A DNA stretch of 45,228 nucleotides. Source: an uncultured Phycisphaeraceae bacterium (GTDB lineage Bacteria; Planctomycetota; Phycisphaerae; Phycisphaerales; UBA1924). Made by a program: the position numbers and the translations under genes. Below, in pieces: positions 1 to 45,228 of the stretch. Below the pieces are notes generated by a model, which made no database searches, was not told the origin of the DNA, and saw only the letters and a program-made list of their open reading frames with translations. Location: the NCBI GenBank assembly GCA_964459825.1, contig CAYWOF010000001.1:1-45228 (forward strand), given 5' to 3'. Within the stretch, counting starts at the first letter, position 1, and every line of letters begins with the position of its first letter.

Positions 1-2364
1 GTTGTAGTCGGGGATGAGGTCCATCGGGCCCGGGCGGAAGAGGGCGTTGGCCGCGATGAGGTCTTCCAGCCGGTCGGGCTTCATCTCGACCAGCAGGCGG
101 CGCATGCCCCCCGATTCAAACTGGAAGACGCCCGTGGTCTCGCCGCGCCGGAAGAGTTCAAAGACCTTCTGGTCGTCGTAGGTCAGGCGATCGAGATCGA
201 GCGGATGGACCGCGCTCTCGTCGGGCGTGGCCGGCGGCGTGCGCCCCACGCTGGCCCAGATCTGCGCGTCGGTGAAGGCCTCGCGAACCAGGCCCTTGCA
301 GCGCTCGATGATCGAGAGCGTGCGCAGGCCCAGGAAGTCCATCTTGAGCAGGCCCATCTTCTCGCAGGTGGGGCCGTCCCACTGCGTGACGATGTCGTTG
401 GAATCGCTGGGCTTGTACAGCGGGACGATCTCGTGGAGCGGGCGCGTGGCGACGATGACGCCGGCGGCGTGGACGGAGGCGTGCCGGGCCTGGCCCTCGA
501 GGGCCCGGGCGTTGTCGAGCAGCCGGCGGATGCGGTCGTCGCTCTCGTAGAGCTCCTTGAGGCGAGGCTCCTGGACCAGGGCATCGTCGAGCGTGATGTT
601 GAGCTGCTCGGGGACGAGCTTGGCGATGCGATCGGCCTCGGCCAGGGGGATCTCGAGCACGCGCGCCACATCGCGGATCGCGGCGCGGGCCTTGAGCGTG
701 CCGAAGGTGATGATCTGGGCGACATGACCGTACTTGCGCCGGACGTGCTCGATGACGCGGGCCCGCCCGTCCTGGCACAGATCGATGTCGATGTCGGGGT
801 ACTCGGACCGGTCGGGGTCGGTGAAGCGCTCGAAGAGCAGGCCGTACCGGACCGGGCAGGCGTTGGAGAGGCCCAGCACGTACCCGACCATCGTGCCGAC
901 GCCCGAGCCGCGGGCCAGCGCGGGGATGGCGTGGGCGCGTCCCCAGCTGACGAAGTCCCAGACGATGAGGAAGTAGGCCGAGATGCCCTTGTCGCAGAGG
1001 ATGTCGAGTTCGCGCTCGAGGCGGGCGAGCACCTCGGAGCGCCCGGGGGCGCCATCCGCGGCGCCGGTCGGCGCGTCGCGCTCCGCGATGCCGGGCCCGT
1101 AGCGCCAGACCGCCCCGGCCCTGGCCAGGGCGCGCAGGGCGTCGTCGCACTCGCGCCGCGCCTCGGCGAGCTCGGCCGGCGAGGGCTCGTGATCGAACGG
1201 GGTGACCTCGAAGCAGGCGCCGAACTCCACGTGCCAGCGCGAGAGGTCGCCGCCGAACCGCGGGTCGTCCCAGCGCGGCAGCTCCGCCGCGCCGGCGCCG
1301 GCCCCGCGCCGGCGCACCCGGACCATCGGGGCGTGGTTGCGCCCGATGGGGAGCTCGAGCGCGCACGCCCGCGCGATCCGCACCGAGTTGTCGCAGGCCT
1401 CGCGCCACGCGTCGCGAACCTCGGCGGCCTCCCCATCGCAGAGGGCGCGCATCTCCCCCGGGCTCTTGACGTAGAGCTGGGGCGGGTAGCGCATCCGATC
1501 CGCGGCGCTCTTGGCCTTCTGCGTCGAGATGCAGATGAGCGTGTCGTGGGCGTCGTGGTCCTCGGCGCGAAGGAAGTGGGCGTCGTTGTCGGCCACGAGC
1601 GGGAGGTTCAGCTCCCGCGCCAGACGCACCAGGTGCGGCAGGATCGAGTTCTGCTCGGGCACGTGTCGCTGGAGCTCGATGTAGAACCGGGGAAGAGACG
1701 GAGAGACGCGGACACCAAGAGTCGCGGAAGATTCGGGCTCGTCCTTCCGTCTGGCCGTCGCTTCGTCTCTCGTCCCGCCGAAGGCGCCCGCGTGCCACCG
1801 GGCGCTCTCGACCGCCGCCTCCCAGTGCCTCGCCTCCCCGCTCCGCTCGTAGGCCAGCAGGTGCTCGCCGATCTCGCTCCCCAGGTGGCCGTTGATGGCG
1901 ATGAGTCCCTCGGCGTGGGCCGCCAGCAGCTCTCGATCGATCCGGGGCTTGTAGTAAAAGCCGGTGAGGAACGCCTCCGAGCAGAGCACCAGCAGGTTCC
2001 GCCACCCGGCCTCGTTCATGGCTAGGAGGACGAGGTGATACCCCCCTTCGCCCCCGCCGGCATACGTCCGATCCTGGCGCGGCTTGCCCGGCGGAGTGAC
2101 GTACGCCTCAACGCCGAGGATGGGCTTGACGCCCCCGGCCTTGGCGGCCGTGTAGAAAGCCACCGCTCCGAAGAGGTTGCCATGGTCGGTGACGCCGACC
2201 GCGTCCATTCCGAGGTCTTTCACGCGGGCCAGGAGGCGGTCGAGCCGGTTTCCGCCATCGAGGAGCGAGTACTCGGAGTGCAGATGAAGATGGACGAAAC
2301 CAGCCTCCTGCGCCGCGGACGGGCGAGGGGCGTCGGCCTCAAGATGTGGTGCTGAAGGGGCCAT
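1..2364 (-). CDS. dnaE: DNA polymerase III alpha subunit (DnaE), N-terminal 788 codons; the 3' end runs off the left edge of the window
   Basis: Absent from the ORF track because it has no stop inside the window. Hand translation of the minus strand from ATG at 2364 gives MAPSAPHLEADAPRPSAAQEAGFVHLHLHSEYSLLDGGNRLDRLLARVKDLGMDAVGVTDHGNLFGAV (PHP domain). Mid-gene reads RFYIELQRHVPEQNSILPHLVRLARELNLPLVADNDAHFLRAEDHDAHDTLICISTQK. At nt 1 it reads GVFQFESGGMRRLLVEMKPDRLEDLIAANALFRPGPMDLIPDYN. The 2364 nt form exactly 788 codons in one frame. Confidence 0.93.
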   Translation of the reverse strand, partial: MAPSAPHLEADAPRPSAAQEAGFVHLHLHSEYSLLDGGNRLDRLLARVKDLGMDAVGVTDHGNLFGAVAFYTAAKAGGVKPILGVEAYVTPPGKPRQDRTYAGGGEGGYHLVLLAMNEAGWRNLLVLCSEAFLTGFYYKPRIDRELLAAHAEGLIAINGHLGSEIGEHLLAYERSGEARHWEAAVESARWHAGAFGGTRDEATARRKDEPESSATLGVRVSPSLPRFYIELQRHVPEQNSILPHLVRLARELNLPLVADNDAHFLRAEDHDAHDTLICISTQKAKSAADRMRYPPQLYVKSPGEMRALCDGEAAEVRDAWREACDNSVRIARACALELPIGRNHAPMVRVRRRGAGAGAAELPRWDDPRFGGDLSRWHVEFGACFEVTPFDHEPSPAELAEARRECDDALRALARAGAVWRYGPGIAERDAPTGAADGAPGRSEVLARLERELDILCDKGISAYFLIVWDFVSWGRAHAIPALARGSGVGTMVGYVLGLSNACPVRYGLLFERFTDPDRSEYPDIDIDLCQDGRARVIEHVRRKYGHVAQIITFGTLKARAAIRDVARVLEIPLAEADRIAKLVPEQLNITLDDALVQEPRLKELYESDDRIRRLLDNARALEGQARHASVHAAGVIVATRPLHEIVPLYKPSDSNDIVTQWDGPTCEKMGLLKMDFLGLRTLSIIERCKGLVREAFTDAQIWASVGRTPPATPDESAVHPLDLDRLTYDDQKVFELFRRGETTGVFQFESGGMRRLLVEMKPDRLEDLIAANALFRPGPMDLIPDYN

Positions 2365-2674
2365 CGAGTCGGCGTGGGCTACCAGCAGTTGGGTCAGGTC
2401 AACGGTAGGGTGATGAACCTCCAGTGTACCCCGGTAGTGGCGGTGCCGCGTCGGGCCGACAGGTGATCCACAGCGCCCTTCGCGGTTCTCGGACGCCGGG
2501 CAGCTTGCCCGGGTTGCCGGGGCGGTCTGGGCGGTCGGCCGCCGGGGCGGTGGGAGCCCCTGGGGCTGGCCGCCGGGGGTATTCCGTGGCACACCTTTGG
2601 GTGAACCACGCGACGGTCAGGCCCGCCCCAAAGCCCAAGGGCCCGGCCGGCGCGACAGACCCGAGGAGAGAGAC

Positions 2675-3397
2675 ATGCCCAAGAGCAGCATTCTGGCCGT
2701 TATCGGTCTCGCCGCCGCTGCCACCGCCGCCCAGGCCGCCAGTGTGGACCTCCGCTTCGTCGGGGTCGGCCAGGGTCAGACCGTCCGGATCACGATCGGC
2801 GCCAGCACCTTCAACACGTTCGCCGGCCAGTTGAAGCACCAGTTCACCAATGGCACCGGCCCGATGGCCCGGTTCAACGGCCAGACGCTGGTGACCTTCT
2901 GCACGGACCTGACCGAGCACACGACCAGCACCGCGAAGACCTACAGCGTCGTGGACGTCAAAGATGTGCCCGTGACGGCCGGCTGGCCCGCGATGGGTCA
3001 GGATCGGGCCGACGCGATGGAGCGCCTGTTCGCCGCGGCGCCGAGCTCCCTCTTCGACTGGACGGCCGCCGACCCGGCCCATGCGGCCGCGTTCCAGATC
3101 GCGGTGTGGGAGATCGCGTACGACTACAACGAGGCCAACCCGCTGAGCTTCGATGTCACCGCGGGCAACTTCCGGGCCAGGCAGACCAGCGGCGCGGCGC
3201 TCGCGGCCCCGGTCTCGACCTGGCTCTCGAACCTGGCGGTTTCGGTCAACGACCTGGATGGGGGGGCGTCGCGGGTGCTGGGCCTGAGCCGGAGCGGCTC
3301 GCAGGATCAGCTGCAGGTCGTCCCCCTCCCGAGCACCGGCGTCCTCGGCCTGGCAGGACTGGGGTTGGTGGGGACGGCCCGCCGCAGGGCCCGATAA
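2675..3397 (+). CDS. Secreted PEP-CTERM-tailed protein, paralog 1 (unknown function; conserved Cys...Gln motif pair)
   Basis: Internal ATG at 2675 of track ORF 2597..3397, preceded by gaggagagaga (RBS). Signal peptide MPKSSILAVIGLAAAATAAQA. C-terminus VVPLPSTGVLGLAGLGLVGTARRRAR has the PEP-CTERM layout: P-x-P, hydrophobic helix, Arg cluster. It shares FAGQL.H...GPM...TFC.DL...AAAFQI.VWEI.YDY with the next gene. Confidence 0.8.
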   Translation: MPKSSILAVIGLAAAATAAQAASVDLRFVGVGQGQTVRITIGASTFNTFAGQLKHQFTNGTGPMARFNGQTLVTFCTDLTEHTTSTAKTYSVVDVKDVPVTAGWPAMGQDRADAMERLFAAAPSSLFDWTAADPAHAAAFQIAVWEIAYDYNEANPLSFDVTAGNFRARQTSGAALAAPVSTWLSNLAVSVNDLDGGASRVLGLSRSGSQDQLQVVPLPSTGVLGLAGLGLVGTARRRAR

Positions 3398-3527
3398 CAC
3401 CCGATCTCCCGGATCGACATCAACGTCCCGGTGACTCCGCCAGCCTGGAGGCGGAGTCATCGCGTTGGGCGCATGGTCCGCGTTGCAGGACGGACCAGGA
3501 AACCGCAACAGGGTCGCGAAATTGGGA

Positions 3528-3556
3528 TTGACACTCTCCGCCCGTTCCTTTCTAAT
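3528..3556 (+). promoter_or_regulatory. Candidate sigma70-type promoter for the second PEP-CTERM paralog
   Basis: TTGACA (3528-3533), 17-nt spacer, TCTAAT (3551-3556), about 90 nt upstream of the ATG at 3647. Pattern match only. Confidence 0.3.
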
Positions 3557-3646
3557 CCGCGGCCAGCGGTGGTTTGTTTGCCGCCGGAACTGCGGTCGAC
3601 TGCGGAGTGTGTTCGGCGATCGCCCTGCGAGAGAGGGGAGTCGGTC

Positions 3647-4408
3647 ATGGCGAGGGTTGGAATGTGTGCGGTCTTGGCCTGCGCGCTGGCCTCCGGGGCG
3701 GCCCATGCCGACACGGTCAAGGTCAAGCGGAGCTCGAGCTTCTTCGGCCAGGGCACGCAGGTGGACGTGAAGCTCTACTCGGGCGGCACGCACAGCTACA
3801 ACAACCTCTTCGCCGGGCAGCTGAACCACTCGCTCTCGGATGGCGTCGGTCCGATGGGCCAGCGGTTCGAGGGGGAGCGGATCACCTTCTGCTGCGACCT
3901 GCTGGGGAGCTACGCGCCGTCGAGCTCCTCTACCACGTACGACGTGAAGTGGGTCGGCGAGATGTTCAACGCCGAGAAGGCCGGCGCCCTGCGGGACATC
4001 TACCGGGGCGCCCAGGGGCAGCAGCTCGACCCGACCGTGGACGACAAGTTCGCCGCGGCGTTCCAGATCGTCGTGTGGGAGATCGTGTACGACTACGACC
4101 CGTCCAAGACGAACGCCAACATCGCCATCACGTCCACGTCGAGCTCCAACGGTGTGAGCAGCACGAACCGGTTCCGGGCGTGGAGGAGCAACGGCTACTC
4201 GCTCACCGGCGATTCCGCGCTGTGGGGCTATGTCAACGAGATCGTCGGGTACATCCGTCCGAGCGGTCAGCACATCTCCAGCAGCGCGCTGTGCGTGCTC
4301 AAGAGCAGCAACTACCAGGACCAGCTGATCATCCCGCTGCCGGGAGCGGCGGCGATGGGTCTGGCGGGCCTGGGGCTGGCCGGCGCGGCGCGCCGCCGGC
4401 GGGCCTGA
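3647..4408 (+). CDS. Secreted PEP-CTERM-tailed protein, paralog 2
   Basis: Internal ATG at 3647 of track ORF 3431..4408, preceded by gagaggggag. Signal peptide MARVGMCAVLACALASGAAHA. C-terminus IIPLPGAAAMGLAGLGLAGAARRRRA. It shares the FAGQLNH...GPM...TFCCDL...AAAFQIVVWEIVYDY core with 2675..3397. Confidence 0.8.
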   Translation: MARVGMCAVLACALASGAAHADTVKVKRSSSFFGQGTQVDVKLYSGGTHSYNNLFAGQLNHSLSDGVGPMGQRFEGERITFCCDLLGSYAPSSSSTTYDVKWVGEMFNAEKAGALRDIYRGAQGQQLDPTVDDKFAAAFQIVVWEIVYDYDPSKTNANIAITSTSSSNGVSSTNRFRAWRSNGYSLTGDSALWGYVNEIVGYIRPSGQHISSSALCVLKSSNYQDQLIIPLPGAAAMGLAGLGLAGAARRRRA

Positions 4409-4520
4409 GCCGGGTTGAGGCCGACGCCGTGCCGCACCGCCTCGGTCCGGGCGGGGCTGGTTCGCCGAGCGCGACGCGGGAGCGCCCCGTCGCGCTGGTG
4501 CGCGGCGCGTACGATCGGGC

Positions 4521-4820
4521 ATGCCGGGGGTTTGGGTGAGCACCATCCGGGGGTCGGCCGGCCGGGCGCAGGGGCGCCTGGGCGCGTTCGTCGTCCGCCA
4601 GCCCGGCTGGGTCGCTCGCGCTGCGATCCTCGCGGCGCTGCTGGTGGCGGGGCTGCTGGCGGTGCTGGTGCTCCTGCCGATGCTCGTCGTGGCGACGGTG
4701 GTGTTTCTCGCCGCGGCCGGATGGGCCGGGCTCCGGCGGTCGTGGTCGCGCCTGACCGGGCGCGGTCCGGGCGGGCGGCGGAACGTGCGCATCGTGGTGC
4801 GCGAACCCCGAGGGCCATAG
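4521..4820 (+). CDS. Small hypothetical membrane protein (two predicted TM helices)
   Basis: Track ORF of 99 aa. Hydrophobic core ILAALLVAGLLAVLVLLPMLVVATVVFLAAAGWAGL. Third codon positions are almost all G/C when read by hand, which is coding-like. No recognisable family. Confidence 0.4.
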   Translation: MPGVWVSTIRGSAGRAQGRLGAFVVRQPGWVARAAILAALLVAGLLAVLVLLPMLVVATVVFLAAAGWAGLRRSWSRLTGRGPGGRRNVRIVVREPRGP

Positions 4821-4826
4821 GCCGGG

Positions 4827-5714
4827 TCATCGGGGGATCGGGGGCGGATCGGCGTCGAGACCGGTGCCGCTGAAGTAGCGGTTCGTGGGCCGGTCCGGGC
4901 CGGACCCGAAGAGCTCGTAGCTTCGGTCGGGCTTGTAGCGGTAGCCGAGCTCCTCGAACTTCATCGCCCGTGCGTGCGTGTCGCTGAAGAGGACCACGAT
5001 GGCCCCCCGGTGGCGCGGGTCCGGCCCGTTGCGGTGCGGGGCGCTCGCGATGTCGGATTGGGGCGTCAGGCGCGGCGGGTCGATCGTGAGGGCCTCGTTG
5101 CCCAGCTCGCGCTCGTCGTCGCCGTCGTTGTTGTAGGGCAGCCGGTCTTCCGGCGCGAATGAGCAGGCGGTGCCCATCGAGTCGGCGGCGATCATCGTGG
5201 CGCTGAAGTCCTGGATCCGCGAGCGCCGCACGGGGAAGCTGTGGAAGCGCCCGTTCGTCTGGCGCGAGTTGCCGAGGAACTGGTAGTTGTACCCGTACGC
5301 CGCGTTGCGCTCGTCGGTCCACTCTCTCACGGAGGGGCAGACGAACACGCGGCTGTCGTAGTCCTGGCGCCCCGTGGTGGTGAGGGGCTCGGCGTGGGGC
5401 CAGACGCCCACGTACGCACCCATGCGGGCGATCCACGCGGGGCGGAACTTGAGCCCGTTGCCGACCTCGTACCAGTTGGCGGGGTTGGAAGTTCCACCCG
5501 GCAGGTTGGGGGGCCGGTGGGGGACCATGACGTCCTGGTTCTCATCGGCGTAGGCGTTCCACCCCATCGAGAGCTGGCGCAGGTTGGAGAGGCAGGCGCT
5601 GGTGCGTCCGCTCTCGCGGGCGGCGCCCAGCGCGGGGAGCAGGATGCCGATCAGCACCGCGACGACGGCGATCACCACGAGGAGCTCGATCAGGGTGAAC
5701 CCGCGCCGGCGCAT
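4827..5714 (-). CDS. Prepilin-type N-terminal cleavage/methylation domain protein (DUF1559-like pseudopilin)
   Basis: N-terminus [34 protein letters not shown] is the canonical type IV pilin-like leader plus hydrophobic helix. The C-terminal [17 protein letters not shown] resembles the H-X9-DG region of planctomycete DUF1559 proteins. Confidence 0.9.
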
Positions 5715-5771
5715 GCCCCGAGTCTACTGGCCGCCGGCCCGCGGTTCAATGGACTGTCGGGAGCGTCGTTC

Positions 5772-6755
5772 TCAGGGCTCCTCGAGGGACTCGAGCCAGG
5801 CGTTCCGCGCCGCGCGGGTGATGGCACCCACGGCGGCATCGGCGATGGCCTCGCGCTCGATCTTGACCACGGGGAGCACGCCCCAGCTGGAGTTGGTCAG
5901 GAAGACCTCGTCGGCGTCGAGCACGTCCCCGATCGAGAGCATCCGCCCAAGAACCTCCAGGCCGCGCTGGCAAGCCCAGTCGCGAACCCAGGCTCGCGTG
6001 ACACCCGGACGGACGGGGCTGGGCAACGCCACCCCGGCCGGCCCGGCCCCGCCATCCCGGCGCGGGGTCTGCTCCTGGCGCGGTGCGCCCTCCTCCCCGC
6101 GCGCAATCGGCGTGAGGAGCCTGCCCCCCTTGACGATGAGGGCGTTGCTGACGCACCCACCGACGAGGTGGTTGGAAACCTGGAAGACCAGGGCCTCACC
6201 GGCGCGCCGGGCCGCCGCCTGCTGAAGCTCGCGCAGGCGCCACCAGTAGTTGAGCGTCTTGTGGCCCTCGGTGGGGACGAGCGGGCTCACGCGGGCATCG
6301 GCGATGGTGACGCCGACGCCCCGCTCGAACATCTCCTCCGGGTACTCGGTCGCGGGCTGGGCGACGATGAGGAGCGTGGGCCGGAGGCCCGGGGGCCGGC
6401 TGCCGGCTTCGGGATCGGCCGGTCCATGGCCCGCGCCGGCGCGCAGGAGCAGGTTGAGGTCCCCGCCCGTGAGGGTCACGCGGACACGGGCGCGGGACAG
6501 GCCGGAGCGCTGGATCGTGAGGTGGGCGGCCTCGGCGAGCGGTCCGGCGCGCAGGTCGGCCAGGCCCAGGTCGCGCGCCGATTCGATGAGGCGGGCGAGG
6601 TGGTCCTCGAGGTGGTGGGCCCAGACGGTGTCGCCCCGTACGCCGCCGAGGAACGTCTCGAAGAGCCCGACGCCGTGCTGGAGACCGGCATCGAAGGCCG
6701 AGACGCGGGCCTCGGCGGGATCGAGGAAGCGGCCGTCGAGGTAGACGGTGGTCAT
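5772..6755 (-). CDS. Class IV (fold type IV) PLP aminotransferase / aminodeoxychorismate lyase-like
   Basis: Internal ATG at 6755 of track ORF 5772..7568, in frame, 327 aa. Sequence reads MTTVYLDGRFLDPAEARVSAFDAGLQHGVGLFETF...TEGHKTLNYWW (Lys-x-x-N-Y context)...FLTNSSWGVLPV. The upstream part of the track ORF overlaps the opposite-strand gene 6849..8093. Confidence 0.85.
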   Translation of the reverse strand: MTTVYLDGRFLDPAEARVSAFDAGLQHGVGLFETFLGGVRGDTVWAHHLEDHLARLIESARDLGLADLRAGPLAEAAHLTIQRSGLSRARVRVTLTGGDLNLLLRAGAGHGPADPEAGSRPPGLRPTLLIVAQPATEYPEEMFERGVGVTIADARVSPLVPTEGHKTLNYWWRLRELQQAAARRAGEALVFQVSNHLVGGCVSNALIVKGGRLLTPIARGEEGAPRQEQTPRRDGGAGPAGVALPSPVRPGVTRAWVRDWACQRGLEVLGRMLSIGDVLDADEVFLTNSSWGVLPVVKIEREAIADAAVGAITRAARNAWLESLEEP

Positions 6756-6848
6756 GCCGGGGGGAGCGTACGCGCCGGGGTGGCGAGGGGTCCTCTGGAT
6801 TGCCGGGCCCGGGCGCGGTACAACGGACGGACCTGTGGAGGGCGTGCC

Positions 6849-8093
6849 ATGGCGATAAACCGGGTCGGGTTGGTGTTGTCCGGGCTTGCGCTCTGGGGCG
6901 CGCCGCCGGGCGGCGGGGCGCAACCACCGGGGACACCCGCGCCGAAGGCCGACGGCGCGCCAGCGCCATCGATCGAATGGCACCACAACCTCGACGACGC
7001 GATGGCGCTGGCGGCCCGGGAGGGCAAGCCCCTCATCGCCTACTTCACGTTCGACGCCTGCATCTGGTGCAAGAAGCTCGAGCAGGACACGTTCGCGGAT
7101 CCCCAGGTGATCGCGCGGAGCCGCGACCTTGTGTGGGTCGAGATCAACCGCGACCACGTCGCGCCCGAGGTGATCGGTCCGTTCAACGTCTCCGCCTTTC
7201 CATCGCTCATCTTCCTGGGTGACAAGAAGGAGAAGATCTACCGGTTCTCGAGCTACATGCTCCCCGACGCGTTCCTGGCCCGGCTCGATGAGGGCTTCGC
7301 CCGGCACGCGCTGTACCGGGCGGGGGAGGAGTGGGACACACCCACGCCGCGGGCCGAGGCGATCTGCGAGGCGCTGGAACTGGGCTCGATCCCGGCGCCG
7401 TCGGAGGGCATCCCCAACGGGCTGGCGTGGCTCGACGGGCATCTCTGGCTGGCGCAGAACGCGGAGCAGGGTGAGGGCGTGCGGCTGTTCCGGATCGACG
7501 AGGCCGGGCGGATCGAGCGGGAGCACGCGTTCGAGGACCCCATCGCGGACCTGGCCACCGACGGACACTCTCTCTACGCGGCCCCGTACGGGTGGACCAT
7601 CGGGCAGCCGATCGTCGTGGTGGACCCGGCGACGGGTGGGGTGACGCGGCGGATCGTCACGGAGGCCAACAAGCAGAACACGGGTTGGGACTGCCGTGGC
7701 GTCGAATGGGTGGATGGCAGCCTGTGGCTGCTCAAGGGTTCATCGGGCGTCCTCTACCAGGTCGAGCCCGCCGGGGGCGCGATCGTGCGCGAGGTGAAGG
7801 TGGGCGCGTCCTGGCTGACCGGGCTGGGGCGCGACGGCGCCCGGTTCGTCATCGGGGGCAAGGAGCGGCTGATCTGGTTCGAGCCCGACGAGGCCGGTGG
7901 CGGCCGGATCGTCCGGAGCGTGCCCATGAACTACCCGCTGCGAAGCGTTGAGTGGCACGCGGGCTCGGCGTACCTGATGGAGCAGCCGGTCTTCGACTTC
8001 GACAAGAGCAACCAGCGGATCCGGCTCTGGCCGCGGGAGACGGTCGTGCACGTGGTCAAGCTGGCGCCCGAGGCGGGGGTTGTGGGTCGCTGA
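6849..8093 (+). CDS. Secreted thioredoxin-fold (DUF255/thioredoxin_7-like, CIWC motif) protein fused to a beta-propeller resembling glutaminyl cyclase-like repeats
   Basis: Internal ATG at 6849 of the 950-aa track ORF. Signal peptide MAINRVGLVLSGLALWGA. Thioredoxin-like block WHHNLDDAMALAAREGKPLIAYFTFDACIWCKKLEQDTFADPQV...FPSLIFLG. Repeated blades follow: GLAWLDGHLWLAQ, DLATDGHSLYAA, GVEWVDGSLWLLK. Confidence 0.8.
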   Translation: MAINRVGLVLSGLALWGAPPGGGAQPPGTPAPKADGAPAPSIEWHHNLDDAMALAAREGKPLIAYFTFDACIWCKKLEQDTFADPQVIARSRDLVWVEINRDHVAPEVIGPFNVSAFPSLIFLGDKKEKIYRFSSYMLPDAFLARLDEGFARHALYRAGEEWDTPTPRAEAICEALELGSIPAPSEGIPNGLAWLDGHLWLAQNAEQGEGVRLFRIDEAGRIEREHAFEDPIADLATDGHSLYAAPYGWTIGQPIVVVDPATGGVTRRIVTEANKQNTGWDCRGVEWVDGSLWLLKGSSGVLYQVEPAGGAIVREVKVGASWLTGLGRDGARFVIGGKERLIWFEPDEAGGGRIVRSVPMNYPLRSVEWHAGSAYLMEQPVFDFDKSNQRIRLWPRETVVHVVKLAPEAGVVGR

Positions 8094-8910
8094 GGGCGGC
8101 CGGGCGTGTCGGGCGGCCGCACTCGGGGCAGGGGGCGTCGCGAGGCAAGCCGCGCAAGTCGTAGGCGCAGCGTTCGCACCGACCCGCGCGCCGGCGGAGC
8201 GCGCGTCGCACGAAGCGGATGGCGAAGCCCGGGCCCGCGAGCAGCGCGAGCCAGCCGGCTCCGAACACCAGCGAGTCGGCGAGAAAGCCGGGCCAGAGGA
8301 TGCGGGTGGGAAGGACCGCGGGCAGGTAGGCCCCGTTCCACGAGATGTCGGCGGGGTCGATCAGGCGCGAGCGGGGGATGACGATGCCGCCGCGAGCCCG
8401 CGGCACCCACCCGGGCCCCTCCGGCACCCACGCGTACTCGAACCAGAGCGCCCGCCAGGGACGGCCCAGCGTGTGGACCTTGCGCGTCATCCGGGGCGGA
8501 TCGAGCTGGTGGGGATGCAGAGGGTCGGGCTCCGGCCAGGGGGCGGCGCCGACGGTCCAGGGGAGCGCGGCCCGCCGCTCGCCCCAGGGCACTCCGGCCT
8601 CGGGCGGGGGCTCGCGCCCGGTGCCCTCGGCGGGCGAGTTCACGATCTGGACCTCGTAGATGGTCCGCTCCCGGCTGGGGCGCCGGTGGATGTAGATCTC
8701 CCCCCGGCCCTCGGCACGCGCGGGGTCGCGGGCGCGCCGGCCGATCCAGGCAGGCCCGGTCGGGCGGCCAAACTCCAGGGCATCGCGCCAGGCGAGGCCG
8801 GTGGTGGTGGCCAGGCCGAGGATGGCGGCCAGGAGGAGGGTGCGTGTCGAGCGCCCGTTCACGCCCCGGGTGTATGGGCGAGGCCGGCTTCGGTCGCGGG
8901 GGGCCCGCAT
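8056..8910 (-). CDS. Membrane protein with C-terminal CxxC...CPECG zinc ribbon, paralog A
   Basis: Track ORF of 284 aa. N-terminal TM TLLLAAILGLATTTGLA, second TM LVFGAGWLALLAGPGFAI, then RRRAGRCERCAYDLRGLPRDAPCPECGRP. About half the residues match 9130..9930 on hand alignment (IYxVxxxN, PPPExGxPWG, LPWTV, GPGWVP, LWPGFxAD). Confidence 0.75.
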   Translation of the reverse strand: MRAPRDRSRPRPYTRGVNGRSTRTLLLAAILGLATTTGLAWRDALEFGRPTGPAWIGRRARDPARAEGRGEIYIHRRPSRERTIYEVQIVNSPAEGTGREPPPEAGVPWGERRAALPWTVGAAPWPEPDPLHPHQLDPPRMTRKVHTLGRPWRALWFEYAWVPEGPGWVPRARGGIVIPRSRLIDPADISWNGAYLPAVLPTRILWPGFLADSLVFGAGWLALLAGPGFAIRFVRRALRRRAGRCERCAYDLRGLPRDAPCPECGRPTRPAALSDPQPPPRAPA

Positions 8911-8935
8911 ACGGGCGGGCCGACGAACGCCGGCG

Positions 8936-9127
8936 TTAGCGGCCCGACCGCTTCGCCCTGCGAGAAGCAGGCCGGTTGGATCGTGCCGCGGCCGTAGGCC
9001 GCCCCGCGATCGCTCGACGCAGGATGGCGGTCGGTGACTCGCCCTGCCTGGCCCATAGGCGACGGCGGATGGTCCGAAATTCCTCGACGGCGCGTTCCGC
9101 CGGACTCAAACGGATGACTCGCCGCAT
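8936..9127 (-). CDS. Small ribbon-helix-helix (CopG/MobC-like) protein, tentative
   Basis: These are the last 63 codons of track ORF 8936..9358, from ATG at 9127: MRRVIRLSPAERAVEEFRTIRRRLWARQGESPTAILRRAIAG. The pattern is beta strand, helix, helix. It starts 2 nt after the stop of the upstream gene (TAG 9130-9132). GC3 is lower than in its neighbours, so it could be non-coding. Confidence 0.4.
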   Translation of the reverse strand: MRRVIRLSPAERAVEEFRTIRRRLWARQGESPTAILRRAIAGRPTAAARSNRPASRRAKRSGR

Positions 9128-9129
9128 GG

Positions 9130-9930
9130 CTAAGCCTCCACCATCATTGTAAGTGGATCGTGAGCGTTCCCATCGCCTTGCCCCGCCCGACCGCACTCGG
9201 GACAGGGTGCCCCATCGGGCAGCCCGCGCAGCGCGTACCCGCAGGCCGCGCACCGTCCGCGCCGTCGCCGGATCGCGCGGCGCACAAGGCCGGGGCCCAG
9301 GAGCAAGATGGCCCATCCCGTCGCGAACAAACCCGTGTCTGCCACGAACCCGGGCCACAGCGGGGAATACGGCAATACCACCGGCAGGTGCCGATTGCCC
9401 CAGCGCAGCCGCTGGTAGTCAGCCAGCTTCAGGCCGAAGAGCCCGAAGCCTCCCCGCCCGACGGGAACCCAGCCCGGTCCGCGCTCGATCCACTCGTACC
9501 GGAACCAGAGGGACCGGAATGGCCACCCGACAGCATGGACCTCTCGCTCCAGCTCCTGACGCCGGAGGTATGGACGCGACGCGTCCACCGTCGGCCAGGG
9601 CCCATGGACCGTCCACGGCAAGACGGCGCCGCGATGACCCCAAGGGATTCCGTTTTCCGGTGGCGGGTCGCTCGAGGCAGGGCTCCGGCGCAGGTTGCTG
9701 ACCCGGACCGTGTAGATGGTCCGAAGGCCCATGGATACTCGCACCAGCCTGACTTGCCCCTCGCCTTCCGCGCGCGACGCATCGCGCTCGCGAGTACCGC
9801 TCCACCAGCGCTCGTTCGGCGCGCCGCCGATCACGGCGCCCAGCCACGCCATCGTGACGGTCGATCCCACACCCAGCAGAACAATGACGGCCGGAAGGCG
9901 GGCTCGGCGCCATCTCCCGCGAGCCCCCAT
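9130..9930 (-). CDS. Membrane protein with C-terminal CxxC...CPECG zinc ribbon, paralog B
   Basis: Internal ATG at 9930 of track ORF 9130..10578, 266 aa. Sequence reads MGARGRWRRARLPAVIVLLGVGSTVTMAWLGAVIGG (TM)...LFATGWAILLLGPGLV (TM)...RRRRGRCAACGYALRGLPDGAPCPECGRA. Its ATG shares one base with the TGA of the upstream gene (tgATG at 9928-9932). Confidence 0.75.
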   Translation of the reverse strand: MGARGRWRRARLPAVIVLLGVGSTVTMAWLGAVIGGAPNERWWSGTRERDASRAEGEGQVRLVRVSMGLRTIYTVRVSNLRRSPASSDPPPENGIPWGHRGAVLPWTVHGPWPTVDASRPYLRRQELEREVHAVGWPFRSLWFRYEWIERGPGWVPVGRGGFGLFGLKLADYQRLRWGNRHLPVVLPYSPLWPGFVADTGLFATGWAILLLGPGLVRRAIRRRRGRCAACGYALRGLPDGAPCPECGRAGQGDGNAHDPLTMMVEA

Positions 9931-11126
9931 CACGTCCCCCGCGCCACCATCTCCCCAAACCTCCGACCCTTCCGCCCCTTCCACGCCCCCCGGTGGTACG
10001 CGTCGCTCGCCAGCACCGGGAAGAGCGCGGTCAGCTCGCCGAAGACCATCTGCTCGTGCACCATATCCACCTTCCCCCACGAGCACGCCTCGCGCAGCGT
10101 GCTCCCCGAGAGCGCCCCGTCGCGGCTGTCGGCCACGGTCAGCTGGATCGCGTACTTGTGCATCGCGATGTTGCCGCGCGCCGCCCCCCCGCGCCGCGCG
10201 CCGAGCAGCTCCGCCGCCACGACGATGTCCTGCGCGAAGTTCTTGGGCACGCCCCCGCCGAGCATGAGCAGGCCCGTGTCCCCGCTCGCGAGCTTGATGT
10301 CGGTCAGCTCCCGGAGGTCGGCCCCGCTGTCGAAGGCGACGAAGGGCCTCTTCTTCTCGATCGCCTCCACCTGGTGGAGCACGATCCCGAACCCCGCCGA
10401 GCAGTCGGAGAACGCCGGGCAGAAGATCGGCACGCGCTTGCGGTGCGCGGCCAGCACGATCGACTCGTTGCGCGGGTGGTGCCTGGCCAGGTACGCCCCC
10501 ATCGCGTCGATGAGGTGCCGGCTCGAGTACGCCCCCGGCGCGATCGCGTCGAAGACCTTCTTCGTCGTGTCGTCGCACGCCCGCAGCTGCTCCTCGTCGA
10601 TGTACGTGTCGTAGATCCGGTCGATCATCAGGTTCCGCAGCGTCGGATCATCGACGGGCGGGTTCTCCGGGCTCCCCGGCGCCAGGTAGTGCTTGAACCC
10701 CAGCCCCTCGAAGAAGTCCTGGTCCACGATGTTCGCGCCCGTCGATACGATCGCGTCCACCATGTCGTGCTCGACCAGCGTCACGATGGCCTTCTTGAGG
10801 CCGGCGCTGATCAGCGACCCCGCCAGCGTCAGGATCACGGCGCACTCGCGGTCGGCCAGCATCATCGAGTAGATGTCCGCGGCCCGCGCCAGCGTGCGCG
10901 CCGAGTACGCCATCGACCGGTAGGCCTCCACGATCGGGCGCGCATCGAACGCCGTGATGTCGATGTGCTCGATCGGGCGCGAGAGCAGCTCCTCCCGCGT
11001 CCATCCCCTGGCCCCGCCCCCGGCCTCGCCGGCCGGCCTGGGCGGGGTCTTGCCCGCGTTGGCCTTCGGGCCGCTCTTGATCGCCGGCGCACCGGGCGCC
11101 TTCATCGTCTTGACCGCGTTCGCCAT
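9930..11126 (-). CDS. Deoxyhypusine synthase-like (DHS/homospermidine synthase family) protein
   Basis: Internal ATG at 11126 of track ORF 9930..11237, preceded by gagaggtgga. Sequence reads ...AVILTLAGSLISAGLKKAIVTLVEHDMVDAIVSTGANIVDQDFFE...IFCPAFSDCSAGFG...LMLGGGVPKNFAQD...REACSWGKV. The GGGVxK and SWGK blocks match my memory of eukaryotic/archaeal DHS (GGGVVKHH, EAVSWGKI). Confidence 0.9.
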   Translation of the reverse strand: MANAVKTMKAPGAPAIKSGPKANAGKTPPRPAGEAGGGARGWTREELLSRPIEHIDITAFDARPIVEAYRSMAYSARTLARAADIYSMMLADRECAVILTLAGSLISAGLKKAIVTLVEHDMVDAIVSTGANIVDQDFFEGLGFKHYLAPGSPENPPVDDPTLRNLMIDRIYDTYIDEEQLRACDDTTKKVFDAIAPGAYSSRHLIDAMGAYLARHHPRNESIVLAAHRKRVPIFCPAFSDCSAGFGIVLHQVEAIEKKRPFVAFDSGADLRELTDIKLASGDTGLLMLGGGVPKNFAQDIVVAAELLGARRGGAARGNIAMHKYAIQLTVADSRDGALSGSTLREACSWGKVDMVHEQMVFGELTALFPVLASDAYHRGAWKGRKGRRFGEMVARGT

Positions 11127-11272
11127 GGTCCACCTCTCAACCAGCCTGGCCCCCCGGGCTGGTGCTCTCTCGCACCGGTCTCCGGACCGGTGAACCGCGC
11201 GGGGGTGTCGCGCGGACCGAGAACGATACGCATCCACCCGATGGCGGAGAGCGCAGCTGGTAGAGTACCGCC

Positions 11273-11584
11273 GTGAAGAAGCGATGGCCCTTCCGCGAGC
11301 CCAGGAACCTCGCGGTCATCACGGTGTGGCGCGTGCTGCGCAAGCAGGACCCGATCCTCTCCGTGTTCCATGACGCCGGGGATGGCGGCTGGCAGTTCCT
11401 CAACACCGTCGGCGGCTAGGCGCCGGATCCCGACGATGCGGCGATCGTCTCCCTGGAGACCATCGTCCGGCTCGACCCATCCGTCGCCCAGCTCGCAGAC
11501 CTGCCCGAGGGCTGGAGCGCATGGCGTAGATCGCGACACGGCAGGTGGACGCGGGAGGCCGATACAGACGGGTCCAGCCCATGA
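11273..11584 (+). pseudogene. Small DUF2185-like gene interrupted by an in-frame TAG (11417-11419)
   Basis: GTG 11273 gives VKKRWPFREPRNLAVITVWRVLRKQDPILSVFHDAGDGGWQFLNTVGG, then TAG. The same frame continues APDPDDAAIVSLETIVRLDPSVAQLADLPEGWSAWRRSRHGRWTRE... to TGA 11582-11584. The two halves together reproduce one domain pattern (D-GGW-F...D...I..L..I...DP....L..P.GW.A.R). The family name is from memory and is uncertain. Confidence 0.55.
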
Positions 11585-13689
11585 TCGCGCATCGGAGATT
11601 CACCATGATCCGCATGTCCGTCGCGGGCCTGCTGACCGTCGCGTCCACTACGCTCGCCCAGCCAACCGACTCCCTCCCCCGCCCCACGCCCCAGCAACTG
11701 GCCTGGCACGAGCTCGAGCTAGGCACCTTCATCCACCTCGCCCCCCAGACCTGGCAGGACTCCGAATCGGACACCATGGCCACGCCCCTCTCCGCCCTCA
11801 ACCCCGAGCGGCTCGACGCCGAGCAGTGGGTCCGCGTCGCCGAGTCCATGGGCGCCAAGTACCTCGTCTTCGTCGCCAAGCACGAGGGCGGCTTCTGCTG
11901 GTGGCCCACGGAGACGACGGACTACTCCGTCCGCTCCATTCCCTGGCGGGGCGGGCGGGGCGACGTCATGCGCGAACTCTCAGACGCCGGCCGCCTCCCG
12001 GGATTGTTGGGGGGGGTTTCCCTCGCGCCGCGCCACCGCTGGCAGGGCTGGGGCGGGGGGGGGCGCGCCGCCGATCCCGCCAAGCAGGCCGCGTACGAGT
12101 CCATGTTCCGCACCCAGCTCACCGAGCTTCTGACCTGGTACGGGCCCATCATGGAGGTCTGGTTCGACGGGTCCCTCGTCTTCGATGTCGGCGACATCCT
12201 CGCGGCCCACGCGCCCGACGCCGTCGTCTTCCAGGGGCCCCAGGCCTCCATCCGCTGGGTCGGTAACGAGGATGGCATCGCCCCCTACCCCGCGTGGAAC
12301 GCCGTCCGCTTCGGCGCCAAGCCCTGGGGCCACTACACCGCCGCTGAGGGCGACCCGGACGGCGACCGCTGGCTCCCCAACGAGTGCGACGCTCGCATCC
12401 GCTCCACCTGGTTCTGGCGCACGGACAACGCATCGAGCCTCAAGAGTGTCGCCCAGCTCATGGACATGTACGAGCGCTCCGTCGGGCACGGCGGCGTGCT
12501 CCTCCTCAACCACACGCCCGACCGCACCGGCCTCATCCCCGAGGCCGATGCCCGGCGCGCCGCGGAGTTCGGGGCCGAGATTGAGCGGACCTACGGGCGC
12601 ACGGTCGCCCGGATGGCCGGGGGAGGGACCGAGCTGGAACTCGCGCTGCCCGAGCCGGTGACCATCGACCGGATTGTGACCATGGAGGACATCCGCGCCG
12701 GCGAGCGGGTGCGCCGCTACGCCATCGAGGGCCAGGCCGAGGGCGTCTGGCGCGAGCTGGCCTCGGGCACGGCGATCGGGCATATGAGAATCGACCGGTT
12801 CGAGCCCGTGTCGGTCGCGGCGGTCCGCCTCCGCGTCATCGAGTCGGTCGGCGAGCCCGTGATCCGCCGGTTCTCGCTCCACCAGGGGCGCGGGGCCGAG
12901 GGGGCCCTGCTGGGTGGCACGCCCAGCGCAGTCGGGCGTGCCGGGAACCCGCCGCCCATCCGCCCGCACCCCGACCTCCCCGGCTACGCGCTCGCCTGGC
13001 ACGACGAGTTTGATGGCCCCAACCTCGACTCCACCAGGTGGTCCCACTACGCCCCTGGCCCCCGGCGCGATGCCGTCAACACACCCGAGGCGGTCACCCT
13101 CGATGGGATGGGCCACCTGGTCATCACCACCTCGCGTCACGAGGTGCCCGATCCCGACTCGCCCGGGCGGACCCGGCCCGAGATCCGGACCGGCATGATC
13201 TCCACGCGCGGGCTCTACGAGACGACCCACGGCTACTTCGAGTGCCGCATGAAGCTCCAGCGCGAGGTCGGCCACTGGTCCGCCTTCTGGATCAACACCC
13301 CGACGATGGGCAACCCGGTGGGGGACCCCGCCGCCGCCGGCGTCGAGATCGACGTCATCGAGTACCTTCGCAATGGCAGCTACCCGGACAAGGCGCAGCA
13401 CACGATCCACTGGGACCACAAGACGCCGCGGTACCAGCGCGACTTCGCGGCCCCGGTCGTTCCCGACATCGGCGAGGGCTTCCACACCTTCGGGTGCGAG
13501 TGGACGCCGGAGCACCTGGCGTTCTTCGTGGATGGTCGCGAGACGTGGCGCACGAGCGCGGCCATCCCGAGTCGCGACCAGCACCTGATCCTGAGCCTGG
13601 AGGTCGGCAAGTGGGCCGACGACATCGCCGGGGCGAGCCTGCCCGACTCCATCGAGGTCGACTACGTGCGCGTGTTCAAGAGGCCCTGA
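11581..13689 (+). CDS. Secreted bifunctional glycoside hydrolase: GH29 alpha-L-fucosidase domain + GH16 (beta-glucanase/laminarinase-like) domain
   Basis: Track ORF 11545..13689. The likely start is ATG 11581 (ATGA overlap with the upstream frame) or 11605. Signal peptide MIRMSVAGLLTVASTTLAQP. GH29 motifs: AKYLVFVAKHEGGFCWWPT, LLTWYGPIMEVWFDG. GH16 motifs: WHDEFDG, GHWSAFW, catalytic-type GVEIDVIEY, FHTFGCEWTPE, VDYVRVF. Confidence 0.88.
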   Translation: MIAHRRFTMIRMSVAGLLTVASTTLAQPTDSLPRPTPQQLAWHELELGTFIHLAPQTWQDSESDTMATPLSALNPERLDAEQWVRVAESMGAKYLVFVAKHEGGFCWWPTETTDYSVRSIPWRGGRGDVMRELSDAGRLPGLLGGVSLAPRHRWQGWGGGGRAADPAKQAAYESMFRTQLTELLTWYGPIMEVWFDGSLVFDVGDILAAHAPDAVVFQGPQASIRWVGNEDGIAPYPAWNAVRFGAKPWGHYTAAEGDPDGDRWLPNECDARIRSTWFWRTDNASSLKSVAQLMDMYERSVGHGGVLLLNHTPDRTGLIPEADARRAAEFGAEIERTYGRTVARMAGGGTELELALPEPVTIDRIVTMEDIRAGERVRRYAIEGQAEGVWRELASGTAIGHMRIDRFEPVSVAAVRLRVIESVGEPVIRRFSLHQGRGAEGALLGGTPSAVGRAGNPPPIRPHPDLPGYALAWHDEFDGPNLDSTRWSHYAPGPRRDAVNTPEAVTLDGMGHLVITTSRHEVPDPDSPGRTRPEIRTGMISTRGLYETTHGYFECRMKLQREVGHWSAFWINTPTMGNPVGDPAAAGVEIDVIEYLRNGSYPDKAQHTIHWDHKTPRYQRDFAAPVVPDIGEGFHTFGCEWTPEHLAFFVDGRETWRTSAAIPSRDQHLILSLEVGKWADDIAGASLPDSIEVDYVRVFKRP

Positions 13690-13713
13690 CGGGGCGCCGC
13701 GCCCCGGTGGGCG

Positions 13714-15231
13714 TCAGGCGGCGGCTCGCGGCGTGAAGGCCTTGACGCAGTTGCCGCCGCTCCCGCTGGCCGCGTCCATCGCGCGGGCCGACGCGGTCAT
13801 GAGCTGCTGGACCTTGCCGAAGAGCGAGGCCGTGGCGGGCTCGACCGTGGCCAGGCCGATGCTGGAGGTCACCCGGAGCGTCGCGTCGGCGCCGCCCGCC
13901 GGGAGGCGCCAGCGCTCGCCGGCCTGTTCCAGGCGGGCGCGGAACTCCGCGGCGTGGCGCACGGCCTCCGGGCGGGCCACGCCATCGAGCAGCACGGCGA
14001 AGGTAGCGTTCTCCCAGCGGCAGATCGAGCCGCTGAGGGGCTCGAAATGCTCGCCCAGCAGCAGGGCCGTCTCGACCAGGATCGCGTCGGCGGCCTCCGT
14101 GCCGAGGCGCGCCGCGAGATCGTCGAACGCGTCCAGGCGGACGTGCAGGAGCGACGCGGGGAGCCCGCCCCCGCGCGACCGCTCGAAGGCCTTCTCGGCC
14201 CGGGCCATGAGCTCGCGGCGCCCGAGCACGCCCGTGAGCGCATCGACCTCGTCGCCGTCGCTGACCAGGCCGGCCAGCGAGAAGCCGTGGTTGGCCTCGC
14301 CCTCGCCGGGGGAGACCATCCCGGCCAGCTTGGCCTGGGCCTCGTCGAGGATCGCGTCGGCGTCGGCATAGCCGCCGACATCGAGCCGGAACAGCGAGGA
14401 CACCTCTCGGGCGCCCGAGCCGATGCGCCGGAGGATGTCGTCCGCGTCCGTCGCGATCACGCCGAACCAGCTCTGGGCGCGCGACTGGAACGTCCGCAGG
14501 GCCGCCGTGGGGTCGGCGTCGGTCAGGATGTCGTGCGCGAGGTTGCCCAGGGCCACGCACCGCACGAGGTCCGCGTGCTCGGGCGGGGCGGCGGTCGGAC
14601 GCTCGTGGTACTTGACCGACATGATCAGCTCGTCGGCGAGCTTCCAGCGCTGACAGAGCATCGCGCCCACGTCCGCGTGCTGAAGCTCGAAGGCCTCGAG
14701 CTCGGCGCGGGCCAGGCGCCGATGGTCGCCCCCGGCGTTGAGCATGACCACCAGGTACTCGCGCTCCAGGGCGCGGTACATGGCCATGACGCCGACATCC
14801 TGCAGAAGTCCCCCCAGGAAGGCCTCGTCCTCGAAGGTCCGTCCCAGGGCCTTGGCGACGCACTTGGCGCCCACCGCCGTGAACAGGCCCCGACGCCAGT
14901 ACCCGATGTAGTCGAACGGGTCGCCCTCGTCACCCTCGTTGCCCAGGCTGGTCACCAGCGAGAAGCCCAGCGCCAGGCTCTTGACCGTCGACAGGCCGAG
15001 CATCACCAGCGCCTGGTTGATCGTCGAGCAGCGCCGGCGCAGGCCGTAGAAGCTGGAGTTGACCGTGCGCAGGATCTTGGCCGCCAGGGCCTGGTCGTTC
15101 TGGATGACGGCCGCGAGCTCGTGCAGGCGCACCTCGCGGCACTGCGTCAGCTCGATCACCCGCACGGCCACCGCGGGGAGCGATGGGAGCGACGGGCACC
15201 GCAGGATCCGTTCCAGCATCTCCGCGTTCAT
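13714..15231 (-). CDS. HDOD domain protein with a degenerate GGDEF domain
   Basis: Internal ATG at 15231 of track ORF 13714..15342; the alternative start is 15342. HDOD region: LPSLPAVAVRVIELTQ...AAVIQNDQALAAKILRTVNSSFYGL...INQALVMLGL. GGDEF-like region: DALTGVLGRRELM...SICRWENATFAVLLDG...TSSIGLA, with WENAT in place of GGDEF. Confidence 0.85.
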   Translation of the reverse strand: MNAEMLERILRCPSLPSLPAVAVRVIELTQCREVRLHELAAVIQNDQALAAKILRTVNSSFYGLRRRCSTINQALVMLGLSTVKSLALGFSLVTSLGNEGDEGDPFDYIGYWRRGLFTAVGAKCVAKALGRTFEDEAFLGGLLQDVGVMAMYRALEREYLVVMLNAGGDHRRLARAELEAFELQHADVGAMLCQRWKLADELIMSVKYHERPTAAPPEHADLVRCVALGNLAHDILTDADPTAALRTFQSRAQSWFGVIATDADDILRRIGSGAREVSSLFRLDVGGYADADAILDEAQAKLAGMVSPGEGEANHGFSLAGLVSDGDEVDALTGVLGRRELMARAEKAFERSRGGGLPASLLHVRLDAFDDLAARLGTEAADAILVETALLLGEHFEPLSGSICRWENATFAVLLDGVARPEAVRHAAEFRARLEQAGERWRLPAGGADATLRVTSSIGLATVEPATASLFGKVQQLMTASARAMDAASGSGGNCVKAFTPRAAA

Positions 15232-15360
15232 GCGCGCGCACCACTCTGGGTTGGGAAACTCATGCGAGGGTCCGAGAACGGCGCTCGTGCGGGCCGCCGC
15301 CGGCTGCTCGGGGCAACCATCGACCGGACCGGCGCCGCGCATGAGGGGGCGGCGGAGCGA

Positions 15361-16191
15361 CTACCCACCCGATCGGGGGTGTCCGGCGCCCGACCCCCGG
15401 GCCGGGCCGAACAGGGCCCGGGCGGAGGGCAGGTCCCCGGCCAGATGGTGGCGCAGATAGGCATCGAGCAGGCGCGCGGCGCGTTCCAGATCCGCGGCGG
15501 CCGGTTCGGCGACCGGTTCGGCCGTGGGCTCGCCGAGCGGCTCCGGGTCCGACGCCACACGGCGCAGGGCCTCGACGGTGGCCGCCCTCGTTCGCCAGAC
15601 GGGGCCCCCGGTTCCGGCGCCGTCTCCGGGGTCGCGCGTCAGTCCCCCGCGCGCGGGGTCAAAGCCGTGGTAGCGGGTTCCGGGCGCGGCCTCGGACCCG
15701 GTCGCGACATCCCGTGCCAGCTCGGGGCGCAGGCCCGCCTCGCTGGCCGCCGCCCACTGGAACCGCACCACCACGGACCACGGCCTGCTCGCGCGCTCGC
15801 CCGACGCCGGCGCCGAGAGGCTGCGCAGCCCCCGGACGAGGGCGTCGAACAGGCGGGGGTGGGGGTCGCCCTCCACGACGATGCGCTGGCCCACGTCGGC
15901 CATGTACAGGCCCGCGTAGAAGGCCCCGATCGACCGGCGGACCGCGGCGAAGGTCTCCTCGAGGTCCCACCACGTCAGCGTGCCGAGGGTTCCCGCGGGC
16001 TTGAGGACCACGCCGACCTCCCCGCGGGTCAGGGCCTCCAGCCCGCCGCTGAAGCGAGCGCCCTCCCGCCGAGACCCCTTGGCCAGCGCCCGGATCAGGC
16101 CGGTCTCCCGGCCCATCAGCACAACCGTCTGGCTGGTCTCCGACCAGTCCCACGTCCGGAGGCAGACGGCCTGGTCGATCGTCGTGGGCAC
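15361..16191 (-). CDS. recO: DNA repair protein RecO
   Basis: Track ORF of 276 aa. N-terminal OB-fold pattern: QAVCLRTWDWSETSQTVVLMGRETGLIRALAKGSRREGARFSGGLEALTRGEVGV, then FYAGLYMADV...LFDALVRGL. Size and layout are typical of RecO. Confidence 0.75.
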   Translation of the reverse strand: MPTTIDQAVCLRTWDWSETSQTVVLMGRETGLIRALAKGSRREGARFSGGLEALTRGEVGVVLKPAGTLGTLTWWDLEETFAAVRRSIGAFYAGLYMADVGQRIVVEGDPHPRLFDALVRGLRSLSAPASGERASRPWSVVVRFQWAAASEAGLRPELARDVATGSEAAPGTRYHGFDPARGGLTRDPGDGAGTGGPVWRTRAATVEALRRVASDPEPLGEPTAEPVAEPAAADLERAARLLDAYLRHHLAGDLPSARALFGPARGSGAGHPRSGG

Positions 16192-16239
16192 GGTGAAGAG
16201 GGTAAGGGCGCGCCCGATCGCCGGGGGCTAATCTTGGGC

Positions 16240-16689
16240 ATGCACTTCGATCTGGTGGACCGCGTGGTGGACCTCGGCCCGGGGCGGATCGTGACCGTGA
16301 AGCTCGTGTCGGCCGGCGAGGAGTACCTGCGCGACCACTTCCCCGAGTTCCCGGTTCTGCCCGGGGTCCTGATGCTCGAGGCCATGGTGCAGGCGGCGCG
16401 TCGGCTGGTCGAGTCGGAAGCGGGTTGGGACGCGTCCGCGCCGCCCCGGGTCCTGGGCCGGGTGCGGGCGCTCAAGTACGGGCGGTTCGTCAGGCCGGGG
16501 GACACGCTCCGGGTGACGGTCGAGCGCGTCGGGGATGGGGGGGCCGGCGAGCGGTGCGAGGACGTCCGCGAGTTCAAGGGAGTCGGCGAGGTGATCGAGC
16601 CCGATGCCATCCCCGGGGCCGAGCTCCCGACCGCCGTTTCGGGGCGATTCACGCTCCGTCCCGCGCGTCCGTCCAACGCGGGCGGGTAG
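16240..16689 (+). CDS. FabZ/FabA-like hotdog-fold 3-hydroxyacyl-ACP dehydratase family protein (1)
   Basis: Internal ATG at 16240 of the 911-aa track ORF, in frame, 149 aa. Sequence MHFDLVDRVVDL...EEYLRDHFPEFPVLPGVLMLEAMVQAA carries the His and Glu context of FabZ (HFP..PvmPGvl.iEa.aQ). Confidence 0.8.
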   Translation: MHFDLVDRVVDLGPGRIVTVKLVSAGEEYLRDHFPEFPVLPGVLMLEAMVQAARRLVESEAGWDASAPPRVLGRVRALKYGRFVRPGDTLRVTVERVGDGGAGERCEDVREFKGVGEVIEPDAIPGAELPTAVSGRFTLRPARPSNAGG

Positions 16690-16766
16690 GCGTCGAGCCG
16701 CGCCCGCGCTACCATCCGCGCTCGCGGATCGACCCATGGACGGGGGGCTGAGGGGTGCTGGCCGAT

Positions 16767-17168
16767 ATGACACGTGACGAGATACTCGCCAAGGTCCGGA
16801 CCGTGCTGGTCGATGCGCTGGCCGTCGATGAGGAGGAGGTCACGCCGGACGCCGTGCTGACCCGGGACCTCGGGGCGGAGTCCATCGACTTCCTCGACAT
16901 CGTGTTCAAGCTCGAGCAGGCGTTCGGGTTCAAGGTGGCGCAGGGCGAGCTCTTCCCCGACAACGTGCAGCAGGACCCGCAGTTCGTGCAGGGCGGGCGC
17001 GTGACCCCCAAGGGACTGACGCTGCTCAAGGAGCGCCTCCCCCACGCGGACTTCACGAAGCTCGAACGCGACCCGCAGGTCGGGCTCGTGCCCGAGATCT
17101 TCACGGTCAACGCCATCGTCCGGTTCGTCCAGCGCAAGCTGGAGGCGGTGGGGGCGGGCCGGGCCTAG
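16767..17168 (+). CDS. Acyl carrier protein with a long C-terminal extension (about 133 aa)
   Basis: Track ORF 16755..17168 (GTG); ATG at 16767 follows ggggggctgagggg. The phosphopantetheine-site context DLGAESIDFLDIVFKLEQAFG parallels DLGADSLD..ELVM.LEE.FG. About 55 extra residues follow the ACP core. Confidence 0.8.
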   Translation: MTRDEILAKVRTVLVDALAVDEEEVTPDAVLTRDLGAESIDFLDIVFKLEQAFGFKVAQGELFPDNVQQDPQFVQGGRVTPKGLTLLKERLPHADFTKLERDPQVGLVPEIFTVNAIVRFVQRKLEAVGAGRA

Positions 17169-17192
17169 CCCGCGCCTCCCGGGAGCGGCGCC

Positions 17193-17783
17193 ATGCGGTG
17201 GCTCTGGGTTGATCGGGTGCTCGAGCTCGAGCCGGGGCGCCGGATCGTCGGCGTCAAGGTCGTCGGCTACGCCGAGGATCACCTGCACGCCCACTTCGCG
17301 GCCACGCCCCGGCGCCTGGCGCTCCCGCTCATGCCGGCGAGCCTCGTGATCGAGGGGATGGCTCAGACCGCCGGCGTGCTGGTGTGCAACGCCGAGGACT
17401 ACTCGCAGAACGTGATCCTCGCCAAGATCGCGCTGGCGGAGCTGACGCGCGACGCCATGCCCGGCGACACCCTGCGCTACACGGCCACCATGGAGCGTTT
17501 CGACCCGCAGGGGGCGTCGACGGCCGGGGTGGTGGACCTGCTCCCGCCCGTCCGGGGCAACGCGGTCCCCGGCTCGGAGGCGTGGGAGCGCATCGGCCGG
17601 GTCGACCTGATCTTCAGCCACCTGGACCGGCGCTCGGGCCTCTCCGTGAGCGAGCCGGATGCGCCGAACTACAACTTCGTCTTCGGCGAGTCGTTCCGAT
17701 CGCTGCTGCGCATCAGCGGCCTGCCCGCCCCGCCCGAGCCCGAGGCGGCGCCCGTCAGGGCCCGTGCGGGCTCGCGGGCGTGA
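17193..17783 (+). CDS. FabZ/FabA-like hotdog-fold dehydratase family protein (2)
   Basis: Track ORF of 196 aa: MRWLWVDRVLELEPGRRIVGVKVVGYAEDHLHAHFAATPRRLALPLMPASLVIEGMAQTAGVL. It keeps the HF....P.mP..L.iEgmAQ signature. Confidence 0.75.
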   Translation: MRWLWVDRVLELEPGRRIVGVKVVGYAEDHLHAHFAATPRRLALPLMPASLVIEGMAQTAGVLVCNAEDYSQNVILAKIALAELTRDAMPGDTLRYTATMERFDPQGASTAGVVDLLPPVRGNAVPGSEAWERIGRVDLIFSHLDRRSGLSVSEPDAPNYNFVFGESFRSLLRISGLPAPPEPEAAPVRARAGSRA

Positions 17784-18066
17784 ACGCGAACCAGGCCAGC
17801 TGCACGAGGCCGACGAGGATCGGGAGCGGCGCCAGCGCGAGGATCGTCCAGATCAGGCGCGCCCCGACCCGCGGGTTGACCCGGCCCGCGCCCTCGCACG
17901 CCAGGATGACGACCACCACCGTGAGGAACTTGAGCCCGATGGCGCCCCACAGGCCGTAGCGCCCGATGACCCAGTCGGCGATGGTGTTGACCTCGCGCCC
18001 GCCGAAATCGGCGAAGTGGTAGAGGATCGCGTGGGTCATGATGATGTCGAGGGCCGAGAGAAGCAC
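17755..18066 (-). CDS. Small multi-pass membrane protein (DUF5658-like pattern); start uncertain
   Basis: This is the C-terminal tail of the otherwise spurious 1328-aa track ORF 17755..21741: (V)LLSALDIIMTHAILYHFADFGGREVNTIADWVIGRYGLWGAIGLKFLTVVVVILACEGAGRVNPRVGARLIWTILALAPLPILVGLVQLAWF. In-frame GTG at 18066, ATG at 18039. Its last 29 nt overlap the convergent gene ending at 17783. Confidence 0.5.
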   Translation of the reverse strand: MLLSALDIIMTHAILYHFADFGGREVNTIADWVIGRYGLWGAIGLKFLTVVVVILACEGAGRVNPRVGARLIWTILALAPLPILVGLVQLAWFAFTPASPHGP

Positions 18067-18251
18067 GAACCAGACGTACCGGTTCGGGTAGAGAACATGG
18101 CCGCGCGTGCGTGGGTCGGGGGGGTGGTGGGGCCGTTCGGGCTTGATGGGGCGACTCCAGACGAGGAAAGGGCGTGCCCGCGGGCGCACGGGCGCCGGCG
18201 GTCGGAGTCTACCGACCCGTCGGCCGGCGCGGGCGGGCGCGCCCCTGCGCG

Positions 18252-21200
18252 TCAGTACGGGCCTTGGGCGAAGAGCGTCTGGAAGGCGATGAAGTCGTTG
18301 ATGTTGAGCTGCCCGTCGCCGTTCAGGTCCGCCAGGGGTGAGCCGAGGGCGAAGAGGGTCTGGAACTGGATGAAGTCGTTGATGGAGAGGGCGCCGTCGT
18401 TGTTGGTGTCCGCAACGGTGGTGAAGAGGATGCGCAGGCCCGTCGGCTCGTACAGGCGGACGGTCTTGCCGCGCGCCGGGAGGCCGGGGCTGGTGAAGGT
18501 CGTGAACGTGCCGGTGACGCCGGTCGACGACACGGCGTTCACGCTCGTGAAGCACGGGGGCGTGTAGCCGGCGGCAAACGTGATGTGCAACGCGCCCGCC
18601 AGCGTGGCGGAGCCGCCCGCGGCGACGTGCCCGGCCGCGCCGGCGCCGAACCGGAGCCGGAGCGTGCCGTTCGTGGCCTGCGTGTAGGCGCCGGCGACCG
18701 TGAGCGTGCGCTCCCCGAGGTTGAGCGTGCCGGAGTTGGTCACCGACGCCGCGGAGGCGTCGGCGTTCACGAGCGCGGTCGCCCCGGAGGCGATCGCGAG
18801 CGCCCCGGCGGCAAACGGCCCGTTGATGGTCGTGGTGCCGCCGTTGACCGAAACGGGGCCGGTCAGGCTGACGGGGCCGCCGAGCGTCGCGGTCCCGCCG
18901 GTGGTGAGCGCTCCAGCGCCCGTCACGCTCGCCGCGGCCTGCAGGGTCTGCGTGTTCGCCAGGCTCAGGGTCCCACCGGGCGCGATGGTGAAGGGCCCCG
19001 CGCGGGTGCCGGCACCGGTCAGGGCGAGGGTTCCCCCCTCGACCTGGACCTGGCCGGTGGTGTTGAACGGCGCCGAAACCGTCGTCGTCCCGCTGCCCGT
19101 CCTGACGAACGTGCCGGAGTTGTTGAACGCGTTCGTGCCGCTTCCGGCCGAGAGATTCGCCGCGGCCGCGGCCGTGAACATCGCGCCGGCGAGGTTGTTG
19201 AAGGTGCCGCTGGACAGGAACAGGACCCCGGAGGTCCATGTGGTTGTCCCCGCCTGATCGAGGCGGCGGGACAGGGTCCGGCCCGCGGCGCCATCCATCG
19301 TGAGGGTCGCCCCGGGGGCGACCGAGGTGATGCCCGTGCCGGACATGATGCCGGTCTGCCACTCGAGCGAGCCGGTGACGGTGATCGCGCCGCTCCCGTT
19401 CAGCGTGCCGCCGACGATCAGCATCGAGTCCACGGTTGTGGGCCCGTTGAAGGTGAGCGTCAGGGGGCTGATGTCGATGTCCAGGCCGCCGAGCGTCAGG
19501 ACCCCGCTGAAGGTGGTACTCCCGGAGAAGCCGTCGTCGAGGAACAGCGTGCCGCCCACGGTGACGGGGCCGCTGTACGTCGAGGTGCCCGCCAGGACGA
19601 CGCTCAGGTCGCCGGCGATGTCGATGGTGCCGGCGATGTTGCTCGACCCCGAGAGCGAGGCGCTCCCATCGCCGGTGATCGACCCCGAGGGGGCCAGGTC
19701 GTGCCGGCTGGAGAAGGTCATGAGGGCGCCGCCGGCGAGCACGAACGATCCGGTGTGGACCGGCGCAACCGGGAAGTCCCCTCCGATGATCATCGGCGAG
19801 CCATCCGCACGGATGGTTCCCGAGTTCACAGTCTTCGCGCTGATGACCATCTCCAGCGCGGGCGGGAGCAGATCGACCAGCCCCGCGTTGTTCAGCGTCA
19901 TGCCGGTGCCCGTGAACGCGGTCGTCGAGCCCACCCGCGCCGTGCCGACGAACTCGGGCGCCGTGCGGATCACACCGGTCGCCGCCACGTGCAGCGGCGC
20001 CCCGGCCCCGCCGTAGAGCATCTCCACCCGCCGGTCGCCGGGGCCCGTCCCGGCGAACACGATCTCGCCCGTCAGCGTGTGGCCGGAGCTGAACCCCACG
20101 GCGCTCCCATCGGCGGCCAGCGAAAGACGGGGGAAGGTGGTCGAGCCTTCGAGGCGGAGGCGCGCATCGGCCAGCCCGAGCGTCCAATCGCTGAGCACGC
20201 CCACGTTCATCAGGCGGTTGTTGCCGTTCGTGCTGATCTCCAGCGTGCGCCCGTCGGCGAACGCCAGCGTTCCGCCCGTGATGGTGCCGCCCAGCAGGAC
20301 CCACGAGCCGATCGCGGCGTTGAGCGTGAGCGTCGCGCCGGTGTTCGTGAGCGTGCCGCGCAGGTTCACCACGCCGCCGGCCCGGTTGATCGTGCCGAGC
20401 CCCGCGGTGGTGAACGTGCCGTTCAGCTCCAGCGTCGTGTTGCTCACGGCGATCGTGCCGCTGCTCGACCAACTCGCCGGCCGGAGGTCGAGCACGCCCC
20501 CGGCGCTCTCGATGGTCCCGCCGTTGGTGAGCGAGGCGCCCGTCAGGGTCAGCGTCCGTCCCGGCGTGTCGCACCGGATCAGCCCCTGGTTGATGAGGGT
20601 GTTGCCTTCCTGGTTGTAGTAGTTGCCGATGACGAGTCCGCCACCCAGGTCCGGGGTGGTGGTGATCGAACCGGTGCCGGTGATCAGCAGCGTGGCGGTG
20701 AGGGGCGTAGCCAGGACATAGCGCGACCCGCCCGCCGGTCCCTCCACGGTGATGCTCGACGTCACCGCCTGGCCCGGGCCGAGGTAGAGCGAGCTGTTCT
20801 CGCCCGACAGACGCGCCCCCTGGTAGGTGGTGCCGTTGGTCACCTCCACGTGCGCGCCGTACAGGTCCAGCAGCAGCGGCGCGTTGTACGTCACGCCGTT
20901 GAGCACGTTCGGGTTGCCCTGCCCGAGGATCAGCGACTGGCCGTCCGCGAACGCGACGGCTCCACCGTTGATGACGCCATCGTCGAAGAGCCAGGAGCCC
21001 GTTGCCGCGTTCAGCACGAGCGTGCCGCCGGCGTTGTTCAGCGTGCCCGCCAGCGTCACCGTCCCGCCGACGCGGTGGATCGTCCCGATCCCCGCGCGTG
21101 TGAACGTGCCGCCGAGCTCGAGGTCCGCGTCCGTGACGTTGATGACCCCGTTGTTGGTCCAGCCGCCCTGCAGGCGCAGCGCCGCATCGGTCGCGTCGAT

Positions 21201-22013
21201 CGTCGCCTGGTTGTTGATCGTCGCGGCCACCAGCGTCAGGTTGCTCCCCGGCTCCGCGATGATCTGGCCCTGGTTGATCAGCGTCATGCTCCCGCCCCAG
21301 TCCCCCCACAGGCCGATGAGCGAGGTGGCGCCGGAGCTGACGCGGATCGTCGCGCCCGGCGCGACGGTGAACGTGCCGTTGAAGCCCGCCATGCCGATGG
21401 GCGCGTACCAGGGGGCCTCCACGATGATGTTGGTCGTCAGCACGTAGCCGGCGCTGAACCCCACCGCGTGCCCCGCGGCCCCCGGCCCGCGCAGGCGCAG
21501 ATTCGGGAACGTCGTCGATCCCCAGATCTGCAGCCGGCCCGCCACCGAAAGATCCGTGAGCGACTTGAAGTTCAGGAGCCGGTTGTACGAGTGCGTGCCC
21601 GCCACGAACGCGCCGCCCGCAAAGTCCCACGTGCCGCCCGAGAGCGTCGCGCCGTTGAGCGTCAGCGTGCCGTTGATGTCCGCCGTGGCCCCCGCGCCCA
21701 GCGTGAGCGTCCCGCCGGTGAACGTGATCGCCTCGTCGCACACGAGGCCGGCGATCGTCGCCGTGCCGTTGAACGTGATCGCCGGGTTGGCCGGCACCGA
21801 GAGCACCGCCGTGTCGGCCGCCCCGGGGAGCACATCTCCCTGCCAGTTGACCGCCTCAAACCAGTTCGTTCCCAATCCCGTCGGGCCACCATCCCAGAAG
21901 ACCGTGGCCAGCAGGTGGCGCGGCTCAAGCGGTTCCATGACCGATCGCAGGCTCGGCCAACCGTCGGAACGCGGGTTCCTCGAGCCACTCTCAAACCCGG
22001 GCCTGTGCGCCAT
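18252..22013 (-). CDS. Giant secreted beta-helix repeat protein (autotransporter-associated beta-strand-repeat-like) with C-terminal type-I-like dockerin pair
   Basis: Track ORF of 1253 aa. The N-terminal MEPLEPRHLLATVFWDGG carries the LEPRxLL motif; the alternative start is 21938. Dozens of G/T/L/N-rich repeats of the type GGTLTLGAGATADINGTLTLNGATLSGG. C-terminus: DTNNDGALSINDFIQFQTLFALGSPLADLNGDGQLNINDFIAFQTLFAQGPY. Confidence 0.85.
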   Translation of the reverse strand: MAHRPGFESGSRNPRSDGWPSLRSVMEPLEPRHLLATVFWDGGPTGLGTNWFEAVNWQGDVLPGAADTAVLSVPANPAITFNGTATIAGLVCDEAITFTGGTLTLGAGATADINGTLTLNGATLSGGTWDFAGGAFVAGTHSYNRLLNFKSLTDLSVAGRLQIWGSTTFPNLRLRGPGAAGHAVGFSAGYVLTTNIIVEAPWYAPIGMAGFNGTFTVAPGATIRVSSGATSLIGLWGDWGGSMTLINQGQIIAEPGSNLTLVAATINNQATIDATDAALRLQGGWTNNGVINVTDADLELGGTFTRAGIGTIHRVGGTVTLAGTLNNAGGTLVLNAATGSWLFDDGVINGGAVAFADGQSLILGQGNPNVLNGVTYNAPLLLDLYGAHVEVTNGTTYQGARLSGENSSLYLGPGQAVTSSITVEGPAGGSRYVLATPLTATLLITGTGSITTTPDLGGGLVIGNYYNQEGNTLINQGLIRCDTPGRTLTLTGASLTNGGTIESAGGVLDLRPASWSSSGTIAVSNTTLELNGTFTTAGLGTINRAGGVVNLRGTLTNTGATLTLNAAIGSWVLLGGTITGGTLAFADGRTLEISTNGNNRLMNVGVLSDWTLGLADARLRLEGSTTFPRLSLAADGSAVGFSSGHTLTGEIVFAGTGPGDRRVEMLYGGAGAPLHVAATGVIRTAPEFVGTARVGSTTAFTGTGMTLNNAGLVDLLPPALEMVISAKTVNSGTIRADGSPMIIGGDFPVAPVHTGSFVLAGGALMTFSSRHDLAPSGSITGDGSASLSGSSNIAGTIDIAGDLSVVLAGTSTYSGPVTVGGTLFLDDGFSGSTTFSGVLTLGGLDIDISPLTLTFNGPTTVDSMLIVGGTLNGSGAITVTGSLEWQTGIMSGTGITSVAPGATLTMDGAAGRTLSRRLDQAGTTTWTSGVLFLSSGTFNNLAGAMFTAAAAANLSAGSGTNAFNNSGTFVRTGSGTTTVSAPFNTTGQVQVEGGTLALTGAGTRAGPFTIAPGGTLSLANTQTLQAAASVTGAGALTTGGTATLGGPVSLTGPVSVNGGTTTINGPFAAGALAIASGATALVNADASAASVTNSGTLNLGERTLTVAGAYTQATNGTLRLRFGAGAAGHVAAGGSATLAGALHITFAAGYTPPCFTSVNAVSSTGVTGTFTTFTSPGLPARGKTVRLYEPTGLRILFTTVADTNNDGALSINDFIQFQTLFALGSPLADLNGDGQLNINDFIAFQTLFAQGPY
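18255..18410 (-). other. Cys-free twin EF-hand dockerin-like module (coding segment)
   Basis: Two 12-residue Ca-loop patterns, DTNNDGALSIND and DLNGDGQLNIND, each followed by F[IQ].FQTLFA. Confidence 0.8.
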
Positions 22014-22123
22014 TCCTCGACCTCCGTCGGCGGCGAGGCATTGGCTCGCCGTTCGCGGCCCAATCTACCACTTGGGTCGTCATCCTCCAAGGGGTCGGCG
22101 TCCTCGGTTCCGGGCCGTTGGGC

Positions 22124-23947
22124 TTATTCGGACGGACGGGTCAGAGCCCCCCGGGCCGCCCGGCTCATCGTGGCGCGGGGGGCCGGCTGGCCGGTCCAGG
22201 CCTCGAACTGCCGGGCCGCCTGCTCGAGGAAGATCGCCAGCCCATCCACGACCGTGAAGCCGCCCTCCAGGGCCCAGCGGACCATCGGCGTCACGATGGG
22301 GTTGTAGACCGTGTCGACGATCACGGTCTCGCGCGGGTCGAGGGCCCGCGCCACCGGCGTCGGGATTACGGATGCATCGGGGTGGTGCCCGCCGGCCATG
22401 CCGACCGGTGTGCAGTTGACCACCGCCTCGCCGCGCCAGGCCGCGAGCTGATCCAGCCCCGCGCCTCGCACGGGAGTTCCCCCGCTTGCCTCGCGCCCGG
22501 CCAAGTCCGTGGCCAGCGCCGCGGCCCGCTCGGCGTTCCGGTTGAACACCGACACCTCAGCGCCAAGGCGGGACAGCGCGTAGGCCGCGGCCCGTCCCAC
22601 GCCCCCAGCCCCGAGGATGGCGATGCGCTTGCCCGCCAGGCCCGCCGCGCCGCCGACGACGGGGGCCACGCACGCCGCCAGCGCCGGGGCGTCGGTGCTG
22701 AGGATGCGGACGCGCTCGACACGCCCCCCTCCTCCCCGTTCGACGACCACGGTGTTGGCGGCGCCGATCCGCCCCGCCTCCTCGTCGATCGTCCACCCAC
22801 GCTCGCGCGCCAGGCGCACCAGGCCCTCCTTGTGCGGGATGGTCACGCTCAGGCCCGCCACGTCGAGCCCCGGATGCTCGATCAGTTCCAGCAGCGTCGC
22901 CTTGAGGCTCACGTACGCGTCCTCAAGGTCGGACCCGCTGTGGTCCATGCGCGGCTCGCGCTCGGCCTCCTCCGTCGCCGCCCGGGCGCCGGGAACGGGC
23001 AGGGGGATGTACACGCCATCGTGCTCGGTCGCCCCGAACGCCGCGTTGTGCACGCGCGGCGAGATCGAGTGGCCCACCGGCCAGCCCACCACGCCGTACA
23101 CCCGTGTCGCCGGACCGATGGACCGGAAGCGGTACAGCTCGAGCAGATCGCGCACCGTGGGCTGGCCCGGCGCGGTCGCGCTCTGCGGGCGCAGGCTCGC
23201 GAAGGTGAGGAACCCGCCGAACTTGGGCGCCAGCACGCGCGAGAGCAGCCCGAACTCGCCCATGGCCAGGGCGATGGTGGGGCGGTCGCGCTGCCCAAGC
23301 AGATCGAGAATCTCGAGGTTGTCGCGGATGGAGCGGGCGCGGAACGCGACCTTCAGGACCGCCGCGGCCGGCTCCCGGCGCATCGCCGCCACGCGCCGGG
23401 AGAGATCCGCCGGGCGGCCCTTGAAGTCATGGAGCGAGACGATCAGGCTGGTCTGCAGGTCGCGGATCTGCTCGGGGTGAGCCACGGCCAGGCGCACCTT
23501 CTGGCGGAGGTTGGCAGACCGTTCGAGCGCGGCCAGCTCGATGTCGATGTACCGGGGCGGGTGCTCGCCCGGCCCGAAGGCCGTGCCGAGCCGCTCGAAG
23601 AGGGCGATCCGCGCCGCCTCCGGGCCGTCGTAGGCGCCCCCCTCCGAGGTCGGGCGGCAGGTGACGATGCACGCAAGGGGGGACCGCGCCACGAGACGCA
23701 CGATCGCGTCGATCTCGCCCCGGGCCCCCGCGCCACGCTCGGAGTCGCTCGCGCCGGACTCGACCCCCGAGAAGAACTCATCGATCCGAAACTCGACCAG
23801 CTCGGCGCCGGCGGCCCTGGCCGCGTCCGCATCCGCCAGGGCGGAGGCCTCATCGTGCACCGTGATGGGGATGCAGACGAGTGTGGACACAGCCAAGCGT
23901 ACCCGACGGGCTCCGGGCTGTCGCCCGGCCGGTATGCGCCAGGCCAT
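22124..23947 (-). CDS. aroDE: Bifunctional 3-dehydroquinate dehydratase (type I) / shikimate 5-dehydrogenase
   Basis: Track ORF of 607 aa. The N-terminal half is AroD-like: LVCIPITV...AGAELVEFRID...SLIVSLHDFKGRP...VLKVAF. The C-terminal half is AroE-like: VYGVVGWPVGHSISPRVHNAAF...LSVTIPHKE...GAANTVV...KRIAILGAGGVGRAAAYAL...VNCTPVGM...VVDTVYNP..T. Confidence 0.9.
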   Translation of the reverse strand: MAWRIPAGRQPGARRVRLAVSTLVCIPITVHDEASALADADAARAAGAELVEFRIDEFFSGVESGASDSERGAGARGEIDAIVRLVARSPLACIVTCRPTSEGGAYDGPEAARIALFERLGTAFGPGEHPPRYIDIELAALERSANLRQKVRLAVAHPEQIRDLQTSLIVSLHDFKGRPADLSRRVAAMRREPAAAVLKVAFRARSIRDNLEILDLLGQRDRPTIALAMGEFGLLSRVLAPKFGGFLTFASLRPQSATAPGQPTVRDLLELYRFRSIGPATRVYGVVGWPVGHSISPRVHNAAFGATEHDGVYIPLPVPGARAATEEAEREPRMDHSGSDLEDAYVSLKATLLELIEHPGLDVAGLSVTIPHKEGLVRLARERGWTIDEEAGRIGAANTVVVERGGGGRVERVRILSTDAPALAACVAPVVGGAAGLAGKRIAILGAGGVGRAAAYALSRLGAEVSVFNRNAERAAALATDLAGREASGGTPVRGAGLDQLAAWRGEAVVNCTPVGMAGGHHPDASVIPTPVARALDPRETVIVDTVYNPIVTPMVRWALEGGFTVVDGLAIFLEQAARQFEAWTGQPAPRATMSRAARGALTRPSE

Positions 23948-24136
23948 GGGGTCGGGGCAAAGGACCCCGGAAATGCACCACGCCCGCGTGAGTGATCGGG
24001 CGGGCTGTCGCTCTCATTCCCGTTAGGGCACGCCGCCGCGGGTTGCCGGCCCATCCCTCCGGCCCGGCCCGGGGGGCGGCGGCCGCCGGCCGATCGACCG
24101 TTCCCGCAGGGGGGAAGGACAGGCGAGGGAGGAAGG

Positions 24137-24170
24137 CCCCCGTCCGGCGCGACCGGCGGGGGTTTTTCTT
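24137..24170 (+). terminator. Candidate rho-independent terminator with no annotated upstream gene on that strand
   Basis: The sequence ccccCGtccggcgcgaccggCGgggg can pair CCCCCG (24137-24142) with CGGGGG (24157-24162), plus an inner CCGG/CCGG pair. It is followed directly by TTTTTCTT (24163-24170). The minus-strand reading has no T tract. Confidence 0.45.
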
Positions 24171-24611
24171 GTGTGCGCGGGACACGGCGCGTGCCCGCGG
24201 GAGGTGCAGACCCTCTGGGGGCCGGAAACGCCGAGCCGAAGAGCCACACGCTCGGTGGCGACACGGGGAAGCTGAAGGCCCAGCCGCGCGCCATGTACAC
24301 GATGCGCAGGCCACGCGTCCGCCGGCGCGAGCCAGGACGGCGGAGGTACACAACCGGGCTGACATGAGATGCCCGGGCCACTTCCGCGGGCCCTCGCTTG
24401 GAATCCTCACCCGCGCGCCGGCCGTATCGAGTGCTGGAAGGAACCGGCCCGCCGGCGCTGCGCGCGGGAGAGCGCGCGTCCGGGCCTCGCCTCCTTCGTG
24501 CCCCCCTGGGGGCGGTGTCGTGCGGATACGGCCGCGAGATGGGTCGGTTCATGCGGCGCCTGCCCGAGGCCGGTATGTTTGTGCAAATCGCGACAAATCA
24601 AGCCAGATTCG

Positions 24612-24622
24612 TTTTTTTTTTT
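24612..24622 (+). repeat. T11 homopolymer inside an AT-rich island upstream of the HAF/PEP-CTERM gene
   Basis: Counted by hand: g + 9 t (24611-24620) + tt (24621-24622). It is flanked by CAAATCgcgaCAAATC (24584-24599) and CGACAAAGTC (24641-24650). Confidence 0.9.
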
Positions 24623-24677
24623 GGGTCGATGGCGGTTTTTCGACAAAGTCGTGATATGGTCTACGCGGAGGGCCGCC

Positions 24678-25856
24678 GTGCTTTCCCGAGCGTCGATCGC
24701 CGGTTCTCTCGCCGCCCCGCTCCTGCTCGCCGGTGTGGCCGGTGCGCAGACGCCGGGCTTCTGGCAGTTGGGCTTGCCGCCGGGCGGCACGTCGGGCGTC
24801 GCGTCCGCACTCTCGCAGGACGGGTCGATCGCGGCGGGGACCAGCGGGATCCCCGGGAGTCCGTACGGCCTGACGCCTGGTTTTACCTGGGACCGGCTGG
24901 GCGGGCGCGTGGACTTCGGCCTGGGGCCGGGAATGCCAGCGATGAGTATTCCCTACGGCATGAGCTCCAACGGCACCGTGCTCGCCGGCGAGATGCAGGC
25001 GCAGGGGGGCTCCCCGAATGAGCGGGCCTTCCGCCGCGTCGGCAACGGTCCGCTAGTGGACCTCGGCCTGCTTCCCGGTGAGCAGCGCGCCCACGCCACG
25101 GGCATCAGCGGCGATGGCGGCATCGTCGTGGGCTGGAATGAGCACACGGTGGGGTCCTACACGTTCGCCTACGGCCAGGCCTACCGGTGGACCGAGTCCG
25201 GCGGCATGCAGGGCCTGGGCTACCTGCGCCCCAACAGCAGCTTCAGCGTCGCGTACGGAATCAGCCGCGACGGCTCGACCATCGTGGGGTTCAACCAGGC
25301 CGACGGGCCCTTCAGCGACTTCGAGGCCTTCCGCTGGCGGGCCGGCGAAGGGATGGTTCAACTGCCCACACCGCCGGGCGCCCAGAATGAGGCCATCGCC
25401 TACGCGGTAAACGCCGACGGCTCCGTCGCCGTCGGCCAGGGCGATGTGGGCGTCGGTCCCAACCACGCGATTCGCTGGGTCGGAACCGTATCCCAGGATC
25501 TGGGCACGATCCCGGGCGGGTATACCAACAGCTACGCGTACGCGGTGGACGACAGCGGCTTGATCGTCGGCGGCGTGAGCACCGGCCCGGGCGGCCTGCG
25601 GGCTGCGGCCATCTGGACGCCTGCGACCCAGATGATCCGCCTCACCGACTACCTCGCCCTCCACGGCGTGGCCGTCCCAGCCGACTTCAACCCACTGTAC
25701 GTCTACGCCATCTCCGGGGATGGCCTTACTTTCGCAGGCTCGGGGCGCAACCTGAGTGCCAACGTCTTTGAAGGTTTTGTCGCCACCATTCCATCGCCCG
25801 GAACGGCGGTGGTCCTCCTGGCGCCGGCATTCAGTCGCCGACGTCGGCGCGGTTAG
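24678..25856 (+). CDS. Secreted HAF-repeat protein with PEP-CTERM-like tail
   Basis: In frame with track ORF 24369..25856. GTG 24678 lies 5 nt after GGAGGG (24666-24671); the alternative GTG is 24651. Signal peptide (M)LSRASIAGSLAAPLLLAGVAGAQT. Repeats are of the type A.GiS.DGs.vvG...g....AFRW....GM..LG. Tail: IPSPGTAVVLLAPAFSRRRRRG. Confidence 0.8.
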   Translation: MLSRASIAGSLAAPLLLAGVAGAQTPGFWQLGLPPGGTSGVASALSQDGSIAAGTSGIPGSPYGLTPGFTWDRLGGRVDFGLGPGMPAMSIPYGMSSNGTVLAGEMQAQGGSPNERAFRRVGNGPLVDLGLLPGEQRAHATGISGDGGIVVGWNEHTVGSYTFAYGQAYRWTESGGMQGLGYLRPNSSFSVAYGISRDGSTIVGFNQADGPFSDFEAFRWRAGEGMVQLPTPPGAQNEAIAYAVNADGSVAVGQGDVGVGPNHAIRWVGTVSQDLGTIPGGYTNSYAYAVDDSGLIVGGVSTGPGGLRAAAIWTPATQMIRLTDYLALHGVAVPADFNPLYVYAISGDGLTFAGSGRNLSANVFEGFVATIPSPGTAVVLLAPAFSRRRRRG

Positions 25857-25939
25857 GGTCGGCCGCGGGCAAGCTCGATTTGTACCAACGCCACGCCTCG
25901 GCGTCCCCGCGTGAGGGACGCCATGAGAAAGGAGTTCGT

Positions 25940-28189
25940 ATGCGCATCGTGACCGCAAGTCTAGCCGCCGTTGCCGGCCTGGTCGCCGTGGCCACCGGCG
26001 ATCCACCGGAGCCGACACCGTACTTCTTCCTCTGGGCCGCCCCAGAAGCGGGTGGCTACGCTGGCATGACCGACTTCGCTTCGCAGATCGTGCGGGTCAA
26101 CATCGCGTTGGCGGCGAACGACACGCCCGAAGAGGCGGCCGCCGCCGTGGCAGCCGCTGCCCACGACCAGATCGAAGCCGGGGTCACCGATCCGGACCAC
26201 ATCTGCATCCTGCTCCAGAACTTTGGCACGAAGGACTCGCTCGGGAAGCCGACCTGCTTCTGGCACAGCGACGATGATCTCGAGGAGCCACTCAGCCAGT
26301 TCACGAACTGGGAAAACAGTGACTTCCGATACATGCAGCCCTGGATGAACAACGCCCGTCCGATCGTGAAGGAATGGATGGAGGATTTCGTCACCGCGCT
26401 GGCCTACGAGATCAGCCAGGACCCCACACTAGAAGCGCCCGCAAGGTTCCACTACGACACGGAGGCATACATAAGTGGTTGCTGCGTCTTGGGTTACACG
26501 AAGGCCCTCGAAGCGGCCGCCCAGGATGACCGCTGGGACGAGGAACCGCTCCCCGGCACCGTCGATGTGACCATGGCGAGCCTCTACAGCGAGGCTCGTG
26601 GGGCGTACGGGTGGGGGAACGGGACGACGACTCCCATCCTGGATCTTCTGCAGGAGGAGGAGGCCCCCAACTCTGACGCTAACCGACCGCTCTTCATCTG
26701 GTACTACGCCATCTGCCAGGCGGCCCTTGACCAAGTCATGCTCGAGTGTGCCTACTCGGTGATCAAGGACGAGTGGCCCAGCTGCAAGGTCAGCAACTAC
26801 TACCACTGCAACACCGATGGCGGGTTGGACAACTTCGGGTGGCACAGCACGCGGGATCATGAGTCCTCAGGGCAGTCGGATCGGGTGGCTCGGCGCACAT
26901 CCGTCCGCGCGGGGGCGGAGATGTACGGGGAGGGCGCCAAGCTCCTGTGGAACGATATCGAAGTCGAGGACCCGGAGTACCGCAGCCTCTGGCAGACCCA
27001 CACGGGCGTCGCGTCGGGCGACTTCTCCTCCCCGGTCCTCTATCCGTATCACCCGAACCACCGCTCTCTCGTGGTCACGGGCCAGGGCACGCCGCTGGAT
27101 CGGTACAACTACTACCTCAGGGACCAGATTACCGAGACCTGGCCCGTCGCGACGGATTCGTGGGTCATGCTGGACTATGCGCGGCGGTGGGTGGAGGCCA
27201 TCCTCAACACGCCGGACGGGCACGGCTACGCCGAGATCATGCCCTGGCTCTGGATGCCCGATGAAACCCGCCCGCTAGGGCAGAACTCCTCCTATCCGCC
27301 GAGCACGTTCGAAGGCCTGGCGGACCTCCGCCAGGTCCTGGCCATGCTGCGCGCCAAGCGCACCACCGAGGCGATGCTCTGGTGGAACCACACCGTCCAG
27401 TACCCGGAATGGACGACGATCCTGGAAGTCATGGAACTGGTCTACACGCCGCAGCTGGACTGGGCCCACGTGCTCGAAGGCACTGGGCCCGACCCGGTGG
27501 ACCCCGACATCCTCCGCTACACCCTGCGCGCGACCTCGCTCGAGGATGAGGTGGTGGAAGTCGAATCCGTCGAGGTGGGCAACTACGAGCAGGTGGCGCT
27601 CTGGGTCAAGTTCAATTACCTGGACGACTGGGAGAACCGCCAGCCGCCGATCCTGAACCTGGAGTGCTCTGTCAGCCCCGATGAGGGCGATGCGAACGGC
27701 GTGCGCGGCTTTATCTACCTCGCCGACCAAGAGAACGATCCCATCGACTGGCAGCAGGAGATGGGCCCCGTGTTCGACGACTTCGGCTTCGAGGGCAGCG
27801 GCTTCGGCTACTTCGCGCCCAGCTTCGAGGACGAGGAGCGCGATTGGTACGAGACCCGCCGCTCGTTTCCGCTCAGCACCAATGATTACATCAGTCCGTA
27901 CGATGGCTCGTTGTGGGTGCAGATCGTCCTTCGTGATGAGGGACCGTTCACGGCCCGCTTCGACCTGACGCAACTGATCGGCACCCCGCCGCTGCAAGCC
28001 GATTGCGGGGAGTGCGCGAGCCGCGCCCAGGGAGCGGACTTCGACCACTCGCAGAGCGTGAACCTGACCGACCTGCTCGCTTTCCAGGCCGCCTACGCCG
28101 CCGGCATGCCCTCCGCGGACCAGAACTTCGACGGGCAGGTCACGCCCCAGGACCTCGCCATCTTCGGCATCAAGTACAACAACCCGTAG
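25940..28189 (+). CDS. Large acidic, Trp/Tyr-rich secreted protein of unknown function with a degenerate dockerin-like C-terminus
   Basis: Internal ATG 25940 of track ORF 25880..28189, preceded by gaaaggag. Signal peptide MRIVTASLAAVAGLVAVATG. I recognise no family for the roughly 700-aa body. C-terminus: DFDHSQSVNLTDLLAFQAAYAAGMPSADQNFDGQVTPQDLAIFGIKY. GC is visibly lower: 33/60 in the line starting 26281, against 44/60 in the line starting 29221. Confidence 0.8.
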   Translation: MRIVTASLAAVAGLVAVATGDPPEPTPYFFLWAAPEAGGYAGMTDFASQIVRVNIALAANDTPEEAAAAVAAAAHDQIEAGVTDPDHICILLQNFGTKDSLGKPTCFWHSDDDLEEPLSQFTNWENSDFRYMQPWMNNARPIVKEWMEDFVTALAYEISQDPTLEAPARFHYDTEAYISGCCVLGYTKALEAAAQDDRWDEEPLPGTVDVTMASLYSEARGAYGWGNGTTTPILDLLQEEEAPNSDANRPLFIWYYAICQAALDQVMLECAYSVIKDEWPSCKVSNYYHCNTDGGLDNFGWHSTRDHESSGQSDRVARRTSVRAGAEMYGEGAKLLWNDIEVEDPEYRSLWQTHTGVASGDFSSPVLYPYHPNHRSLVVTGQGTPLDRYNYYLRDQITETWPVATDSWVMLDYARRWVEAILNTPDGHGYAEIMPWLWMPDETRPLGQNSSYPPSTFEGLADLRQVLAMLRAKRTTEAMLWWNHTVQYPEWTTILEVMELVYTPQLDWAHVLEGTGPDPVDPDILRYTLRATSLEDEVVEVESVEVGNYEQVALWVKFNYLDDWENRQPPILNLECSVSPDEGDANGVRGFIYLADQENDPIDWQQEMGPVFDDFGFEGSGFGYFAPSFEDEERDWYETRRSFPLSTNDYISPYDGSLWVQIVLRDEGPFTARFDLTQLIGTPPLQADCGECASRAQGADFDHSQSVNLTDLLAFQAAYAAGMPSADQNFDGQVTPQDLAIFGIKYNNP
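28037..28186 (+). other. Degenerate twin EF-hand dockerin-like module (coding segment)
   Basis: Loops DFDHSQSVNLTD and DQNFDGQVTPQD keep D/N at loop positions 1, 3, 5 and 12. Each is followed by a short amphipathic helix (LLAFQAAY, LAIFGIKY). Confidence 0.6.
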
Positions 28190-28216
28190 GACCGACACAC
28201 CGGCATCGCACCCCCC

Positions 28217-28238
28217 GACCCGGGCCCGCGCCCGGGTC
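28217..28238 (+). terminator. GC-rich hairpin downstream of 25940..28189 (weak terminator candidate)
   Basis: GACCCGGGC-ccgc-GCCCGGGTC gives a 9-bp perfect stem 28 nt after the stop. The trailing sequence gcttgctgtgg is only weakly T-rich. Confidence 0.3.
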
Positions 28239-28348
28239 GCTTGCTGTGGTGCGCCGAACAAGGCGCGTGACCAGAAGGTGCAACTCCTCTGGGGGCCCTG
28301 GTGGCGGGAACCTTGAGTTCATCGCCGTCAGGCGGGTACCCTTCTCGT

Positions 28349-28987
28349 ATGTCCGAGGCCGTGCCCCCGCCGCTCGACGAGGTCCTCCGGGCGTACCTCG
28401 CCGGGCGCGATGCTCCCTGCCCCCGCTGCGCGTACAACCTCCGCGGTTGCGCGGCCCAAGTCTGCCCCGAGTGCGGCGTGCCCCTCTCGCTCGCCATCGC
28501 CCCGGCCCAGGCCGATCGCCGGCTCGTGCTCCTGCTGGCCCTCATGCTCGGGTGGGTGGCCCTCGCCGCCTCGGTCGAGACCTACCGGGCCCAGGCGCTG
28601 GCCCGGCGCGAGGCATACTCGACCGGGTGGATCCAGTTCCAGACGACCTCGACGAGCCCGATCTTGACCGTGCCCGCCAGCGGGCAGATCACCATCCAGG
28701 CTCCGACGGTGTCCATGACCGGTCCCGGCGCTCAGCTGAGAGCCTCACGGATCATGCTCGGCGGCGTGACCCCCTGGGGACCCAACTGGGCGGTGGTCCG
28801 CTGGCAGTCGTGGACCCATCTGGTCGTCTGGGGAGTCCTCGCGCTCCTGGCCCTCATCGCACTGGCCGGCCTGGCTCGCCTGCGGCACCGCGCCACGGGA
28901 CCACGTCGATTCCTGCGGTTGGCCATCGGGCTGTTCGTGGCGTTCGCGGGTGTGAGCCTGCTCTTCCGCGTTCCCCTTCTGACCTGA
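28349..28987 (+). CDS. Membrane protein with N-terminal CxxC...CPECG zinc ribbon
   Basis: Internal ATG 28349 of track ORF 28301..28987. Sequence reads MSEAVPPPLDEVLRAYLAGRDAPCPRCAYNLRGCAAQVCPECGVPL, then TM LVLLLALMLGWVALAASV, an extracytoplasmic segment of about 90 aa, and two more TM helices (LVVWGVLALLALIALAGLA; LAIGLFVAFAGVSLLF). Confidence 0.7.
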   Translation: MSEAVPPPLDEVLRAYLAGRDAPCPRCAYNLRGCAAQVCPECGVPLSLAIAPAQADRRLVLLLALMLGWVALAASVETYRAQALARREAYSTGWIQFQTTSTSPILTVPASGQITIQAPTVSMTGPGAQLRASRIMLGGVTPWGPNWAVVRWQSWTHLVVWGVLALLALIALAGLARLRHRATGPRRFLRLAIGLFVAFAGVSLLFRVPLLT

Positions 28988-29143
28988 CCGCCGTGTGGAC
29001 CGAACCTGGACCGATGCCGGTTATCGCTCCGTAACAGCAGCGCAGCGAGACCGCAGATTCCCTTGTCCGCGGGCCCCCGCGTGGGGATACTGGCCTTGGC
29101 CCCCAGCCAGCCGCCCGGCGGCCGGATGGCCCGAGGAGATCCC

Positions 29144-30400
29144 ATGTACCGAGGTCCAATGGCGCCGGTGGGTGTGATGATGATCAGCGCGGGCGTGGCC
29201 CTCGGTGCACCACCCTCCTTCACGGGCGTGGGGGACCTGCCCGGAGGATCGACCGCCAGCTTCGTCAACGCCCTCTCCGCCGACGGCTCGGTCGCGGTGG
29301 GGCGGTCGGGCTCGGCGAACGCGACCAACCCCAGCGGCTGCTGCGAGGCGTTTCGCTGGACGCAGGCGGGCGGTATGGTGCCCCTGGGCGACCTGCCCCT
29401 CGGAGCGTTCGAGTCCGAGGCGATGGACATCGCCCACGATGGGACCGCCATCGTCGGCCAGGCCCACATCGGCGTCGATATCGGTTTCCGCTGGATGCAG
29501 GCGACCGGCCTCATCCAGCTGCCGGAACTCCAGGGCGGCGGGCTCGGGGGCGTGATCGTGGGCGCCTGCTCCGCGGACGGCTCGATCATCGTCGGCTCGG
29601 ACCAGGGTCCCAACGGACGGGGAGCCTTCATCCTGACGACCGGCCACGCCTTCGCCCTCCCCATGGGCGACCTCCCCGGCGGGATCTTCCGTTCCGAGGC
29701 CCTGGCCGTCTCCGACAGCGGCTGGGTCGCCGCCGGTTCGAGCACGTCGGGCAGCGGCACGGAGGCGTTCCGCTGGTCCAACGAGACCGGGATGCAGCCC
29801 CTCGGCTCCCTCGGGGGCTCGCCGTTCGAGAGCGTCGCCAACGGCATCTCCGGGGATGGCGCGGTCATCGTCGGGCGGGCCCGCTCGCCCCTGGGGACCG
29901 AGGCCTTCCGCTGGACGCTCGCGTCCGGGATGGTGGCGCTCGGCGATCTTCCGGGGGGCATCACGTCGAGCGAGGCCTGGGACGCGAACGCCGACGGCTC
30001 GATCATCGTGGGCACGGGCGCGGGCGCCGGCGGCCAGCGGGCGTTCATCTGGGACCCGGTCCATGGCGTGCGCGACCTGCGCGATGTGCTCGTGGGCGAG
30101 CTGGGCCTGAATCTGAGCGGCTGGACCCTCACCAGCGCCCGCGCCGTGACCCCCGACGGTCGCACGATCGCCGGGCATGGCGTCAACCCCGGCGGCGCCA
30201 CCGAGGGGTGGGTCGCACACCTTGGCTCCGCCTGCTATCCCGACTGCGACGGGTCGGGCGCGCTCGATGTGGGCGACTACATCTGCTTCCAGACGCGCTT
30301 CGCCCTCGGCGACCCCTACGCCGACTGCGATGGGAACGGCGTGCGCAACGTGAGCGATTACGTCTGCTTCCAGACGCATTTCGCGGTCGGATGTCGCTGA
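29144..30400 (+). CDS. Secreted HAF-repeat protein with Cys-rich (GC-type) dockerin-like C-terminal module
   Basis: Internal ATG 29144 of track ORF 29063..30400, after ggagat. Signal peptide MYRGPMAPVGVMMISAGVALGAPP. HAF-type repeats: A.AlSaDGSvaVG.s......eAFRWt...GMv.LGdLPGG. Tail: CYPDCDGSGALDVGDYICFQTRFALGDPYADCDGNGVRNVSDYVCFQTHFAVGCR. Confidence 0.85.
   Translation: MYRGPMAPVGVMMISAGVALGAPPSFTGVGDLPGGSTASFVNALSADGSVAVGRSGSANATNPSGCCEAFRWTQAGGMVPLGDLPLGAFESEAMDIAHDGTAIVGQAHIGVDIGFRWMQATGLIQLPELQGGGLGGVIVGACSADGSIIVGSDQGPNGRGAFILTTGHAFALPMGDLPGGIFRSEALAVSDSGWVAAGSSTSGSGTEAFRWSNETGMQPLGSLGGSPFESVANGISGDGAVIVGRARSPLGTEAFRWTLASGMVALGDLPGGITSSEAWDANADGSIIVGTGAGAGGQRAFIWDPVHGVRDLRDVLVGELGLNLSGWTLTSARAVTPDGRTIAGHGVNPGGATEGWVAHLGSACYPDCDGSGALDVGDYICFQTRFALGDPYADCDGNGVRNVSDYVCFQTHFAVGCR
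30233..30397 (+). other. Six-cysteine twin EF-hand dockerin-like module, copy 1
   Basis: CYPDCDGSGALDVGDYICFQTRFALGDPYADCDGNGVRNVSDYVCFQTHFAVGCR. Confidence 0.85.
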
Positions 30401-30631
30401 GCGATCTCGCGAAACGGTCTCGGTTTCGAGAACCTCCGCACTTTGGCGTGGTTGTGCGCCGGCGGTGACTCTCCGCCCTGAGAATGGCGTGAGATCACGC
30501 CGGTGGAGGCGGGCTTTTCGCAACCGGGCAGACGCGGACTCGGTATAGGCGCGTTGCCCCGCGATCCCGGCCTGGGGCTGGGGACGGGGTGTGCGTTCCA
30601 GTTGGGTGTCCTGTCACGCGGAGCAGGAGCC

Positions 30632-33235
30632 ATGGGCGCGAGAAGCCGAACGGTTCCGGTCCTCCGTTGGTGTCCAGTCGCCACGCTGGCGTTGGCGGGC
30701 GCTGCCTCGTGCGCGAACGGGCAATGCGAGCGGTGGCTGCCGGGCGGGGCATTCCCGGGGGTGGCGTCCCGCGGCGTCCCGTACCAGCCGCTGGTCGAGG
30801 CGGTGGGGACGTGGGATCCCGATGGTCCAGGGCCCACGCCCGAGCGGCTGGTCATCGGCGGGTGGGTTCATGCGGTCGGGGATGTTCCCGCCAACGCCGT
30901 GGCCGCGTGGGATGGCGTGCGCTGGGCCTCCCTTCCGGGGCTCGAGGGACAGGCGTACGACCTGCTCGACTTTGGTGGGGACCTGATGGTCGCCGGCTCG
31001 CTCCAGATCCCGCCGGGAACCGCCTCGTGGGGAGTGGTGCGCTGGACAGGGGCGGGATGGGAGGCGCTGACCGGCTTGATCGGCAACGCCACAGCGCTGG
31101 TCGAGTACGGGTCGTTCTTGGCAGCCGCGGGTGGACAGGGTGTCCAACTCTGGAACGGCTTAGGGTGGTCCTTCTCGATCGGGCAAGTGCAGGGCACCTT
31201 CCCTGAGCTCGGCGCGCTGGCCGCTCACAACGGACTCCTCGTCGCCGGCGGCGCCTTTGATCGTATCGGTGGGACGCCGGCCGCGAATGTTGGGGCTTGG
31301 AATGGAACCGCGTGGCTGCCGCTCGGCTCGGGAGTAAACGGGCGCGTCCGTGCGCTGGAGACGGTGGGACCGGACCTGATCGTCGGGGGATCGTTCACGA
31401 CGGGCGGGGGCGTGCCGACCGACTATCTGGCGCGATGGGATGGGAGCCAATGGCACCCCATGGGGCTGGGCGAGACGGGCCCCGCGGTTCGCGCCGTCGA
31501 GGCCATCGGCGTGCGCGACGGCAGGCTCGTGGTCGGCGGCACGTTCCTGACCGCCGGCGGAGTGCCAGGAACGGACTTCCTCGCCCAGTGGGACGGGACC
31601 CACTGGAGCCCCGTTGGGGCCGGCGTCGACGGGGGCGTCTACGCGCTGTGCGAGTTCGGCAACGATCTGATCGTCGGAGGCCGCTTTGCGCGGGCCGGCG
31701 TGCGCACGGCCTTCGGGATCGCCCGCTGGGATGGAGAGACACTGGACCGGGTGGGCTCCGGCGCCGATGGGCCGATCTTCGCGATGGCCGAGTACGCCGG
31801 GCGTCTCGTCGCGGGGGGCGACTTTCTTACCATGGGGGACACCCAGGCCGCGCATCTGTCCGCCTGGGACGGGATCGAGTGGGCGGCCATGGGCACGGGC
31901 ACCAATGGACCGGTCTACACCCTGGGCACCCACGCCGGGGGACTCGTGGCGGGCGGCGCCTTCACGCTGGCCGATGGCGCGCCCGCCAGCCGTATCGCGA
32001 CTTGGAACGGCGCCGGCTGGAATCCGCTGGGCTCAGGCGTCAACGGAGCCGTCGCGGCGCTCGCGGACCGGGCGGGGCAGTTGATCGCTGGCGGGTCGTT
32101 CGGGGTGGCAGGGGGCGGTCCCGTTGGCCGGATCGCCGCGTGGGACGGGGCGACGTGGTCCGGGCTGGGGACAGGCCTCAACGGCACGGTGTACGCCCTC
32201 ACCCTTCACCAGGGGGACCTCTTTGCCGGGGGGGTGTTCACGCAGGCGGGTGGCGCTCCCGCGCACCGGGTGGCGCGCTGGGACGGAGTCGCTTGGCACC
32301 CGCTCGGCGACGGCATCGCGAGCCCCGGCGCGATCGTGGCGACGATGGAGAGTTACGCGGGTGACCTCATCGTCGCGGGCGCGTTCACGGATGCGGGAGG
32401 CATCCCGGCCGGCAACATCGCCCGCTGGGATGGAACGCGCTGGTCCTTCCTCGGTGCCGGCATGACGAACGTGGGAACCGCGATCGATCCCATCGTGAAT
32501 GGAATGACCGTTCGCGATGGGCGACTCGTCGCGGTGGGGTGCTTCAATCGTGCGGAGGCTGCGGTCGTGGGTGGCGTGGCGGAGTGGGACGGCGCCTCCT
32601 GGACCGGGCTCGGCACCGGGCTTCAGAGCTACGCCTCACCGGTCGCCCATGCCGTCGGCGCACTCGGGCCCGAGCTTGTCGTGGGGGGCGATTTCATGTT
32701 CGCCGGGGGGGACCCGGAGACCTATGAGGGGATCGTCGTGGCCAACGCCTTCGCTCGGTGGACCGCGAGCGGGGCGCCGTGGCTCGCTCGACAGCCGATG
32801 CCGATGACGGCCTACACCGGGGGCGGGGTCGCCCTTTCCGTGGCCGTGCCGCCGGGCTACGGGCCGCTGACCTACCAGTGGCGCCGCGAGGGGATGCCGG
32901 TCGTCAACGGACCGGGCGGCGCCTCGCCCGGTGGGGCAACGGTCGCCGGCGCGGACACATCCACGCTCACGCTCACCGGCGTGCGTCCCTCGGACGCGGG
33001 CGCCTACACCGTCACCGTGGCCAACTCCTGCGGCCAGGCGACGAGCCAGCCGGCCCCGCTCTCGGTTCTCTGCTACGCCGACTGCGATGGAAGCGCCACA
33101 CTGACCATCGGCGACTTCATCTGTTTCCAGACGCGGTTCGCCCTCGGCGATCCGTACGCGGACTGCGATGCCGACGGCCAGCGCACCGTGGCGGACTACG
33201 TGTGCTTCCAGACCCGATTCGCCCTCGGGTGCTGA
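30632..33235 (+). CDS. Secreted multi-blade beta-propeller repeat protein + Ig-like domain + Cys-rich dockerin-like module
   Basis: Internal ATG 30632 of track ORF 30503..33235, after aggag. About 12 repeats of the type A.WDG..W..LG.G.NG.V.AL....G.L.AGG.F..AGG.PA..IA.W. Ig-like segment: LTYQWRREGMPV...LTLTGVRPSDAGAYTVTVANSCGQATS. Tail: CYADCDGSATLTIGDFICFQTRFALGDPYADCDADGQRTVADYVCFQTRFALGC. Confidence 0.85.
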   Translation: MGARSRTVPVLRWCPVATLALAGAASCANGQCERWLPGGAFPGVASRGVPYQPLVEAVGTWDPDGPGPTPERLVIGGWVHAVGDVPANAVAAWDGVRWASLPGLEGQAYDLLDFGGDLMVAGSLQIPPGTASWGVVRWTGAGWEALTGLIGNATALVEYGSFLAAAGGQGVQLWNGLGWSFSIGQVQGTFPELGALAAHNGLLVAGGAFDRIGGTPAANVGAWNGTAWLPLGSGVNGRVRALETVGPDLIVGGSFTTGGGVPTDYLARWDGSQWHPMGLGETGPAVRAVEAIGVRDGRLVVGGTFLTAGGVPGTDFLAQWDGTHWSPVGAGVDGGVYALCEFGNDLIVGGRFARAGVRTAFGIARWDGETLDRVGSGADGPIFAMAEYAGRLVAGGDFLTMGDTQAAHLSAWDGIEWAAMGTGTNGPVYTLGTHAGGLVAGGAFTLADGAPASRIATWNGAGWNPLGSGVNGAVAALADRAGQLIAGGSFGVAGGGPVGRIAAWDGATWSGLGTGLNGTVYALTLHQGDLFAGGVFTQAGGAPAHRVARWDGVAWHPLGDGIASPGAIVATMESYAGDLIVAGAFTDAGGIPAGNIARWDGTRWSFLGAGMTNVGTAIDPIVNGMTVRDGRLVAVGCFNRAEAAVVGGVAEWDGASWTGLGTGLQSYASPVAHAVGALGPELVVGGDFMFAGGDPETYEGIVVANAFARWTASGAPWLARQPMPMTAYTGGGVALSVAVPPGYGPLTYQWRREGMPVVNGPGGASPGGATVAGADTSTLTLTGVRPSDAGAYTVTVANSCGQATSQPAPLSVLCYADCDGSATLTIGDFICFQTRFALGDPYADCDADGQRTVADYVCFQTRFALGC
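33071..33232 (+). other. Six-cysteine twin EF-hand dockerin-like module, copy 2
   Basis: CYADCDGSATLTIGDFICFQTRFALGDPYADCDADGQRTVADYVCFQTRFALGC. Confidence 0.85.
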
Positions 33236-33250
33236 GCGAGGAGATGGCCC

Positions 33251-35605
33251 ATGAGAATCCCCGCGCTCGCCGGCCTCCTGGCGGCTTTGGTGGCCGTGCC
33301 CGCCGGCGCCCAGCCGTGCGCACCACGCTGGTCCGATGATCTCTGGGCGCACGCGCCGCCAGGGGACGTTCGCGCCCTGGCGGTGATCGATCTCGGTCAA
33401 GGGCCCGCGCTGACCATCGGCACGATCGGTGCCGAGCAGGAGGGGTGGATCGCACGCTACGACGCTTCCCGCCTGCGAGTCATCGGGCACGCCGAGGGGC
33501 AGATGCCGGGCGGTAACGCGTCGGGCGTCTATGCGCTCACGTGCTTCGATGATGGCGCGGGCGCGGCGGTCTTCGCGGGTGGCGTCTTCACCACGGTCGA
33601 CGGCGTGCCCGCGAGCGGCATCGCCCGATGGAGCGGGGGTGCGTGGCAGCCGCTCGGCGCCGGTACCGACCAGGGCGTCCGTGCCTTGGCCGCCTACGAC
33701 GGTGGCGCCGGCCCGGCTCTCTACGCGGGCGGGTTCTTTCATGCGGCGGGAGGAGTCCCGGCTTCCCGCGTGGCCCGATGGAATGGGGCGGAGTGGGCGG
33801 CGCTCGGAGAGGGCCTGGCCGGAGGGGGAACCTCGTCCGGGGCCACGACCTGGCCCGTCGCGTACGCGCTCACCGTCCATGACTTCGGCGCCGGCCCCGT
33901 GCTGTGCGTCGGGGGGAACTTCGACCTCGCCGGGGGCATCGCCGCGACCAACGTGGCCGCCTGGAACGGCTCGACGTGGAGCGCCCTGGGCCGGGGTCCC
34001 ACCTACAGCCCCACCGAGCACGGGAGCGTGCTCGCCCTCACGGTGTTCGACGCCGGTTCCGGGCCCGAGCTCTACGCGGGCGGGCGCGTTCGCCTCGGCG
34101 AGGTACCCTGCGTGCGCGCGGCGCGCTGGGATGGCGCGGCCTGGCAGCCCGTGGGATCCTGCCTCACGGGGCAATGGATCAGCGCACTCGCCCCGGGTGA
34201 CGTCGGCGCGGGTGCAGCCCTGTACGCCGGCCTCGTCACGGGGACGAGCAGCGGCCTGGTGCACCGGCTCGACGGCGCGCAGTGGACATCGCTCGGGACG
34301 GCCGCCCCGACGAGCCAGTGCCGGGCGCTTGCCGCGTACGACGATCACGCCGTGCAGCTCTACTGCGGAGGGGATTTCGGAACCCTTGCGGGCGCGTTCA
34401 CGCCGCGCCTGGGGCGATGGAACGGGTCCGCCTGGACGCCGATCCCGGCCCCGGGTTGCCTCGATGAACCCGATCGCCTCAAGGTCCTCGACACGGGGCC
34501 CGGGCCGGAGCTCTACTTGATCGGTGCCAGCCGGGTCGCCGGCATCATCGTCCCCGGCCTGGCTCGCTTCGATGGCGCCGCCTGGCACCCCGTCGGGCCG
34601 CCCGGGCAGCTCATCTCACCCAGCGAGCTGGAGGTGTTCGACGATGGCGCCGGGCCGCTCCTGTACGCCTCCGGGAGCCTGGACTTCGGGAGCGTTCACT
34701 ACCGTGTGGCGTGCCTGCGCAAGAACGGCTGGGAGGGTGTGGGCCCCTCGACGCACACCCTGCTCGAGAGTTCGCCGCGCGTGCTCCGGACCTTCGACGA
34801 TGGACTGGGCCCGAGGCTCTTCGCGGGCGGTGCGCTCGTCGGCGGCGTGCTCGCGTGGGATGGTGTGGCTTGGACGCGCCCCGGAGGTGGGCTGCCCGGT
34901 TTCTCCGGCGGCTCCGGGGTCCGCGACCTGGAGCCCTTCGATGCCGGATCGGGCCTCCGTCTGTACGCCGCGTGGGTCAACGGATTCGCCCGATGGGATG
35001 GCGTCGCGTGGGAGACTCTCCCGGAGTGGATTCCCAGCATCACCGACCTCCAGACCTTCGATGACGGGAGCGGTCCGGCGCTCTTTGCGGCTCGCGCGTC
35101 CACGGTGGACTCGGTCCTCCGCTTCGACGGCGCCGCCTGGACCGTCGTGGCGAGTGTGAGCGATCACTCGGTCATCGCCCTGTCGCCCTTCGATGACGGT
35201 TCGGGTCCAGCCCTGTACGCATCGGGACACTTCGGCTCCATTGGTGGCGTCGAGGCTCGCGGCATCGCGCGCTGGCACGCGGGGAGTTGGAGTCCCCTCG
35301 GCTCCGGCCTTCTGGGCCCGGGCGAGACCCTGACCGCCTTCGGGCTCCCGCAGCCCGCGCTCTGGGTCGCTGGTTCCTTCGAGATCGCGGGCGGCCAATC
35401 CGCCGGCCATCTCGCCCGCTGGATCGGCTGCCCGACCTGCTACCCCGACTGCGATGGCTCGGGAACGCTCGACGTGGGCGACTACATCTGCTTCCAGACG
35501 AAGTTCGCCCTCGGCGACCCCTACGCCGACTGCGATGCGAACGGCATCCGCAACGTGGCCGACTTCATCTGCTTCCAGACGGCGTTCGCCCTCGGGTGCG
35601 CCTGA
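33251..35605 (+). CDS. Secreted beta-propeller repeat protein + Cys-rich dockerin-like module
   Basis: Track ORF of 784 aa, starting 15 nt after the previous stop. Signal peptide MRIPALAGLLAALVAVPAGAQP. Repeats are of the type FDDG.GPALYAGG.F...GGV.A..IARW.G..W..LG. Tail: CYPDCDGSGTLDVGDYICFQTKFALGDPYADCDANGIRNVADFICFQTAFALGCA. Confidence 0.85.
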   Translation: MRIPALAGLLAALVAVPAGAQPCAPRWSDDLWAHAPPGDVRALAVIDLGQGPALTIGTIGAEQEGWIARYDASRLRVIGHAEGQMPGGNASGVYALTCFDDGAGAAVFAGGVFTTVDGVPASGIARWSGGAWQPLGAGTDQGVRALAAYDGGAGPALYAGGFFHAAGGVPASRVARWNGAEWAALGEGLAGGGTSSGATTWPVAYALTVHDFGAGPVLCVGGNFDLAGGIAATNVAAWNGSTWSALGRGPTYSPTEHGSVLALTVFDAGSGPELYAGGRVRLGEVPCVRAARWDGAAWQPVGSCLTGQWISALAPGDVGAGAALYAGLVTGTSSGLVHRLDGAQWTSLGTAAPTSQCRALAAYDDHAVQLYCGGDFGTLAGAFTPRLGRWNGSAWTPIPAPGCLDEPDRLKVLDTGPGPELYLIGASRVAGIIVPGLARFDGAAWHPVGPPGQLISPSELEVFDDGAGPLLYASGSLDFGSVHYRVACLRKNGWEGVGPSTHTLLESSPRVLRTFDDGLGPRLFAGGALVGGVLAWDGVAWTRPGGGLPGFSGGSGVRDLEPFDAGSGLRLYAAWVNGFARWDGVAWETLPEWIPSITDLQTFDDGSGPALFAARASTVDSVLRFDGAAWTVVASVSDHSVIALSPFDDGSGPALYASGHFGSIGGVEARGIARWHAGSWSPLGSGLLGPGETLTAFGLPQPALWVAGSFEIAGGQSAGHLARWIGCPTCYPDCDGSGTLDVGDYICFQTKFALGDPYADCDANGIRNVADFICFQTAFALGCA
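35438..35602 (+). other. Six-cysteine twin EF-hand dockerin-like module, copy 3
   Basis: CYPDCDGSGTLDVGDYICFQTKFALGDPYADCDANGIRNVADFICFQTAFALGCA. Hand alignment to 30233..30400 gives 26 mismatches in 168 nt, including a 34-nt identical run (30299-30332 = 35504-35537). Confidence 0.85.
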
Positions 35606-35681
35606 GCGCGCGCGGAGCTCGGCTCGTGCGGGGGTCACGCACGCCGCACGACCGGCGCGGGCACGGAACTACACTGTGCCG

Positions 35682-35999
35682 ATGGCCACCGCCGAGCCCA
35701 CCCTCTCCGCCGCCGATGTGCGCAAGGTCGCGCGCCTGGCGCGCCTGGAACCCAGCGATGCCGAGGTCGAGGCCTATCGCATCCAGCTCTCGGCGGTCCT
35801 GGGCTACGTGGAGCGCCTGCGTGCGCTCGACCTCGCCGGCGTCGCCCCGCTGGTGCACGTCGGGGAATCGGTCAATCGGCTCGACCCCGACGAACCCGGC
35901 CCCACGCTCGACCCCCAGGTCCTCATGCGCATGGTCCCGGACGCCTGGCCGCCGTTCATACGGGTGCCCAAGGTGATCGATGAGGGAGCCGGGGCATGA
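35682..35999 (+). CDS. gatC: Asp-tRNA(Asn)/Glu-tRNA(Gln) amidotransferase subunit C
   Basis: Internal ATG 35682 of track ORF 35454..35999, 105 aa. Sequence MATAEPTLSAADVRKVARLARLEPSDAEVEAYRIQLSAVLGYVERLRALDLAGVAPL is the classic GatC pattern. Confidence 0.9.
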   Translation: MATAEPTLSAADVRKVARLARLEPSDAEVEAYRIQLSAVLGYVERLRALDLAGVAPLVHVGESVNRLDPDEPGPTLDPQVLMRMVPDAWPPFIRVPKVIDEGAGA

Positions 36000-36511
36000 G
36001 CCCCGATCCCGCCCGAGCGCCCTTCGAGCGCCGGCACGCCGGCTTCCTCATCAGCGACGACCCCCGGCGCATCGACGTGGCGGCGGCCCACGCCTACCTG
36101 GCACGCAGCTACTGGGCTCCGGGCATCCCGCTCGAGGTCGTGCGCCGGTCCATCGAGAACTCGCTCTGCTTCGGCGCGTACGACGAGGCCCACGGCGGCC
36201 GGCAGGCCGGCTTCGCCCGCGTGATCACGGACCGGGCGACGTTCGCCTACATCGGCGATGTCCACGTGCTCGAGGCGTACCGCGGACGCGGGCTCTCGAA
36301 GGGCCTCATGGAGGCGATCGTCGCCCACCCGGACCTCCAGAACCTCCGGCGCTGGATGCTCATCACCCGCGACGCGCACGGCCTCTACCGCCGGTTCGGG
36401 TTCGTGCCCGCGAGCAAACCCGAGAACATCATGGAGATCCGCGACCCCGATGTGTACCGGCGCCTGGCGACCTCCGCGCCGGCGGTGGCGGCGCCTCTCC
36501 CGGGCGCCTGA
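35996..36511 (+). CDS. GNAT family N-acetyltransferase
   Basis: Track ORF of 171 aa. ATGA overlap with the gatC stop (35996-35999). Acetyl-CoA binding-type motif: VHVLEAYRGRGLSKGLMEAIV...AHGLYRRFGF. Confidence 0.85.
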   Translation: MSPDPARAPFERRHAGFLISDDPRRIDVAAAHAYLARSYWAPGIPLEVVRRSIENSLCFGAYDEAHGGRQAGFARVITDRATFAYIGDVHVLEAYRGRGLSKGLMEAIVAHPDLQNLRRWMLITRDAHGLYRRFGFVPASKPENIMEIRDPDVYRRLATSAPAVAAPLPGA

Positions 36512-36519
36512 GGACACTC

Positions 36520-38028
36520 GTGCTCGACTCGGCCATCGACACCACCCGGTCCATCCGCGAGCGCCGCACCTCCGCGCTCGACGCCACGCGCGCGGCCCTC
36601 GCGCGGGTCGATGGCGCCAACCCGGGCCTCAACGCCTTCCTCCAGGTGTTCCACGATCGCGCCCTCGACGGCGCCAGGGCCCTCGGCGATCGCCTCGGGC
36701 GCGCCGAGCGGGCCGGCCCCCTCGCCGGTGTGCCGATCGCCCTCAAGGACAACCTCTGCCTGGCCCACGGGCGGACGACCTGCGCCTCGCGCATGCTCGA
36801 GAACTACGAGTCCCCCTTCACCGCCACCGCCGTGCAGCGCCTCATCGATGCCGGCGCGATCATCGTGGGCAAGACCAACATGGACGAGTTCGCCATGGGG
36901 TCGAGCGGCGAGAACTCCGCCTTCGGCCCCACGCGCAATCCGTGGGACCCGACGCGCGTCCCCGGCGGGTCGAGCTCGGGTTCGGGCGCGGCCGTCGCCG
37001 CTGGCATCGTCCCCATCGCCCTGGGCTCCGACACCGGCGGCTCGGTCCGCCAGCCCGCGGCCCATTGCGGCCTCGTCGGCCTCAAGCCCACCTACGGCCG
37101 CGTCTCCCGCTACGGGCTCGTCGCCTTCGCCTCCAGCCTCGACCAGATCGGCGTCCTGAGCCGCACGGTCGGCGATGCCGCCCTGGCCCTGTCCGTCATC
37201 GCGGGCCACGACCCGCTCGACGCCACCAGCGCCGACCAACCCGTGCCGGACCTCGGGACCGACCTCGACACGCCGCTCGATCGGCTCACGCTCGCCATCC
37301 CGCGCCAGGCCCGCTCCCCCGCCAACCACCCGGCCGTCGCCCGCGCGCTGGACGACGCCATCGGCCTCTACCAGTCCCTGGGCGCCCGGGTGATCGACAT
37401 CGACCTGCCCCACGCCGACCACGGCATCGCGGCCTATTACATCGTCGCCACCGCCGAGGCCAGCTCCAACCTCGCCCGCTACGACGGCATCCGCTATGGC
37501 CGGCGTGCGGCCCCAACCCACACTCCGAACGCGGGTCACGGCGCACGGCACTCGCTCGAGGCCATCTACGCCGCCAGCCGCTCCGCCGGTTTCGGACCGG
37601 AGGTCCAGCGCCGCATCATGCTCGGCACGCATGTGCTCAGCAGCGGCTACTACGAGGCCTACTACAACACGGCCCTCAAGGTGCGGCGCCTCATCCAGCG
37701 CGACTTCGAGGCCGCCTTCCGGGGCGGTCCCGGCATCCCCGCGTGCGATGCGATCCTCATGCCGGCGACGCCCGGCCCTGCCTTCCGCATCGGCGAGAAA
37801 GTCGCGGACCCGCTGACCATGTACCTCGAGGACATCTACACCGTCGGCGTCAACCTCGCCGGCCTGCCGGCCCTGACGTTCCCCGCGGGGTTGGCCGAGG
37901 AGGCCGGCACGGCGCTCCCCGTCGGGCTGCAGCTCGTCGCCCCGGCCTGGCGCGAGGACCGGCTCCTCCGCATCGCGCGGATGTTCGAGCGCCAAGGGCC
38001 GGTGTTCGATCCGACGCTTCCGGGTTGA
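36520..38028 (+). CDS. gatA: Asp-tRNA(Asn)/Glu-tRNA(Gln) amidotransferase subunit A (amidase signature)
   Basis: GTG 36520, in frame with track ORF 35980..38028 and following gagga. Sequence reads NAFLQV...GVPIALKDNLC...GKTNMDEFAMGSSGENSAFGPTRNPWD..RVPGGSSSGSGAAVAAG..PIALGSDTGGSVRQPAAHCGLVGLKPTYGRVSRYGLVAFASSLDQIG. Confidence 0.93.
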   Translation: MLDSAIDTTRSIRERRTSALDATRAALARVDGANPGLNAFLQVFHDRALDGARALGDRLGRAERAGPLAGVPIALKDNLCLAHGRTTCASRMLENYESPFTATAVQRLIDAGAIIVGKTNMDEFAMGSSGENSAFGPTRNPWDPTRVPGGSSSGSGAAVAAGIVPIALGSDTGGSVRQPAAHCGLVGLKPTYGRVSRYGLVAFASSLDQIGVLSRTVGDAALALSVIAGHDPLDATSADQPVPDLGTDLDTPLDRLTLAIPRQARSPANHPAVARALDDAIGLYQSLGARVIDIDLPHADHGIAAYYIVATAEASSNLARYDGIRYGRRAAPTHTPNAGHGARHSLEAIYAASRSAGFGPEVQRRIMLGTHVLSSGYYEAYYNTALKVRRLIQRDFEAAFRGGPGIPACDAILMPATPGPAFRIGEKVADPLTMYLEDIYTVGVNLAGLPALTFPAGLAEEAGTALPVGLQLVAPAWREDRLLRIARMFERQGPVFDPTLPG

Positions 38029-38101
38029 ACCGGCACCCCAATGCCGTAGGCTGCGGTCGCGCCGAACGGCAGGAGCCCGCTTCGCCGGAAAGGAGGCTCT
38101 C

Positions 38102-38596
38102 GTGCGCTGCCGCTGGATCGTGGTGTGCCTCGCCGCCCTCGCGGCCTGTGATCAGTCCGTGCCGGGTCCGCCCGGCCCGTCCAACTCCTCGCCGACGCCG
38201 GCTCCCGCCGATCCCCTGGAAGTGGCCGTCGCGGCGGCCGATGGGTCGGAGATCCTCGCCTACAAGATGCTGGCGCGCCACGTGGACGGTTGGTACCGGG
38301 GGCGCCAGGCGTCCGTCGTGCTCACGTTCCAACCCGACGGGACCGCCTCGGACGGGGCCGGGCATAGCGTGCCCATCGCCCCGGCCCAGTGGAAGGGCAT
38401 CGTGGCGCGCGTCCGCGCGGCCACGCCGGAGCGCCCCATCGAGGCCGTGGCCTCGATATGGCGGATCTACGACGGATCCACCCTGATGCCCAAGGACGAC
38501 TTCGGCCGGATCCCACGATACCGCTACCGCCTCAAGGTGGTGAGCGACGACAAGCTCCGCTTCGTCAACAACGGCAAGTACGATGAGGGCGGTTGA
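38102..38596 (+). CDS. Hypothetical lipoprotein
   Basis: Track ORF of 164 aa. GTG start after ggaaaggagg. Signal and lipobox: MRCRWIVVCLAALAAC (L-A-A-C). No recognised domain. Confidence 0.7.
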   Translation: MRCRWIVVCLAALAACDQSVPGPPGPSNSSPTPAPADPLEVAVAAADGSEILAYKMLARHVDGWYRGRQASVVLTFQPDGTASDGAGHSVPIAPAQWKGIVARVRAATPERPIEAVASIWRIYDGSTLMPKDDFGRIPRYRYRLKVVSDDKLRFVNNGKYDEGG

Positions 38597-38650
38597 CGGA
38601 CGACGGGTGATGCCGTCGTCAGCACGTCCGGCCTCGGGGCCCGAAGCCGC

Positions 38651-39826
38651 TCAGCCGCCCAGTGAGGCGATGGCCTCCTGTGCGCCCGCGATAAGTGCCT
38701 GGCCCTGGGCCTCCGAGAGCGTGCCCTGTCGGACGAACTTCTCGATCTTGCGGATGAAGTTGTTGAGCTTGTCGATAGCCGCCTGGTTGTTCCCGAGCGC
38801 GATCAGGGCCTGGGCATCGTCGAGCAGGTTTCCGACGGAGTTGGCCTGCGATGCGGTGAGGTATCCCTGGTTCACCAGGACCTGAACACGGGTCTGCAAC
38901 TGTGTCACGTCCTCGGCCGGAGAGTACGGGGCCGTGGTGATTCCAACGCTGTGGTGGAAGCCCGATGCAACGGCAAAGAACCCGCCCGTCGTTGGTGTTC
39001 CGGACACCTGCCCGTTGTAGTCGTTGCCCCAGGCGACGAGGGTTCCGTCCGCCCGCCAAGCGATGCCGTGCGTGTCGCCGGCGGAGACTCCGACAAAGCC
39101 GGCGCCCGACGGTGTTCCGCTCACTTGGCCCTGGGCATTACCCCCCCACGCGGCGAGACTTCCGTCCGCGCGAAGTGCCAAGACCCAGTAGTCCGCCGCG
39201 GAAAGGCCCACGAAGTCGTTGCCCGTCGGCGTGTTGGCGATGACCGTGCCCACTCCGCTGTAGTTGATGTCGCCCCACGTCACGAGGCTCCCGTCTGCCC
39301 GAAGCGCGACCGTAAAGGCAACACCGGACGAAAGGGCGACAAAGTCGTTCCCAGGTGGCACTCCGAATACCGTGGGACCAAAATCACCCCCCCAACGCAC
39401 AAGGCTGCCGTCAGGCTGGATTGCTACCGCCTGGATGGCCTGCAGCGAGATCGCGATGAACCCGCCGTTCGGAGGGGCGTGGAGTGTGTAGCCCGGGTGC
39501 GCATTCCAGAAGACGATGCTTCCATTGGCGCGTGTGGCCACGGCCCCTGAGCCCCCGACGACCACTCCGACGAAGTCGTTGCCCGCGGGTACGACGTTGC
39601 CATGGAAGTCCGTACCCCAGGACACGAGGCTGCCATCGGCCCGGATGGCCACACTGTGGTACTTGCCGCAGGCGACAGACACGAAATCGTCACCACTGGG
39701 CGTGCCACTCACCTGCCCCCCGTTGTCCAGCCCCCAGGAAACGAGCCGGCCCTGTGCGAGCACCAGTGAGGGCGCCGCGCCAGCACCGACGCCCAACGCA
39801 ACAACAACGAGTCCCAGCGTCCTCAT
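38651..39826 (-). CDS. Secreted RCC1-repeat beta-propeller protein with a C-terminal helical FIMAH-like domain
   Basis: Track ORF of 391 aa. Signal peptide MRTLGLVVVALGVGAGAAPSLVLAQG. There are 6-7 repeats of the type G.DFV.vs.G..H.vAlRADGSLV.WG.n..GQVSGTP. The C-terminal LQTRVQVLVNQGYLTASQANSVGNLLDDAQALIALGNNQAAIDKLNNFIRKIEKFVRQGTLSEAQGQALIAGAQEAI matches my memory of the FIMAH helical domain. Confidence 0.85.
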   Translation of the reverse strand: MRTLGLVVVALGVGAGAAPSLVLAQGRLVSWGLDNGGQVSGTPSGDDFVSVACGKYHSVAIRADGSLVSWGTDFHGNVVPAGNDFVGVVVGGSGAVATRANGSIVFWNAHPGYTLHAPPNGGFIAISLQAIQAVAIQPDGSLVRWGGDFGPTVFGVPPGNDFVALSSGVAFTVALRADGSLVTWGDINYSGVGTVIANTPTGNDFVGLSAADYWVLALRADGSLAAWGGNAQGQVSGTPSGAGFVGVSAGDTHGIAWRADGTLVAWGNDYNGQVSGTPTTGGFFAVASGFHHSVGITTAPYSPAEDVTQLQTRVQVLVNQGYLTASQANSVGNLLDDAQALIALGNNQAAIDKLNNFIRKIEKFVRQGTLSEAQGQALIAGAQEAIASLGG

Positions 39827-39967
39827 GGAAGCCCCTTCTCCCGTCCCCGAAGAGCCGCTTCGCCTGTCGAGGGCGAAGAACCAACGGCGCTCCCAGACTA
39901 CACAAGGGACGTAGGGCCCGTCAAGGCTGCTCCTCCGACCGTGCGCAAACCCGGTCGAGGTGGTGAG

Positions 39968-42307
39968 TTAGGAGCAGCTCAGCGCAAACCGCGTCTGGAA
40001 GCAGATGTAATCGTTGACGTTCCGCACGCCGTTCCCGTCGCAGTCCGCGTACGGATCGCCCATGGCGAACTTGGTCTGGAAGCAGATGTAGTCGTTGACG
40101 TTCAGCGTGCCGCCGCCGTCGCAGTCGGCGTAGCACGGGTTCCCGAGCACGAAGTCGGGCATGAGCGTCACCGGGCGCGTGCCATCATCGGCCACGATCC
40201 GGAGCCGGTCGGTCCCGCCCGCGTGCCCGAGCGTGACGGGGATCTCGAACACGCCGCCGCCCAGCGATGCCGGCGTGCCGAACGTCGCCTTGCCCGCGCT
40301 CCCCGGGCCGTGTCCGACCGTTAGCGACACGATCGGGGCCGTGGCCGCCATCCCGCGCCAGTCGCGCAGCTCCACCCGCAGGGTGCCGGGGGACGGGCGG
40401 GTCGCCAGCGACTGGATGGCGTCGGGCCGGTTCTCCAGCGCCGTGCGCCACGGCCCGTACAACGCCTGGAGCTGCGCCACCGGGTCCGGCGCGGGCGCCT
40501 GCTGGTTGGCCACGTTGAACCCCATGAAGTAGTCGCCCTGGCCCGTGCCCAAGCCGTTCGTGAAGGTCCCGTCGCCGAGGTTCTCGACCACGAACACGCT
40601 CGCCCCGGCGCTGGCCAGCGCCGCATCCAGGTCCCCGTCTCCGTTGTAGTCCGCCAGCGCCATGCTGGTGATGCCCGAGGCGACCGTGTACACGCCGGGT
40701 TGCAGCTCGAACTGCCCGCTCCCCACACCCTTCATGACCGCCAGGCGCCCCGCCGTCAGCCCCAGCAGCAGGTCGTCGGCTCCGTCGCCCGTCAGGTCCC
40801 CGAGCGCCATGTCGTTCACCGCGGCCGGGACCTGCGTGGCCACGGGGATGGCGAACGTCCCGTTGCCGGAGTTCATGTAGATCGCCACGGCCGCGGGCGC
40901 GCCCTGCCCGCCCACGATCAGATCGGGCCCGTTCAGCCCATCCAGGTCCGCGGCGAGCACCTTCGTGGGCAGCCCCACCGTGAAGATGTCCGGGGCCGGG
41001 GTGAAGGTCCCGTTCCCGGCGCCGAGGTGGACCACGAGCTTCCCGTTGGACCGGGCCGCCGCGATGATGTCCGTGTGCCCGTCCCCATTGACGTCGCCGA
41101 CGGCGACCGATCGCGGGTCGCTCCCGCCGGTCAGGAGCGGGCCCGGCGTCAGGCCCCCGGCGCCGTTGGAGAGCAGCACCGAGAGGGTGTTGCCGGTCTG
41201 GTTGGCCGTCACGATGTCGGCGGCGTGCTGGTGGTCGAAGTTCCCCACCGCCAGCGCAATCGGCGAGGGGCCGGTCGCGTAGCTGGTCGCCCCGCCGAAC
41301 TGCCCCGGGCCCGTCCCCGGGAGCACGGAGACCGAGTTGCCCCCGTAGTTGGCGGTGACCACGTCCGCCACCCCATCCCCGGTCAGGTCCGCCAGCGCGA
41401 CGCCCCGCGCGCCGGTGCCCCCGGCGAAGTGCGTGGGCAGGGCGAACGTCCCGAAGCCCGCCCCCGCCGGGGCGTTGTTGCTCAGGATGGAGACGTTGTT
41501 GCTGGCCGAGTTGGCCGTCAGCAGGTCGATCCGCCCGTCATTGTTGAAGTCGGCCGCGACCAGCGCATAGGGCGCCGACCCGGCGCGGTACGCCCCGTGC
41601 GTTCCATCCCGGTCCCCCGTCCGGGTGATGAGCATGTACGCGATGTGCGCCGACTTGGTGAAGCTCGCCGGCGGGCACCCGCACCCCGTGGGGTTTCCGG
41701 GGCAGGAGCAGCGCCCGTCCCCCCCGGTCACCCGCGCCGCCTCCATCGAGGCCATCAGCTTCGCCGCCAGGTCGCCGGGCGTGTTGATGGCGGCTTGCAC
41801 GGCCGCATCCACCACGCACGCCCCGGTCAGGATGTTCCCCTGGATCGCGTAGGCGATCGTCCCCGGCTCTCCGTGCGGACCGGTGTAGGCGAACGAGCCG
41901 GTCTGTCCGCCGGCCCAGGCGTTGGCCCCGGTTCCCGAGAACGTCGCGGTCCGGCCCTGCGTGTCCGCGATGCCGTACTGCCGGGTCTGGTGCCCGGTGT
42001 CGAACGTCGCCAGCCCGGTGATGATGTCCGCGGGCGCGACGCCCAGGGCAAGCCGGTCGCGGATGAACGTCCGGTTCTGCTGCGTGCTGTCCACGAACGA
42101 CTGGGCCGTCGCCGCCCCGATCCCGGTGAGCATCACCGGCGTGTTGGCCCGCAGGTCGAACCCGGTCAGGCAGGTGGCGCTTCCCGCGGCGATCTCGCCC
42201 GTCCGCGTGTCGATCAGGATGATGGACCACGTGGCCCGGGCGGAGGGAGCCCCCGCCGCCGCCGCCGCCGCCAGAGCCGCCGCCGCAACCACACGCCGCT
42301 GTGCCAT
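39968..42307 (-). CDS. Secreted DUF1028 (Ntn-hydrolase-like) domain + FG-GAP/VCBS repeats + Cys-rich dockerin-like module
   Basis: Internal ATG 42307 of track ORF 39968..42610, after ggagg, 779 aa. Signal peptide MAQRRVVAAAALAAAAAAGAPSARA, then TWSIILIDTRTGEIAAGSATC (DUF1028-type N-terminus). FG-GAP-like repeats: ADFNNDGRIDLLTAN, ADLTGDGVADVVTAN, GDVNGDGHTDIIAA, ADYNGDGDLDAALA. Tail: CYADCDGGGTLNVNDYICFQTKFAMGDPYADCDGNGVRNVNDYICFQTRFALSCS. Confidence 0.85.
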   Translation of the reverse strand: MAQRRVVAAAALAAAAAAGAPSARATWSIILIDTRTGEIAAGSATCLTGFDLRANTPVMLTGIGAATAQSFVDSTQQNRTFIRDRLALGVAPADIITGLATFDTGHQTRQYGIADTQGRTATFSGTGANAWAGGQTGSFAYTGPHGEPGTIAYAIQGNILTGACVVDAAVQAAINTPGDLAAKLMASMEAARVTGGDGRCSCPGNPTGCGCPPASFTKSAHIAYMLITRTGDRDGTHGAYRAGSAPYALVAADFNNDGRIDLLTANSASNNVSILSNNAPAGAGFGTFALPTHFAGGTGARGVALADLTGDGVADVVTANYGGNSVSVLPGTGPGQFGGATSYATGPSPIALAVGNFDHQHAADIVTANQTGNTLSVLLSNGAGGLTPGPLLTGGSDPRSVAVGDVNGDGHTDIIAAARSNGKLVVHLGAGNGTFTPAPDIFTVGLPTKVLAADLDGLNGPDLIVGGQGAPAAVAIYMNSGNGTFAIPVATQVPAAVNDMALGDLTGDGADDLLLGLTAGRLAVMKGVGSGQFELQPGVYTVASGITSMALADYNGDGDLDAALASAGASVFVVENLGDGTFTNGLGTGQGDYFMGFNVANQQAPAPDPVAQLQALYGPWRTALENRPDAIQSLATRPSPGTLRVELRDWRGMAATAPIVSLTVGHGPGSAGKATFGTPASLGGGVFEIPVTLGHAGGTDRLRIVADDGTRPVTLMPDFVLGNPCYADCDGGGTLNVNDYICFQTKFAMGDPYADCDGNGVRNVNDYICFQTRFALSCS
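39971..40135 (-). other. Six-cysteine twin EF-hand dockerin-like module, copy 4
   Basis: CYADCDGGGTLNVNDYICFQTKFAMGDPYADCDGNGVRNVNDYICFQTRFALSCS. Confidence 0.85.
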
Positions 42308-42644
42308 GGTGACCTCCACGGTTCCTGCATCGGTCCGATGGGGCCGGAACACCCGCGATGGGCCCCAGCCTACCGGCCGGGGGCCCGTCTGCAAAGGCCA
42401 ATGTCGTCGGGGGCCGACCTCATTTCCATCGCACGGCGACACTTGCCGGAAAGGCAATCGGTCTTCGGATGGGTCCCCGAGGCCCCGGCGAGCCTCGCTC
42501 CTCAACGCGTTCGGAAGGAGCGCCGTGAGCGGGGCGGGTGTCCCTGTCGCATCCGTGTGCGTGGCGCGTTCGTCGCGCGCGGCCGACGGCTCTTGGCCAG
42601 GGCCCGGCACCCCGTCGTCCCGACCGTCCCTCCCCGGGCGGAGA

Positions 42645-45228
42645 TCAGAGCGGGACGATGACCAGCCGGGCTCCCGTCGCCGTGTTCACCACGTTGCCCG
42701 CCCGTCCCGTGAGGCCCGTCACGTCAGTGGTGGCGAACTGCCCGGTGCGGCTTGCGGCGGTGAGGAAGTTGAACACCGTCCCGATCGCCGGGTTGAACCC
42801 ACCCAGGAACTGGAAGGCGATCCCGCCCCCGAGCGTCGCCGCGCCCGTCACGGTGATGCGGCTGAACAGCGACGCCGCGACCCCCTGGACATCGAGGTTC
42901 AGCGTTCCACCCGCCGCCTGCACGAAGGCGCCGGTGACCTTGAACCCGCGGCTGCGCGCCAAATCGATCGTGCCGGCGTTGGTGAAGATGCCGCCGTTGG
43001 GCGTGACCTCGAAGGTGCCCCCGAGCGTCAGGCTGATCGTCCCGTTGTTCCTCGACAGGCCGGCGATCGCGCCGAACGAGGCGTTCCCGCCGACCAGGTT
43101 CACCCTCGCCGCGGCCCCGAGCGTGCGGATGACCGACGTGCCCAGGGTCAGCGTGCCGCTGGGCAGGACCTGCCACGTGCCCGCGCCCAACGTGGTGACG
43201 GAGACCTGCGTGACCGGTCCGTTGAGGTTGAGCGTGCCGTTGCGGACGTCGACCGTGCCCGTGTTGTTAAGCCGGACCCCGCCCAGCGCCGAGTCGAGCG
43301 TGACCGTGCTCCCCCCCATCTTGCGCAGGATCCCCGCGTTGTTGATCACGTTGACCCCGCCCGAGACGGCGAGCGTCGCCTCCGGGAGCAGCACGAAGAC
43401 GCGCCCCGGGTTGTTGTTGATCGTCATGCCGACCAGCGCGAGCGATCCGTTGAGGTAGTGCAGCACCCCGTTGTTGGTGATGGTCCGCGAGAGGGTGTGG
43501 CTCCCGGTCGTGCTGATCGCCAGCTTGCCGGTCGGCCCCACCACGGTCGCCCCCGAGCCGGTCATGGTCCCGGACAGCCAGAAGAACGGGCCGCTCGTGG
43601 TGAGCGCGCCGGACCCGGTCAGGGTGCCCGACACGAGCTTGAGGAAGGTGTTGGCCGTCCAGGCGCCCGAGATCGTCTGGATGCCGCCGTCGAGGTTCAC
43701 GCTCCCCGATCCGGCGAGCGTGGAGCCGGCCCCATGCGTGTAGTCGGCCCGGTAGTTGAGCGTGGTCCCGGCCAGCACGTTGCGGGCGCCGGTGTTGGTC
43801 CCGCCGCCGTCGATGTTGAGGATCCCCTCCACCAGGTTCAGCGCGCCCGTGTTGTTGAACGTCATCTGGAGCGTGACGGTCTGCGCCGATTCCTTGTGGA
43901 AGATCCCCGCGTTCTGGATGGTGTTGCTGCCGCCCGAGGCCACCATCTGGGCCGTGCCCGTCAGGTTGTACCGGCGTCCCACCGGGTTGGTCAGCGTGCC
44001 GCCTCCCAGGAACTGCAGGGCGCCGGCGCTGTGGTTGATGGTGCCGTTGTTGACCAGGGTCCGGCCGAGGCCCTTGGTGCTGGTCGTCGCCATCGTGAGA
44101 ACCACGCCGCCCCCGATGGTCGTGGTGCCCGTGCCCGTCATCGAGCCCGAGTTCCAGTCCACGATCTGGTTGAGGCGGAGGTGGCCGGCGCCCGTGACGA
44201 TCGTGTTGTCGATCGACGTGAGCGTCGCGATCGTCAGCGTGCCCGTGAGGGTGTGCGTTCCCCCCTGGAAGCGCGTGGTGCCGTTTCCGGAGATCGTGCC
44301 GGTCGCGTGCGCGAACGAGCCGCCCGCCAGGTCGAGGAAGGTGGTCGGCGCCAGCGTGGTCGTCCCGCCCAGGGCGCCGCCGGCGGACAGGCTGAGGATC
44401 CCTCCATCCACCGTCAGGGTGTCGGTGTTGACGAATCCGACGGCAGTCGAGCTGAAGTAGAAGCCGAGCGTTCCGGCGCCCTGCTTGGTGAAGGTGCCGT
44501 TGTTGGTGAAGACGTTGGTGCCGCTGATGCCGTAGGCCTGGAGGTCCGCCCCGCTGCTGACGGTGAAGGTGCCGTCGTTCTGGACCGTCCCGCCGCTGAA
44601 GTAGAACGCCCCGGCCGTCCAGGTGGCGGCGCCGTCGTTCTCGAGGGTGCGCGACAGGGTGTGGGTGGTCGTGGTCAGCGCCAGCGTCCCGGCCGCATCG
44701 ATGGTGGTCGTCCCCGACCCCGACATCGTCCCGCCCGACCACGTCATCGCCCCCGTCACCGTGAGGTCCGCCGATCCGCTCAGCGTCCCCGCGCTGAGGG
44801 TCACGGCGGCCCCGTTCGCGAACGTGGTGGCCGCCTCGAAGTTCACCGTTCCCCCGCTGACCGTCAGCGCGTTGCCGCCGGTGAACGTGCCGTTGAACGT
44901 CGCGGTCCCGCCCGAGAACGTCGCCCCCTCGCCGATGCTCACGGTCCCCGCGTCCGTGAGCGTCCCCCCCGCCACCTGCAGCGAGCCGCCCCCCGTGATG
45001 GTGGTCGCCGCCGAGAGCGTCTGGGTCCCGCCGCTCGAGCCGAACCGGAGCAGCGCCCCGGCGCTGATCGTGAAGCCGCCGGTGTGGGTTCCGCCCGAGT
45101 CCAGGCCCAGGGTCCCGCCCTGCACGTCCACCGTCCCGGTGCTGTTGAACGCCACGGCGGTGGAGCTGACCAGGAAGCCGAGCGTTCCGGCGCCCTGCTT
45201 GGTGAAGGTGCCGTTGTTGGTGAAGACG
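42645..45228 (-). CDS. Giant beta-helix repeat protein (autotransporter-associated beta-strand-repeat-like), C-terminal part; the 5' end lies beyond the right edge
   Basis: Track ORF 42645..45155. The frame stays open to nt 45228, where the minus strand translates to VFTNNGTFTKQGAGTLGFLVSSTAVAFN. It is built of G/T/S/N-rich repeats (GGTLTLSG-type) and ends ...GNVVNTATGARLVIVPL with no dockerin-like tail. Confidence 0.85.
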   Translation of the reverse strand, partial: VFTNNGTFTKQGAGTLGFLVSSTAVAFNSTGTVDVQGGTLGLDSGGTHTGGFTISAGALLRFGSSGGTQTLSAATTITGGGSLQVAGGTLTDAGTVSIGEGATFSGGTATFNGTFTGGNALTVSGGTVNFEAATTFANGAAVTLSAGTLSGSADLTVTGAMTWSGGTMSGSGTTTIDAAGTLALTTTTHTLSRTLENDGAATWTAGAFYFSGGTVQNDGTFTVSSGADLQAYGISGTNVFTNNGTFTKQGAGTLGFYFSSTAVGFVNTDTLTVDGGILSLSAGGALGGTTTLAPTTFLDLAGGSFAHATGTISGNGTTRFQGGTHTLTGTLTIATLTSIDNTIVTGAGHLRLNQIVDWNSGSMTGTGTTTIGGGVVLTMATTSTKGLGRTLVNNGTINHSAGALQFLGGGTLTNPVGRRYNLTGTAQMVASGGSNTIQNAGIFHKESAQTVTLQMTFNNTGALNLVEGILNIDGGGTNTGARNVLAGTTLNYRADYTHGAGSTLAGSGSVNLDGGIQTISGAWTANTFLKLVSGTLTGSGALTTSGPFFWLSGTMTGSGATVVGPTGKLAISTTGSHTLSRTITNNGVLHYLNGSLALVGMTINNNPGRVFVLLPEATLAVSGGVNVINNAGILRKMGGSTVTLDSALGGVRLNNTGTVDVRNGTLNLNGPVTQVSVTTLGAGTWQVLPSGTLTLGTSVIRTLGAAARVNLVGGNASFGAIAGLSRNNGTISLTLGGTFEVTPNGGIFTNAGTIDLARSRGFKVTGAFVQAAGGTLNLDVQGVAASLFSRITVTGAATLGGGIAFQFLGGFNPAIGTVFNFLTAASRTGQFATTDVTGLTGRAGNVVNTATGARLVIVPL
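44460..44514. repeat. 55-nt exact internal direct repeat, copy 1 (period 714 nt)
   Basis: gaagccgagcgttccggcgccctgcttggtgaaggtgccgttgttggtgaagacg is identical to 45174..45228 on hand comparison. Similarity continues upstream with mismatches. Confidence 0.9.
45174..45228. repeat. 55-nt exact internal direct repeat, copy 2 (truncated by the window end)
   Basis: Identical to 44460..44514. The offset of 714 nt equals 238 codons, so the repeat is in frame. Confidence 0.9.

Follow-up and report, generated by a model that had tools for sequence, protein, structure and literature searches.

A six-cysteine dockerin-like module at the C-terminus of unrelated secreted proteins of Phycisphaerae, and its possible role as a docking tag

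A common tail on unrelated secreted proteins

What does one and the same small tail do on secreted proteins with unrelated passengers? The question is raised by a 45,228-nt stretch of DNA from an uncultured Phycisphaeraceae bacterium (contig CAYWOF010000001.1; the whole stretch is referred to as the window), in which a 54-aa module with six cysteines forms the C-terminal end of four such proteins (Table 1). A sequence-only reading of the window had described near-identical modules on these proteins, and this description holds: all four module strings quoted in it were matched exactly, each followed by a stop codon after 0–1 residue, and a search of the six-frame translation of the window with an HMM of the module gave exactly six matches, far beyond chance. 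The four six-Cys modules score 94–98 bits (E about 1e-28 to 1e-30), and the remaining two matches (61 and 24 bits) are the Cys-free and degenerate tails which the same reading had placed on the proteins encoded at 18252..22013 and 25940..28189. The passengers that it listed were likewise recovered, namely HAF repeats (TIGR02913), a Rax2/DUF5122 propeller with Ig domains, a second propeller-like protein, and DUF1028 with FG-GAP.

Table 1 Tagged proteins and tail modules of the window.
Feature	Position	Strand	Evidence
HAF-repeat secreted protein, 418 aa, six-Cys tail	29144..30400	+	TIGR02913 66.7 bits; NF041540 27.2 bits
Six-Cys module 1, 54 aa	30233..30394	+	exact string; module HMM 98 bits
Rax2/DUF5122 beta-propeller + Ig protein, six-Cys tail	30503..33235	+	Pfam Rax2, DUF5122, Ig_3, I-set; NF041540 24.4 bits
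Six-Cys module 2	33071..33232	+	exact string; module HMM 93.7 bits
Propeller-like secreted protein, 784 aa, six-Cys tail	33251..35605	+	NF041540 24.9 bits; on record as P0151
Six-Cys module 3	35438..35599	+	exact string; module HMM 95.5 bits
DUF1028 (Ntn-hydrolase-like) + FG-GAP protein, 779 aa, six-Cys tail	39968..42307	-	Pfam DUF1028, FG-GAP_3; NF041540 25.2 bits
Six-Cys module 4	39974..40135	-	exact string; module HMM 95.4 bits
Repeat-rich (beta-helix-like) protein, 1253 aa, Cys-free tail	18252..22013	-	NF041540 43.3 bits, above cutoff
Cys-free twin calcium-loop tail DTNNDGALSINDFIQFQTLFALGSPLADLNGDGQLNINDFIAFQTLFAQG	18261..18413	-	module HMM 61 bits
Acidic secreted protein, 749 aa, degenerate tail	25940..28189	+	no Pfam match; lies in lower-G+C region
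Degenerate Cys-free tail	28034..28177	+	module HMM 23.6 bits

Four of the host-ORF starts, including that of the HAF-repeat gene, agree with the gene calls on record for the contig. The start of the propeller + Ig gene is uncertain, being either 30503 (GTG) or 30629 (ATG), the latter of which differs from the start on record. The HAF-repeat protein has a hydrophobic signal-like stretch at its N-terminus (as judged by eye), and the N-terminus of the 784-aa propeller-like protein, MRIPALAGLLAALVAVPAGAQP, resembles a signal peptide. In related loci, the passenger family of the latter protein is represented by 17 members, and 16 of these carry the tag. A paralogue of the repeat-rich protein, at 42645-45155 on the minus strand, is without the tail. 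The four six-Cys modules are 72–83% identical to each other at the protein level, and an alignment of their DNA contains numerous synonymous differences. Their likeness is therefore attributed to selection on the protein and not to very recent copying, and the same differences speak against recent gene conversion as its main cause in the window, although conversion over longer times may have contributed.

Family assignment

The sequence-only reading had mentioned NCBI models that name a GC-type dockerin domain. The model exists and matches the module: NF041540, ‘GC-type dockerin domain-anchored protein’, is an NCBIfam domain model of 67 positions with a cutoff of 29 bits. As whole proteins, the four six-Cys carriers all score below this cutoff (27.2, 24.4, 24.9 and 25.2 bits, in the order of Table 1), as does the 749-aa acidic protein (21.5 bits), while the isolated six-Cys modules score above it (30.2–40.3 bits), with alignments that span profile positions 1–67, from C1 through C6 (the final Gly-Cys). 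The module also has the initial Cys and terminal Gly-Cys that bound the NF041540 type, as read from the alignment of the model and not from a definition by its curators. The highest NF041540 scores (56.7–64.1 bits) belong to two-Cys ‘C…GC’ tails, and substituting all six cysteines leaves the score no lower. Judging from these profile matches, the module belongs to NF041540 at the domain level and is an unmodelled six-Cys subtype of it, homologous to a family whose model is centred on the longer two-Cys ‘C…GC’ form. What is new is thus the six-Cys subtype, the GC-type dockerin domain as such being already known. Our literature search found no paper describing the domain or mentioning NF041540, and the NCBI records label tagged orthologues as ‘DUF1028 domain-containing’ or ‘VCBS repeat-containing’.

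Pfam Dockerin_1 (PF00404, gathering threshold 22.9 bits) has no match in the four six-Cys modules of the window even at E <= 10, and one related six-Cys module scores 16.2 bits, which is below the threshold. No Pfam EF-hand match was obtained for the six-Cys modules of the window either. These modules are not EF-hand pairs, having no entering helix and no score above threshold. The isolated Cys-free tail at 18261..18413 is the only one to reach the EF-hand_1 threshold (32.5 bits), with 50.7 bits for NF041540 and 20.3 bits for Dockerin_1 (threshold 22.9), while the degenerate tail at 28034..28177 stays below threshold for both NF041540 (21.5–27 bits) and Dockerin_1 (20.0 bits). Since it is missed by Pfam and falls just under the NCBI cutoff, the tag is unannotated in most records.

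Fold and calcium loops

The sequence of the module consists of two repeats, each made of a 12-residue calcium loop followed by a helix. This architecture, proposed in the sequence-only reading, is borne out by an AlphaFold model of module 1, which has a confident fold of two successive loop-helix units (pLDDT 93.6), and by conservation across 409 distinct modules. According to DSSP, the helices of the model lie at residues 13–24 and 40–52, each beginning at loop position 10; no entering helix precedes loop 1, and the linker holds just a 3-residue helix. Among the 409 modules, loop position 1 is D in 79% and N in 16% (repeat 1) or D in 79% and N in 20% (repeat 2); position 3 is N in 51% and D in 37%, or N in 54% and D in 41%; position 5 is D in 48%, S in 37% and N in 6%, or S in 41%, D in 40% and N in 11%; and position 12 is D in 98% in both repeats. 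The final two columns are G (89%) and C (91%). The conservation of these ligand residues suggests that the module binds calcium. Sequence and model together describe a helical, soluble and acidic domain.

A Foldseek search against the PDB gave 36 matches, all 36 of them dockerins or EF-hand proteins, none of which is significant (no E <= 0.001). The best match is 8x39_B (E 0.65, TM 0.44), and 6kgc_B, 1ohz_B, 4fl4, 2vn5_D and calmodulin-type EF-hands are also found, with TM values to solved dockerins of 0.37–0.44. The sole match of a profile search of PDB sequences was an EF-hand protein (E 0.36).

Cysteine patterns and predicted disulfides

All six cysteines (CCCCCC) are present in 325 modules; the pattern CxxxxC is found in 8 modules and 10 orthologue tails, and CxxCCC in 2 modules and 16 orthologue tails. 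Four internal module copies are without only C1 and C6, and arrays of three or four repeats retain one C1, one C6 and one Cys pair per repeat. From these patterns of joint loss only, we infer the disulfides C1–C6, C2–C3 and C4–C5. The three bonds would staple the module, C1–C6 by joining its two termini, and C2–C3 and C4–C5 by linking, within each repeat, position 2 of the calcium loop with position 15 in the helix that leaves it.

The six cysteines had been called invariant, which is correct within the six-Cys subtype and fails across orthologues. In the DUF1028 orthologue family (about 760–830 aa, found across Phycisphaerae), the twin calcium-loop tail is always present while its Cys content varies: at the same site, orthologues have tails with 0, 1, 2, 4, 6 or 8 Cys, or a tail scored as Dockerin_1 by Pfam. 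It follows that the cysteines are accessory, and that, of the residues whose conservation across homologues had been proposed as a mark of the module, those of the calcium loop are conserved and the cysteines are not. A range of 0 to 8 Cys resembles the tuning of stability, and is one of the arguments for a module which has no protein receptor and forms a calcium- and disulfide-stabilised cap, binding LPS, capsular polysaccharide, peptidoglycan or mineral, or merely stabilising secreted proteins. We consider such a cap decidedly unlikely in view of the distribution of genome-specific residues described below.

Abundance, passengers and placement

The tag is very abundant in the Phycisphaerae lineage. 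An exhaustive search of cluster representatives found 10,126 protein clusters matching the module; the census is based on this search because the homologue search with the 54-aa profile returned short fragments only (<=100 aa). In one MAG, 579 kb of sequence contain at least 54 distinct modules, and 182 of the 970 crude ORFs in module-seeded loci are tagged. All matches of a contig scan with narrow module patterns lie in Phycisphaerales or Phycisphaerae MAGs, a taxonomic spread which is biased since such patterns recover only window-like modules. Each genome has two or three tail subtypes side by side. The 105 tagged proteins considered cover at least 61 passenger Pfam families and are mostly not carbohydrate-active enzymes; they include S8 and M12B peptidases and MtrC-like outer-membrane cytochromes. 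The same passengers also occur in other forms, either ending in a PEP-CTERM-like tail or having no tail at all.

Placement at the C-terminal end is near-absolute: in all 127 six-Cys modules checked, 0–2 residues follow the last Cys, and most modules finish in ‘GCP’ and a stop codon. This is stricter than in clostridial dockerins and would be just as fitting for a sorting signal. The module could then be a folded signal for sorting or secretion, situated at the C-terminus and functionally similar to the T9SS CTD or PEP-CTERM, read by an outer-membrane translocon or a sortase-like enzyme, in which case it might be removed or used for covalent attachment instead of reversible docking. That dozens of unrelated, Sec-dependent passengers are tagged in each genome agrees with this explanation, and so does the use of PEP-CTERM in the same genome, where two PEP-CTERM proteins are encoded in the window (2597-3397 and 3431-4408) and HAF passengers are seen with either tag. 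We nevertheless find a sorting signal unlikely, partly because internal and tandem copies of the module, which exist in proteins P0040-P0053, P0047 and P0121, make little sense for a signal that acts at the terminus.

Genome-specific residues

The mean identity between modules is 63–81% inside a genome and 44–61% between genomes, two pairs of close relatives (66% and 74%) excepted. The consensus is particular to each genome and is common to both halves of the module. The mutual information with genome identity (repeats 1 and 2, respectively) is 1.14 and 1.24 bits at position 10, 1.45 and 1.25 bits at position 11, 1.55 and 1.49 bits at position 14, 1.27 and 1.14 bits at position 18, and 0.95 and 1.11 bits at position 22, against 0.00 at position 12. 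The columns which exceed 1 bit in both repeats, and thus best separate the genomes, are positions 10, 11, 14 and 18. Positions 10 and 11 of each dockerin repeat are established determinants of cohesin specificity (PMC8063739). As the genome-specific residues at positions 10, 11, 14, 18 and 22 include these two, they argue for a docking partner that co-evolves with the module, although the correspondence is an analogy of patterns and not proof of binding.

Other causes could account for the homogeneity of modules within a genome, such as gene conversion or a sorting enzyme that recognises the tag, and a genome-specific consensus is also expected if a single machine reads the tag. The variable positions are, however, located on one helical face of both repeats, as in dockerin–cohesin recognition, which speaks against a sorting signal. 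Their concentration at positions 10, 11, 14, 18 and 22 of an otherwise fixed scaffold is also not what is expected of a cap with a generic ligand or a stabilising role.

Receptor and neighbourhood searches

No cohesin was found among the ORFs of the window by Pfam scans, in agreement with the sequence-only reading, which had seen no cohesin-like receptor there. A clostridial CipA Coh2 cohesin seed also had no match in the window and 1.33 Mb of related loci, a search of low sensitivity and hence a weak test. Clustering of 988 ORFs from 80 loci and the window revealed no untagged family that tracks the modules and no recurrent accessory neighbour. The untagged families which do recur in the 80 loci are all generic (Ser/Thr kinase-WD40, GspE/PilB ATPase, MsbA-like ABC transporter, histidine kinase and epimerase), and none is a candidate sorting gene, which is a further point against a sorting signal.

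The tagged genes of the window had also been taken for a cargo island, a view that we do not retain: they lie amid housekeeping genes (aroD/E at 22124-23947, gatA at 35980-38028, recO, dnaE and deoxyhypusine synthase), and no accessory gene recurs beside modules in the 80 loci. Rather than marking an island, the tag is of very common occurrence in these genomes. The CPECG zinc-ribbon membrane protein at 28346-28987, put forward earlier as a lead to the receptor, was rejected as receptor or accessory protein, since weak homologues of it are found near just 4 of the 80 module loci. Their E-values (1e-10 to 1e-7) probably reflect the ribbon motif alone. A second zinc-ribbon protein of the window, at 8056-8910, adjoins no tagged gene.

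The lack of a detectable cohesin-like partner is compatible with two explanations that do without a scaffold. One is the cap already mentioned, in favour of which it can be added that the passage of PMC6461901 citing Peer et al. refers to many non-cellulosomal dockerins without known cohesins. In the other, the modules would bind one another, either as identical copies or between subtypes, and so cluster the tagged proteins, with no separate scaffold to be found. Proteins with two to four modules could act as connectors, and the coexistence of two or three tail subtypes per genome also speaks for it. Proteins with more than one module are few, however (about 14 of the top 150 representatives). 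We know of no assembly of clostridial dockerins through dockerin–dockerin contacts, and regard module–module binding as very unlikely.

Comparison with known systems

Type I dockerins (PF00404; 1OHZ chain B, 2VN5) resemble the module in several ways. Both have two duplicated segments of about 22–27 residues, each with a 12-residue calcium loop (D/N at positions 1, 3 and 5, D at position 12) and a helix; both are usually found at the C-terminus of many different enzymes; and both vary in a species-specific manner, including at positions 10 and 11 of both repeats. The module differs by its three putative disulfides, whereas to our knowledge none have been described in clostridial dockerins. It differs also by its host, a Gram-negative, aerobic-type member of the Planctomycetota, by passengers which are mostly not carbohydrate-active, by the lack of a Dockerin_1 match in its six-Cys form, and by the fact that no cohesin was found.

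Closer in taxonomy is the ‘planctosome’, a hypothesis proposed for the Nemodlikiaceae (Phycisphaerae), according to which secreted peptidases, including M12B reprolysin-like ones, dock at the outer membrane in a calcium-dependent manner (Andrei et al. 2019, PMC6461901). The bacterial class is that of the module's host, and M12B and S8 peptidases are among the proteins tagged here. The ‘planctosome’ draws on a few proteins with canonical cohesin and dockerin domains of Pfam, while the module is invisible to Pfam, probably stapled by disulfides and present in dozens of copies per genome, with no cohesin identified.

The PEP-CTERM/exosortase and T9SS CTD tags are, like the module, strictly C-terminal and common to many unrelated secreted proteins of a genome. 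The module has neither the PEP motif, the transmembrane helix nor the basic tail of the former, and it is a helical calcium-loop domain with no beta-sandwich, which sets it apart from the latter. Its alpha-helical architecture with predicted calcium binding is unlike any known sorting domain, and this also weighs against a sorting signal.

Proposed mechanism

Taken together, we find a dockerin-like docking tag with a genome-specific, co-evolving partner to be the best explanation of the module, and give it about an even chance of being right. Counted against it are the lack of a receptor among our results, the non-significant Foldseek similarity and the absence of Dockerin_1 matches for the six-Cys modules. 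The tagged proteins would leave the cytoplasm by Sec, and the module would be oxidised and loaded with calcium outside the cytoplasm. The mature protein would keep the module for docking: the exposed face formed by its two helices (positions 10, 11, 14, 18 and 22) would bind a genome-specific partner, and in this way dozens of different hydrolases, propellers, adhesin-like proteins and cytochromes would be retained or assembled at the cell surface. Retention on the mature protein, the docking function and the existence of a receptor are here inferred from the features of the module. The near-symmetric repeats may allow binding in either orientation, by comparison with the dual binding mode of clostridial dockerins, which rests on the symmetry of their repeats (PMC8063739). 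The minor Cys-free or two-Cys tails of the same genome may serve a second partner.

A bolder version of the docking tag is a surface assembly independent of cohesins, in which each genome would encode dozens to hundreds of secreted proteins that dock on a receptor fold not yet linked to dockerins. We put it forward tentatively and hold it to be rather doubtful. Every lineage would set the specificity of such a system anew at positions 10, 11, 14, 18 and 22, and the six-Cys, two-Cys and Cys-free tails would be orthogonal tiers comparable to type I and type II dockerins.

Conclusions

How the very large secretomes of Planctomycetota are displayed and organised on the cell surface is poorly understood. 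In Phycisphaerales, a large part of the secreted proteins carry the tag, among them peptidases, propellers, adhesin-like repeat proteins and MtrC-like cytochromes. A dedicated model of the module, a predicted disulfide map and a candidate recognition face are the results that can be put to use, and with them ‘many hypothetical proteins’ become a question about docking that can be addressed. If the docking tag is real, a small docking pair that is disulfide-locked and calcium-dependent, with a specificity of its own in each genome, would make an attractive orthogonal toolkit for protein assembly.

Module anatomy and conservation

A search of the six-frame translation with an HMM derived from the module found exactly six copies in the window. 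The four near-identical six-cysteine strings quoted in the sequence-only reading were all found exactly (see the table), scoring 94-98 bits and lying 0-1 residue from the stop codon of their own ORFs, behind mutually unrelated passengers (HAF repeats, a Rax2/DUF5122 propeller with Ig, a second propeller-like protein, and DUF1028 with FG-GAP). The Cys-free and degenerate versions attributed to two further proteins were recognised by the same HMM. Judged by eye, five of the six tailed proteins have a hydrophobic N-terminal stretch resembling a signal peptide; the sixth opens with a 'MEPLEPRHLLA' motif. The 1253-aa protein (18252-22013, minus strand) starts with '…SLRSVMEPLEPRHLLATVFWDGG' (21900-22013, minus strand), an N-terminus where no classic hydrophobic signal peptide was found. 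'LExRxLL' motifs are recurrent at the N-terminal start of giant planctomycetal surface proteins.

Features of the window, with strand and distinguishing properties
Feature	Position	Strand	Remarks
PEP-CTERM protein (Pfam)	2597-3397	+	upstream of 24369-25856
PEP-CTERM protein (Pfam)	3431-4408	+	upstream of 24369-25856
Pseudopilin-like protein	4827-5714	-	prepilin-type N-terminal methylation motif, TIGR02532
Zinc-ribbon membrane protein	8056-8910	-	'CxxCxYxLxG…CPECG' motif C-terminal
Protein with Cys-free tail	18252-22013	-	module HMM 61 bits
HAF-repeat paralogue of tagged 29144-30400	24369-25856	+	TIGR02913, 56.7 bits
Protein with degenerate tail	25940-28189	+	module HMM 24 bits
Zinc-ribbon membrane protein	28346-28987	+	'CxxCxYxLxG…CPECG' motif N-terminal
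Six-Cys module	30233-30394	+	exact 54-aa string; ORF 29144-30400
Six-Cys module	33071-33232	+	exact 54-aa string; ORF 30503/30629-33235
Six-Cys module	35438-35599	+	exact 54-aa string; ORF 33251-35605
RCC1-repeat protein	38651-39826	-	FIMAH domain at end, no module
Six-Cys module	39974-40135	-	exact 54-aa string; ORF 39968-42307

The twin calcium loop and helix anatomy first read from the sequence holds: in each half, a 12-residue loop leads into a helix. We compared 409 distinct modules, taken from the window, 80 related loci and about 180 database proteins. Both halves conserve D/N at loop positions 1, 3 and 5, and in either half D occupies position 12 in 98% of modules. The calcium-loop residues are thus conserved across homologs. 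An AlphaFold2 model based on a 34-sequence alignment (pLDDT 93.6) has helices at residues 13-24 and 40-52, each starting from loop position 10 and with no entering helix, which is the layout of two dockerin-type F-hands and not of helix-loop-helix EF-hands. Foldseek returned no significant match to this model in the PDB (best E 0.65, TM 0.37-0.44), the non-significant ones being only dockerins (8x39, 6kgc, 1ohz, 4fl4, 2vn5, 5k39, 5m2s) and calmodulin-type EF-hands, and a sequence-profile search of the PDB gave nothing but one EF-hand protein (E 0.36).

Family membership

The six-Cys modules are undetected by Pfam and fail membership of Dockerin_1 (PF00404); the Cys-free tail is recognised by EF-hand_1 (32.5 bits), but at 20.3 bits it falls slightly short of the Dockerin_1 threshold of 22.9. 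The GC-type dockerin model named in the sequence-only reading does exist (NCBIfam NF041540) and matches all six tails; the module is homologous to the domain that it describes. Whole proteins score 24.4-27.2 bits for the four six-Cys cases, under the 29-bit cutoff, and 43.3 bits for the Cys-free one. Isolated six-Cys modules reach 30-40 bits, the score is undiminished when all six cysteines are substituted, and the top score (57-64 bits) belongs to a longer two-Cys 'C…GC' tail aligned from its first to its last Cys. NF041540 thus has the two-Cys form at its centre, with the six-Cys form as a peripheral subtype lacking its own model. NCBI records name tagged orthologues 'DUF1028 domain-containing' or 'VCBS repeat-containing', and a literature search for NF041540 or its name found no mention in the searched papers.

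Cysteines and predicted disulfides

The six cysteines, C1-C6, are invariant inside the subtype (34/34 sequences), and the full pattern occurs in 325 of the 409 modules. The exceptions retain C1 and C6 alone (8 modules and 10 tails of DUF1028 orthologues), lose C2 and C3 jointly while keeping C1, C4, C5 and C6 (2 modules and 16 orthologue tails), or are internal copies without C1 and C6 only (4 cases), and three- and four-repeat arrays have a single C1, a single C6 and a Cys pair in every repeat. These loss patterns and arrays support a predicted connectivity in which C1-C6 would close the termini, and C2-C3 and C4-C5 would each link position 2 of a calcium loop with position 15, in the helix, of the same repeat.

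The claim that the cysteines are invariant stands within the subtype and fails beyond it. All 120 of the closest homologues of the window's DUF1028 protein share an architecture of about 780 aa with a twin calcium-loop tail at the end, yet the tails hold 0 (44), 1 (10), 2 (10), 4 (16), 5 (4), 6 (32) or 8 (4) cysteines, and 25 of the 32 six-Cys tails have the layout of the window modules, the other 7 having another. Several orthologue tails score as Pfam Dockerin_1 in precomputed annotation. The predicted disulfides are therefore accessory features that vary between lineages, added to a homologous dockerin-like tail in which the calcium-loop residues stay constant. An alternative six-Cys tail ('CxADFDGDGxxGTDADIxAFFACLxGxCCxxC…DGD…FFxxLxGGxC'; database DUF1028 orthologues P0341, P0363, P0379, P0398, P0407 and P0414), unrecognised by the module HMM and by NF041540, is a further dockerin-like subtype without a model.

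Inside ORF 5241-8093, the region at about 6900-8093 (plus strand) matches Pfam Thioredoxin_7 and Thioredoxin_2, with weak DsbD/DsbH-like NCBIfam matches and a repeat-rich C-terminal half. It probably encodes a secreted thioredoxin-fold protein, which could be relevant to extracytoplasmic disulfide handling, and the long upstream stretch of the ORF is probably non-coding.

Abundance and passengers

An exhaustive module-HMM search of 1.84 billion representative proteins matched 10,126 clusters at E <= 1e-3, of which 5,812 also pass E <= 1e-10. The matched segment nearly always runs to the protein's last residue; 127 of 143 listed top matches have the six-Cys pattern and 105 of these 127 end in 'GCP'. 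A scan of GTDB species genomes, whose narrow patterns bias the taxonomic picture, gave 80 loci, all in Phycisphaerales or Phycisphaerae MAGs. These loci (1.33 Mb) hold 202 modules, and in 178 of 207 matches the stop codon follows directly. The tag is present on 182 of the 970 crude ORFs, and 579 kb of MAG SJ456 contain at least 54 distinct modules. On 105 tagged proteins we counted 61 Pfam families, including propellers, FG-GAP, DUF4394, S8 and M12B peptidases, RCC1 and MtrC/MtrF-like cytochromes. Database proteins P0040-P0053, P0047, P0121 and P0131 carry two to four modules each, tandem or internal, their three- and four-repeat arrays being closed by one C1…C6 pair; P0047 has four two-Cys modules with Thr/Pro/Asn-rich linkers between them. 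Such proteins may be connectors or scaffold-like.

Passengers occur both tagged and untagged. The HAF-repeat paralogue ends in 'IPSPGTAVVLLAPAFSRRRRRG', by eye a PEP-CTERM variant, for which Pfam gave no match at E <= 1e-3. Together with the two PEP-CTERM proteins, it indicates that this genome uses two distinct C-terminal tag systems, the same kind of passenger bearing either. The repeat-rich (beta-helix-like) paralogues 42645-45155 and 18252-22013 (both minus strand) share 33% identity across 363 aa in an alignment that stops precisely at the start of the Cys-free tail; the former, whose gene runs near the contig end, has no tail. Homologues of the RCC1-repeat protein in other MAGs (e.g. locus L044, 8948-10165; locus L064) end in a six-Cys module.

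The window spans an entire NCBI contig of 45,228 bp. Its G+C is high (about 0.70-0.73), and its deoxyhypusine synthase has at most 83% identity to Phycisphaerae and Phycisphaerales MAG counterparts. G+C dips to 0.64 at 26001-28000, over gene 25940-28189, which encodes an acidic product with a degenerate tail and no family match, and may be acquired or else fast-evolving.

Neighbourhood and evidence for a proposed binding partner

As the sequence-only reading had noted, no cohesin was found among the window ORFs, and a verified CipA cohesin seed, a weak test, gave no match in the window or the 1.33 Mb of related loci. No untagged gene family tracking the modules was found in these loci. The proposed 'cargo island' of a surface-display system was rejected: housekeeping genes, aroD/E and gatA among them, lie on both sides of the run of three tagged genes, which is therefore read as a very frequent tag, its adjacency coming from paralogy and density. 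The CPECG-ribbon membrane family, put forward as a receptor candidate, was also dropped, since weak homologues lie near only 4 of 80 module loci and a link to the tag is therefore not evident; neither zinc-ribbon protein matched Pfam or NCBIfam. GspE/PilB-type ATPases recur in related module loci (8 copies, 2 genomes), and these and the pseudopilin-like protein are probably generic for Planctomycetota.

Mean module identity is 63-81% within a genome and 44-61% between genomes, except for two closely related genome pairs (66% and 74%), and every genome has its own module consensus, common to both halves. The columns that tell genomes apart, in both repeats, are positions 10 and 11 of the loop together with 14, 18 and 22 of the helix (mutual information 0.95-1.55 bits). 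Of these, 11, 14, 18 and 22 lie on one helical face. Scaffold positions are fixed. Positions 10 and 11 of each dockerin repeat are established determinants of cohesin specificity, and the dual binding mode of dockerins rests on repeat symmetry (PMC8063739). A purely stabilising role is hard to reconcile with genome-specific residues at these five positions on a fixed scaffold; the pattern is as co-evolution with a genome-specific binding partner would give. A sorting signal is still a live alternative because the module is strictly terminal. In most genomes, the window included, minor two-Cys or Cys-free subtypes accompany the six-Cys majority, which, speculatively, is reminiscent of type I and type II dockerin tiers.

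In its anatomy and calcium ligands, its modular use at the C-terminus and the species-specific pattern of its candidate recognition face, the module resembles dockerins. For other Phycisphaerae, a published hypothesis invokes a 'planctosome' with canonical cohesin and dockerin domains (PMC6461901). We rate the module as real, abundant and under-annotated, and the question of its receptor is now better posed.
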